A stretch of 64,000 nucleotides of DNA, from NCBI RefSeq assembly GCF_963921235.1, contig NC_086097.1:21826001-21890000 (forward strand), in the 5' to 3' direction. The notes below the pieces were generated by a model, which saw only the letters and a program-made list of their open reading frames with translations, was not told the origin of the DNA and ran no database searches. Every line of letters begins with the position of its first letter. Positions within the stretch are counted from its first letter, which is position 1. The stretch comes from Mobula hypostoma. Taxonomy: Eukaryota. Below, in pieces: positions 1 to 64,000 of the stretch. The position numbers and the translations under genes were made by a program.

Positions 1-8
1 CTAAACAG

Positions 9-66
9 AAAAAAGGCAGCTTTTATGAGACCATTTTTCAATTGGTTTCATTATCGTGAACATTGG
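9..66 (+). other. Candidate host-gene exon, unidentified
   Basis: AAACAG at 3-8, open frame (R)KKAAFMRPFFNWFHYREHW, then strong donor GG|GTAAGT at 67; not recognisably repeat-derived. Confidence 0.2.
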
Positions 67-284
67 GTAAGTGCTCAGACACCGACAGCATAGACTCATA
101 GGTTGGTGAGGCACTTTGATATTCAAAAGGAGGGAGTGTATTGGCAAGCAGCTACTATCATCAAATCTAGCCTCTAACCCCCACCCCCGCTGTGCCTCGC
201 ACATATTAGATAAAGCTTTTAAAATTCACTTATTAGATAAAGCTTTTTGTTTCAAGTTTTATTATTTTAAGTGTAAGCTCGATC

Positions 285-567
285 TTGAAGGCAGAGTACA
301 GGGTTAGTGGCAGAATTCTCAGCAGTGTGAGGAAATAGAGGAACCTCGAGGTCCACGTTCATATATCCCTCAAAGTTGCTGCGCAAGTTGATATGAGAGT
401 TAACAAGGTGTGTGGTGTGTTGGCTTTCATTAGTTAGGGGGATTCAGTTCAAGAAAAACGGAGCCTAGTTGGGAAGGAAGGGTTGGATTGATCTTACAGT
501 AGGTTAAGAGGCTAGCACAACATTGTGTGCTGAAAATCCTGTACTCTGCTACTGTTCTATGTTCTAT
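285..567 (+). mobile_element. CR1 LINE 3' remnant with internal deletion
   Basis: Decayed ORF2 segment (SLKVAAQVD, LAFI) joined directly to a CR1 3'UTR ending GTTCTATGTTCTAT. Confidence 0.7.
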
Positions 568-619
568 CCCCCTTACGGCGTGGTGCCAAATTTTGTTTGA
601 TAACGCCTTATAATTTTTT

Positions 620-975
620 TAAAGTTCCTGTTTTGCGATCTGGCCGTACCCAGGACAGCCAGCCCATCGCAAATAGTGCTCGAGAAGATGATTGGGAGCC
701 AAATTGTTTAAGTGTCGTAGGAGTTGCTCTTCATCTGTGCGATGAGGGAATTCAATCTTGCATTTGACTTGTGCCTTGGAGATGGTGGAATGGCCCTTGT
801 ATGTCAATGTTGCAGGATACCCAGCCTCTGACCTGCTCGTGTAGCTATTTATGGCCCAGATCAGTTTGTCGTCCCTGGTGACCCTCAGGTGAGGAACTCG
901 GTAATGTTAATGCCATAGAATGTGAGAGGTAGATGGTTTGATCTACCGTAGTGTGGCATGAGTATAATTTGCCAC
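620..975 (-). mobile_element. Old L2/CR1-clade LINE RT C-terminal fragment
   Basis: Minus frame STISKAQVK resembles the TIYKAQVR..EY region of LINE RT C-termini; heavily decayed. Confidence 0.4.
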
Positions 976-976
976 T

Positions 977-1660
977 GATCAAAGTACAAAGTAGAAAGTA
1001 AATTTATTATCTAAGTACATATTTCTCACCATAGACAGCCCTGGGATTTGTTTCCTTGAGGGTATACTCAGTAAATCCAAGAACCATAATAGAATTAATG
1101 AAGGACTGCACCCAACAAGACAGACAAGCAACCAATGTGCGAAAGATAACAAACTGTGTGAATATCTCAACAATAAATATCGAGAACGTGAGATGAAGTG
1201 TCCTTGAAAGTGAGATTGTGGGAACATTTCAGTGATGGGGCAAGTGAAGTTATCCCATGGGTACAAGAGCCTGATGGTTGAGGGGTAATAACTGTTCCTG
1301 AGCCTGCTGGTGTGAGTCCTGAGGCTTCTGCACCTTCTTCCTGATGGCAGCAGTGAGGGGAGACCATAACCTAGGTGATGGGGTCCCTGATGATGGATCC
1401 TGCTTTCATGCGACAGCGCTTCAAGTAGACGTGCTCAGTAGTGGGGAGGGCTTTACCTGTGATGGACAGGGCCATGTACACTACTTTTTGTAGAATTTTC
1501 CGTTCAAGAACATTGGTGTTTCCATATCAGGCCATGATGCAAACAGACTCTCTACCACATATCTATAGAGGTTTGTCAAAGTTTTAGAAATCATGCTGAA
1601 CTTCTAAGGAAGTAGAGACATTACTGTGCTTTCTTGGGACTTACACTTACGTGCTGGGCC
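977..1660 (-). mobile_element. Rex1/Babar LINE 3' end
   Basis: Minus strand gives AQH..KKAQ, LPSGRR-type and IRLL motifs as in other Rex1 copies here, then a 3'UTR with AATAAA and TACTTT tail. Confidence 0.75.
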
Positions 1661-3693
1661 GAGACCATGGCCCTCTGAAATGACGACAGTCCATGACCCT
1701 CTGAAATGACAAGAGACCATGGCCCTCTGAAATGACGAGAGACCATGGCCCTCTGAAATGACGACTGTCCATGACCCTCTGAAATGACGAGAGACCATGG
1801 CCCTCTGAAATGACGACTGTCCATGACCCTCTGAAATGACGACAGACCGTGGCCCTCTGAAATGACGAGAGACCGTGGCCCTCTGAAATGACGACAGACC
1901 GTGGCCCTCTGAAATGACGAGAGACCATGACCCTCTGAAATGACGACAGACCGTGGCCCTCTGAAATGACGACAGACCGTGGCCCTCTGAAATGACGACA
2001 GACCATGACCCTCTGAAATGACGAGAGACCATGACCCTCTGAAATGACGACAGACCGTGGCCCTCTGAAATGACGAGAGACCATGACCCTCTGAAATGAC
2101 GACAGACCATGACCCTCTGAAATGACGAGAGACCATGGCCCTCTGAAATGACGAGAAACCATGGCCCTCTGAAATGACGAGAGACCATGGCCCTCTGAAA
2201 TGACGACAGTCCATGGCCCTCTGAAATGACGAGAGACCATGACCCTCTGAAATGACGACAGACCATGACCCTCTGAAATGACGACAGTCCATGACCCTCT
2301 GAAATAACGACAGTCCATGGCCCTCTGAAATGACGAGAGACCATGACCCTCTGAAATGACGACAGTCCATGACCCTCTGAAATGACGAGAGACCATGGCC
2401 CTCTGAAATGACGAGAGACCATGGCCCTCTGAAATGACGAGAGACCGTGGCCCTCTGAAATGACGAGAGACCGTGGCCCTCTGAAATGACGACAGTCCAT
2501 GACCCTCTGAAATGACGACAGACCGTGACCCTCTGAAATAACGACAGTCCATGACCCTCTGAAATGACGAGAGACCATGGCCCTCTGAAATGACGACAGA
2601 CCATGGCCCTCTGAAATGACGAGAGACCATGGCCCTCTGAAATGACGACAGTCCATGACCCTCTGAAATGACGAGAGACCATGACCCTCTGAAATGACGA
2701 CTGTCCATGACCCTCTGAAATGACGAGAGACCATGACCCTCTGAAATGACAAGAGACCATGACCCTCTGAAATGACGAGACCATGACCCTCTGAAATGAC
2801 GAGAGACCATGACCCTCTGAAATGACGACAGACCATGGTCCTCTGAAATGACGAGAGACCATGACCCTCTGAAATGACGACAGACCATGACCCTCTGAAA
2901 TGACGAGAGACCATGACCCTCTGAAATGACGACAGACCATGACCCTCTGAAATGACGACAGACCATGGTCCTCTGAAATGACGAGAGACCATGACCCTCT
3001 GAAATGACGACAGACCATGACCCTCTGAAATGACGAGAGACCATGACCCTCTGAAATGACGACAGACCATGACCCTCTGAAATGACGAGAGACCATGGCC
3101 CTCTGAAATGACGAGAGACCATGACCCTCTGAAATGACGAGAGACCATGGCCCTCTGAAATGACGAGACCATGACCCTCTGAAATGACGAGAGACCGTGT
3201 CCCTCTGAAATGACGACTGTCCATGACCCTCTGAAATGACGAGAGACCATGACCCTCTGAAATGACGACAGACCATGGTCTTCTGAAATGACGAGAGACC
3301 ATGACCCTCTGAAATGACGACAGACCATGACCCTCTGAAATGACGAGAGACCATGGCCCTCTGAAATGACGAGAGACCATGACCCTCTGAAATGACGAGA
3401 GACCATGGCCCTCTGAAATGACGACAGACCATGGCCCTCTGAAATGACGACAGTCCATGACCCTCTGAAATGACGACAGACCGTGACCCTCTGAAATGAC
3501 GAGAGACCATGGCCCTCTGAAATGACGACAGACCGTGGCCCTCTGAAATGACGAGAAACCATGACGCTCTGAAATGACGAGAGACCATGGCCCTCTGAAA
3601 TGACGAGAGACCATGGCCCTCTGAAATGACGAGAGACCATGACCCTCTGAAATGACGAGAGACCATGACCCTCTGAAATGACGAGAGACCATG
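1661..3693. repeat. Minisatellite, 26-bp unit, about 78 copies
   Basis: Consensus GAGACCATGRCCCTCTGAAATGACGA, variants cagacc/cagtcc/ctgtcc and atg/gtg; two 24-bp units near 2773 and 3161. Confidence 0.98.
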
Positions 3694-3777
3694 CTCGAAT
3701 GCTATCAAAGTCTTGCTGCATGCTCTGCTTCATCTTCAGATGAGTAATGAAAGGAATTAAAATTTTCAAAAATATAG

Positions 3778-4448
3778 GTCCCATAACTAAGAAAGAATAT
3801 GCTGGCATTGGAGAGGGTACTGAGGAGGTTTACAAGAGTGAACCAGTGAATGTAAGGGCTAACATAAGAGGAGCGTTTGATGGATCTGTGCCTATACTTA
3901 CTGGAGTTTAGAGGAATAAGGGGGAGGATCTCATTGAAATCTATTGAATATTGAAAGGCCTAGAGAGAGTGGATGTGGAGAGGATGTTTCATTAGTGGAA
4001 GAGTCTTGAATCAGAATAGACGAGAACAGAGAAGAGGGGGAATCTCTTTAGCCAGAGGTTAGTGAATCTATGATTTTTTCGTCACAGACTGCCTTGGAGG
4101 CCAAGTCATTGGGTGTATCTAAAGTGCAGGTTGACTGGCTCTTGATTGATAAGGATGTCAAAGATTACAGATAGAAGGCAGGAGAATGGGGTTGAGAGGG
4201 ATAATAAATCAGCTATAAGTGATGAAATGGTAGAGTAGACGATGGGTTGAATGTTCCTATGTCTTATGGTCTTACAGCCTAAAACATTTTTAAGGTGGAG
4301 ATAGATAAACATTTAAAAGACTGAGGAGTTGAAGGTGATGGAGACTTTGCACTGAAGAGGCCAGAGTAAATCAGATATGAATGTTTAAGCAGTTCTGAAG
4401 GGCCTAGTGGCCTATTTCTGCTCTAGTTTCTTTGTGTTCTTGTGTTCT
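3778..4448 (+). mobile_element. Two adjacent CR1 3' fragments
   Basis: LRK..LALERV.RRFTR and LEFRGIRG remnants with tail CCTATGTCTTATGGTCTTA near 4275; second 3'UTR to about 4448. Confidence 0.75.
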
Positions 4449-4529
4449 CCCTTCTGACCTCAGGTCATTGATGAAGCAGCTGAAGATGGTGAGGGTTGGC
4501 AACAACTCCAGCAGCATTGTCCTCAGCCT

Positions 4530-4915
4530 GGATTGATTGACTTTCAGCAACCGCAACCAACTTCCTCCAGTTCCTCTCCAGCATCCCTTTCTTCCATGGT
4601 CCACTCTCCTCTCCAATAGTTTCCTTCATCTTCAGCCCATTACCTCATCCACCTCCTAGCTTCCTAAGTTTCGCCCCCTCCAGCCACACATCTTATGCCA
4701 CACCAGATCTCATCTATCATCTGCCAGCTTGTATTCCTTCCCTTCCCCTCCTCTACCTTCTTATTCCGGCCTCTTCCCACCTACTTTCAGTCCTGTTGAA
4801 GGGTCTCAGCCCAAAACATCGACTGTTTATTCTCCTCCTTAGATGCTGCTTGATCTGCTGAGTTCCTCCAGCACTTTGTGTGTTGCTCTGGATTGCCAGC
4901 ATCTGCAGAATCTGT
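4530..4915 (+). mobile_element. Old Penelope-like element 3' end with decayed hammerhead (4788-4825)
   Basis: Pyrimidine-rich UTR, then CAGTC-CTGTTGA-AGGGTCTCAGCCC-AAAACATC-GACTG and the AGATGCTGC..CTGCTGAGTTCCTCCAGCA tail shared with younger copies. Confidence 0.7.
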
Positions 4916-4944
4916 TTACTTTAAGATAAGCTCACATTTTCTAC

Positions 4945-5245
4945 TTAACCTCAGAACATCCCAGAGGGCTTTACAGCCAATGAAATAGTTCTTAAGCATG
5001 GTCACAGCTGTAATGCAGAAGTGTGACAGTTGGTTTGTCCACAGCAAGTTGCTAGGTATACCAAGGTGATAACCATTTCTCTGGTGGTATTGATTGACAA
5101 ATTAATATTGGTCATTCCACTGGGGAGAGTGCCCCTGGCCCAGCTTGATTGTTCTTCACTTTTGTTTGAGAGAGCTGAGGGGTTCTTAGAGTAACATCTC
5201 ACCTTAACCACTGACAGTACGACATTTCCATAGTTCCACAGCAAT
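4945..5245 (-). mobile_element. Deu-domain SINE (AmnSINE1/SacSINE1-like), old
   Basis: CCTCAGAACATCCCAGAGGGCTTTACAGCCAATGAA, CACAGCAAG and AATATTGGTCA resemble the reverse complement of the Deu domain and tail. Confidence 0.6.
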
Positions 5246-5397
5246 AATTGGATTCAATTCAACTGAGGGCAGCACTGAGAGTAGAACTAGCCTTTTAAAC
5301 AAACCGCTGCCAAAGACAGACACCACTATCTGAATTTATTCTCTGGAAGTCCGAAGGTTGAAAGGACTCCTCCGTCCTCTTCTCCACCAGATACACC

Positions 5398-6009
5398 ATG
5401 TCTTGGTATGGCAACTGCTCTACCCAAGGCCACACTAAAATGTAGAGTTGTGAACGCAGCCCAGTCCATAACTCGAATCGAACCTCACTTCATTGACTCT
5501 GTCTACACATCCTGCCACCTTGGGAAAGCAGTAAGGCTTATGTAATCAAGGATTTGAAAAGACTAGAGCAGAAATGAGGAGATAAAACTATGAGAAGAGA
5601 GTGGAATTCTTTTCTCCAGGCAGGGGAAGGCATAGGAATGACTTCAGTTTTGAAAAAAGTTATTAATGAAGATGCTTTTAGGACATTTTTAAAAGGCGTT
5701 GCTTCAAGCAGGCAGCATCTATATTCTGGATCTTCACGTCCAGGATATCCCCCGTTTCATTATGTCCATCAGAAAAGAGGTACAGGAGCCTTAAAAGACA
5801 AATTCAGTGTTTTTGCAACAGCTTCTTTCCCTCACCATAACATTCCTGAACCATCCACAAACACTGCCTCAGTATTTGATGCTTTTTATTTATTTTTTAT
5901 ATTTTTCATTCTAACTTCTAGTGATTTTTATGTATTGCATTGTACTGCTGCTACAAAGCAATAAATTTCACAACATATGTCAGTGATAATAAACCTGGTT
6001 CTGATTCTG
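5398..6009 (+). mobile_element. Decayed Rex1/Babar 3' fragments
   Basis: WYGNCS, VVNAAQSI and KRYRSL remnants; 3' tail GATAATAAACCTGGTTCTGATTCTG. Confidence 0.65.
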
Positions 6010-7049
6010 TAATAATGTCTCCATTTAGTTCCAAACTGGAGATCATAAAATAGGCACTAAAATATCCATTAATTCAAGAGAGTTATTTAATCAGAGGACG
6101 TTTCGAATATGTATTTTGGCAGTGCATGGAATATTTAGAATGAACAACTTTAAAAACTTCAAGGAGAAAGCAGAATAAATATTTCAGAGAATTTTTAAAA
6201 ATTATGTAAATGTTACTGTTAGTATCAGCATTAATTATCCATACCACATCATCTCCTGAACTGAGTCAGGGTAGAGTCAACTGTACTACTTTGTCTGAAG
6301 TCAGTTATAGGTTGGACCTGAGAACAGTAACAGATAATGTTTTCTAAGGAACCAACTTATTAAGCCACAAAGATGCAGCTAATGGAGGTGCTACCTCACA
6401 TCTCCAGTAAACCAGGCTAGATCTTGTCCTCCAATACTGTTCCCCTGTGACTGTACGAGTTTCGTCCATCCAGGTGGCCACCATTGGTGAACTCGTTCAG
6501 ATCTGGTAGAGTTTTAACGGATAAGTGCAGACCCTTCTATTTACCAAGGGAGTTTACTGCCCTTGTGACTGTGGCTGTGTACATCCACCCCGCCATGATG
6601 GGGAAGCACTGCAAGATCTCTACATCTCTACTATTCCATCAGTGACCTCCATACCACACACCCCAACGGTTTCTTTATTGTTGTCGGCAACCTTAACCAT
6701 GCTAACTTAAAAGCAGTCCTGCCTAAATTCTACCAGCATGTTGCCTTTGCTACCAGCAAGTGAGAGCACATTAGAGCTGGTTGATATCAACACACATGAT
6801 GCTTTCAAGGCTACCCTCTTTGAATTCTCAGACCACTTATCTATTATGCAAGTTCCTGCGTACAGACCTGTTCAAAAGGAGACAGGGGCTTGGCCAGAAG
6901 GAGGAACCTCAGCATCACAAGACTACTTTGAAAACATGTTTTGGGATGCAGCTACATGTGACCATCACATTAACATCAATGAATATGTGGGATCTGTCAC
7001 TGGCTATATAGAGAAGTTCATTGAGAACGTCACCATTGTTTGAGAACGT

Positions 7050-8214
7050 CAGCATTTAATACCATCATTCCCACAATCCTGATTGAGAAGTTGCAGAACC
7101 TGGGCCTCTGTATCTCCCTCTGCAATTGGATCCTCAACTTCCGAACCAAAAGACCACAGTCTGTGCGGATTGGTGATAACCTATCCTCCTCGCTGACGAT
7201 CAACACTGGTGCATTTCAGGGGTGTGCGCTTAGCCCATTGCTCTACTCTCTATATACACATGACTGTGTGGCTAGGCATAGCTCAAATACCATCTATAAA
7301 TTTGCTGACGATACAACCACTGTTGGTAGAATCTCAGGTGGTGACGAGAGGGCGTACAGGAGTGAGATATGCCAACTAGTGGAATGGTGCCGCAGCAACA
7401 ACCTGGCACTCAATGTCAGTAAGACGAAAGAGCTGATTGTGGACTTCAGGAAGGGAAAGATAAAGGAACATATACCAATCCTCCTAGAGGGATCAGAAGT
7501 GGAGAGAGTGAGCAGCTTCAAGTTCCTGAGTGTCAAGAACTCTGAGGATCTAACCTGGTCCCAACATATCCATGTAGTTATGAAGAAGGCAAGATAGCGG
7601 CTATACTTTATTAGGAGTTTGAAGTGATTTGGCATGTCAACAAATACACTCAAAAACGTCTATAGTTGTACTGTGGAGAGCATTCTGACAGGCTGCATCA
7701 CTGTCTGGTATGGAGGGACTACTGCACAGGACCGAAAGAAGCTGCAGAAGGTTGTAAATGTAGTCAGCTCCATCTTGGGCACTAGCCTACAAAGTACCCC
7801 GGACATCTTTAGGGAGTGGTGTCTCAGAAAGGCAGCGTCCATTATTAAAGACCTCCAGCACCCAGGGCATGCCCTTTCCTCAATGTTACCATCAGGTAGG
7901 AGGTACAGAAGCCTGAAGGCACACACTCAGCCAATTCAGGAACAGCTTCTTCCCCTCTGCCATCCGATTCCTGAATGGACTTTGAAGCTTTGGACACTAG
8001 CTCACTTTTTTTAATATACAGTATTTCTGTTTTTGCACATTTTTAATAATCTATTCAATGTATGTAATTGACTTGTTTATTTATTATTATGTTTTATTTA
8101 TTATTATGATTTTTTTTTGCTGTGGGCTAGATTATGTATTGCATTGAACTGCTGCCGCCAAGTTAAAAAATTTCACATCACATGCCGGTGATAAGAAACC
8201 TGTTTCTGATTCTG
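7050..8214 (+). mobile_element. 5'-truncated Rex1/Babar LINE (RT C-half)
   Basis: [43 protein letters not shown]; premature stops; tail CTGATTCTG. Confidence 0.9.
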
Positions 8215-8495
8215 TTAAGCATATCTTTGTGAGATCTCACCAGAGGCCATGGTTGACCGGGCACAGCTGACGGTGGGATGCCACCATCAGTTCTGGAAAT
8301 AGGACAGTTCGTAAGTCAGTAAGTTATGCTTTCCTGCAGCATCAGAAAGGCAAAACAGGATTATTCATAGAGAATTTACAGCCATTTTTGTGACATCAAG
8401 ACATGAGGTACATGAGGGCATTCAGATCATAACCGATTACAAGTCCACCCTGCAGTGACGCCTCTCTTCCTGATAGGCTGAATGTCTATGTCTAG

Positions 8496-8951
8496 GTCGA
8501 TGTTCATGCCATCAGGTTGGAGGCTGCCCAACACCTTATATTCCGTCTGGGTAGCCTCCAACCTGATGGCATGAACATCGACTTCTCTAACTTCCGCTAA
8601 TGCCCCACCTCCCCCTCGTACCCCATCTGTTACTTATTTTTATACACAAATTCTTTCTCTCACTCTCCTTTTTCTCCCTCTGTCCCTCTGAATATACCCC
8701 TTACCCATCCTCTGGGTCCCCCCCCTTGTCTTTCTTCCCGGACCTCCTGTCCCATGATCCTCTCGTATCCCTTTTGCCTATCACCTGTCCAGCTCTTGGC
8801 TCCATCCCTCCCCCTCCCCTCCAACTTTCAAATCCCTTACTCACTCTTCCTTCAGTTAGTCCTGACGAAGGGTCTCGGCCTGAAACGTCGACTGCACCTC
8901 TTCCTAGAGATGCTGCCTGGCCTGCTGCGTTCACCAGCAACTTTTATGTGT
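8496..8951 (+). mobile_element. Young Penelope-like element 3' end with 5' inversion
   Basis: ORF end HLIFRLGSLQPDGMNIDFSNFR* (8531-8600), typical of the PLE GIY-YIG C-terminus; pyrimidine-rich UTR; hammerhead; inverted 35-bp copy at 8496-8530. Confidence 0.85.
8857..8894 (+). ncRNA. Minimal type I hammerhead ribozyme
   Basis: TAGTC-CTGACGA-AGGGTCTCGGCCT-GAAA-C-GTC-GACTG; stem I UAGUC/GACUG, complete catalytic core, predicted cleavage after C8889. Confidence 0.8.
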
Positions 8952-9027
8952 GGAGCCTGATAATATACCTGGTTGGGTGCTGAGAGGCTGTGCAGCCCAG
9001 TTAACAGAGGTTCTAACATACATCTTT

Positions 9028-10849
9028 CACATGAGAGAGGTCTGGATGGGGATGAGGACCATCACTGGGTTCCGGCAAACTAGCAACAGAGGAGCTGAAG
9101 GCAGTGTAGACAGGGCCAATGAACTTAACCTGTTCTTTAACAGATTTGACATTGTGGCCCCTGTCCATCCCCCACATGATTCATCTGTTGTTGGCCCCCA
9201 ACCAACACATATTCCACTCTCCCCTCCTACCTCTCCTCACAGTCCCCCACCCTGCTCTCATGACTATACCCCTTCCCCCCACGGTGGGCTTCACAGCTGA
9301 ACAGATGAGAAGACAGCTGAAACGTCTCAACCCAAGCAAGGCTGCAGGACCAAATGATGTCAGTACCAGGGTGCTCAAAGCCTGTGCCCCTCAGCTACGT
9401 GGAGTACTTCCCCATGTATTCAACCTGAGCCTGAGGCTCCGGAGGGTTCCTGTACTGTGGAAGACATCCTGCCTCGTCCCTGTGCCGAAGACGCCGTGCC
9501 CCAGCGGCCTCAATGACTACAGACCGGTGGCATTGACCTCCCACATCATAAAGACCCTGGAGAGACTTGTTCTGGAGCTGCTCCGGCCTATGGTCAGACC
9601 ACACTTAGATCCCCTCCAGTTCGCCTACCAGCCCCGACTAGGAGTTGAGGATGCCATCGTCTACCTGCTGAACCGTGTCTACGCCCACCTGGACAAGCCA
9701 GTGAGCACTGTGAGGGTCATGTTTTTTGACTTCTCCAGTGCGTTCAACACTATCCGCCCTGCTCTGCTGGGGGAGAAGCTGACAGCAATGCAGGTGGATG
9801 CTTCCCTGGTGTCATGGATTCTTGATTACCTGACTGGCAGACCACAGTACGTGTGCTTGCAACAGTGTGTGTCCGACAGAGTGATCAGCAGCACTGGGGC
9901 TCCACAGGGGACTGTCTTGTCTCCCTTTCTCTTCACCATTTACACCTCAGACTTCAACTACTGCACAGAGTCTTGTCATCTTCAGAAGTTTTCGGATGAC
10001 TCTGCCATAGTTGGATGCATCAGCAAGGGAGATGAGGCTGAGTACAGGGCTACGGTAGGAAACTTTGTCACATGGTGTGAGCAGAATTATCTGCAGCTTA
10101 ATGTGATAAAGACTAAGGAGCTGGTGGTAGACCTGAGGAGAGCTAAGGTACCGGTGACCCCTATTTCCATCCAGGGGGTCAGTGTGGACATGGAGGATTA
10201 CAAATACCTGGGGATACGAATTGACAATAAACTGGACTGGTCAAAGAACGCTGAGGCTGCCTACAAGAAGGGTCAGAGCCGTCTCTATTTCCTGAGGAGA
10301 CTGAGGTCCTTGAACATCTGCTGGACGATGCTGAGGATGTTCTACGAGTCTGTGGTGGCCAGTGCAATCATGTTTGCTGTTGTGTGCTGGGGCAGCAGGC
10401 TGAGGGTAGCAGACACCAACAGAATCAACAAACTCGTAAGGCCAGTGATGTTGTGGGGATGGAACTGGACTCTCTCACTGTGGTGTCTGAAAAGAGGATG
10501 CTGTCTAAGTTTCATGCCATCTTGGACAATGTCTCCCATCCACTACATAATGTACTGGTTGGGCACAGGAGTACATTCAGCCAGAGACTCATTCCACCGA
10601 GATGCAGCACAGAGCGTCATAGGAAGTCATTCCTACCTGTGGCCATCAAACTTTTCAACTCCTCCGTTGGAGGGTCAGGCACCCTGAGCCAATAGGCTGG
10701 TCCTGGACTTATTTCATAATTTACTGGCATAATTTACATATTACTACTTAACTATTTATGGTTTTATAACTATTTATTATTTATGGTGCAACTGTAACGA
10801 AAACCAATTTCCCCTGGGATCAATAAAGTATGACCATGACTATGACTAT
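9028..10849 (+). mobile_element. Young 5'-truncated Rex1 LINE with nearly intact RT
   Basis: ORF 9119-10687: [53 protein letters not shown]; frameshifts near 9290 and 10440; AATAAA plus (ATGACT)n tail. Confidence 0.92.
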
Positions 10850-11235
10850 CACTAACAGTCAAGTGTTCTTGCAGGCTTCAAGGCAGCCACCATCATCCCA
10901 GTACCTAAGCAGGCACCAGTGGCACTGAACTTGACAGTAATGAAATGTTTTGAGCAGCTGGTTATGGATGGCATTAACTCCCATCTTCCTGCTACATTGG
11001 ACCCTTTCCAGTTCGCTTATTGTTCAAATCGGTCTGCTGATGATGTGATAACTTCTGCACTCCACTCCTTGCTGCCCCACCTGGAAAATGGTGTCACATA
11101 TGCTCAGATGCTGCTTATCAACTTCAGCTTGGCGGTTAATACAACCATTGGGTAAGCTGTCCTCATTAGGTCCCAACACCTCTGCCTATACTTGGATCTT
11201 GGGCTTCTTGACAGAAAAACCAGTCAGTCCGTGTA

Positions 11236-13797
11236 GAGATTGTCAGGAATGACATTGTGGGCATTACTAAGTCATGGCTGAAAGAAGATCATAGTTGGAG
11301 TTTAACGTCCAAGGGTACACCTTGTATCAAAAGGACAGGCAAGTAGGCAGAGGTGGTGGGGTGGCTCTGTTTGTAAAAAGTGAAATCAAACCCTTAGAAA
11401 GGGGTGACAAAGCATTGGAAACTGTAGAATCCTTGTGGGTAGAGTTAAGAAACTGCAAAGTTAAAAAGACTCAGGTGGGAGTTTTGTACAAGCCTCCAAA
11501 CAGTAGCCTGGATGTGGGGTACAAATCACAATGGAAGATATAAAAGATATGTAAAAAGGGCACTGTTATGACAGTAATGGGGGATTTCAAAGTGTAAGTA
11601 GATTGGGAAAATTGGGATGGTGCTGGATTCCAAGAGAGGGAATCTATGCATGTTTTTTTTTAGAGCAGCTTGTGCTTGAACCCAAGAGGGCAAAGGCAAT
11701 TCTGGATTGGGTGATTTGTAATGAAGCAGGTAAAGTAACTTTTAAGTGGCAGTGATCATAATATGATAGAATTCACCCTGCAGTTTGAGAGGGAGAAGAT
11801 AAAGTCAGATGTATCAATATTACAGAGGAATTAAGGGAATTACAGAGGGATGAGCGAGGTGCTGGCTAAAGTTGATTGGAAGGGGACTCTAGCAGGGATG
11901 ACAACAGATCAACAATGGCTGAAGTTTCTGGAGACAGATTGGAGGGCACAGGATAGATATATCCGAAAGTTGAAGAAGTATTCTAAAGGAAAGATAACAC
12001 AACCATGGCTGACGAGGGAAGTCAAAGACAGCAGAAAAGCAAAAGAGAGGAAATACAATACATATAGCAAAAATTCGTGGAAAACGAGAGGATTGACAAG
12101 CTTTTAAAAACTAACAGAAGGCAACTCGAAAAGCCTTTAGGAGAGAAGAAATGAACTATGAAGGGAAGCTAGCCAACAATATAAAATAAGGTACCAAAAG
12201 TTTTTTTCAAATATATAAAGAGTAAAAGAGAAGCATGAAAAGATATTGGGTTGCTGGAAAATGATGATGGAGAGTTGGTAATGGGGGACAATGAAATGGC
12301 GGAGGAACTTAAAAAGTATTTTGCATCACAGTTCTGAAAGAGGGAGCTGAAGAGATTGTGGAGGCATTAGTAATAATCTTTCAAGATTCACTTGATTCTG
12401 GAATGATTCCAGAGGACTGGAAATTGCTAATATCACTCCACTCTTTAAGAAGGAAGGGAGGCAGAAGAAAGGAAATTATAGGCCAGTTAGCCTGACCTCT
12501 GTGGTTGTGAAGATGTTGGAGTCCATTATTGAAGACGAGGTTTCCCGGTACTTGGAGACGCATGTTAAAATAGGTCAAAGTCTGGAAGGGGATATCTTAT
12601 TTGACACCTCTGCCGGAAGTTTTTGAGGAAATAACAGATAAGATAGACAAAGGAAAGTCAATGGATGTTGTTTACTTGTATTTTCAGAAGGCACTACACA
12701 TGAAGCTGCTGAACAAAGTAAGATCCTATACTGGAAAAGTACTAACATGGATCGGAAGATTGGCTGAGTGGCAAGAGGCAAAGAGTGGGAATGAACGGGG
12801 CCTTTCTGCTTGGCCTCTGGTGACTAGTGCTGTTCCGCAGTGGTCGGTGTTGGGACCGCTTCTTTTCATGTTATACTTGAATAATTTGGATGATGCAATT
12901 GATGGCTTTGTGGTCATGTTTACAGACAATATGAAAGTAGATAGAGGGGCAGGTAGTGTTGAGGAGGGAGGGAGTCTGTAGAAGGGCTTACTCAGATTGG
13001 GAAAATGGGCAAAGTGGTTGATGGAATATAGTGTAGGGAAGTGTATGGTCATGCACTTTGGTAGAAGGAATAAAGGGTTAGACTAAATTTCAAAAATCAG
13101 GTTGCAAAGAGACTTGGGAGGTCTTGTGCAGGATTTGTAGGTTGAGTCGGTGGTAAGGAAGACAAATACAATGTTAGTATTCATTCTGAGAGGACTAGAG
13201 TATAAGTAAAAGCAAGGATGTAATGCTGAGGCTTTATAAGGCATCGGTTAGACTAGGTTTGGAGTGCTGTGAGCAGTCTTGGGCCCTTATCTATGTGGAG
13301 GCGCTGGAGAAGGTTCAAAGGATGCTCATGAGACTGATTCCAGGATTGAAAGGATTAACCTCTGAGTAGCATTTGATGGCTCTGGGCCTGTACCTGCTGG
13401 AGTTCAGAAGAATGAGGGAGGATCTCTTTGAAGCCTATCAAATATTAAAGTGTCTGCATAGAGTGGGTGTAAGATGCATGTTTTCTATAGTGGGTGAGCC
13501 TAGGATCAGAGAGTATAGCCTAAGACTAGAGGGGTGTCCATTTAGAGCAGAGATGAGGAGGAATTTCTTTAGCCAGATGGTAGTGAATCTGTGGAATTCA
13601 TTGCCACGGACAGCCGTGGAGCCAAGTCAGTGAGTATCTTTAAAGTGGAGGTTGATAGTTTCTTAATTAGTCTGGGTCAAATGTTATGGGGAGAAGAAGA
13701 AGAATGAGGTTGAGGGATAATAAATCAGCAATGATGGAATGGCAGAGCAGACTCAATGGGCCGAATGGCCTGAGTTTTTTCCTATGTCTTATGGTCT
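11236..13797 (+). mobile_element. Decayed CR1 LINE, ORF2 region
   Basis: GGGVAL, SLWVELRN, YKPPNS, MFTDN (from FADD), FRRMREDL, VVNLWNSLP; many stops and deletions; CR1 tail. Confidence 0.88.
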
Positions 13798-14149
13798 AAC
13801 TTTACTCACTCCTTATACTGAACTATTCCCACAACCTATGGACTGACTTTCCAGGACTTCATTTCGTGTTTTGGATATATATAGTTTATTTATTTATTTG
13901 TTTATTATTATTAATGTTCTCTTTTTTATTTGCACAGTTTGTTGTCTTTTGCACATTGGTTGTTTGTTCATCTTGTGTGTGGTTTTTCACTGATTCTATG
14001 GTGTTTCTTTGTATTTGCAGTGACTATCCACCAAAAAATAACTCTCACAGTTGTATATGGTGACGTATATTTACTTTGACAATAGATTTATTTTAAACTT
14101 TGATCTTTAACTATAATGTTTCTGTTTATTGCTAGGATAAAAAGTGAAA

Positions 14150-14698
14150 TATATTATCGAACTACCTATATGTTATCTTGAGATTCATTTTCTTGTAGGC
14201 AGTTATGGGAAGATAAAGAACATAGAATTTATGCAAAACTGTACATAAACAAAGGCTGACAAACAACCAATGTGCAAAAGAAGACAAACTGTACAAATAA
14301 AAGATATTTACTGATTACGTGTGTTGTAAAACTTCCTGAGATTGAGTCTGTAGGTTGGGTTGTGCTGAGTTGTGTCGAGTTGCGGTGAGTGAAGTTATCC
14401 AGGCCGGTTCAGGAGCCTGATGATTGTGGGGAATTACTGTTCCCAAGCCTGGTGGTTTGGGACCTAAGGTTTCTGTACCTCTTGCCCAATGAGAAGAAGG
14501 GATGGCCTGGATGACGGGGGTCCTTGATGTTGGATGCTGTTCTGGTTCAGCAGCTCCGTATGTAAATGGTGAAGATGGCTTTCCCTGTGACAGACTGAGC
14601 TGTACACATTTCTTTTCTTGGCATTGGTGTTCCCATATCAGACCATGACACTTTCCAGTTCAGATGCACTCCACAGTGCATCTATAGAAGTTCATCTA
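14150..14698 (-). mobile_element. Rex1/Babar 3' fragment
   Basis: Same UTR and coding remnants as 977-1660 (ACAAACAACCAATGTGCAAAAGAAGACAAACTGT); a + strand copy of this UTR lies at about 13800-14105. Confidence 0.65.
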
Positions 14699-15730
14699 GT
14701 TCAAGTTCAAGTTGCATTGTCATTCAACCATACATAAGTGTTGGGCACGTGGCCAAGTGGTTAAGGCGTTTGTCTAGTAATCTTAAGGTTGCTAGTTTGA
14801 GCCTCAACTGTGGCAGCGTGTTTGCGTCCTTGAGCAAGGCACTTAACCACACATTGCTCTAGTGTCTGTGTGAGGAATGACTTCAATCTGCGCCTTGTAA
14901 GGCATGAAAATGCCCGACGCAGGTCTCTCATGGTTTGAGTCGACGTTCCCTCCCTCCCCATGCATGTGAATGCAGGCAAATGAAAAAGCGTTCCTCTGGG
15001 ACCAAGGTGGAAAACACAGTGCCAACAGTCACAACACACAGCACGTATAGCCAAATAATTATGATAGTAGAAAAGCAAACAGTTACAAAAAGAAATAAAA
15101 AATAATAATATAGCCCAAGCATCTGGATGTCATGCCTGGTATATTGATGTCGCATTCATGTTGACCTGAAGCCATTTTTCTGCATGAGCAAGGTCCACAG
15201 CAGTTCCTCATATCACATAGTGCTCCGAGTGGCACTGGACAGCAGCACTGACAGTGGGGGCCAGCCCCCGACCCGGTGTGGAATCCAGCAGCACTCAGCC
15301 AGCTCTGGCAGTTCCTTCCTTGGCAGCTGCAACAGGCATGAGGACCAGGACCATGCCACAACTGCGGCCGTGCAGCTCACCAGCTGTAGTTCTCAACAGT
15401 GAACCAGTATTCCACGATCCAGTTGTCCAAATGGGTCTTGTGATCACCATAAAGATGTCCAAGGCAATCAACCACACCAACTGTTGGACTACACTCCGCC
15501 TCCGATGCCTTCTTCCCTGGGTATCTGAAGCAGGTTGCAACAAGGCAACATGGTGCTCAAGCCCAGCTCTTGCTACTATAGAACAAATCGCCAGTGGGGT
15601 AGAGTTCCAGTGCTTGATGTTCTTGATAACTAGTAGTGTCCTGCATTTGTGATAAAGATGTAAAGATCAAGCAATTACAGCTTTGCTTATACCCAGAGAG
15701 GCCACCGCACCCGAGAATGTTGCCATCTCA
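14699..15730 (-). mobile_element. Non-coding retroposon with (TTGAAC)n tail
   Basis: Tail TTCAAGTTCAAG at the left end; 3' region similar to the + strand copy at 44470-44710; putative 5' end reads GAGATGGCA. Confidence 0.5.
14743..14958 (+). mobile_element. tRNA-derived SINE with CORE-like domain
   Basis: A box TGGCCAAGTGG, degenerate B box AGTTTGAGCC, CORE-like GTCCTTGAGCAAGGCACTTAACC, (CCCT)n tail; nested in the previous element. Confidence 0.7.
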
Positions 15731-15928
15731 AGAGTAGATGGAGAACGCCTGAACGCCAACAGAGACCCGAGTAAGGTAATAAGAAATGGAAGAAATAGGA
15801 GCTTCTCATGCCTTGTTCGAAATTGAGTAAGACATTGATCTTTTGCCTTAACACTCCCTCACTCCCTTCTTTCCCAACCCCTTAAAAACTGATCCCTGTC
15901 TTGAACAGACTCCAGACAGCTCCAGGAC

Positions 15929-16060
15929 TCCTGACGAAGGGTCTCGGCCTGAAACGTCGACTGCACCTTTTCCTACGGATGCTGCCTGGCCTGCTGCGTT
16001 CACCAGCAGCTTTTATGTGTGTTGCTTGAATTTCCAGCATCTGCAGAATTCCTGTTGTTT
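15929..16060 (+). mobile_element. Short Penelope-like 3' end starting at the hammerhead
   Basis: Core 15931-15963 identical to 8862-8894; 5' arm of stem I partly replaced by flank (ACTC instead of AGTC). Confidence 0.8.
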
Positions 16061-16769
16061 GTGCCATAATATATTATTTTTTATAAGAAAGGGCTCTGCA
16101 CCTCATGTTCTCAATATTATTTATTTACTTATTTATTACACTTTGTGTTATTTTCATAGTTTGTCTTCTTTTGCACATTGGTTGTTTGTCAGGCTCAGTG
16201 TGCAGTTTCTCATTGATTCTATTGTTTTTGTTCTGCTGTGAATGCATACAAGAAAATGAACCTCAGGGTTGTATATGGTGAAATACACAGTATGTACTTT
16301 GATAATAAATTTACATTGAACTTTGAAATGGGAGTGTTCTGGCTTTAAATTGTACGTATATACTGAATGCTTGTGAGAAATTTAATCTCAGGGTAGTATA
16401 TGGTGATACAGGATATACTTGTATCTTGATGATAAATTTACTTTGAACTTTGAAATTTGAATTTAGACAGTGCAACTTAATGATATGGAGTCAGATGGCA
16501 CATATCTAACTGAATATCATTATATCATAATATAAAAAGATAACTGAGACTGAATTAAGTCGAATTGATTGTAAATGTTGTGATGTCTTTTTTATATCAT
16601 CTCCTCTTCTCAAGATTTGACTTCATCATCATCTGAAATGGTCATATGAATGTGTGCCAAAATGTTACCACCTCAATATGCCAATATGGATGAGTGCCTG
16701 CCAGTCAGCATGGATCAGGTGGGCCAAATGGCCTGTTTCATTCTGTATGATTTGATGGCCATGAAATGC

Positions 16770-18280
16770 GGAGGCATTGGCAATGATCTTTCAAAAGTCG
16801 AAAGATTCTGGCATGGTTCCGGAGGACTGGAAGATTGCAAATGTCACTCAGCCATTTAAGAAGGGGGCAAGGAAGCAAAAAGGAAATTATAGACCTGGTG
16901 GTTGGGAAGTTGTTGGAGTTGATTGTTACAGATGAGGTTACGGAGTACCTGGAGGCATATGATAAGATAGGCAGAACTCAGCATGATTTCCTTAAAGGAA
17001 TATCCTGCCTGACCAATCTATTACAATTTTTTGAGAAAATTACAAGTAGGCTAGACAAGGGAGATGCAGTGGATGTTGTACATCTGGATTTTCAGAAGGC
17101 TTTTGACAAGGTGCCACACATGAGGCTGCTTAACAAGATAAGAGCCCATGGAATTATGGGTAAGTTACATACGTGGATAGAGCCTTGGCTGATTGGCAGG
17201 AAACAAAACAGAGAGTGGGAATAAAGGGATTCTATTCTAGTTGGCCGCCGGTTACCAGTGGTGTTCCACAGGGGTCTGTGTGGGGGCCGCTTCTTTTTAC
17301 GTTGTACATCAACGATTTGGATTATGGAATAGATGGCTTTGTGGCTAAGTTTTCTGATGATACGAAGATAGATGGAGGGGCTGGTAGTGCTGAGGAAACA
17401 GAGAGTCTGCAGAGCGACTTGGATAGAATGGAAGAATGGGCAAAGAAGTGGCAAATGAAATACAGTGTTGGAAAGTATCTGGTTATGCACTTTGGCAGAA
17501 CAGATAAATGGGCAGACTATTATTTAAATGGGGAGAGAATTCAAAGTTCTGAGATGCAACGGGAATTGGGAGTCTTCGTGCAGGATACCCTTAAGGTTAA
17601 CCTCCAGGTTGAGTCGGTGGTGAAGAAGGCGAATGCAATGTTTGCATTCCTTTCTAGAGGAATAGAGTATAGGAGCAGGGATGTGATGTTGAGGCTCTAT
17701 AAGGCGCTGGTGAGACCTCACTTGGAGTACTGTGGGCAGTTTTGGTCTCCTTATTTAAGAAAGGATGTGCTGACGTTGGAGAGGGTACAGAGAAGATTCA
17801 CTAGAATGATTCTGGGAATGAGAGGGTTAACATATGAGGAACGTTTATCCACTCTTGGACTGTATTCCTTGGAGTTTAGAAGAATGAGGGGAGACCTCAT
17901 AGAAACATTTCGAATGTTGAAAGGCATCGACAGAGTGGATGTGGCAAAGTTGTTTCCCATGATGGGGGAGTGTAGTACGAGAGGGCATGAGTTAAGGACT
18001 GAAGGGCGCCCATTCAGAACAGAGATGCGAAGAAATATTTTTAGCCAGTGGGAGGTGAATCTATGGAATTTGTTGCCCCGGGTGGTAGTGGAGGCCAAGT
18101 CATTGGGTGTATTTAAGGCAGAGATTGATAGGTATCTAAGTAGCCAGGGCATCAAAGGTTATGGTGAGATGGCGGGGGAGTGGGACTAAATGGGAGAATG
18201 GATCAGCTTATGATAAAATGGCAGAGCAGACTTGATGGGCCAAATGGTCAGCTTCTGCTCCTTTGTCTTATAGTCTTATG
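16770..18280 (+). mobile_element. 5'-truncated CR1 LINE (RT)
   Basis: ORFs 16835-17224 and 17173-18189: LDFQKAFDKVPH, GVPQGSV, KFSDDTK, LVRPHLEYC, RRMRGDLIE; CR1 tail. Confidence 0.93.
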
Positions 18281-18352
18281 CTCTAAGAGGTATAGGGCCT
18301 TCAGAAACAATTCTCATAAAGGTTGCTCATAGCACTGATCCTTCTTTGTAAT

Positions 18353-18545
18353 ACACACCAACAATTGCTGGTGGAACTCAGCAGGTCAGGCAACACTTGC
18401 GGAGAAGAATAAAGAGTCAACATTTTGAGCCGAGACCCTTCGTCTACGGAGTTGCTTTCCATAGATGCTGTCTGGCCTGCTGAGTTTCTCCAGCATTTTG
18501 TGTGAGTTACTGTAGATTTCCCACACCTATAGAATCCCTTGTCTT
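18353..18545. mobile_element. Inverted pair of old Penelope-like termini
   Basis: Minus copy 18353-18444 (reverse complement GACGAAGGGTCTCGGCTCAAAATGTTGAC) followed by plus copy ATAGATGCTG..CTGCTGAGTTTCTCCAGCA. Confidence 0.7.
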
Positions 18546-18676
18546 TATTATTTTTTGTAATATTTGTTGACTGATTGAGCAGTAGGTATTGAAATTAAAT
18601 AGGTTTAAACTCTGCATAACTTGAAAAAGAAGATGGACTTAATTTCACTCTATTACTTTGTATTTCTATGTGGAAG

Positions 18677-18756
18677 GAGGAAGATCAAAGAAGCTTGAAT
18701 CTTCTAAAGGATCTTGTCTACTTCAGTTGCAATAAAGTTATTCTGAAGTTGGCCAG
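18677..18756 (+). other. Candidate host-gene exon, unidentified
   Basis: Pyrimidine-rich tract then AAG acceptor; open frame EEDQRSLNLLKDLVYFSCNKVILKLA; donor uncertain (AG|GCATGT); phase-compatible with the candidate at 9-66. Confidence 0.2.
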
Positions 18757-19269
18757 GCATGTACTGTATAGCAATTGCTTTGGCGGCCTTCAGAGTAATG
18801 TAGAAGAAAAGATTGGATTCCGTTCCTGAGACAATTGCGACTTTACACAAAATTGAGGGACGTACAGCTCGAGGGAAATCCACTTACATTTACTGTCATT
18901 GATTTTTGTAAGGCTTTCATCCATGTGTCTGATGCGGCTCTTGAGACAACCAAGTCTTGGATTCTATCCAGGCTGTGATTTTTTTCTGTGGTTAATTTCT
19001 TGTAATGTCCGTACTGTGCGTACCTTCATTCTTGACAATCAACTTGACCCCTTGGGTTTGCCATACCATCTTGGGCAATTTATGGTACAAGAAAAAGGAC
19101 ATGTAGCCCAGTGAACGATACATTTATACCAATATGATATCCCAGCCTTGTAGGTTAAGGCAGTTTTTACAGGGTTCTGCCTCCATCACTCTTTCAGACG
19201 ATGGTTTCCAGATGCCCATTGAAAATATTTTTGCTCATCCTCCCTCTAATCCTTCTACAGATTAGTTTA

Positions 19270-20060
19270 CATAGGACAGAGAGCATTACAGTCCAGTGCA
19301 GCTCCTTTGGCTCATGACGTAGTGACAACCTTTTAACCAACTCTAAGATCAATGTAACCCTTTCCTCCGACATAGGCCTCCATTTTTCTATCATCCATAT
19401 GCCCAACTAAGAATCTCTTAAATGTCCCTAAAGTATCTGCCTTTACCACCACCCCTGGCAGGCATTCCACACACCCATCAGACTATGTAAAAAAACTTAT
19501 CTCTGACATCCCCCCATACTTTCCTCCAATTACCTGAAAATTATGTCTCCTTATATTAGCCATTTCCGCCATGGGGAACAGCCTCTGGCTGTCCACTAGA
19601 TCTAAAAATAAGTCACCTTAGAAATAAAATGTACAAGATTTACAAGTCAAAGGTTACAAGATCACATTCCGGGCTATAGGTTGACTCATTATAGAGCCTG
19701 ATTGCTGAAGGTAAGAATGACCTTATATAGTGCTCTTTAGAGCAGTGCAGTTGTCTTAGTCTTTTACTGAAAGTGCTCCCCTATTCAGCCAAGAGGGTGA
19801 GAAGCATTGTCCAGAATAGCCAGGATTTTCCAGAGGGTCCCTTGTTTTACCACATCCTTCAGTGTGTCCAGTTTGACCCCTATAACAGAACCAGCCGTTA
19901 GTTCATTGAGCCTACTGGCATCACCCGTCTTGATGCCATTGCCCCAGCATATCACCGCATGGAAGATTGTACTGGTGAAAAACAGTCTGGTAGAACGTAG
20001 CCCTAGCTTGCTCAATCTATCCTCCTAAGACATCTCCAATCCAAACAGAATAGTTTAAAT
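19270..20060 (-). mobile_element. CR1 3' fragment interrupted by a Rex1 3' fragment (about 19610-19995)
   Basis: CR1 3'UTR and ORF end on the left; ORF 19785-20015 HAVICWG..ILAILDNASHPL matches the C-terminus of the Rex1 at 10384-10695. Confidence 0.65.
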
Positions 20061-20159
20061 CTAAATCTTCTTGCCAAGGAAAGGAAGTCCCTTGTGCTCA
20101 CTCCAAGAGGGGTTCTTGTAACTATCTACCCCTCTGTGGTGGCTGCATTCCACAAGGAG

Positions 20160-21232
20160 TGGAGGCTTTGGAGAGAGTGCAGAAGAGGTTCACCAAGATG
20201 TTGCTCGAATTAGGGAGTATTAGGTATAAGGAGCAGTTGGATAAACTTGAAGTGTTTTATTTGGAGCATCAAATACTGGGGTGGGGGGTGGCGGTGACCT
20301 GATAGAAGTATGCAGAATTTTGAGGGGCAGAGTCGGAGAAGATGATCGGAGGGAGTGAGACACAGGAGATTGCAGATGCTGGAATTTGGACCAAAGAGCA
20401 TATGCTCCAGGAACTCAGCGAGTCAGACAACATCTGTAGAAGGAAATGGAGAGTCATAGGGTCATAGAAAAGTACAGCACAGAAACAGGCCCTTCAGCTC
20501 ATCTGACCTGTGCCAAAACATTTCAACTTCCTACTCCCATCGACCTGCACTGGGACCATAGCCCTCCATGCCCCTACCATCCATGTACCTGTCCAAACTT
20601 CTCTTAAATGTTGAAATCGAGCTTGCATGCATCTACACTCTCACGACCCTCTGATGTTTCCTTAAACTTTTCACCTTCCACCTTTAACCCATGACCCTGG
20701 TTGTAGTCCCACCTAACATCAATGGAAAATGCCTTTTGCATTTACCTAATCTTTACCCCTCATACTTTTGTATACCTCTATCAAATCTCCCCTCAATCTT
20801 CTACGTTCCAAAGAACAAAATCCTAACCTATTCAATCTTTCCTTATAAATCAGATCCTCTAGACTTGACAACGTCCTGGTGATATTTTGGTTAGGAATAC
20901 TTCATCAGGACAGTCAAATAAGACCCTTTTCCCAAGGTGAAAATGTCAAATACTAGAGGGCATTGCTTTCAGGTGAGAGGGGGAAAAGTCTACTTATATA
21001 GAAGCTTCTTACACAGAAAGTGACATGTTCCTGGAACATGCTGCCAGGGGATATGACGGAGACAGATACTACAGCAACATTTAAGAGGCATTTAGACATG
21101 AACACGCAGGGAATAGAAGGCGGTGGACCACCTGCAGACAGATGTGCAGTTTAAATTAGCGTCATGGTCAACACAGGCAAGATGGTCTGAAGGGCCTGTT
21201 CCTCTACTGTAGTGTCTTATGTTCTGTGTTCC
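20160..21232. mobile_element. Three-layer nest: CR1 3' (+) containing a Penelope-like end (-; 20357-20455 and 20881-20911) containing a CR1 3' fragment (-; 20456-20880)
   Basis: ALERVQKRFTKML on + resumes at about 20915; the PLE tail halves rejoin; inner CR1 tail ATAGGGTCATAGAAAAGTACAGCACAG. Confidence 0.7.
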
Positions 21233-21490
21233 ATGAACTTCACCTCAATCTGTTCCAAAGAAAATGGTTCCAACCTAACCAATCTCTGCCCACAACTATA
21301 ACCCAGCACCAGTCCTGGAAATGTCTTTATTATTTGATTATTAATAAATGTGATTATTGCTGATCATCTGAATTCAGTTCCCTACTCCAGCTTTCTCCCC
21401 CATAGCCCTTGATACCTGTAGTTCAGACTTAGATTGATTTATATATCACATATACTTCGACACACACAGTGAAATGTGTCTTTTGGGTTC

Positions 21491-24400
21491 AGACCATAAG
21501 ACATAGGAGCAGCGCTAGGCCACAGGGCCCATCGAGTCTGCTCTCCCATTCACTCATGGCCGATCCTTTTTTTTCCTTCCTCAGCCCCACTCCCCGGCCT
21601 TCTCCCGGTAACCTGTGATGTTGTGGCCAATCAAGAACGCATCAATCTCTGCCTTAAATGCACCCAACGACCTGACCTCCACAGCTCCCTGTGGTAACAC
21701 ATTCCACAAATTCACCACCCTCTGGATAAAGAAGTTTCTCTGCATCTGTTTTAAATGGACGTCCTCGATCCCCAGGCTGTGTCCTCTTGTCCTAGACTCC
21801 CCCGACCATGGGAATCACCCTTTCCACCTCCACCCTGTTTAGGCATTTCAACATTTGAAAGGTTTCTATGAGATCCCGCCTCATCCTTCTAAATTCCAGT
21901 TAGTACAGGCCCAGAGCCATCAAACATTCCTCATATGATAACCCTTTCATCCTTGTGAACCTCCTTGTGAACCTCCTCTTAACTCCTTCCAATGCCAGCA
22001 CATCCTTTCTTGGATAGGAGCCCAAAATTGTTCACAATGCTTAAGATGAGGCCTCACCAGTGCTTTATAAAGCCTCAGCATCACATCCTTGCTCTTATAT
22101 TCTAGGCCTCTTGAACATCGCTTTTGCCTTTTTCATCACCCACTCAACCTGCACGTTAACCTTTAGGGCGTTCTGCACAAGGACTCCCAAGTCCCTTTAC
22201 ATCTCAGATTGTTTGATTTTCTCCCCATTTAGAAAATAGTCTGCATATTTATTTCTTCCACCAAAGTGCATGACCATGCATTTTTCAACATTGTATTTCA
22301 TTGCCACTTTCATGCGTATTCTCCTATCATTCTAAGTCCTTCAGTATCCTACCTGTTTCCTCAACACTACCTGCCCTTCCACCAATCCACCAATCTTCTG
22401 CAATCTTGGCAACAAATCCATCTATTCCATCATTTACATACAGCATTAAAAGAAGGGGTCCCAACACCAAGCCCTGTGGAACCCCACTAGTCACTGGCAG
22501 CCAACCAGAAAAGGATCCTTTTATTCCCACTCGCTGCCTCCTACCAATCAGCCAATGCTCTAACCATGTTAGTAACTTTCCTACAATACAATGGGCTCTT
22601 AACTTGCTAAGCAACCTCATGTGTAGTACCTTGTCAAAGGCCTTCTGACAGTCCAAGTATACATCCACTGCCTTCACTTATTTATCCTAACCTCCTCATA
22701 GAATTCCAACAGATTTGTCAGGCAAGATTTTCCTTAAGGAAACCATGCTGACTTTGTCCTATCTGTGTCACCAAGTACTCCATAACCTCATCCTTAACAA
22801 TTGACTCCAACATCTTCCCAACCTCTGAGGTCAGGCTAACTGGTCTACAATTTCCTTTCTGCTGCCTTCCTCCTTTCTTAAAGAGTGGAGTGACACTTGC
22901 AATTTTCCAGTCCTCTGGAACCATGTCAGAGTCCAATGATTCTTGAAAGATCATTACTAATGTCTCCACAATCTCTACTGCTTTCTTTTTCAGAACCCTA
23001 GGGTGCAGTTCATTTGGTCTGAGTGACTTATATCCTTAGATGTTTTAGCTTTTTAAGGACCTTCCTCTTTGTAATAGTAACTGCAATCACTTCTCTTCCC
23101 TCTCACCTTTCAACAGCTGGCACACTGCTAGTGTCTTTACAGTGAAGAGTGATGAAAAATGCTCTTTTAGTTCATCTGCCATCTATTGGTCCCCTGTTAT
23201 TATTTCTTCAGCCTCATTTTCTGGCAGTCCTATATCCACTCTCGTCTCTCTTTTATTTTTCATCTGCTTGGAAAAACTTTTTATATCTACCTTGATATTG
23301 TTTGTTAGCTTAGAACCATAGAACCATAGAAAACTACAGCACAGAAAACAGGCCATTCACCCTTCTAGTCTGTGCTGAAACATTATTCCGCTAGTCCCAT
23401 TGACCTGCACCCAGTCCATAACTCTCCAGACCTCTCCCATCCATGTATCTATCTAATTTATTCTTAAAACTTAAGAGTGAGCCCGCATTTTTGTATGTTC
23501 TAGTATCAATTGTTTGGCGACAATAAAGTATAAAGTATTTACCACGTCAGATGGCAGCTCATTCCGCACTCCCACCACTCTCTGAGTGAAGGAGTTACCC
23601 CTAATGTTCCCTCTAAACCTTTTTCCTTTCACCCTAAAGCCATGTCCTCTTGTATTTATCTCTCCTAATCTAAATGGAAAGAGCCTACTCCCATTTACTC
23701 TGTCTGTACCCCTCATAACTTTGTAAATCTCTATCAGATCTCCCCTCATTCTTCTACCCTCCAAGGAATAAAGTCCTAACCTGTTCAATCTTTCCCTGTA
23801 ATTCAACTCCTGAAGACCTGGCAACATCCTAGTAAATCTCCTCTGCACTCTTTCAATCTTACTGATATCCTTCCTATAGTTAGGTGACCAGAACTGCACA
23901 CAATACTCCAAATTTGGCCTCACCAATGTCTTATACAACCTCACCATAACATCCCAACTCCTATACTCAATACTTTGATTTATGAATATCAGGATGCCAA
24001 AAGCCTTCTTTAAAGCCCTGTCTACCTGTGATGCCACTTTCAGGGAATTATGTATCTGAACTCCCAGATCCCTTTGTTCCTCCGCACTCCTCAGTGCCCT
24101 ACCATTTACTGTGTATGTTCTACCTTGATTTGTCCTTCCAAAATGCAATACCTCGCACTTGTCTGCATTAAATTCCACCTGCCATTTTCTGGCCTATTTT
24201 TCCAGTTGGTCCAGATACCTCTGCAAGCTTTGAAAGCCTTCCTCGCTGTCCACAACGCCTCCAATCTTAGTGTCAACAGCAAACTTGCTGATCCAATTTA
24301 CCACATTATCATCTAGATCATTGATATAGACAACAAACAACAATAGTCCCAGCACAGATCCGAGGCATATCACTAGTCACAGGCCTCCAGTCTGAGAAGC

Positions 24401-27400
24401 AATCATCCACTACCACTTTCTGTCGTCTCCCACACAGCCAATTTTGAATCCAGTTTACAACCTCTCCATGGATACCTAGTGTCTGAACCTTCTGAACTAA
24501 CCTCCCATGTGGGACCTTGTCAAAGGCCTTACTAAAGTCCATGTAGACAACATCCACAGCCTTTCCTTCATCTACTTTCTTGGTAACCTCCTCGAAAAAC
24601 TCTACAAGATTCGTTAAACACAATCTACCACGCACAAAGCCATGCTGACTATCCTTAATCCGCCCTTGGCTGTCCAAGTACTTGTATATCCGACCTCTCA
24701 GAACACCTTCCAATAATTTACCTACTACTGATGTCAGGCTCACTGGCCTGTAATTACCTGGTTTACTTTTGGAGCCTTTTGTAAACAACGGAACAACATG
24801 AGCTACCCTCCAATCCTCCGGCACCGCACCGGTGGCTAAGGAGATTTTAAATATTTCTGCCGGGGCCCCTGCAATTTCTACACTAGTTTCTGTCAAGGTC
24901 CGAGGAAATATCATGTCAGGCCTGGGGAATTTATCTACCTTTATTTGCTGTAAGGCAGCAATCACCTCCACTTCTTTAATCTCTATATGTTCCATGACAC
25001 TACTGCTTGTTTCCCTTCCTTCCATATGCGTTATGCCAGTTTCCTGAGTAAACACTGATGCAAAAAAACTGTTTAAGATCTCCCCCATCTCGTGGCGCTC
25101 CACACATAGACGACCACTCTGATCTTCTAGGGGACCAATTTTGTCCCTTACTATCCTTTTACTCTTAGTGTACTTGTACAAACCCTTCAGGTTTACCTTC
25201 ACATTATCTGCCAAAGCAACCTCATGTCTTCTTTTTGCCTTCCTGATTTCCTTCTTTAGTATTTTCTATTCTCTTCAAGTACCTCATTTGTTCCTTGTTG
25301 CCTATACCTGCTGTACACCTCTCTCTTTTTCTTAACCAGATCGCCAATATCCCTTGAAAACCAAGGTTCCCTATGCCTGTTAACTTTGCCTTTAATCCTG
25401 GCAGGAGCATGCAAACTCTGCACTCTCAAAATTTCGCCTTTGAAGGCCTTGCACTTACTGAACATATCCTTGCCAGAAAACAACTTATCCCAATCCACTC
25501 TTCCTAGTTCCTTTCTCATTTCCACAAAATTGGCTCTTCTCCAATTTAGAACCTCAACATGAGGACCAGACCTATCCTTATCCATAATTAGCTTGAAACT
25601 AATGACATTATGGTCACTGGACCCAAAATGTTCACCTACACATATTTCTGTCACCTGACCTGTCTGGTTCCCTAATAGGAGATCAAGTATTGCATCCTCT
25701 CTCGTAGGTACCTCTATATGTTGATTTAGAAAACTTTCCTGAACACATTTGATAAACTCCAAGCCATCTAGCCCTTTCACAGTGTGGGAATCCCAGTCAA
25801 TATGTGGAAAGTTAAAATCCCCTTCTATTACAACTTCCTGTTTCTTACATCGGTCTGCTATGCCTCTGCTGACTTGCTCCTCCAATTCTCTCTGACTATT
25901 GGGTGGTCTATAATACAACTGTATTAGTGTGGTCACACCTTTCCCGTTCCTCAGCTCCACCCATATGACCTCTGTAGACAAGCCCTCTGGGCTGTCCTGT
26001 CTAGGCACAGCTGTGATATTTTCCCTGACTAGTAAGTGCCACTCCTCCTCCTTTCATCCCTCCCCCTCTATCACGTCTGAAACAACGGAACCCCGGAACA
26101 TTAAGCTGCCAGTCCTGCCTCTCCTGCAACCAAGTCTCACTAATAGCAATAATGTCGTAATCCCATGTGCCAATCCACGCCCTAAGCTCATCTGCCTTAC
26201 CTACAATACTCCTTGCATTGAAATAGATGCACCTGAGAACATTTCTATCACGTACAAACCTTTGATTTCTGTCTGTACATGCAGTCCTTGCTTGACCTTT
26301 ATCTTCCTCCACCTCACTATCTGCTCTAACACTCTGGTTCCCCTCCCCCCGTAAATCTAGTTTAAACTCCCCAGAGCAGCACTAGCAAATCTACCTGCAA
26401 GGATGTTAGTCCCCCTACAGTTCAGGTGCAACCCGTCCCGTCGGAACAGGTCCCACCTTCTCTGGAACAAAGCCCAGTTGTCCAGAAACATGAAGCCCTC
26501 CCTCCTGCACCATCTCCTTAGCCACGTATTCAGCTGCATTATCTTCCTATTTCTAGCCTCACTAGCACGTGGCACGGGTAGCAATCCTGAGATTGCAACC
26601 CTGGAGGTCCTGTCCTTCAACTTTGCACCTAACTCCCTAAACTTTCTTTGCAGGACCTCCTCCTCATTCCTATCCATGTCATTGGTCCCTACATGGACCA
26701 CAACATCTGGTTGCTCACCCTTCCTCCTGAGAATACCGAGAACTTGATCCGAGATAGCGCAGACCTTGGCACCAGGGAGGCAACAGACCATCTGGGATTC
26801 TCGAGCTCTCCCACGGAACCGCTTATCTGTCCCCCAGCTATCGAATCCCCTATCACTACTGCTCTCCTCTTTTCCCTCCTTCCTTTCTGAGCTGAGGGTC
26901 CAGTCTCGGTGCCAGAGACGCAACCACTGCAACTTATCCCTGGTAGGTCGTCCCCATCAACAGTATCCAAAACCGTATACTTATTGTTGATGGGAATGGC
27001 CACAGGGGTGCTCTGCTCTTTCTGTCTATTCCCCTTTCCTTTCCTGACAGTCACCCAGCTACCTGCCTCCTGACTTTTAGGGGTGACTGTCTCACTGAAA
27101 CTCCTGTCTATTTCTGCCTCTGCCTCACGAATGATCCGAAGTTCATCCAGCTCCAGCTCCAGTTCCCTAACTTGGTTTGTCAGGAGCTGCAGCTGAATGC
27201 ACCTTTTACAGGTGTAGTCATCAGAGACAATTGTGCAGTCTCTGACTTCCCACATACTGCATACGGAGCTTGCTTTCACATTTCACCTTTCCCCCCAATG
27301 ATTGTTTTAGTTGCTTTCTGTAGGTTCTTAAAAGCTTTCTGTTCCTCTGTCTTCCCGCTAATTTGTGCTTTGTTATATGCTCTCTTTTTTGCTTTTACAT

Positions 27401-29235
27401 TAGCTTTGACTTCCCTTGTCGGCCACAGTTGTACTATTTTGCCATTTGAGTATTTATTTGTTTTTGGAATACATCTATCCTGCACCTTCCTCATTTTTCC
27501 CTGAAACTCACAGCATTGCTGCTCTGCTGTTATCCCTGTCAGCATCTCCTCCCAGTGTACTTTTGCCAACTCCTCTCTCATTCCACTGTCGTTTCCTTTA
27601 CTCCACTGAAATACTGCAATGTCAGACTTCATTTTCTCCCTATCAAATTTCAAGTTGAACTCGATCATATTATGATCACTGCCTCCTAAGTGTTCCTTTA
27701 CCTTAATCTCCCCATTTCCCTCTGGTTCATTATATACCACAATGCAGCTGATCCCCTCATAGGCTCAATGACAAACTGCTCTAAAAAGCCATCTTATAGG
27801 CATTCCACAAACTCACTCTCAAAATCTATTACCGACCCAATTTTCCCAATCGACCTGCATGTTAAAATCCCCCATGACTATCATAACATTGGCCGTTTGA
27901 CATGCATGTTCAACTTCCCATTGTAATCTGTAGTCCTCATCCCAGCTACTGTTTGGAGGCCTGTATATAACTGCCATCAGGGTCTTTTACCCTTGCAGTT
28001 TGTTAACTCAACCCACAAGGATTCACCATCTTCAGATCCTGTGTCACACCTTTCTACTGATTTGGTGCTATTCTTTACCAGCAGAGCCACACCACCCCCT
28101 CTTTCAACCTTCCTATCCCTCCGATACAACGTGTGACCTTGGACATTCAGCTACCAACTACAAGCATCCTTCAGCCATGATTCATTGATGGCTACAACAT
28201 CATACCCAACAATCCGTAAAAGTGCAACAAGATCATCCACCTTATTTCTTATGCTCCATGCACTGAGATAGGTAACACTTTGAGTGTTGTATTTATTACC
28301 CTTTTTAAATTCTGCATCCCTAATGCACTGATACTCACCTTACACAGTATCTTTGCTTTTTTTTAACATCCACCCCGAGTCCCTTCACTCCGGTTCCCAT
28401 ACCCCTGCCAAATTAGATTAAACCCTCCCCAACAGCTCTAATAAATCTGCCTGTGAGAATATTAAATCCCCTTAAGTTCAGGTGCAACCCGTCCCTTTTG
28501 TGCAGTTCATATCTCCCCCAGAAGAGATCCCAATGATCCAAGAACCTGAAGCCCTGCTCCTGTACCAACTTTTCAGCCACACATTTATCTGCCAAATCAT
28601 CCTGTTTCTACCCTCACTCGCCGTGTGGCACAGGCAGCAATCCAGGAATTACTACCCTGGAGGTCCTGCTTCTCAGCTTTCTACCTAGCTGTCTAAATTC
28701 TCTCTTCAGGACCTCTTTGCTTTTCCTTCCTCTGTCATTGGTACCAACATGTCCTACGACATGTGGCTGCTCTCCTTCCCCTTCCAAAATGTTGACACAA
28801 TCCAAGACATCCCTGATCCCGGCACCTGGGAGGCAACGTACCATCTGGGTGTCCCATTCACGTCCACAGAATCTCCTGTCTGTTCCTCTATTGAGACTAT
28901 TGAGACCCCTATCACTTCCACTCCCCTCTTCTCCCTCTTTCTCCTCTGGACCACAGACCCATGCTCAGTGCTACTAACCTGGCCTCTGTGGCATTCCCCT
29001 GGGAAGTTTTCCCCCACAACTGTATTGAAATGGTATACATGTTATTGTGGGGAATGGCCACAGGGATGCTCTACGCTAACTACCTGTTCACCTTCCCATT
29101 CCTTCTTCTAAATCACCCAGCTACCCTCCTCTTGCAACTTAGAGGTGACTACTTCCCTGTAACTCCAATCGATGATCTCCTCACTCTCCTGTACAAGCCG
29201 GAGGTCATCCCGCTGCTGCTCCAGATCCCGAACAC
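21491..29235 (-). mobile_element. Old near-full-length CR1 split by a younger CR1 (pieces 21491-23311 and 27267-29235)
   Basis: RT remnants (PEDWKIA, KAFDKV, GVPQG), APE remnants (GGSDHN) and ORF1 esterase remnants (HVGTND, RDGLHL); sequence continuous across the inner insertion. Confidence 0.85.
23312..27266 (-). mobile_element. Near-full-length CR1 with frameshifted ORF1 and ORF2
   Basis: ORF1 Cys motif CSMW..YTCKRC, heptad-rich coil, GDS/GTND/DGLH esterase; ORF2 APE (NARS, GDFN, SDH) and RT; (AGAACCAT)n tail; AGCTT duplicated at 23307-23311 and 27267-27271. Confidence 0.93.
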
Positions 29236-29479
29236 TGTGATTGCAGAGTGCTCAAGTACAACAACAGCAGAACAACAGGAACAAATCTAAAACAGCAAAA
29301 CAAGCCACTTACCTTATTCCCACCCTACCGTGCCTACACACCGACAGGCTGCCTTCAGCCTCCAGCCTCCAGTGGACTCAGACTCACAAACATTGGGCTT
29401 TCAGCTTCCCTGGCAGACCTGCAGGGATTCACAGATCCAGGCTTTGCCAATGTCCAATTCTTTCTTGAAAAGTATGCTT

Positions 29480-30025
29480 ATGATGATGATTATGATTATG
29501 AGGACACGAGGTCCCCTTTTATTGTCGTTTAGTAATGCATGCATTAAGAAATGATAAAAATGTCTTTCCAGAATGATATCACAGAAACACATGACAAACC
29601 GAATTATAAACTAACAAAAACCACATAATTATAACATATAGTTACAACAGTGCAAAGCAATACCGTAATTTGATAAGAACAGTCCGTGGCACAGTAAAAG
29701 TCACAGAGTCTCTCGAAAGTCCCATCATCTCACGCAGACGGTAAACCTCCAGTGCCGCCAACTTGCCGGTGCAGCATACCGGAAGCATCGGACCACAGTC
29801 TGACTCTGAGTCCGTCCGAAAAACTCCAAGCCTCCGACCACCTATTTGACACCGAGCACCGAGCACTATCTCCGCCGAGCGTTTCGATCCCAGCTCCGGC
29901 AACAGGCGGTACGCAAAGCCGAGGATTTGGGGCCTTCGTCTCTGGAGATTCTCGATCGCACAGTAGCAGCGGCAGCGAAGCAGGCATTTCAGAAGGTTCT
30001 CCAGATGTTCCTCTGCGTTTTCACG
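29480..30025 (-). mobile_element. Non-coding retroposon family A, 5'-truncated copy
   Basis: Aligns by eye with 38633-39165 and 62680-63360 (TTTAGTAATGCATGCATTAAGAA, CCACATAATTATAA, TTTCAGAAG..CTCCAGATGTTCCTC). Confidence 0.8.
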
Positions 30026-30029
30026 AGCG

Positions 30030-30380
30030 AGAAGCTGGGAGGTGATAGGTGGAAAAAATAAAAGGCTGAAGAAGTATGAATCTGACAGGAGAGAAGAGCG
30101 GACCATGGGAGAAAGGGAAGAAGGAAGACACCAGAGGGAGGTGATAGGCCAGTAAAGGGGTAAGGGAGCAACCAGAATGGGGAATGGAAAAAGTGAGAGG
30201 GAGAGGGGAGGAAATTACCAGCAGTTTGAGGAATCGATGTTCATGCTGTCAAGATGGAATAATCAGATGGAACAAGAGATGTTGCTCCTCTGACCTGAGA
30301 GTGACCACGTTATAGTAGTAGAGGTTCCACGTGCTGGAAAGGGAATGGATAGTGGAATTAAAATGGCTGGCCACAGGAAA
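30030..30380 (-). mobile_element. Old Penelope-like fragment (GIY-YIG C-terminus and UTR)
   Basis: Minus strand VASHFNS, EEQHL and MNIDSSN remnants; purine-rich tract on +. Confidence 0.7.
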
Positions 30381-30699
30381 TATTTATAAAACTGTGCCTG
30401 TGTTCTGAAATTACTTTCTTCCTTGTACTACCTCAATGTATTATGTTTGAAATGAGCTGGAGGCATGCCATGCAAAACAAAGTTTTTTGCTGTATGTCAG
30501 TACATGGAACAATAATAAACCAGTTTGCCATTTACTTCAGGATTAACTGCTTTCTGGGGTAGAAAAATCACCAGTTACACTACTCTCTGATAGAAGAAAT
30601 ATCTCTACTTCTTTTTAAATGGCTTATTCCTCATCCACTGACTGTGACCTATTGTCATAGTCTCTTCTAGTAATGTGAACAGCCTTACCCCATCTAATC

Positions 30700-30778
30700 C
30701 AGGGGTTCCCAACCTTCTTTATGCCATGGACCAGTAGCTTTAAGCAAAGGGCCCATTGGCACCAGGTCGGGACCTCTG
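30700..30778. mobile_element. hAT-type MITE, 79 bp
   Basis: Imperfect TIRs CAGGGGTTCCCAACC / GGTCGGGACCTCTG; perfect 8-bp TSD ATCTAATC at 30692-30699 and 30779-30786. Confidence 0.85.
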
Positions 30779-30894
30779 ATCTAATCTATCTTGTATGGTG
30801 AGCAGCTTTTGGCTCCGCTTCTAAGAAAGGATGTGCTGACATTGGAGAGGGTCCAGAAGAGATTTATGGGAATGAAAAGGTTAATGAATGAGGA

Positions 30895-32960
30895 GCTCCT
30901 CCGCCTATCTTTGTATCATCCAAATACTTGGCTACGAAGCCATTAATTGCAAATCATTGACATCTTCTTCTTCATGTGCCTTGCTGGTTACATCCATATC
31001 GAACGATCCCTCGCAGCGTCAATGATATCGCACACACTTAGATCTGTTAGATCTTTCACAGTGTCCATATATTTTCTTCTTTGCCTTCCTCTTCCACTTT
31101 TCCCAGGCATACGGCCTTGTAATGTAAGGCATTCTATTTCTCCCTTTCTGATGATATGACCCAGGAATTTAAGTTTCCTCTCATTTAATGTTCTCACTAA
31201 AGATCTTCTTGTATGGGCATGTTGGAGTACTATCTCATGCGTTACCCTATCTCTATATGATATTTTCGGCATTCTTCTAAGAAACCACATTTCTGTTGCT
31301 TCTAAGTTTCTTTGGAGTTCTGGTGTTATAGTCCATGTTTCGGAAGCATACAGCAAGATTGACCAGATGTAACATTTCAGTAGCCTAAGCCTTGTTGTCA
31401 TAGAAATGTGTCTGTTGGTAAAAATGGATTTCATTTTTTGGAAGGTGGTTTTGGCAATGGCAATTCTTCTTTTTATTTCTACTTTACTTCTAGCATCTTG
31501 TGATATAAAGCTACCAAGGTAATTACAGCTGGTCCTTTGTTCAATCTCTTGGTTACCGATGTACAATTGGCAGTTGGGAGTATCCTGCTGTTTTGATGTT
31601 ACCATATATTTTTTTTACAGTTGGTGGTTAGACCAAAATCTACACTTGTTTGTACTACTTTGTCTAGGAGGATTTATAGGTCTTCTGCAGCACTTGCTAT
31701 TAGGGTGGTATCGTCTGCATATCTTATATTGTTGATGTTAACACCTCCAACCCTTATCCCACATTCACATATAACATGAAAAGCAGCAGTCCCATAATTG
31801 ATAAGGCAACCAGATAAGGCCTCTTTTTTCCTACTGGTTGCCTCCTGTCAGTCAGCAAATTTCTGTCCAAGCTAATATCTTTTCAGTAATACCATGAGTT
31901 CTTATCTTGATTATCAGCCTCATGCACAACACCTTGTTAAAGGTCTTCTGAAAATCTAAGTAAGCAATTTCTACAATATCCACTCAATCTCCTTGGTCTA
32001 TCCTGCTTGTTATTTCCTCAAAGAAGTCTAACATATTTGTCAGGCAAGATTTCACCTCGAGGAAACCATGCCGACTTAGCCTTATTTTATCATGTGCTCC
32101 AAAACCTCATCCATAATAATGGACTCAACATTTTTTCAACCACTGAAGTTAGCCAACTGGTCTGTTGTATGATTTCCAGTCTTTTGCTCTTTTCCTTCTT
32201 AAAGAATCGAGTGACATTTGCAATTTTCCAGTCCCCCAGAACCATGCCAGAATCAATTTATTCTTGAAAGATCATTTCTAATGCCTTCGCAATCTCTTCA
32301 GCCACTTCATTCAGAACCCTGGGGTGCAGTCCATTTGGTCCAGGTGACTTATCTACCTTCAGACCTTTCAGTTTCCTAAGTACCTTCTCCTTAGTAGTAG
32401 CAACTACACTCACTTCTGCCCCCTGACACTCTCGAATTTGTGATATTCTGCTGGGGTTGTCCGTAGTGAAGACTGAAACAAAATACTTGTTAAGTTCCTC
32501 TGCCATTTCTTTGTCCCCCATTTTTACCTCTCCAGCATCATTTTCTAATAGACCAATATCCAGTTTCACCTCTCTTTTACTTATTACATGTCTGAGAAAT
32601 CTTTTGGTATTTTTTATATTTTTGGCTTCATATTTCATCTTTTCTCTTTATATTTCTTCTTAGTTGCCTTTTGTTGGTTTTTAAAAGCTTCACAATTCCC
32701 TAGCTTCCCACTATATGTTTGCTATATTGTATACCCTCTCTTCAGCTTTTATGCTGTCTTTGACTTCCCTGGTCAGCCACGGTTGCCTCTTCCTCCCTTT
32801 GGAATATTTCTTCTCTGTGGGTTGAATCTATCCTATGCCTTGTGTATTGCGCCAGGAATCGCCAGGCTTTCCTGTTCTGCCATCATTCGTGCTATTGTCC
32901 CCTTCCAATCAACTTTGGCCAGCGTCTGTCTCTTGTCTCTGAGGTTCCCTGTACTCCATT
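30895..32960 (-). mobile_element. Decayed CR1 ORF2 fragment interrupted by an RTE
   Basis: EMAEELNKYF and KSPGPNGLHPRVL in ORF 32258-32638. Confidence 0.8.
30964..31761 (-). mobile_element. 5'-truncated RTE-clade LINE
   Basis: NINNIRYADD, YLGS, RRIAIAK, LLYASETWT, GRGRQR; (GAA)n tail; imperfect TSD CATTGACAT/CATTCACAT. Confidence 0.9.
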
Positions 32961-33104
32961 GAGAAAGTGATGTACTGTAGTCCAGTAGTTATCACTCCAG
33001 TGATCTACACTTATTGCTGTTTGTATGGGCTTTTCAAGATCTGCCCGTGACCGCAGGACTCTGCGGGAGAATGCAGATTTGGGGAGTTAGCCATTGTGTT
33101 CAGG

Positions 33105-33630
33105 CCACATTACGGTAGCACAGTGGTTAGTGCAACTCTTTGCAGCTCAGGGTGTTCCGGAATTTGGAGTTTAGTTCCAGAGTTGTTCTGTAAGGAGCCT
33201 CTGTACGTCGTTCCCGTGGAATGCGTGGGTTTTCCCCAGGTGCTCTGGGTTCCTCCCATGGTCGGATAATTCATCACTGCAAACTGTCCTGTAATTGGGA
33301 TAAGGTTAACTGCGGTTGTTGGGGCGGCGTGGCTCGAAGGGCGGGAAAGGCCTACTCCTCATTGCATCACTAAATAAATAATTACGTGTCTGTTTCTTTT
33401 ATTTAGAGATACTGCATGGTAACAGGCCCTTCTGACCCAACGAGCACGCACCACCCAATTACACCCATGTAACTGATTCACCTACTTAGCCATACATCTG
33501 GAATGTGGAAGGAACCTGGAGGAAACCCAGACAGACACGGGGAATATCAAACTCCTTACAGACAGTGGCGGAATTGAACCATGGTCATTAATATCTGTAA
33601 TAGCGTTATGCTTACTGTTACACTACCTTG
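33105..33630. mobile_element. Two tail-to-tail V-SINE (HE1-like) copies
   Basis: + copy: GGTAGCACAGTGGTTAG head and V-domain TGCGTGGGTTTTCCCCAGGTGCTCTGGGTTCCTCCCA; - copy: AAACTCCTTACAGACAGTGGCGGAATTGAACC; further - copies at about 38050-38270 and 50405-50600. Confidence 0.7.
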
Positions 33631-33970
33631 TTGCCCTTCAATTATATCTTCAGCGGATATCAATGGCCTCTCGTTGTAACGTATCTATTCATGGGAGCTT
33701 TCTGTACACTGTTTTACTGCACCATTTCCCATTTCACATTTCAGTGCTATAAAGTGCTCTGGGACATTATGAAAGGTACTGTGAAAACCTAAACTTTGGA
33801 AATCATAGTGCACAGATTTAATTTGTCTGATGAAACCTCTAACAAGATCAGTGGGAATTTCTGAGGAAACATGATGAATTGCAGACACAGGATGACTCAT
33901 GTCTGGAAACGCTGTTCAGTGTGTCACTGACCTTACAAAAAGGTGTCATTATTGTGCACTCAGGGAATTA

Positions 33971-34507
33971 CACTCAGTGGCCACTTTATTAGGTACAGAA
34001 GGTACCTAATGAAGTGGCCACTCCGTATTTCTGTATGTTCATTGTCTTCTGCTGCAAGGCCAGGCGTGTTATGTGTTCGGAGGCGCTGTTCTGCACGCTA
34101 CTGTTGTAACGCGTGGTTATTTGAGTTACTCTCGCCTTCCTGTCAACTTGAACCAGTCTGGCCATTCTCCTCTGACCTCTCTCATTAACAAGGCACTTTC
34201 ACCCACAGAACTGCCGTGCACTAGATGATTTCTGTTTTTGCACTATTCTCTGTAAACTCTAGAGACTGTTGGGTGTGAAAATCCCAGATCAGCAGTTTCT
34301 AAGATACTCAAACCACCCCGTCTGGCATCAATAATCATTCTATAGTCAGTGTCTCTTAGATCACATTTCTTCCCCATTTTGATGCTTGGAACCTCTTGAC
34401 TATATCTGTACGTTTTTTATGTATTGAGTTACTGCCACATGATTGGCTGATGAGATATTTGCATTAATGTGCAGTGGAGAGGTACACTTAATAAAGTGGT
34501 CACTGAG
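33971..34507 (-). mobile_element. Non-autonomous Tc1-like DNA transposon
   Basis: TIR CACTCAGTGGCCACTTTATTAGGTAC after TA, inverted at 34482-34507; internal minus-strand remnant GLSILETADL..GFSHPTVSRVYRE of a Tc1 transposase N-terminal HTH. Confidence 0.8.
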
Positions 34508-36324
34508 AAGAAATTTGCTGCATACATCTCTGTCATATAGTTAAGATCAAGAGTACAAGGATTCTGCTATCAGGGTTGGTAGGTTGTAATGTTCCATAGA
34601 ACATAGAACATTACAGCACAGAAACAGGCCTTTTGGCCCTTCTTGGCTGTGCGAAACCATTTTTCTGCCTAGTCCCACTGACTTGCACCTGGACCATATC
34701 CCTCCATACACCTCTCATCCATGTACCTGTCCATGTTTTTCTTAAATGTTAAAAGTGAGCCTGCATTTACCACTTCATCTGGCAGCTCATTCCACACTCC
34801 CACCACTCTGTGCAAAGAAGTCCCCCTCCAATGTCCCCTTTAAACTTTTCCCCCTTCACCCTTAACCCATGTCCTCCGATCCCTCTGTTCTAATGCACTC
34901 CTCAGTGCCCTACCATTTACCTTGTATGTTCACCTTGGTTTGTCCTTCCAAAGTGCAATACCTCACACTTGTCTGTATTAAACTCCATCTGCCATTTTTC
35001 AGCCCATTTTTCCAGCTGGTCCAAATCCCTCTGCAAGCTTTGAAAACCTTCCTCACTGTCTACTACACCTCCAATCTTTGTATCATTAGCAAATTTGCTG
35101 ATCCAATTTACCACATTATCATCCAGATCATTGATATAGATGACAAATAACAATGGACCCAGCACTGATCCCTGTGGCACACCACTAGTCACAGGCCTCC
35201 ACTCAGAGAAGCAATTCTCTACCACCACTCTCTGGCTTCTTCCATCGAGCCAATGTCTAATCCAATTTACCACCTCTCCATGTATACCTAGCGACTGAAT
35301 TTACCTAACTAACCTCCCATGCGGGACCTTGTCAAAGGCCTTACTGAAGTCCATGTAGACAACATCCACTACCTTCCCTTCATCCACTTTCCTGGTAACC
35401 TCCTCGAAAAACTCTAATAGATTGGTCAAACATGACCTACCACGCACAAGGCCATGTCAACTCTCCCTGATAAGTCCCTGTCTATCCAAATACTTGTAGA
35501 TCCTATCTCTCAGTACTCCTTCCAATAATTTACCTACTACCGATGTCAAACTTATTGGCCTATAATTTCCTTGATTATTTTTAGAGCCTTTTTTAAATAA
35601 CGGAACAACATGAGCTATCCTCTAGTCCTCCAGCACCTCACCCATAGATACCGACATTTTAAATATATCTGCCAGGGCCCCTGCAATTTCAACACTAGTC
35701 TCCTTCAAGGTCCGAGGGAATACCCTATCAGGTCCTGGGGATTTATCTACTCTGATTTGCCTCAAGACAGCAAGCACCTCCTCCTCCTCAATCTGTATAG
35801 GTTCCATGATCTCACTACTTGTTTGCCTTATTTCCATTGACTCCATGCCAGTTCCCTTAGTAAATACAGACGCAAAAAACCCATTTGAGATCTCCCCCAT
35901 TTCCTTTGGTTCCATACATAGCCGACCACTCTGATCTTCAAGAGGACCAATTTTATCCCTTACTATCCTTTCGCTCTTAATATACCTGTAGAAGCTCTTT
36001 GGATTATCCTTCACCTTGACTGCCAAGGCAACCTCATGTCTTCTTTCAGCCCTCCTGATTTCTTTCTTAAGTTTTTTTTGCACTTTTTATACTCCTCAAG
36101 CACCTTATTTGCTCCCTATTTCCTATACACATCATACAACTCTCTCTTCTTCTTTATCAGAGTTGCAATATCCCTTGAGAACCAAGGTTCCTTATTCTTA
36201 TTCACTTTGCCTTTAATCCTGACAGGAACGTACAAGTTCTGCACTCTCAAAATGTCTCCTTTGAAGGCTTCCCACTTACCGATCACATCCTTGCCAGAGA
36301 ACAACCTGTCCCAATCCACGCTTC

Positions 36325-36712
36325 CCACCTCCCCCTCATACCACATCTGTTATTTATTTTTATACACACATTCTTTCTCTCACTCTCCTTTTTCTCCCTC
36401 TGTCCCTCTGACTATACCCCTTGCCCATCCTCTGGGTTCCCCCCCACCCTTGTCTTCCTTCCCGGACCTTCTGTCCCATGATCCTCTCATATCCCCTTTG
36501 TCAATCACCTGTCCAGCTCTTGGCTCCATCCCTCCCCCTCCTGTCTTCTCCTATCATTTTGGATCTCCCCTCCCCCTCCTACTTTCAAATCTCTTACTCA
36601 CTCTTCCTTCAGTTAGTCCTGACGAAGGGTCTCGGCCTGAAACGTCGACTGTACCTCTTCCTAGAGATGCTGCCTGGCCTGCTGCGTTCACCAGCAACTT
36701 TGATGTGTGTTG
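36325..36712 (+). mobile_element. Young Penelope-like 3' end inserted in a CR1
   Basis: Very similar to 8604-8951 and 39905-40299; host CR1 continuous across it. Confidence 0.85.
36614..36651 (+). ncRNA. Minimal type I hammerhead ribozyme
   Basis: Identical to 8857-8894; predicted cleavage after C36646. Confidence 0.8.
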
Positions 36713-38279
36713 CTTTTTAGATCTTTTCTCATTTCTTCAAATTTGGCCTTCTTCCAGTTTAGAACCTCAACCCAAGGACCAGAACTATCTTTATCCATGA
36801 TCAAGTTGAAACTAATGGTGTTATGATCACTGGAACCAAAATGTTCCCCTACACACACTTCCGTCACTTGTCCTAACTCATTTCCTAATAGATCTAATAT
36901 TGCATCCTCTCTAGTTGGTACCCCTATATATTGATTTAGAAAACTTTCCTGAACACATTTTACAAACGCTAACCCATTTAGACCTTTAACAGTATGGGAA
37001 TCCCAATCAATATGTGGAAAATTAAAATCCCCTACTATCACAGCTTCATGTTTCCTGCAGTTGTCTGCTATTTCTCTGCAGATTTGCTGACTATGGGGTG
37101 GTCTATAATACAACCCTATTAATGTGGCCATACCTTTCCTGTTTCTCAGCTCCACACATATGGCCTCGGTAGACAGCTCCTCTAATCTGTCCTGCCTGAG
37201 CACTGCTGTAACATTTTCCCTGACTAGCAATACCACCCTTCACCCCTCTGCCTCTGTCACGTCTGAAATATCAGAACCCTGGAACATTAAGCTGCCAGTC
37301 CTGCCCTGGCTGTACATTTCCCCTCCTTCTCCTGACAGTCACCCAGTTACCTGTCTCCTGCAACCTAGGGGGTGACTACCTCCCTGCAGCTCCCATCAAC
37401 ACCTCATTCTCCCGTATGAGTCAAAGGTCATCAAGCTGCAGCTCAGTGCATCTGGCATGGATGTATTTCTCCGGGAGACTGGAGGTCTCCCAGTCTTCCC
37501 ACACCCCACACCCAGGACAAAACACTGCCTCGGAGCCATTCTCACTCCACTACTACGCACAAACAGATGAGGAATGAACAAAGAAGAACATTAAGAGGAG
37601 AGCGCCACTTACAAGACAATTTACCCCAGCCCAGCTTGATGAGCCAAGCCACTCTAAAGCCAAGTGAACTGCCATTCCACTTGAACTTGAATTATTCTTA
37701 TTGGCCCTTTCTAATGAATCCCTCTTGCCGATTTGTCGCACCTCAAATCAGGATACCTGCCATGAAGCTCCTCTTTAGAAATCTCGATTGGTGCCTTGAT
37801 TAAAATGTACCCCTTTCCACGCACCCCTGGTGTGGATTGTCCAACTCAAAGAAAACTGGCTCGAAGCTCTGCCTTTTAAATCTTGAACGCCAACCTGACT
37901 GAACGGTCGCTCTTTTTATGCAATGCCACTTGCTGATTCGTCGCTCCTCAAATCAGAAAAACTGCTGCAAAACTCTGACTTCAAAATCTCAAATCACCAC
38001 CCTGATTAAAAAGTAGCTCTTTACATACAGCCCTGGTGTGGATCATCACACGTACCCAGAAACATTACAACGTACAGTGAAATGTGTTGTTTGCAACAGA
38101 TCAGATCGGTGAGGATTGTCCTGGGGGCAGCTCAAGATTGTTGCTCACAACTCACTAACCCTAATCCGTACATCTCTAGAGCGTGGGAGAAATCTAGAGC
38201 ATCCGGATGAAACTCATGCGGTCACAGGGAGACCGTACAAAGTCCTTACAGATAGCGGTGGGAATTGATGATCTCATAG

Positions 38280-39440
38280 CACAGTTGTAGAGATTGGTAG
38301 GTATGACATTGTGGCCATCACTGATTCATGGCTGAAAGAAGATCATAGTTAGGAGCTTAACATCCAAGGATATACATAGTATCCAAAGGACAGACAGACA
38401 GGCAGAGGGGGTAGTGTGGCAAAAAAATGAAATCAAATCCTTAGAGAGAGGTGACATAGGATCAGAAATGTAGAATCCTTGGGGGTAGAGTTAAGAAATT
38501 GCAAATGTAAGAAGACCCTTATGGGAGTTATATACACGCCTCCAAACAGCCAGGAGATGGGATGCAAATTATAATGGAAGATAGAAAATGTTACGATAGT
38601 CACGGCGATTTCAATATGCAGGTAGATTGGGATTTTAGATTTAGATTATGAAGACACGTAGTCCTCTTTTATTGTCATTTAGTAATGCATGCATTAAGAA
38701 GTGATACATTATTTCCTCCGGTGTGATATCACAAAACACAGGAAGGACGAAGACTGAAAAAACTAACAAAACCACATAATTATAACATATAGTTACAACA
38801 GTGCACAATACCATAACTTGATGAAGAAGTCCACGAGCACAGTAAAAGTTCAAAGTCTCTCAAATGTCCCACATCTCGCGCAGATGGGAGAAGGAAGAAA
38901 AACTCTCCCTGCCATGCCGACCACAGTCCGACTCTGAGTCATCCAAAAACTTCGAGCTCTGTTCAGCTCTCCGACACTGAGTACTGAGCGTCATCTCTGT
39001 CCGAATGATTCGACCTCCTCGATCGCCAAAAGCAGGCAAGGCCAGGGATTTTGAGGCCTACTCTCCGAAAGATTCACGATCACACAGTAATGACAGCAGC
39101 GAACTGGCGTTTCAGAAATTTCTCCAGATGTTCCTCTGTGCTTTCACATCCATTCTCCATCAAAGAGATGCCTTTTCAGAGCAGCTTGTGTTTGAGCCCA
39201 CTATGGGACCAGCTATTCTGGAGTGGATGTAGTGCAATGAACTGGAATTGATTAGGGAGCTTAAGCTAAAGAAACCCTTCAGGGATACTATGATAGAATT
39301 CACCCTGCAGTTTGAGAAGGAGAAGCTGAAGTCAGATGTATCAGTACTACAGTGCAGTAAAGGGATTTACAGAGGCATGAGAGAGGAGCTGGCCAGAGAT
39401 AACTGGGAAGGGACACAAGCAGATATGATGGCAGAACAGC
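38280..39440 (+). mobile_element. CR1 APE-domain fragment interrupted by family A
   Basis: YDIVAITDSWL, GVIYTPPNS and MIEFTLQFEKEK remnants. Confidence 0.75.
38633..39165 (-). mobile_element. Non-coding retroposon family A copy
   Basis: Homologous to 29480-30025 and 62680-63360; tail TTAGAT repeats on +. Confidence 0.8.
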
Positions 39441-39876
39441 GATCTAGAAAAATCACGCAGGTTCTTGGCATTAATAGTGAGTTTTTTATTGACCTCACTG
39501 AAGGACCTAGAATGGGAAAGTCAAGGTGTTGCCTCCCTACTCCCTATATGGTGTTGCCACATCATATTGAATCATCATTCATGCAGGGAGCTTTATCATG
39601 AAGACTTCATGAGCCATGGTATTGGATTGCTGTTGGAAGTCTTAACATGTCTGTGCTACCCGTAGCACATTCTCCCACTGTGCTCCCACCTCACATTCTA
39701 CGAAAGTCTGGCTCATCCAGAACTCTGTATCTTAATGGAGATCAAATTTTGTGAGATAATCCATCAATCCTATGAGATCATCCATCAATCCCCTCTGATC
39801 ACCCATAAGTCCTGTGAGATAATCCATCAATCTCCCCTGGTCAACTTGATTTAAAACAAATCATGTCTTTTTAAGA

Positions 39877-40299
39877 ACATTGACTTCTCAAACTTCCGCT
39901 AATGCCCCACCTCCCCCTCGTACCTCATTCGTTATTTATTTATATACACACATTCTTTCTCTCTCTCTCTCCTTTTTCTCCCTCTGTCCTTCTGACTATA
40001 GCCCTTGCCCATCCTCTGGGTTTCCCCCCCCCCTTTTCTTTCTCCTTGGGCCTCCTGTCCCATGATCCTCTCATATCCCTTTTGCCAATCACCTGTCCAG
40101 CTCTTGGCTCCATCTCTCCCCCTCCTGTCTTCTCCTATCATTTTGGATCTCCCCCTCCCCCTCCCACTTTCAAATCTCTTACTAGCTCTTCCTTCAGTTA
40201 GTCCTGACGAAGGGTCTCGGCCTGAAACGTCGACTGTACCTCTTCCTAGAGATGCTGCCTGGCCTGCTGCATCCACCAGCAACTTTGATGTGTGTTGCT
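39877..40299 (+). mobile_element. Young Penelope-like 3' end with 13-bp TSD
   Basis: Starts at IDFSNFR*; TSD TGTCTTTTTAAGA at 39864-39876 and 40300-40312. Confidence 0.88.
40199..40236 (+). ncRNA. Minimal type I hammerhead ribozyme
   Basis: Identical to 8857-8894; predicted cleavage after C40231. Confidence 0.8.
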
Positions 40300-40349
40300 T
40301 GTCTTTTTAAGATCCCTCTCTGGTGGCTTCTGTCCCTTGCTCATCTGGA

Positions 40350-43300
40350 CAGTAAAGGTAGCTATGTTAGATTATAGTTTATCAACAACAGATCTGTCTA
40401 TAATACTATAATTCCAAGTAAACTCATCACTAAACTCAACAGCTTGGGCTCAACACGTTCCTTTATATTTGGATCCTTGACTTCCTGACCAGCAGACTGC
40501 AAGCAATATTGATATGCAGCAACATCACCACAATCATTGCCACCAGTTTCCCCAAAAAAGTTTTTTCCTCAGCCCTCTTCTTCAGTCCCAACACACTTAC
40601 AACTGCGTAGCCAGATTCTCTGCTAACTCTGTCGCCAAGTTTGCAGATGATACCACCGTTGTGGGCTATATCTCAAACAACGATGGATTCAGAGCATATG
40701 AAGGAGTTAGATGGCCTGGTTCCCAACCTTTCCCTCGATGTCAGAAAAACAAAGCAGCTGGCCATTGACTTCAGGAAGAGAGTGGTGGTGCACATGCTCC
40801 TGTTTACTTCAGCCGTGCTGAGCTCAAGAGGGTTGAGAGCTTCAGGTCCCTAAGAATGAACATGATAAATAGCCTGTCCTGCTACAGCCTTAGAGACAGC
40901 ATGGTTAAGAAAGTGTTCCAGTGTTCATACTTTCTCAGAAAGCTAAAGAAATTTGGCATGCCCACTTCGACCATTACCATTTTTTACCAATGCACCAAAG
41001 GAAGCGTCCTATCAGAATGCTTCATCTCCATCTCTCTCTCTCTCTTTCTGTCTCTCAGAAGCAAAGGGGAGGATGGTAACATCGGAAAAGGGAGTTGTTA
41101 ATCACTCCTGTCATTGTTTCAGTAGTGACCTCTCTCTCCCTCACTGGGAGAAAGCCTTTCCGAGATGCCAAAGTGCTGGTTTGCGGACTGTAGTTTTGAT
41201 GGACACTGGATCAAGGACCCTTTGGGGCTCCTGCTGTTGCTTACATGGTGGGGGGCTTGTGGGGGGGGGGGTTGATGATTTTGCTTCTGCTTGTGCAAAG
41301 GAAAGAAGGGGGGCTTTGGGGCTTCAATGGTCTACCACTCACTCTATGGGGTGTCTTGTTTCGTGGATGACAATTTCAGGTTGAATAGTGTATCCCTGCT
41401 CTGATATTAAATGAACCTTTGAACCGTTTTGAGTCTTTGAAGAAACTGCAGAGAGGTGTAGACACAACTCAGCACATCATGGGAAACAGCTTCTCCTCAG
41501 GGACTTTGTTTGTACTTAGAAACATAGAAAATAGGTGCAGGAGTAGGCCATTCAGCCCTTCGAGCCTGAACCGCCATTCAGTATGATCATGGCTAATCAT
41601 CCAACTCAGAACCCTGCACCAGCCTTCCCTCCATACCCTCTGATCCCTTTAGCCACACGGGCCATATCTAACTCCCTCTTAAATATAGCCAATGAACTGG
41701 CCTCAACTGTTTCCTGTGGCAGAGAATTCCACAGATTTACCACTCTCTGTGTGAAGAAGTTTTTCCTAATCTCGGTCCTAAAAGGCTTCCCCTCTATCCT
41801 CAAACTGTGACCCCTCGTTCTGGATTTCCCCAACATCGGGAACAATCTTCCTGCATCTAGCCTGTCCAATCCCTTTAGGATTTTATACGTTTCAATCAGA
41901 TCCCCCCTCAATCTTCTAAATTCCAACGAGTATAAGCCTAGTTCATCCAGTCTTTCATCATATGAAAGTCCTGCCATCCCAGGAATCAATCTGGTGAACC
42001 TTCTTTGTACTCCCTCTATGGCAAGGATGTCTTTCCTCAGATTAGGGGACCAAAACTGCACACAATACTCCAGGTGTGGTCTCACCAAGGCCTTGTACAA
42101 CTGCAGTAGTACCTCCCTGCTCCTGTACTCGAATCCTCTTGCTATAAATGCCAGCATAATATTCGCCTTTTTCACCGCCTACTGTACCTGCATGCCCACT
42201 TTCAATGACTGGTGTATAATGACACCCAGGTCTTGTTGCACCTCCCCTTTTCCTAATCGGCCACCATTCAGATAATAATCTGTTTTCCTGTTTTTGCCAC
42301 CAAAGTGGATAACTTCACATTTATCCACATTAAATTGCATCTGCCATGAATTTGCCCATTCACCTAACCTATCCAAGTCACCCTGCATCCCCTTAGCATC
42401 CTCCTCACAGCTAACACTGCCACCCAGCTTCGTGTCATCCGCAAACTTGGAGATGCTGCATTTAATTCCCTCATCCAAGTCATTAATATATATTGCAAAT
42501 AACTGGGATCCCAGCACTGAGCCTTGCGGTACCCCACTAGTCACTGCCTGCCATTCTGAAAAGGTCCCGTTTATTCCCACTCTTTGCTTCCTGTCTGCCA
42601 ACCAATTCTCTATCCATATCAATACCTTACCCCCGATACTGTGTGCTTTGCACACTAATCTCCTGTGTGGGACCTTGTCAAAAGCCTTTTGAAAATCCAA
42701 ATATACCACATCCACTGGTTCTCCCCTATCTACTCTACTAGTTACATCCTCAAAAAATTCTATGAGACTCGTCAGACATGATTTTCCTTTCACAAATCCA
42801 TGCTGACTTTGTCCGATGATTTCACCGCTTTCCAAATGTGCTGTTATCACATCTTTGATAACTGACTCTAGCAGTTTCCCCACCACCGATGTTAGGCTAA
42901 CCGGTCTATAATTCCCTGGTTTCTCTCTCCCTCCTTTTTTAAAAAGTGGGGTTACATTAGCCACCCTCCAATCCTCAGGAACTAGTCCAGAATCTAAAGA
43001 GTTTTGAGAAATTATCACTAATGCATCCACTATTTCTTGGGCTACTTCCTTAAGCACTCTGGGATGCAGACCATCTGGCCCTGGGGATTTATCTGCCTTT
43101 AATCCCTTCAATTTACCTAACACTACTTCCCTACTAACATGTATTTCCCTCAGTTCCTCCATCTCACTGGACCCTCTGTCCCGTACTATTTCCAGAAGGT
43201 TATTTATGTCATCCTTAGTGAAGACAGAACCAAAGTAATTATTCAATTGGTCTGCCATGTCCTTGCTCCCCATAATCAATTCACCTGTTTCTGTCTGTAG

Positions 43301-43930
43301 GGGACCTACATTTGTCTTAACCAATCTTTTTCTTTTCACATATCTATAAAAGCTTTTACTGTCAGTTTTTATGTTCCCTGCCAGTTTTCTCTCATAATCT
43401 TTTTTCCCCTTCCTAATTAAGCCCTTTGTCCTCCTCTGCTGAACTCTGAATTCCTCCCAGTCCTCAAGTGAGCCACTTTTTCTGGCTAATTTGTATGCTT
43501 CTTCTTTGGAATTGATACTATCCCTACAGCCACGGGTGCACTACCTTCCTTGATTTATTCTTTTGCCAAACTGGGATGAACAATTGTTGTAGTTCATCCA
43601 TGCGATCTTTATCCATACTTCTCATTACTGTGGTAAAGCAGCAAACATAATCAAAGACCCCACCCACCCTGGATATTCTTTTTTCTCCCTTCTTCCGTCC
43701 AGCAGAAGATACAAAACCCTGAAAGCACGTACCACCAGGACCAAGAACATTGTGTATCCTGCACTTTCTCTGTAACTCTAAGACTGTATCGTCCATTTTC
43801 GTTATTGTCTTCCCTTGGACTGCCTCCATGCACTGCTGTAATAAAAGTTTCTGTATCAATGGCATGCAAAGCAAATTTTCTCACTGCACCCCAGTACACA
43901 CGACAACCATAAACCATTACCAATTTACCC
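40350..43930 (+). mobile_element. Old Rex1/Babar RT split by a non-coding retroposon (about 41030-41430) and a CR1
   Basis: KFADDTTVVG, KTKQLAIDFRK, YFLRKLKKFG; resumes after 43610 with KAANIIKDPTHPG and LPSSRRYK. Confidence 0.7.
41518..43610 (-). mobile_element. Young 5'-truncated CR1 with near-intact RT
   Basis: ORFs 42179-43339 and 41606-42175 in one frame, separated by one TAG; KFADDTK intact. Confidence 0.95.
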
Positions 43931-44115
43931 GATTAATCCACTCCAGCCCTGTATCCTCCAAGGTCACTGCTGACTCCCAATTCTAGCCACTTGCACGCCA
44001 CTGTCTTCATTGTTTAACTCCCTTAGCCCAATAACTCTGGATTTCCCCCTAAGTTCTATATCTCTCTATCTTTCCTTTATTTCAATAGCTCCTGAAAGCT
44101 TATACTCCCGCCCCA

Positions 44116-44232
44116 TCCAAGCCTGTAGACACCTGCATCGCCTTGATCTTGGGGCTAAGCCCATTTTCTTCCAAGCCTGTAGATGCCTGCTCCAACATCG
44201 CCTTGATCTTGGGGCTAAGCACATTTTCTTCC
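44116..44232. repeat. Two-copy tandem duplication, about 55-60 bp unit
   Basis: TCCAAGCCTGTAGA..CATCGCCTTGATCTTGGGGCTAAGC.CATTTTCT twice. Confidence 0.85.
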
Positions 44233-44765
44233 CCTCAGAATGTTTTACTGTATTGAAGGTGGCCTGTTTGCCTTTAGCTCAATGGTAGTATTGTGGAAGT
44301 TGCAGCAGGACAAGGGTTAAGATAGCATCCAGGCAGGGATAGTTTACACATAGTGTGCAGTCAGCCCAGGTAAGGGAGGCCTTTGAGGTGAAGGGTTTGA
44401 AGAGCTCAGCTTCCCTTTATACAGCAGGGCACCGGAGCTGTTTGGCATACTGAGATAAAATAAGTTGCATTGTGGTCGACTGCAGATTTCTGCGGCATTC
44501 ATGGACTCGGGGTCCGGACTGTTTTTTTGCCTGGCTATATTTTACTGAATATCTTACATGTGCTTCCTACCTTGTATAAGCTATATGTGCTTTGTGCTGT
44601 ATGTGACTGTTGGTACTGCATTTTGCACCTTGATCCCAGAGTAACACTGTTTTATATGACTGTATTTATGAGTATTCATGTCCAGTTGAATGACAATTGA
44701 ACTTGAATTGATAAGGACACAAATGAAAGATTCTCGGGTGACACTTACTATTGACCAGTTAGTTT

Positions 44766-45920
44766 AACCATATAACCATATAACAATTACAGCATGGAAA
44801 CAGGCCATCTCAGCCCTTCTAGTCCATGCCAAACTCTTACTCTCACCTAGCCCCACTGACCTGCACTCAGCCCATAACCCTCCATTCCTTTCCTGTCCAT
44901 ATAGCCATCCAATTTAACTTTAAATGACAATATCGAACCTGCCTCAACCACTTCTGCTGGAAGCTCGTTCCACACAGCTACCACTCTCTGAGTAAAGAAG
45001 TTCCCCCTCATGTTACCTCTAAACTTTTGCCCTTTAACTCTCAACTCATGTCCTCTTGTTTGAATCTCCCCCACTCTCAATGGAAAAAGGCTACCCACGT
45101 AAACTCTACCTATCCCCCTCATAACTTTAAATACCTCTATGAAGTCCCCCCTCAACCTTCTACGCTCCAAAGAATAAAGACCCAACTTGTTCAACCTATC
45201 TCTGTAACTTAGGTGAAACCCAGGTAACATTCTAGTAAGCCTTCTCTGTACTCTTTCTATTTTGTTGACATCTTTCCTATAATTCAGTGACCAAAACTGT
45301 ACACAATATTCCAAATTTGGCATCGCCAATGCCTTGTACAATTTCAACATTATATCCCAACTCCTATATTTAATGCTCTGATTTATAAAGGCCAGCGTAC
45401 TGAAAGCTTTCTTCACCGCCCTATCCACATGAGATTCCACCTTCAGGGAACTATGCACAATTATTCCTAGATCCCTCTGTTCTACTGCATTCTTCAATGC
45501 CCTACCATTTACCATGTATGTCCTATTTTGATTAGTCCTACCAAAATGTAGCACCTCACATTTATCAGCATTAAACTCCATCTGCCATCTTTCAGCCCAC
45601 TCCTCTAACTGGCCTAAATCTCTCTGCAAGCTTTGAAACCTACTTCATTATCCACAACTCCGCATATCTTAGTATCATCTGCATACTTACTAATCCAATT
45701 TACCACCCCATCATCCAGATCATTAATGTGTATGACAAACAACATTGGACCCAGTACAGATCCCTGAGGCACACCACTAGTCACCGGCCTCCAATCTGAC
45801 AAACAGTTATCCACCACTACGCTCTGGCATCTCCCATCCAGCCACTGCTGAATCCATTTTACTACTTCAATATTAATACCTAACGATTGAACCTTCCTAA
45901 CTAACCTTCCATGTGGAAGG
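44766..45920 (-). mobile_element. 5'-truncated CR1
   Basis: PHGRLV, GVPQGSVLGP, KYADDTK, frameshift, ORF 44847-45629; (ACCATATA)n tail. Confidence 0.92.
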
Positions 45921-46699
45921 TTACTAATTCTGAAGTATTTTTGGCTATTGGTACCTTTTTTATTATAGTGTGATGGGTGATTGATGATGCAAATAAGAAA
46001 TTTGAACATATACAAGGCTACCAATTGGTCAATAACTGTAACTACTAGTTTCTGTATAAAATGGCATTTCTTTGTCCAGACTTTGAACAGTATGGTGGCA
46101 GGGGCCACACGGTTCCCCTCGTGCACAAGTAGATGAAGCATGACTGAAGAGCAAGTGTGAGCTTTCCGAGTCCAGTTAATCAGCGACGACAGCATCATGA
46201 TGAATAAGTGGAAATCTGGTGTACAATGCAGCGGTTTTGAAGCCAAGAGTTTTGTGTCTCCAGGCTGATTATGCAAATACAATCCCTTCATACATTTTGA
46301 TGTTTACAGAGCTGTATAAATATTGACGCTACTGTCAGGTTAGAATCCAGCCTTAACTACACAAACAACGAGGAAGAATAATGTGATTGAAGTTCCCCTC
46401 TATAATTAACCTTTATGCCTAATGAATGAAGAACTATTTCTCTCAATAGACAACGCATCAATCCCATGGTTCCTCTCCACTGGAACTCCTGTTTACACTC
46501 ATTGGAAGGTGTTGCTCTGTGGTGTATGATGGACTGGACAGTTATGTAGGGAAGGTGCCGTGCCCATTTTGCTCACATCAAGGCCCCAAAAGTATCTCTG
46601 CCATAATAGTTAGGTGATCGGTTCTAATGCTATTGCTTGAAGACTAATGTTAACCAGGTTGTGAGTTCGAGTCCTGCTTGGTTGAGAGAACATGTCTTC

Positions 46700-47104
46700 T
46701 GGGAAAAGGCTGAGTGAGCTAGGGCTTTTCCCTTTGGAGCAGAGGACAATGAGAGGTGACTTGATAGATGTGTATAAGTGATATAAGTGATGTAGATGAA
46801 GTGAACAGTCAGAAACTTTTTTTCCCAGGGTGGCAACGTCCAAAGCGAGAGGGCATTATTTTAACATGAGTGGAGGAATATTTTGGGGAGAAGTCAGAAG
46901 TAGATTTTTTAGAGTGGTAAGTGCCAGGAGCGCACAGCCAGAGGCGATGACGGAGGTTGATTCATTCGGGACGTTTAAGAGAGACTGCCCGGTAGGGATG
47001 TGAAGGAAAGTAAAATGGAGGGTTATGGGCTATGTAGGAGGGAAGGGTTAGGTTAATCTTGGATGAGGTTAACGTTGTGGGCAGGAGGTCCTGTACTGTG
47101 CTGT
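46700..47104 (+). mobile_element. Old CR1 3' fragment
   Basis: RLSELGLFPLEQRTMRGDLIDVYK remnant and CR1 3'UTR. Confidence 0.7.
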
Positions 47105-48400
47105 CTGTCTAGGTACCATATCCGATGTGGACTTTGGTGATCATGGTTTTCCATATAGATCTATCCTTCGTTTTTTGGATGACTTCCATTTCCTTGATGT
47201 GTAGCCACCTGGCTATGCTTTTGACGTACATAAGCCGAGGTCTTCCTCTAGGTTTGTTCCTCTCAATCTTTCCAGAGAGTGTGAGTTTTTCTAGTTCATC
47301 TTTCCGCATGATGTGTCCTAGGAATCTGAGTTGTCTTTTTCTTATTGTTGGTATGAGTGTAACTGCTTGTAACCCAGTATAACTGCTTGGGCTCTTCTGA
47401 GAACTTCTTCATTTGATGTGTGTGTGGTCCATGATATTTTTAACATTCTCCTGTAGAACCATAATTCAGCTACTTCTAGTCTCTTTTCCATTGCTGGGGA
47501 AATGGTCCAGCATTTACTTCCATAAGTCAGGATAGAGTAAATGTAGCACTGCAGTATTCTGTTTTTAGTGTACGTGCTCATCTTTCTGTCTGTTAATATG
47601 GTCTTCATTTTTTGGAAAGCTTCTTTCGCCATTGCTATTCTGTATTTGATATCTGTGTCGCACCTGCCATTACTTGTTGTTAGGCTGCCAAGATATTTGA
47701 ATTTGTTGACTTGTTTAATGTTTGTATTTCTGATCTTGATCACACATTGTGGGATGTTTGTCTTTCTGGAGATGACCATGCTTTCTGTCTTCTTGGTGTT
47801 GATTGAGAGGCCTTTGCGATTACTTTCTGCTGCCACTATAGTGAGTAGTTCTTGAAATTTTGTTTCTGAGTCAGCAATTAGTACGATATCATCAGCATAT
47901 CTGATGTTATTTATATTATGGCCTCCAATTGTGAATCCTTTGATGTCTTTGATACTTCTCAAGATATTTTCACTATACAGGTTGAATAAGTCTGGCGAAA
48001 ACACACAACCTTGCCTGACTCCTCTCATGATATTCATATACTCACTCACTTCTCCTATTCTGATGGATGCTGTCTGGTCCCAGTATAAGTTTCTTAAGAA
48101 ACATATATCTTTCCCATCTATGTCAAGATCTTGAAGCATTTCCAGAAGATCGTGCTGTCTGACAGTGTCAAAAGCTTTTGTATAGTCAATGAAACATAGG
48201 TAGATGTCTTTTTGTACCTGGATGGCTCGTTCACAGATCATCCGTAGCATGAAAATTGCATTTCTGGTTCCAGTGTTTTCCACAAAGCCGTATTGTTCTT
48301 TACTGATCTCTGGTTTTATACAGTGTCTTGCTCTCATCATGATTACTTTGAGAATAATTTTTGCCATGTGGCTCATCAAGCTTATTGTACGATGTAACTC
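47105..48400 (-). mobile_element. 5'-truncated RTE-clade LINE
   Basis: ORF 47342-48379: FIDYTKAFD, GVRQGCVFSP, IRYADD, FKYLGS; 10-bp TSD ACTGTGCTGT at 47095-47104 and 48401-48410. Confidence 0.93.
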
Positions 48401-48690
48401 ACTGTGCTGTACTGGTCAATATTCTGTCTTCCTCTCACCTGCTCTTCTTTGAAATGGAACTGTGCGTAACTTAGTGGCTCTCTCAGGGACATACCAGCTC
48501 CTCAACTAACACCTTGCATTTGGCAAGCTACTGTTTAGTAGGCTCACACAAAAGGTTAAGGCGTTTGAGATCTGGGCTGAGCTAGCTAAATGATTTCAAA
48601 TAAGTGTTAAAAATAAGGAGGGGGGGTAATGGTGGAAAGATTTTTTTATATGAAGTCTGTGATGAGTGATGTTTGGCAGGGATCAGTACT

Positions 48691-48930
48691 CTTCATCAGG
48701 ACTGGAAAGTAAGTTGGGGGGGCGGTCTGGAAGCCAGAAAGGAAGGTGGGGAGGGGCAAGCAGTGCAAGGTCACATGTGATAGGTGAGACCAGGTGAGGG
48801 GGTAGGTGGGGAAGGGTGGACGAAGTAAGAAACTGGGAGGGGATAGGTGGAAGAGATTAAGGGATGAAGAAGAAGGGTTCTAATAGGAGAAGGCAGTGGG
48901 CCATGGAAGAAAAGGAAGGAGGAGGATTTG
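48691..48930 (-). mobile_element. Old Penelope-like UTR ending inside the hammerhead
   Basis: Reverse complement reads CCAGTC-CTGATGA-AG then breaks; purine-rich tract on +. Confidence 0.6.
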
Positions 48931-49169
48931 AGTGATACTCTGGTCCAGATCTTCAGTTCTCATCATGTGTCAGAGACAAGGTTGGATGGCAGCCTCACTG
49001 GGTTTTGTTAACATGCATCACCCTTGTCCCCAGTCATGCTCCCTTGGCGGCTGTTTGCCCTCCCTTCCCACTCCAGGCCTGGCATCTGAACCCCAGGAAG
49101 GGTGTGGAATACTTGGAGAGGATACAGAGGAAATTTACCAGGATGTCGCTTGAATTAGAGTTTGAGGCC

Positions 49170-49625
49170 CAGTTTTCAGGATCCTGTCACTGGAGAATCA
49201 GGGGTTTGAGACCCAGTGTTTGCTGATCGGCGTGTCCTGGGGTTGATGCCGAGGATTGAGGCCCACCCCAGGGATGAATTGGAAGTCTGAAAGTCGAGGC
49301 TCATTTTGCCGGAGTTGAGTCTGCGAGTGTCTCCAAGTCCACTGGGCAGACTGAAGCCTGGTGTCTGCTGGCCTGAATTGTGTTTGCTGGAGGTTGGATA
49401 CTGGGGGCCAGTCCTGGGGTTAAATGAGTGTGTACGTGCATGGGTGGGAGAGAGGAAGGGGGCTTGTTTTTGATGTTGTTTTGTTGCTTATTGTTCTACC
49501 AAGCAGTGTGAGCGGATATGTTGGCACACCCTTAGCACACCCTTGGGTATGTTGGTTGTTAATGTAAATGACGGATTTCACTGTGTTTTGATGGACATGT
49601 GGCAAATAAACTTGAATCTTGATCT
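49170..49625 (+). mobile_element. Non-coding retroposon with (CTTGAAT)n tail
   Basis: 3' end GTTGGTTGTTAATG..AAATAAACTTGAATCTTGA; related minus-strand tail at 63900-64000. Confidence 0.5.
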
Positions 49626-51572
49626 TGGATCGGAGGGGTTTAATTGAATATGGGCTATATGCAGACAAATGGGATTTGCTTGGTGGACACCATGGTCAGC
49701 ATAGATGAGATGGGCCAAATGGCCTGTTTCCATCTGTATTACTCTGTTACTTGACAATCACTTGCATTCTTATGTTACATCTGCCACAATTTCTGCCTCA
49801 CTTCAAGAATCACCTTTCTTGTGTTCTGTTTTGGGATTGCATGCCATGATTTGCTCAGATTTAATATTTCAGAAGATTGTCGAGGGTAATGAGGTGTAAC
49901 CGTAGCCAGCAGACTTTGTAGTCTTAAAGGGACATACTACCTCCCCAGCTTGACTGACGAATGCATTGACCACAGGTTAGGAAACTGATGGGATTGGGAA
50001 CTATGCTAATTTAAAGGTAAAGATCTTCAAAGATTAGGTTTATTTGTCACACGTACATCAGAACATGCAGGGAAAAGCATTGCTTGCATCAATGACCAAC
50101 ACAGTCTGAGGATATGCTGGGAGGGAACAGCCACATTGTTACTCTTCTGAGGATCTGAGGACTCAATTTTTGGTTCTGAATGCTGTTATTCGCTTCAGTT
50201 GTTTACATGATTTTTATTTTTTTTCTTTCTCTTGTGCATCAACTGTTGGTCTTTTATTTTTATTTTTATTTTTATTTATTTCCTTTAAAATTGGGTTCCT
50301 TCTGGTTTCTTGCTTTGTGGCCACCTGTGAGCAAGCGGATCTCAAGGTTGTATAATTTATACATTCTTCGAATATAAATTAACTTTGAATCTTGCATCTT
50401 GAATCTTCTGGTGTCAACATAGCCTGTTCACAGCTTACTAACCCTAAACCGTAAGTCTTGGAATATGAGAGGAAACTAGAGCAACTGGAGGAGACCCACA
50501 CTGTCGTACAAACGTACAAACTCCTTACAGATAGCAGTGGGAATTGAACCCAACTCGCTGGCAATGTGAAGCATTACAGAAGCCGTTACGCTACCATGCA
50601 CCACCCCCCCGCCCCCCTGCCCTCTTTCACTGACATACAGTGCCGACATCGGTTCGAATGCCAAATCCCATAAAAACCCTCGCTAGGTCAGACGGATCAA
50701 ATCCTGACCCATGTCCTTGCCCAATACAACAACGTAAATCCCAACGTAATGCCTCTCACTGTCTTTGGAAATTTGTTGTTCGACCTGTGTGCTTAGCAGA
50801 CATATATTTTACTCAGGGATAGCTAATGCTATTCAGTAAATTTATAAGAGTAATTTAATCATGCTTTTAAATAATGTATCTAAAATGTGCGAACTTTGCT
50901 CTTGCATGTGCCTGACTTTGTCTGATCCTCGGTGTTGAATTACTGCCTTGGATGTAAACCGGCATCATGTTCCGGGCTCTGACACTCAAAGCACAGCTGG
51001 CACTCCTGATCCGGCCCCAGTATAATGAATGCAACAAGGTTGATGTAATGCAGATGAAAAGTGAATAGGGATGTCTGTGATGGGGCGGGTGGGCTAACCT
51101 TCCAATCCTGTGCAGTTTTTATTCTGACCAGACAATGGGAACAATACAGATGAAATAACATGCTATACTTTTAACTGTGGTATCCTATATTTTATCACCA
51201 AAGTGAGCTTGAGAGCTTCTATTCCACGCTAGGAGTGTGTGTTAAGAGAGGTGAGCTGTAATCTGAGTGTGCACATCTCCTCTTCTCTGGCAAGGATTAG
51301 ATGGGCGTGTTAGTAGGGTCTGGAACGCCACTGTTTCAGAGTAAGAATCAGAGTCAGGCTTATTATTACTGATGTATGCCATGGGTGCTGGGGTAGTGAT
51401 ATGCCTCTATCATCAGAATCAGAATCAGGTTTATCATCACTGGCATGTGTCGTTAAATTTGTTAACTTAGCAGCAGCAGTTCAAATACAATAGACAATAG
51501 GTGCAGGAGTAGGCCATTCGGCCCTTTGAGCCAGCACTGCCATTCACTGTGATCATGGCTGATCATCCACTA

Positions 51573-54557
51573 TCAGTATCCAGTTCCTGCCTTATCCCCA
51601 TAACCTTTGATTCCACTATCTTTAAGAGCTCTATCCATCTCTTTTTTGAAAGCATCCAGAGACTTGGCCTCCACAGCCTTCCGGGGCAGAGAATTCCATA
51701 TATCCACTACCCTCTGGGTGAAAAAGGTTTTCCTCAACTTGGTTCTAAATGGCCTTCCCCTAATTCTTAAACTGCAACCTCTGGTTGTGGACTCACCCAT
51801 CAGCGGGAACATGCTTCCTGCCTGCAGCGTGTCCAATCCCTTAATAATCTTATATGTTTCAATAAGATCCCCTCTCAGCATTCTAAATTCCAGCGTATAC
51901 AAGCCCAGTCGCTCCAATCTTTCAACATATGACAGTCCCGCCATCCCAGGAATTAACCTTGTGATCCTACGCTGTACTCCCTCGATAGCAAGAATGTCCT
52001 TCCTCAAATTTGGAGACCAAAACTGCACACAGTACTCTAGGTGTGGTCTCACCAGCGCCCTGTACAGCTGCAGAACGACCTCTTTGCTCTTATACTCAAT
52101 TCTCCTTGTTATGAAGGCCAGCATGCCATTAGCTTTCTTCACTGCCTGCTGTACTTGCATGCTTGCTTTCAGTGACTGATGTACAAGAACACCTAGATCT
52201 CGATGTGCTTCCCCTTTTCCTAACTTGACTCCATTTAGATAATAATCTGCCTTCCTGTTCTTACCACCAAAGTGGATAACCTCACATTTATCCACATTAA
52301 ACTGCATCTGCCATGTATCTGCCCAATCACCCAGCCTGTCCAAGTTACCCTGCATTCTCATAACATCCTCCTCACATTTCACACTGCCACCCAGCTTTGT
52401 GTCATTGGCAAATTTGCTAATGTTACTTTTAATTCCCTCATCTAAATCATTAATATATATTGTAAACAGCTGCGGTCCCAGCACTGTACCCTGCGGTACC
52501 CCACTGGTCACCGCCTGCCATTCCGAAAGGGACCCGTTAATCGCTACTCTCTGTTTTCTGTCAGCCAGCCAATTTTCAATCCATTTCAGTACTCTGCCCC
52601 CAATACCATGTGCCCTAATTTTGCCCACTAATCTCCTCTGTGGGACTTTATCAAAGGCTTTCTGAAAGTCCAGGTACACTACATCCACTGGCTCTCCCTT
52701 GTCCATTTTCATAGTTACATCCTCAAAAAATTCCAGAAGATTAGTCAAGCATGATTTCCCCTGCGTAAATCCATGCTGACTCGGACCAATCCTGTTACTA
52801 CTATCCAGATGTGTCGTAATTTCATCTTTTATAATTGACTCCAGTATCTTTCCCACCACCGACGTCAGGCTAACCGGTCTATAATTCCCTGTTTTCTCTC
52901 TTCCTCCCTTCTTGAAGACAGGGACAACATTAGCCACCCTCCAATCCACAGGAACTGATCCTGAATCTATAGAACATTGGAAATTGATTACCAATTCGTC
53001 CACGATTTCTAAAGCCACCTCCTTAAGTACCCTGGGATGCAGACCATCAGGTCCCAGGGACTTATCAGCCTTCAGACCCAACAGCCTATCTAACACCATT
53101 TCCTGCCTAATATAAACTTCCTTCAATTCATCCATTACCCTAGGTCCTTTGGCCACTATTACATCTGGGAGATTGTTTGTGTCTTCCATAGTGAAGACAG
53201 ATCCAAAGTCCCTGTTCAACTCATCTGCCATTTCCTTGTTCCCCATAATAAATTCACCCGCTTCTGTCTTCAAGGACCCAATTTTGGTCTTAACTATTTT
53301 TTCCCTTTTCACATACCTAAAGAAGCTTTTACTATCCTCCTTTATATTCTTGGCTAGTTTACCTTCATACCTCATTTTTTCTCCGCGTATTGCCTTTTTA
53401 GTTAACTTCTGTTGCTCTTTAAAAGTTTCCCAATCCTCCGGCTTCCCACTCGTCTTTGCTATGTTATACTCTTTCTCTTTTATTTTTATACTGTCCATTA
53501 CTTCCCTTGTCAGCCACGGCCTCCCCTTACTCCCCTTACGATCTTTCTTCCTCTTTGGAATGAACTGATCCTGCACCTTCCGCATTATTCCCAGAAACAC
53601 TTGCCATTGCTGTTCCACTGTCATCCCTGCTAGGGTATTGTTCCATTGAACTTTGGCCAGCTCCTCCCTCATAGCACCATAGTTCCCTTTGTTCAACTGT
53701 AATACTGACACTTCCAAATTTCCCTTCTCCCTCTCAAATTGTAGATTAAAACTTATCATATTATGGTCACTACCTCCTAATGGCTCCTTTACCTCGAGGT
53801 CCCTGATCAAATCCGGTTCATTGCACAACACTAAATCTAGAATTGCGTTCTCTCTGGTAGGCTCCAGTACAAGCTGTTCTAAGAATCCATCTCGGAGGGA
53901 CTCCACAAACTCCCTTTCTTGGGGTCCAGCACCAACCTGATTCCTCCAGTCTACCTGCATGTTGAAGTCCCCCGTAACAACTGTAGCATTACCTCTGCGA
54001 CATGCCAATTTTAACTCTTCATTCAACTTACACCCTACATCCAGACTACTGTTTGGGGGCCTGTAGATAACTCCCATTAGGGTCTTTCTACCCTTAGAAT
54101 TTCTCAGTTCTATCCATACTGACTCTATGTCTCCTGATTCTATGTACCCCCTCGCAAGGGACTGAATATCATTCCTCACCAACAGAGCCACCCTACCCCC
54201 TCTGCCCATCAGTCTGTCCTTTCGATAGGACGTGTACCCCTGAATATTCATTTCCCAGGCCCTGTCCACTTGAAGTCATGTCTCTGTTATTCCCACAACA
54301 TCCTACTTACCAATTTCCAACTGTGCCTCATGCTCATCCACTTTATTTCTTATACTCCGTGCATTCATATACAATACTTTTAATTCATTACTCCCCTCAT
54401 CTCCCATATCAATTCCTATTTCACTTGGCCATACTGTACGATCCCTTCTTGAGCTTTCTGCTCTGTTGATTCTGCTGTCATTCTTAACTTTTCTTATTCT
54501 CACTTTCCCTTTATCTCCATCCTTATGTTTCCAGTTCGTTCCCCCCCCCCCCCCCAA
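51573..54557 (-). pseudogene. CR1 ORF2 (APE endonuclease plus reverse transcriptase) with two early in-frame stops
   Basis: LYMNARSI in 54303-54557, stops near 54303 and 54277, then 898 open codons; catalytic motif reads FANDTK instead of FADDTK. Confidence 0.9.
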
Positions 54558-54561
54558 CTAC

Positions 54562-55488
54562 TTAATTTAAACACACCGGTGTTGCAGAGGCAAACCTGCC
54601 TGCCAGAATGCTGGTGCCCTGCTTATTAAGGTGCAACCCGTCCCTTTTGTACAATTCATCCTTACCCCGAAACATACCCCAGTGGTCCAAGAATGTAAAT
54701 CCCTGCTTCCTACACCAGTTCCTCAGCCACACATTCAGATCCATTATCTCCCTGTTCTTGACCACTCCAGCACGAGGAACTGGAAGCAAACCGGAGATAA
54801 CCAACCTGGAAGTCCTGCTTTTCAGCCTTCTTCCAAGATCTCTGAAGTCGCACTGTAGAATGTCTTTCCTCTTCTTCCCCACGTCATTTGTGCCGACATG
54901 CACCACCACTTCCGGATGTTCACCTTCACTCTTGAGGATTCCCTGCAATCGGTCTGTGACATCCTGGATCCCGGCACCAGGGAGGCAACACACCATTCTT
55001 AGATCTTGCCTGTTGCCACAGAAACCCCTTTCTGTACCTCTCACTATGGAGTCCCTTACTATCACGGCTCTGTCTGATGTCTGTCTCCTCGACTTTACCT
55101 CAGCGCCAATTGTTGACTCGCAGACCCGTCTGCCTCTCAGACTGGCACTGTCTTCTGTCCCGACAGCTTCCAAGGGGGAGAACCTGTTTACGAGAGGCAC
55201 ATCCCCCGGGGTCTCCTGTACTTCAAGTATCCTTTCCTTGCTCATTGTCGCCCCCCTTCTCTCTTCTGTTATCCTCAGTGTAACAACCTCACTGTAGGTC
55301 CTGTCCAGAAAACTCTCGTTCTCCCGGATGAACCTAACGTCATCCAGTTGCCTCTCCAGTGCTGCAACACGGTCCTTCAGAAGCTGAATCTGGACACATT
55401 TTCCGCAGGTGTGGGATCCAGAGGCACCATCAGTGTCCCTGACCTCCCACATCATGCACGCAGCATACTGAATCAGCCTAGCGGTCAT
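54562..55488 (-). CDS. CR1 ORF1p (Cys motif, coiled coil, SGNH esterase-like domain), 308 aa
   Basis: Open from ATG (MTARLIQ); YAAC..CGKC, LLKDRVAALERQL, RDS (GDS in the 23312 copy), HVGTND, DGLHL. Confidence 0.8.
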   Translation of the reverse strand: MTARLIQYAACMMWEVRDTDGASGSHTCGKCVQIQLLKDRVAALERQLDDVRFIRENESFLDRTYSEVVTLRITEERRGATMSKERILEVQETPGDVPLVNRFSPLEAVGTEDSASLRGRRVCESTIGAEVKSRRQTSDRAVIVRDSIVRGTERGFCGNRQDLRMVCCLPGAGIQDVTDRLQGILKSEGEHPEVVVHVGTNDVGKKRKDILQCDFRDLGRRLKSRTSRLVISGLLPVPRAGVVKNREIMDLNVWLRNWCRKQGFTFLDHWGMFRGKDELYKRDGLHLNKQGTSILAGRFASATPVCLN

Positions 55489-55720
55489 CTCTTCTCCACT
55501 TCTCCCCCTCTCCAACTGTGGCGTAGTCTCCACTCTCAGCCTCCTTGCTGAAGACTCCTGAGCCAAAGACTCACACTTTTCTCGCAAGGCACTTCCCTCG
55601 ACAAGGCCGCTCCCCTAGAGCGAGCCTTGCTTATATTAGCTGATAATCTTAAATCAGCTGCTCCTTCTCAGCCAATCCCCGCACTCGCTCCTTCACCTGC
55701 CGCGCCTCCGCCGTCCTTCT

Positions 55721-57405
55721 ATACATAATATAGAAGAAGAAGAAGAAGAAAAGAATAAATAAGTAAATCAATTTACAGCATGCGTATATTGAATAGATTC
55801 AAATCGTGCCAAAAAACAGAAATAATTGTATATTGAAAAAGTGAGGTAGTGTTCTCAGGTTCGATGTTCATTTAGGAATCAGATGGCAGAGGGGAAGAAG
55901 GGAAGTGTGTGCCTTCAGGTTTCTGTACCTCCTACCTGATGGTAACAGTGAGAAAAGGGCATGTCCTGGGTGCTGGAGGTCCTTAATAATGGACGCTGCC
56001 TTTCTGAGACACCACTCCTTGAAGATGTCCTGGGTACTTTGAAGGCTAGTACCCAAGATGGAGCTGACTACATTTACAACCCTCTGCAGCTTCTTTCGGT
56101 CCTGTGCAGTAGGCCCCCCCCATACCAGACAGTGATGCAGCCCGTCAGAATGCTGTCCAGGGTACATCTATAGAAGTATTTGAGTGTATTTGTTGACATA
56201 CCAAATCTCTTCAAACTCCTAATGAAGTATAGTCACTGTCTTGCCTTCTTTATAACCACATCGATATGTTGTGACCAGGTTAGATCCTCAGAGATCTTGA
56301 CACCCAGGAATTAAAACTGCTCACTCTCTCCACTTCTGATCCCTAATTTGAGGATTGGTATGTGTTCCTTCGTCTTACCCTTCCTGAATTCCACAATCAG
56401 CTTTTTTGTCTAACTGACGTTGAATGCCAGGTTGTTGCTGCGGCACCACTCCACTAGTTGGCATATCTCACTCCTGTACCCACTCTCGTCACCAGCTGAG
56501 ATCCTACCAACAATGGTTGTATCAGCAGCAAATTTATTTTTGGTATTTGAGCTATGCCTAGCCACACAGTCGTGGGCATAGAAAGAGTAGAGCAGAGGGC
56601 TAAGCACACACCCTTGAGGTCCACCAGTGTTGATTGTCACCGAGGAGATGTTATCACCAATCTGCACAGATTGTGGTCTTCTGGTTCGGAAGTCAAGGAT
56701 CCAATTGCAAAGGGAGGTACAGAGGCCCAGGTTCTGTAGCTTCTCAATCAGGGTTGTGGGAATGATGGTATTAAATGCTGAGCTATGGTCAATAAACAGC
56801 ATCCTGACATAGGTGTTTGTATTGTCCAGGTGGTCTAAGGCCGTGTAAAGAGCCATTGAGATTGCATCTGCCGTTGACCTATTACGGCAATAAGCAAATT
56901 GCAATGGGTCCAGGTCCTGGCTGAGGCAGGAGTTCAGTCTAGTCATGACCAACCTCTCAAAGCATTTCATCACTGTAGATATGAATGCTACCGGGAGATA
57001 GTCATTAAGACACCTCACATTATTTTTCTTAGGCACTGGTATAATTGTTGCCTTTTTGAAGCAAGTGGGAACTTCCCCCATAGCAGTGAGAGGTTGAAAA
57101 TGTCCTTAAATACTCCTGCCAGTTGGTTGGCACAAGTCTTCAGAGCCTTATCAGGTACTCCATCGGGACCTCCTGCCTTGCGAGGGTTCACCCTCTTTAA
57201 AGGCAGCCTATTAACATCAGCCTCTGAGGCAGAGATCACAGGGTCATCAGGTGCAGCAGGGATCTTCACAGCTGTAGTTATATCCTCCCTTTCAAAGTGG
57301 ATGTAGAAGGCGTTGAATTCATCTGGTAGTGAAGCATCGCTGTCATTCATACGATTGCGTTTCGCTTTGTAGGAAGTAATGTCTTACAAACCCTGCCAGA
57401 GTCGC
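55721..57405 (-). mobile_element. 5'-truncated Rex1/Babar LINE (3' tail displaced to about 51412-51484)
   Basis: [40 protein letters not shown]; same subfamily as 7050-8214. Confidence 0.9.
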
Positions 57406-57411
57406 CTCCAA

Positions 57412-57777
57412 CCAAAGGAGGTGTAAGGCACTCTTTCCCTCCGCTCGCCTGCAAGTCACTCTTGGGCAAGGTGTAGAACTCTGCTTAGCACCACCCCCCC
57501 CTCCAACCCCCGAACTGCACCATGTGTGGTGAATGGTCGTATGAGCAGCTGCTGCATTTTACCAGTACTGGTTATGTGACCACTGACACCAGACAGACAA
57601 TCTCTGAAGAGTATGGATAATGACTGGATAAGTATGGATAATCACCCGCCTTGTGAAGACACTGCCCAGAAGAAGGCAATGGCAAACCACTTCTGTAGAA
57701 AAATTTGCCAAGAACAATCATGGTCAAGACCACGATCGCCTATGTCATACGATACGGCACACAATGAATGAATGAAT
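57412..57777 (+). mobile_element. RTE-related non-autonomous element or SINE
   Basis: GAAGGCAATGGCAAACCAC motif typical of RTE-derived SINEs; (AATG)n tail. Confidence 0.6.
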
Positions 57778-57859
57778 CCCATGAAATATTTTGCATTGTA
57801 GCAGCAATACAGGGCAAGATAGAAACGTTACCATAGATACAAGGGATGTTGGGAATCCA

Positions 57860-58050
57860 GGGTAACACACAAAATGCTGGAGCAACTTAGCAGGTCAGGT
57901 AGCATCAATGGAAAGGAATAAGCAGTCGACATTTCGGCCCGAGACCTTTCACTGGGACTGGAAAGGAAGTACCCAGAAGCTAGAATCAGAAGGTGTGAAG
58001 AAGGGAAGGTAGGACGGAGAGGAAGAACGAAGAAAATGGGAAGTGATAAG
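57860..58050 (-). mobile_element. Old Penelope-like 3' end with decayed hammerhead (57923-57960)
   Basis: Reverse complement CAGTC-CCAGTGA-AAGGTCTCGGGCC-GAAA-TGTC-GACTG. Confidence 0.7.
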
Positions 58051-58279
58051 CAGAGGGGATGAAGCTGTTTCTAAGATGAAGAGTGTAGGTCTTCACACTC
58101 CTGTACCTCATCTCTAATGGTATCAACGAGAAGAGGACATGTTCTGGATGATGAGGGTCCTTAATGATGGGTGCTGCCCTCATCAGGCACTGCCTTTTGA
58201 TGGTGGGGAGGCTTGTGCTTTGATGGAGCTGGATGAATCTACAGTCCTCTGCAGCCTCTTTCGATCCTGTGCTTCAGGC

Positions 58280-61060
58280 TATAAGATATAGGAGCAGAAG
58301 TAGGCCATTCTGCCCGTCAAGTCTGCTCTGCCATTCAATCATGGGCTGATCCGATTCTTCCAGTCATCCTCACTCCCCTGCCTTCTCCCTATACCCTTTG
58401 ATGCCCTGGCTAATCAAGAATCTATCTATCTCTGCCTTAAATGCACACAATGACTTGGCCCCCACAGCCACTTGTGGCAACAAATTCCACAGATTTACCA
58501 CCCTCTGACTAAAGTAATTTCTCCACATCTCTGTTCTAAATGGACGTCCTTCAATCCTGAAGTGATACCCTCTTGTCCTGGACTCCTCTACTATGGGAAA
58601 TAACTTTGCCATATTTAATCTGTTCAGGCCTTTTAACATTCGGAATGTTTCAATGAGATCCCCCCCTCATTCTCCTGAACTCCAGGGAATACAGACCAAG
58701 AGCTGCCTGATGTTCCTCATACGGTAACTCTTTCACTCCTGGAATCATTCTCGTGAGTCTTTTCCGAACCCTCTCCAATGTCAGTATATCCTTTCTAAAA
58801 TAAGGACCCCAAAACTGCACACAATACTCTGTGTGGTCTCACGAGCGCCTTATAGAGCCTCAACATCACATCCCTGCTCTTATATTCTATACCTTTAGAA
58901 ATGAATGCCAACATAGCTTTTGCCTTCTTCGCCACTGACTCAACCTGGAGGTTAACCTTTAGGGTATCCTGCACAAGAACTCCCAAGTCCCTCTGTATCT
59001 CTGCATTTTGCATTCTCTCCCCATCTAAATAATAGTCTGCCTGTTTATTTCTTCCATCAAAGTGTATGACCATACACTTTCCAACATAGTATTTCATTTC
59101 CCACTTCTTTGCCCATTCCCCCAAACTATCTAAGTCTCTCTGCAGGCCCTCTGTTTCCTCAACACTACCCACTCCTCCACCTATCTGTGTATTTTCAGCA
59201 AATCTATTAATGCCATTGTCCAAATCATTGACATACATCACAATACCGACCCTTGTGGAACTCCACTGGTAACCGGCAGTCAGCCAGAATAGGATCCCTT
59301 TATTCCCACTCTCTGTTTTCTGCCAATCAGCCAATGCTAGTAACTCTCCTGTAATTCCATGGGATCTTATCTTGTTAAGCAGCCTCATGTGCGGCACCTT
59401 GTCAAAGGCCTTCTGAAAACCCAAGTACACCACATCTACTGCATCTCCTTTGTCTACCTGCTTGTAATTTTCTCAAGATATTGCAGTAGGTTAGTCAGGC
59501 AAGATTTTCCCTTCAGGAAACCATGCTGGCTTTGGCCTATCTTGTCATGTGCTCCAGTTATTCCATAATCTCATCCCTAACAATCGATTCCAACAACTTC
59601 CCAACCACTGATGTCAGACTAACAGGTCTATAGTTTCCTTTTACTGCCTCCCACTCTTCTTAAATAGCAGAGTAACATTTGCAATTTTCCAGTCATCCGG
59701 TAAAATGTCAGAATCTATCGATTCTTGAAAGATCAATGTTAGTGCCTCCGGAATCTCTCTAGCTACTTCCTGCAGAATCCAAGGGTGCATTCCATCAGCT
59801 CCAGGCGATTTATCCACCCTCAGACCATTTCACTTCCTGAGCATCTTCTCAGTCTTAATTTTCACTGCACTTTCTTCACTTCCCTGACACTCTTGAATGT
59901 CCAGTATACTGCAGATGTCTTCCACTGTGAAGACTGATGCAAAATACGCATTCAGTTCCTCTGCCATCTCTGTGTCTCTCATTACAATATTTCCAGCATT
60001 GTTTTATATTGGTTCTATATCTACCCTCAACTTTCCTTTACCCTTTATATACTTAAAAATGCTTTTAGTATCTTCTTTGATATTAGTCACCAGTTTCCTT
60101 TCATAATTCATCTTTTACTTCCTAATAACCTTCTTCATTTCTTCTGCAAGTTTTTATAAGCTTCCCAATCCTCTATCTTCCCACTGGCTTTGGCTTCCTT
60201 TGCCCTCTCTTTGGGCTCTGACTTTGCTTGTCTGCCACGGTAGTGTCCTTCCATTTGAAAATTTCTTCTTATTTGGAATATATCTGTCTTGCACTTCCCT
60301 CATTTTTTGCAGAAATTGCAGCCATTGCTGCTCTGCTATCCTTCTTGCTAGTGTCTCTTTGCATTCTACCTTGGCCAGTTCCCCTCTCATGCCATTGTAA
60401 TTTCTTTTCTTTCACTGAAATACTGACACAGTGGAATTTAGTTTCTCCTCAAATTTCAAAGTGAACTCAGTCATATTGTGATCACTGTTCCCTAAGGATT
60501 CCTGAACCTTAAGCTCTCTTACCACTGCCGCAGCATTGCTCAACACTCAATCCAGCACAGCTGATCCCCTAGTGGGCTCAACAACAAGCTGTTCTGAAAA
60601 GCCATCCCTTAGACATTCTACAAATTCTCTCTCTTGAGGTCCGGTACTGACCTGGTTTTCCCAATCCACTTTCATGTTAAAATCCCCAACGATTATCTTG
60701 ACATTGCCCTTCTGACACACCTTTTCTATCGCCTGCTGTAATTTGTTATCCACATCCCGGATGCTGTTTGGAGGCCTGTATACATCTGTCATTAGGTTCC
60801 TTTTACCCTTGCCATTTCTTAACTCAACCCCTAGAGACTCTATACTTTCTGATCCTATGTAATTCCTTTCTAATGAATTAATATTATTTCTTATATACAT
60901 AGGGCCACATCACCCCCTCAGCCTACTAACCTATCTTTTTGACAAACCATACATCCTTGGACATTCGGCTATGTTTCAGAGATGGCCACAACATCATACT
61001 TGTCAATCTGTAGCTGAATTTCAAGATCATCCATGTTATTTCTTATACTGTGTGTATTAA
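58280..61060 (-). mobile_element. Decayed CR1 ORF2
   Basis: YRPPNS, GDFN, FQKAFDKVPH, LYKALVRPH, VVNLWNLLP; many indels; a further CR1 3' fragment at about 61640-62250. Confidence 0.88.
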
Positions 61061-61204
61061 GAGGGTGGTGGAGGCAGAAATCTTCTTCACCTAAATGAGT
61101 ACTAAAGGGGCTAATACTCGGAGGACTATGGGATCAATGGCTGGGAAGTGCAAATATTGTCTGAGCATGCAGACATTGGGATTTGGAGTATTAAACCATC
61201 TGCT

Positions 61205-61335
61205 GAAGCAACTCAGTGGGGACGGGGGGAAAGAATTGTCAACATCTCGGGTCCTGGTGCAGGGTTTTGACCCAAAACATTGACAATCTTTCCTTCCACA
61301 GATGCTGCTCTACCAGCAGGTTCTTCTCCACCAAA
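61205..61335. mobile_element. Inverted pair of old Penelope-like termini with variant hammerhead
   Basis: GAAAGAATTGTCAACAT inverted against GTC-CTGGTGC-AGGGTTTTGACCC-AAAACATT-GACAATCTTTCC. Confidence 0.55.
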
Positions 61336-62679
61336 GGTATGTTTCTGACCAGCAAATTATGATGGATTGTAGAGCACCTGAGCTGCCAATTTCCATAACT
61401 TCAATGTTCACATTAGTTTCTTACAGAAGGCAGACAATTACCAGGACTATTTGAGAATCATGGTAGCTTGAGGATATGAATCTTTTTTAAAAAAAATATG
61501 GAAATAAAGTGTCTGTTTGCTGTAAAAGGTGACTTTAAAGCTGACAGATGAGCTTTAAAGTGAACAGATTCATTATTACCCCCTTTTCTGTATGTGACTC
61601 AGTTCTAGACAGACAAGCCTAATGTTCCTTTAAATACCCATAATTCTTAGCAGCAGAATTAGCCCATTTGCCCCGCCATTTCATCTTGGCTGATTTATTA
61701 TCCCTCTCACCCCAATTTCCTACCTTCACTCTGTTATCTTTGATGCTCTGACTAATCAAGAACCTACCAACCTCCACTTTAAATATACCCAAAGACTTGT
61801 CCCCACAATGAATTCTATAGATTCATCACCCTCTGGCTAAAGAAATTTCTCCTCACCTTTGTTCTAAAGGGACTTCCTTCCATTCTGATCCTGTGTCATC
61901 TGGTCCTAGACTCCCTCATTCTAGGAAACATCATGTCCTCTCCATCTAGGTCTTTCAATATTCATTAGGTTTCAATAAGATCCCCCTCATTTAATCTCTT
62001 ACACCCTTATATTGGTCCTCTCAAACTAAATGCTGACATTGGTTTTGCCTTCCTTACCACCACCTTAACCTGCAAGTTAACCCTTAGGAAACCCTCCATG
62101 AGGACTTCCAAATCCCATTGTACCTCTGATTTCTAAATTTGCTCCCTGTTTAGAAAAGAGTCTGCACCTTTATTCCTTCTACCAAAATGCATCACCAACA
62201 CTTCCTTATGTTGTATTCCATCTACCACTTCTGTGCCTTTTCTCCTGATCTAAGTACCCAGCAAGCCAGGTAGCTGCAGAAATTCAGAGAGAAGGTGACT
62301 GACTCCCACTTTCTCAGATGATTGAGAACATAGGGAGATCTATCACTCACACATACAATCAAAAAAGAGCCAGAGCCCCTGCTGTTGAAGACTCGGTCCC
62401 AAGTTAATTGGACTGGGGTGAGGATGACCTGATCTACAGGCATCCAAAGTTCAAAGTAAATGTATTATCAGATTACATATATATCACCATATACAACCAT
62501 GGGATTCATTTTCTTTTGGGCATGTTCAAGAAATCTATAGAAAAATAATCATAAAAGAATCAATGAAAGACCGCCCAACTTGGGCATTCAGCCATAGTGC
62601 AGAAGACAACAAACTGTGCAAATAGAAAAAGAAATAAATAATAATAATAAATAAATAAGCAGTAAACATTGAGAACATA

Positions 62680-63360
62680 AGATTAGATTAGATTAGATTA
62701 TGCGGACACTCAGCCCTGTTTTATTGTCATTTAGTAATGCATGCATTAAGAAATGATACAATTTGTTCCTCCAGAATGATATCACAGAAACACAAGACAA
62801 ACCAAGACTAAAAAAACTGACAAAAACCACATAATTATAAGATATAGTTACAACAGTGCAAGCAATACCATAATTTGATAGAAGAACAGACGATGGGCAT
62901 GGTAAAAAAAAATCTCAAAGTCTCTCGGAAGTCCCATCATCTCATGCAGACGGTTAAAGGAAGAAAACTCTTCCTGCCATGAGCTTCCAGTGCCGCAAAC
63001 TTGCCGATGCTGCATCCTGGAAGCACCCGACGACAGTCCGACTCCGAGTCGTCTGAGAACTTCGAGCCTCTGACCAGCTCTCCGACACCGAGCACCATCT
63101 CTGCCGAGTGCTTCGACCCCAGCCCTGGCAACAGGCAATAGGCAAAGCTGAGGATTTGGGGCCTTTCCCTCCGGAGATTCTCGATCTCACAGTAGCAGTG
63201 GCAGTGAAGCGGGCATTTCAGAAGTTTCTCCAGATGTTCCTCCATGCTTCTCACGGCTGTCTCCATCAAATCAGGATTGTTCACGGCATCCTACTTCACA
63301 AATATGATATCAATTTGGAGCGGCCGCGTGCGTTGCGTCGCGCCGCCATCTTCTCCTCCC
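62680..63360 (-). mobile_element. Non-coding retroposon family A, apparently full length, nested in a Rex1 3'UTR (about 62447-63470)
   Basis: (TCTAA)n tail, AATAAA, CpG-rich 5' end GGAGAAGATGGCGGCGCGACGC; host UTR resumes at about 63372. Confidence 0.8.
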
Positions 63361-64000
63361 TCCCTTTCAAGATACAGAGTTCTTGAAATTGAGTCCATTG
63401 GGAACGTTTCAATATTGGGCAAGTGAAGTTGAGTGAAGTTATCCCCCTTGGTTCAGGAGCCTGATGGAAAGGGAGGGACAATGTCGAACCCAGCAGACCT
63501 CACTCCCCAATGTTTGCCAAAGGGTTAACTTCTTTTATTTTAACAAACATCATCTTCGCGAGCCCCCAGCAATCTGCTCCAGAGATGCGTTGAAAGAATT
63601 AAAAATACATTATCCTTTTGTGTGATTGCTTCTTCATTTTAATATTAATTCAAATTCAATAATTTATGTGCCAGTGGCTCTGCTAAAATATCCCTTTTTA
63701 CAAAGATTGATGTTTCAATTTGCTCTGTGTGATACTGGTCTAACATCAACAAGTAGGAATGTCTGTGTGCTGAGCATGCAGTAATGTTTGGCATGATCAT
63801 GTGAAATGGAGCAGGGAATTTTTGGGTTGAATTGACACTTCTAGAATAAGATTTTCAGAGTCTCTGAAACACCGTGGCCTCTGAGCATTGTGTAGAGGAA
63901 TCATATTCAAATCAGGTTCAGATTTATCTATCACGTGTACACTGGAACATACAGTGAAACGTATTGTTTGCATTAACAACCAACACACCCAAGGATGCAC

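Follow-up and report, generated by a model that had tools for sequence, protein, structure and literature searches.

Four identical copies of a 33-nucleotide (nt) motif on one strand of a 64,000-nt stretch of the Mobula hypostoma genome (hereafter the window) raise the question of whether a hammerhead ribozyme has been spread here by a mobile element and, if so, what has kept it intact. A motif search located exact plus-strand copies at positions 8862, 15931, 36619 and 40204, each with the four CpGs (motif positions 5–6, 15–16, 25–26 and 28–29) that an earlier sequence-only reading of this DNA had reported, and no fifth site in the window when up to three mismatches were allowed; the number expected by chance was 0 (100 shuffles). 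Genome-wide (3.48 Gb), we counted 39,061 exact copies against 0 for a reversed-pattern control, an average density of approximately 0.72 per 64 kb. At this density, a Poisson calculation by hand puts the probability of at least four copies in one window at approximately 0.006, which marks a local enrichment of the motif here. All four copies lie on the plus strand (chance 1 in 8), spaced 3.6–20.7 kb apart, and nothing pointed to a common transcript in which they could act as a cis dimer. Among 63 copies picked by open reading frame (ORF) peptide, the majority core was unchanged in 32, which gives four identical copies a chance of approximately 7%. The fourfold identity is not a product of chance, yet it is unremarkable given the copy number in this genome.

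Truncated retrotransposon ends in the window

The four window copies are solo, 5′-truncated 3′ ends of a Penelope-like element (PLE) and very probably passive relics (Table 1). They had been described as young PLE termini, which holds for the family; the copies themselves are only 86.6–94.7% identical to the youngest element, L031. The minimal type-I boxes (CUGANGA, GAAA, the NUH triplet and a closing stem I) are complete in copies 1, 3 and 4, where the UAGUC/GACUG stem I proposed for all copies was also found. In copy 2, truncation 2 nt ahead of the core has removed the 5′ strand of stem I; the sequence in that region, GACUC instead of UAGUC, allows two pairs followed by C-C and G-G mismatches, which makes a full stem I impossible. 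No head-to-tail tandem array of hammerheads was found in the window. Older, decayed relatives, which the earlier count had not included, are also present.

Table 1 PLE-derived features in the window (percentages are identity to L031 where stated)
Feature	Position	Strand	Details
Copy 1, PLE end	8496–8952	+	86.6% to L031 including gaps; short inverted piece (8496–8530) joined to 5′-truncated end; last GIY-YIG domain codons, stop 8598–8600; pyrimidine-rich 3′ UTR with 33-nt deletion, then hammerhead; terminus at first 3′ end cluster
Minimal type-I hammerhead, copy 1	8857–8894	+	Stem I 5′ strand 8857–8861; CUGACGA 8862–8868; followed by stem II, GAAA and the palindrome ACGU; cut predicted after 8889; stem I 3′ strand 8890–8894
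Copy 2, PLE end	15929–16059	+	94.7% to L031; 7-nt inverted remnant precedes; approximately 37-nt 3′ tail present
Hammerhead core, copy 2	15931–15963	+	Cut predicted after 15958
Copy 3, UTR-only PLE end	36324–36715	+	92.1% to L031; inserted in minus-strand EN/RT LINE; 4-nt duplication GCTT
Minimal hammerhead, copy 3	36614–36651	+	Predicted cut after 36646
Copy 4, PLE end	39875–40301	+	89.0% to L031; final approximately 8 ORF codons, UTR, hammerhead; 13-nt target-site duplication
Minimal hammerhead, copy 4	40199–40236	+	Predicted cut after 40231
Older decayed relative	4789–4916	+	CpG-eroded core, CAGTC stem I; 77.8%
Older head-to-head pair of relatives	18365–18539		18365–18444 minus, 18455–18539 plus
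Older fragment	30223–30377	−	Matches GIY-YIG C-terminus of the element; 69.3%
Older decayed relative	57845–57950	−	73.6%

The parent element

The assignment to a recently active PLE was supported by L031, a full-length element elsewhere in the genome, in which a 1043-codon open frame (3267–6398) is flanked by two pLTRs (2577–3310 and 6091–6824), 734-nt direct repeats in partial-tandem arrangement that are 99.73% identical. Each pLTR carries one hammerhead on the ORF strand. The frame encodes a reverse transcriptase (RT) and, at its C terminus, a GIY-YIG domain; the Pfam matches (RVT_1, E 3.6e-5; GIY-YIG, E 1e-3) score below the curated cut-offs (24 versus 29.6 bits and 19.8 versus 22.6, respectively), and homologs of the ORF contain the same two domains. 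DKG and YIDD motifs and a C-x4-C-x2-C linker are present, and the best named protein homolog is a shark protein (71%). The likely start codon is the ATG at L031 position 3348, approximately 140 nt past the cut; an upstream in-frame ATG (3270) is GTG in many relatives. A comparison of contigs found the family in three further organisms, and among the variants listed there (40 of 100) one core position, a CpG, was represented.

These features support the family as an EN+ PLE, probably of Neptune type, a clade call that is made on the linker, which also occurs in Nematis. The Neptune clade, as described in the available text of Craig et al. (2021, PMC8557442), shares the C-terminal GIY-YIG, a C-x2-5-C-xx-C linker and a canonical hammerhead, together with partial tandems, inverted 5′-truncated copies and a tail. 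Copies in the present genome likewise show the EN+ PLE traits of 5′ truncation, inverted 5′ copies and an optional 30–40-nt tail. Counted from core position 1, the 3′ ends of alignments extending past +40 were bimodal, with 36/79 at +82–98 and 39/79 at +123–137, which corresponds to the tail described for PLEs in PMC11167929 and PMC8557442. Among the first 100 exact copies listed, head-to-head pairs within 2.2 kb accounted for 22 (by eye). A close parallel in the available sections of Frangieh et al. (2024, PMC11167929) is the Anolis carolinensis Poseidon element PAc, which has the same pLTR-ORF-pLTR order, extends both strands and has its hammerhead upstream of two start sites for RT, which delimit a 30–40-nt tail. 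PAc differs in belonging to the Penelope/Poseidon clade and in having a hammerhead that overlaps the start codon, whereas the element here has a Neptune-type linker and a cut approximately 140 nt before the likely ATG.

Hammerhead architecture and conservation

CUGANGA, a short stem II, GAAA, C-GUC and the self-complementary ACGU read as had been described. The palindromic 15.1–16.1 segment without a stable helix III is ACGU here and ACGU, AGCU or ACCGGU in relatives. Between positions 9 and 10.1 there is an extra nucleotide, for which pair probabilities preferred the register with an unpaired A (0.96) and disfavoured a stem II register with A-U closing (0.02). The G10.1-C11.1 pair, described as highly conserved, is replaced in the window 33-mer by a G·U wobble, the form of the dominant youngest subfamily (39,061 copies), compared with G-C in 24,598 related copies; because pairing is kept, we treated it as a variant and not as a ground for exclusion.

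To the extent that the available parts of Cervera and de la Peña (2014, PMC4209133) describe them, the minimal hammerheads of metazoan PLE pLTRs share the type-I topology, a 4–5-bp stem I, an unpaired nucleotide 5′ of stem II and a palindromic 15.2–16.2 segment without loop 3, and they too occur mostly as solo copies in truncated elements, with some opposite-strand pairs. The motif here departs from them in its short stem II (3–4 bp), in the G·U at 10.1-11.1 in the young subfamily and in its higher copy number (39,061 identical copies and a further 24,598 with C11.1); its homogeneity is nearer to that of D. virilis (97/130 identical) than to the variable families.

An amplified repeat might instead resemble a hammerhead by chance, with the identity reflecting only copy number, since in a repeat this abundant identical 33-mers are common in any case. 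A scan with Rfam covariance models, one of the checks suggested in the sequence-only reading, returned no hammerhead match in the window at E ≤ 1; three weak matches to miRNA families were rejected as palindromes. A descriptor search had also been suggested. We examined 34 related-ORF loci on metagenome contigs (46 of 80 were dropped for want of an ORF end followed by 300 nt of sequence). In the 800 nt adjoining the ORF end, CUGANGA...GAAA occurred in 13/34 in sense and 0/34 in antisense orientation. Five of the 34 passed the strict descriptor, with stem I pairs CACA/UGUG, GCGA/UCGU and AGGA/UCCU and palindromes ACGU or AGCU; by inspection of this small sample, the stem I pairs differ in three distinct families, indicating covariation. 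Behind related ORFs with other stems, the boxes, an additional A preceding stem II and a palindromic stem III recur in the same location and sense-only, and the four unbiased features listed in the available text of PMC4209133 are matched. This recurrence largely refutes the chance reading, which we regard as very improbable.

Excess conservation of the core over the adjacent UTR, also named beforehand as a check, was found. In the 63 copies picked by ORF peptide (12 of 75 alignments, which did not span the ORF end to beyond the core, were dropped), non-CpG differences amounted to 0.95% in the core plus stem I versus 3.4–5.3% in flanking UTR blocks; the Fisher P of 6e-14 is overstated, as copies share ancestry. 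Counted by eye at the subfamily level, variable sites numbered 0/38 versus 33/354 (P ~ 0.02). Other 33-nt UTR windows were equally often identical (up to 70% versus 51% for the core). The data weakly indicate that the master lineages have retained an intact hammerhead, which would imply a function at the RNA level.

Folding, cleavage and role of the hammerhead

The motif is very probably a minimal type-I hammerhead in the pLTR and 3′ UTR of a Neptune-type PLE, with the window copies as relics; it would have been kept by function and may cleave as a dimer or with protein. In the computed minimum free energy fold of the monomer, GACG pairs with CGUC (probability 0.98), giving an inactive hairpin that buries the catalytic core; the double-hammerhead fold was predicted at −11.5 kcal/mol, compared with −22 for two monomer hairpins and −30.3 for an extended duplex. 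Cleavage after GUC would, judging from the literature, require that two copies pair via ACGU, that the element protein assists, or both.

If cleavage were frequent in vivo, cleaved RNA would be reverse transcribed to run-off and insertions would begin exactly at GACUG. Genome-wide patterns matched 372 5′ junctions at the cut (position 29), compared with 43, 139, 97 and 98 at positions 28, 30, 31 and 32. Joins were typed by eye from the first 100 listed matches, or all when fewer; plain joins to flanking DNA came to approximately 71 at position 29 (19/100 listed, extrapolated) versus approximately 8, 33, 18 and 24, and 20/20 fetched inverted joins, selected for a direct arm starting at position 29, were independent insertions. 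However, 44 of the 100 listed joins at 29 belong to two inverted types for which microhomology of GACT or GAC accounts, other types of inverted join close to the core are at least as frequent (CGTC, 15/100, versus 8 and 5 for the position-29 types), and CpG decay shifts joins from position 28 to position 29. The raw excess as a cut-site hot spot is therefore largely explained by microhomology joins. Among 100 unbiased copies, 4–5 start at 29, with starts spread over positions 5–40 (by eye), and all 372 junctions represent <1% of copies; in neither data set do 5′ junctions pile up strongly at the cut site. We consider frequent cleavage improbable, and it is equally doubtful that non-inverted insertions starting exactly at the GUC cut site are truly in two- to three-fold excess and preserve a countable genomic record of it.

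The opposite possibility, that the hammerhead-derived motif is now mainly a structural or protein-binding part of the retrotransposition ribonucleoprotein, or a vestige, with negligible cleavage, is somewhat less remote, although still unlikely. It would accommodate the buried core of the monomer, the G·U wobble of the dominant young subfamily and cut-site joins that are no commoner than other microhomology joins; in the available sections of PMC11167929, catalytic mutants of PAc leave insertion unaffected and no RNA-seq reads start or end at the cut site. Yet the same sections report that the PAc hammerhead cleaves with protein present, and the catalytic nucleotides and palindromic stem III are all kept here, also in distant relatives with changed stems. 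Loss of the CUGA box was not amplified in the one deletion examined: a subfamily lacking CUGACG, hinted at by 3/100 rows, proved to have only 2 copies genome-wide.

On the favoured account of a functional hammerhead, the Neptune-type PLE would have multiplied in this cartilaginous-fish genome until its ends numbered well over 60,000. The structure of the copies is observed directly, and the insertion steps are inferred from PAc biochemistry: the RT-GIY-YIG protein would nick DNA and reverse transcription would start at two sites, approximately 60–70 and 100 nt downstream of the hammerhead, with most cDNAs stopping early to leave mostly short 3′ ends that contain it, often as head-to-head pairs. 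The reverse-transcribed RNA would be mostly uncleaved, and the hammerhead would most likely serve to trim tandem or read-through transcripts occasionally.

The arrangement itself has been known since 2014, when minimal hammerheads were reported in the pLTRs of Xena, Poseidon and Neptune elements of fishes, coelacanth (approximately 4,000) and Xenopus (approximately 9,000) (PMC4209133); what is added here is the lineage and a record copy number. No cartilaginous fish is named in main-text parts 1–2 or in two of the three supplements of that paper, Penelope and ribozyme do not occur in the Squalomix preprint, and we found no paper naming PLE hammerheads in sharks or rays; Lünse, Weinberg and Breaker (RNA Biol 14:1499), the PMC4209133 and bioRxiv supplements or Repbase/Dfam may already list the family. 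Whether it had been described in this lineage was left open by the sequence-only reading, and the gap is narrow. In its available portion, a preprint (Li, Clavereau and Pollet 2026, bioRxiv 10.64898/2026.07.22.740005) reports non-LTR retrozymes (average consensus 363 bp) in one chondrichthyan genome, which resemble the present family in their type-I hammerhead, derivation from PLE pLTRs and cartilaginous-fish host. Those retrozymes form tandem arrays, whereas the window copies are scattered ends that come with remnants of the ORF and duplicated targets.

What PLE hammerheads do is still described as unclear in the available text of PMC8557442, and this genome, with an intact young element and junctions in the tens of thousands on which statistics can draw, offers a test bed for the question. 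If the family did preserve a genomic record of cleavage, improbable as that is, the more than 60,000 copies, the intact element, the auto-inhibitory monomer hairpin and the subfamily switch from G-C to G·U at pair 10.1-11.1 would make that role directly testable.

Hammerhead motif in the window and the genome

The sequence-only reading had described a 33-mer with four CpGs, identical at four sites; the four-copy observation is real, the CpG count holds and the reading as a Penelope-like element (PLE) hammerhead is correct. The core is exact on the plus strand in copies 1–4 (table), with no other occurrence in the 64-kb window at up to three mismatches and none in 100 shuffles of its sequence. 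Genome-wide (3.48 Gb, 200 contigs) we found 39,061 exact copies and none of the reversed-pattern control; with CpG decay allowed, 24,598 further copies carry C for T at motif position 20. Four copies compare with a mean of 0.72 per 64 kb (Poisson P ~0.006, hand calculation), a local richness that requires no special cause.

Hammerhead models, proposed earlier as a check, gave no support in Rfam: no hammerhead is among the Rfam matches in the window. The sequence fits the minimal type-I description excerpted from PMC4209133, with both sequence boxes, a stem I of 5 bp, an A left unpaired ahead of stem II and a palindromic ACGU, but departs from it by a G.U at 10.1-11.1. The proposed minimal type-I hammerhead with self-complementary ACGU stands, and we infer cleavage in this Mobula hypostoma PLE family. 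The claimed stem I holds for copies 1, 3 and 4, in which UAGUC lies directly 5′ of the core and pairs with GACUG; copy 2 is broken off two bases before the core, with GACUC in its place, and so cannot form it.

The expected excess conservation of the core over the adjacent UTR was borne out in part. Over 63 of the 75 alignments, whose loci were chosen with the ORF peptide, non-CpG differences amounted to 0.95% in core plus stem I versus 3.4–5.3% in UTR blocks, CpG positions of the core differed in 7.9%, and 32 of the 63 carried the majority core. By eye, sites with a minor letter in at least 9 of 63 copies numbered 0/38 in core plus stem I versus 33/354 in UTR (P ~0.02). Against special conservation, other 33-nt windows are identical in as many as 59–70% of copies, and the copies share descent and are not independent. 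Stronger evidence comes from relatives: among 80 metagenome loci, 34 had the ORF end plus at least 300 nt behind it, and CUGANGA...GAAA followed the ORF on the sense strand in 13 of these and on the antisense strand in none. A strict hammerhead descriptor matched five of the 34, representing three distinct families with stems altered yet paired and a palindromic stem III, and matched no antisense or shuffled sequence. At more distant PLE loci on metagenome contigs (L100, L110, L111, L116, L102, L109 and L117), the boxes lie farther from the ORF end or the palindromic stem III is longer.

Penelope-like family and its window copies

The reading-frame end preceding copy 1 (stop 8598-8600) yielded a peptide for which the genome held 119,236 candidates; 150 of these were scored as matches, and some of the matches lie in long open frames. 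One locus, L031 (G000:C12:170304001-170313500), is a complete unit whose pseudo-LTRs are 99.73% identical, each with the exact core. Its protein matches RVT_1 and GIY-YIG, both with scores under curated cut-offs, carries a C-x4-C-x2-C linker, a type assigned to Neptune and Nematis in excerpted text of PMC8557442, and has its best named homologs in Chiloscyllium punctatum (71% and 67%), which points to a probable cartilaginous-fish host. Because the frame is open, the pseudo-LTRs are near-identical and genomic copies >99% identical to L031 exist, the family has been recently active, as the earlier reading had proposed. Its term 'young' suits the family; the window copies are 5′-truncated ends from somewhat older subfamilies, 86.6–94.7% identical to L031. 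Two candidate start codons occur in L031, at 3270 and 3348; the upstream ATG falls in the region of the 3′ tail, and most related copies have GTG in its place.

A target duplication of 13 nt marks copy 4, a LINE is interrupted by copy 3, and an inverted piece of 35 nt stands at the start of copy 1. The copy 1 inverted junction (8496-8577) uses an 11-nt inverted repeat within the GIY-YIG coding end; this join is apparently common to the top genome matches of its peptide (L012-L030), several of them head-to-head pairs, suggesting a recurrent join site.

From core position 1, 3′ ends were bimodal among alignments reaching +40 or beyond: +82-98 in 36/79, +123-137 in 39/79 and elsewhere in 4/79. 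These two clusters are the 30–40 nt tail that the excerpted PMC11167929 derives from two RT start sites.

Coordinates of features in the window and in the full-length element L031
Sequence	Feature	Position	Details
Window	Copy 1 core	8862 (+)	86.6% identity to L031
Window	Copy 2 core	15931 (+)	94.7%
Window	Copy 3 core	36619 (+)	92.1%
Window	Copy 4 core	40204 (+)	89.0%
Window	Decayed relative	4789-4916	
Window	Decayed relative	18365-18539	
Window	Decayed relative	30223-30377	
Window	Decayed relative	57845-57950	
L031	Pseudo-LTR	2577-3310	
L031	Frame	3267-6398	1043 codons
L031	Pseudo-LTR	6091-6824	
Window	Tandem array	1661-3693	26-nt unit, 78 copies, 91% matches
Window	RT frame	9110-10687 (+)	525 codons; just downstream of copy 1
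Window	Palindrome	33966-34032	67 nt, near-perfect
Window	RT frame	47342-48415 (-)	357 codons
Window	Near-complete LINE	51573-55614 (-)	900-codon EN+RT frame; 350-codon frame with GDSL esterase domain upstream

Among the other repeats, the near-complete LINE is presumably CR1-like; many fragments of similar LINEs fill the window, and the two separate RT frames belong to different LINE types. Long stop-free frames in the tandem array are artefacts of its 26-nt repeat. A mir-9256 match was spurious, produced by the palindrome, which looks like a tiny inverted-repeat element.

Predicted folding and junctions at the cut site

In the 38-nt monomer, the catalytic-box GACG is predicted to pair with CGUC (probability 0.98, -11.0 kcal/mol), giving a predicted inactive hairpin; computed energies were -7.0 for the open hammerhead, -11.5 for the double hammerhead and -30.3 kcal/mol for the best duplex, nearest-neighbour values that leave out the tertiary structure of the core. 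The predicted fold fits two reports, cited from excerpts: low activity of minimal hammerheads as dimers (PMC4209133), and cleavage of PAc, the Poseidon PLE of Anolis carolinensis, only with protein (PMC11167929). By eye, 22 of the first 100 exact copies listed were members of head-to-head pairs spaced no more than 2.2 kb apart, and 4 were members of same-strand pairs. Any transcript of a head-to-head pair has only one hammerhead in sense orientation, which restricts possible cis dimers to tandems such as L031, whose two hammerheads lie 3.5 kb apart.

Minimal hammerheads are published for Neptune, Poseidon and Xena PLEs of fishes, coelacanth and Xenopus (PMC4209133, excerpt), and a 2026 preprint (bioRxiv 10.64898/2026.07.22.740005, excerpt) describes retrozymes with hammerheads from a single chondrichthyan genome. 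In the literature searched, no shark or ray was named as having a PLE hammerhead; Lunse et al. and some supplements lay outside that search. Particular to the Mobula hypostoma family are its scale, homogeneity, G.U variant and predicted auto-inhibitory hairpin.

Reverse transcription of cleaved RNA to its end would leave insertions beginning at GACUG (position 29). Position-specific junction matches numbered 43, 372, 139, 97 and 98 at positions 28 to 32, a peak at the expected site. By eye, the 100 position-29 junctions listed divided into 44 inverted joins of two types, 24 inverted joins of other types, 19 joins to plain flanks and 13 indels; the 20 examples retrieved for the two types each represented a separate, independent insertion, usually with one arm short and the other with the tail. 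Inverted joins near the core gave 775 matches genome-wide, and among 100 listed (by eye) a CGTC-microhomology join accounted for 15, other types for 9, 8 and 5, and the two cut-site types for 8 and 5. Since joins away from the cut site are as common or commoner, microhomology at palindrome centres explains most of the peak. Extrapolated from listed matches, plain-flank joins number ~71 at position 29 versus ~8, 33, 18 and 24 at positions 28, 30, 31 and 32, a small leftover excess partly fed by position-28 CpG decay. When junctions within the core were sought with an unbiased pattern, 6,175 matches resulted; the 100 listed included, by eye, ~11 indels, with starts scattered over positions 5–40 and 4–5 at position 29. 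Starts at the cut site account for fewer than 1% of copies; reverse-transcribed templates are thus mostly uncleaved, in agreement with PAc. The genome search revealed no amplified subfamily that has lost the core.

Inverted joins recur at the hammerhead with AG or CT as the centre between GTC and GAC, or as the CGTC join, and so do deletions that run from one CTGA, GAC or ACG word to its repeat. The recurrent join types arose independently in several subfamilies, and they form a ready data set on how PLE double-arm insertions are joined.
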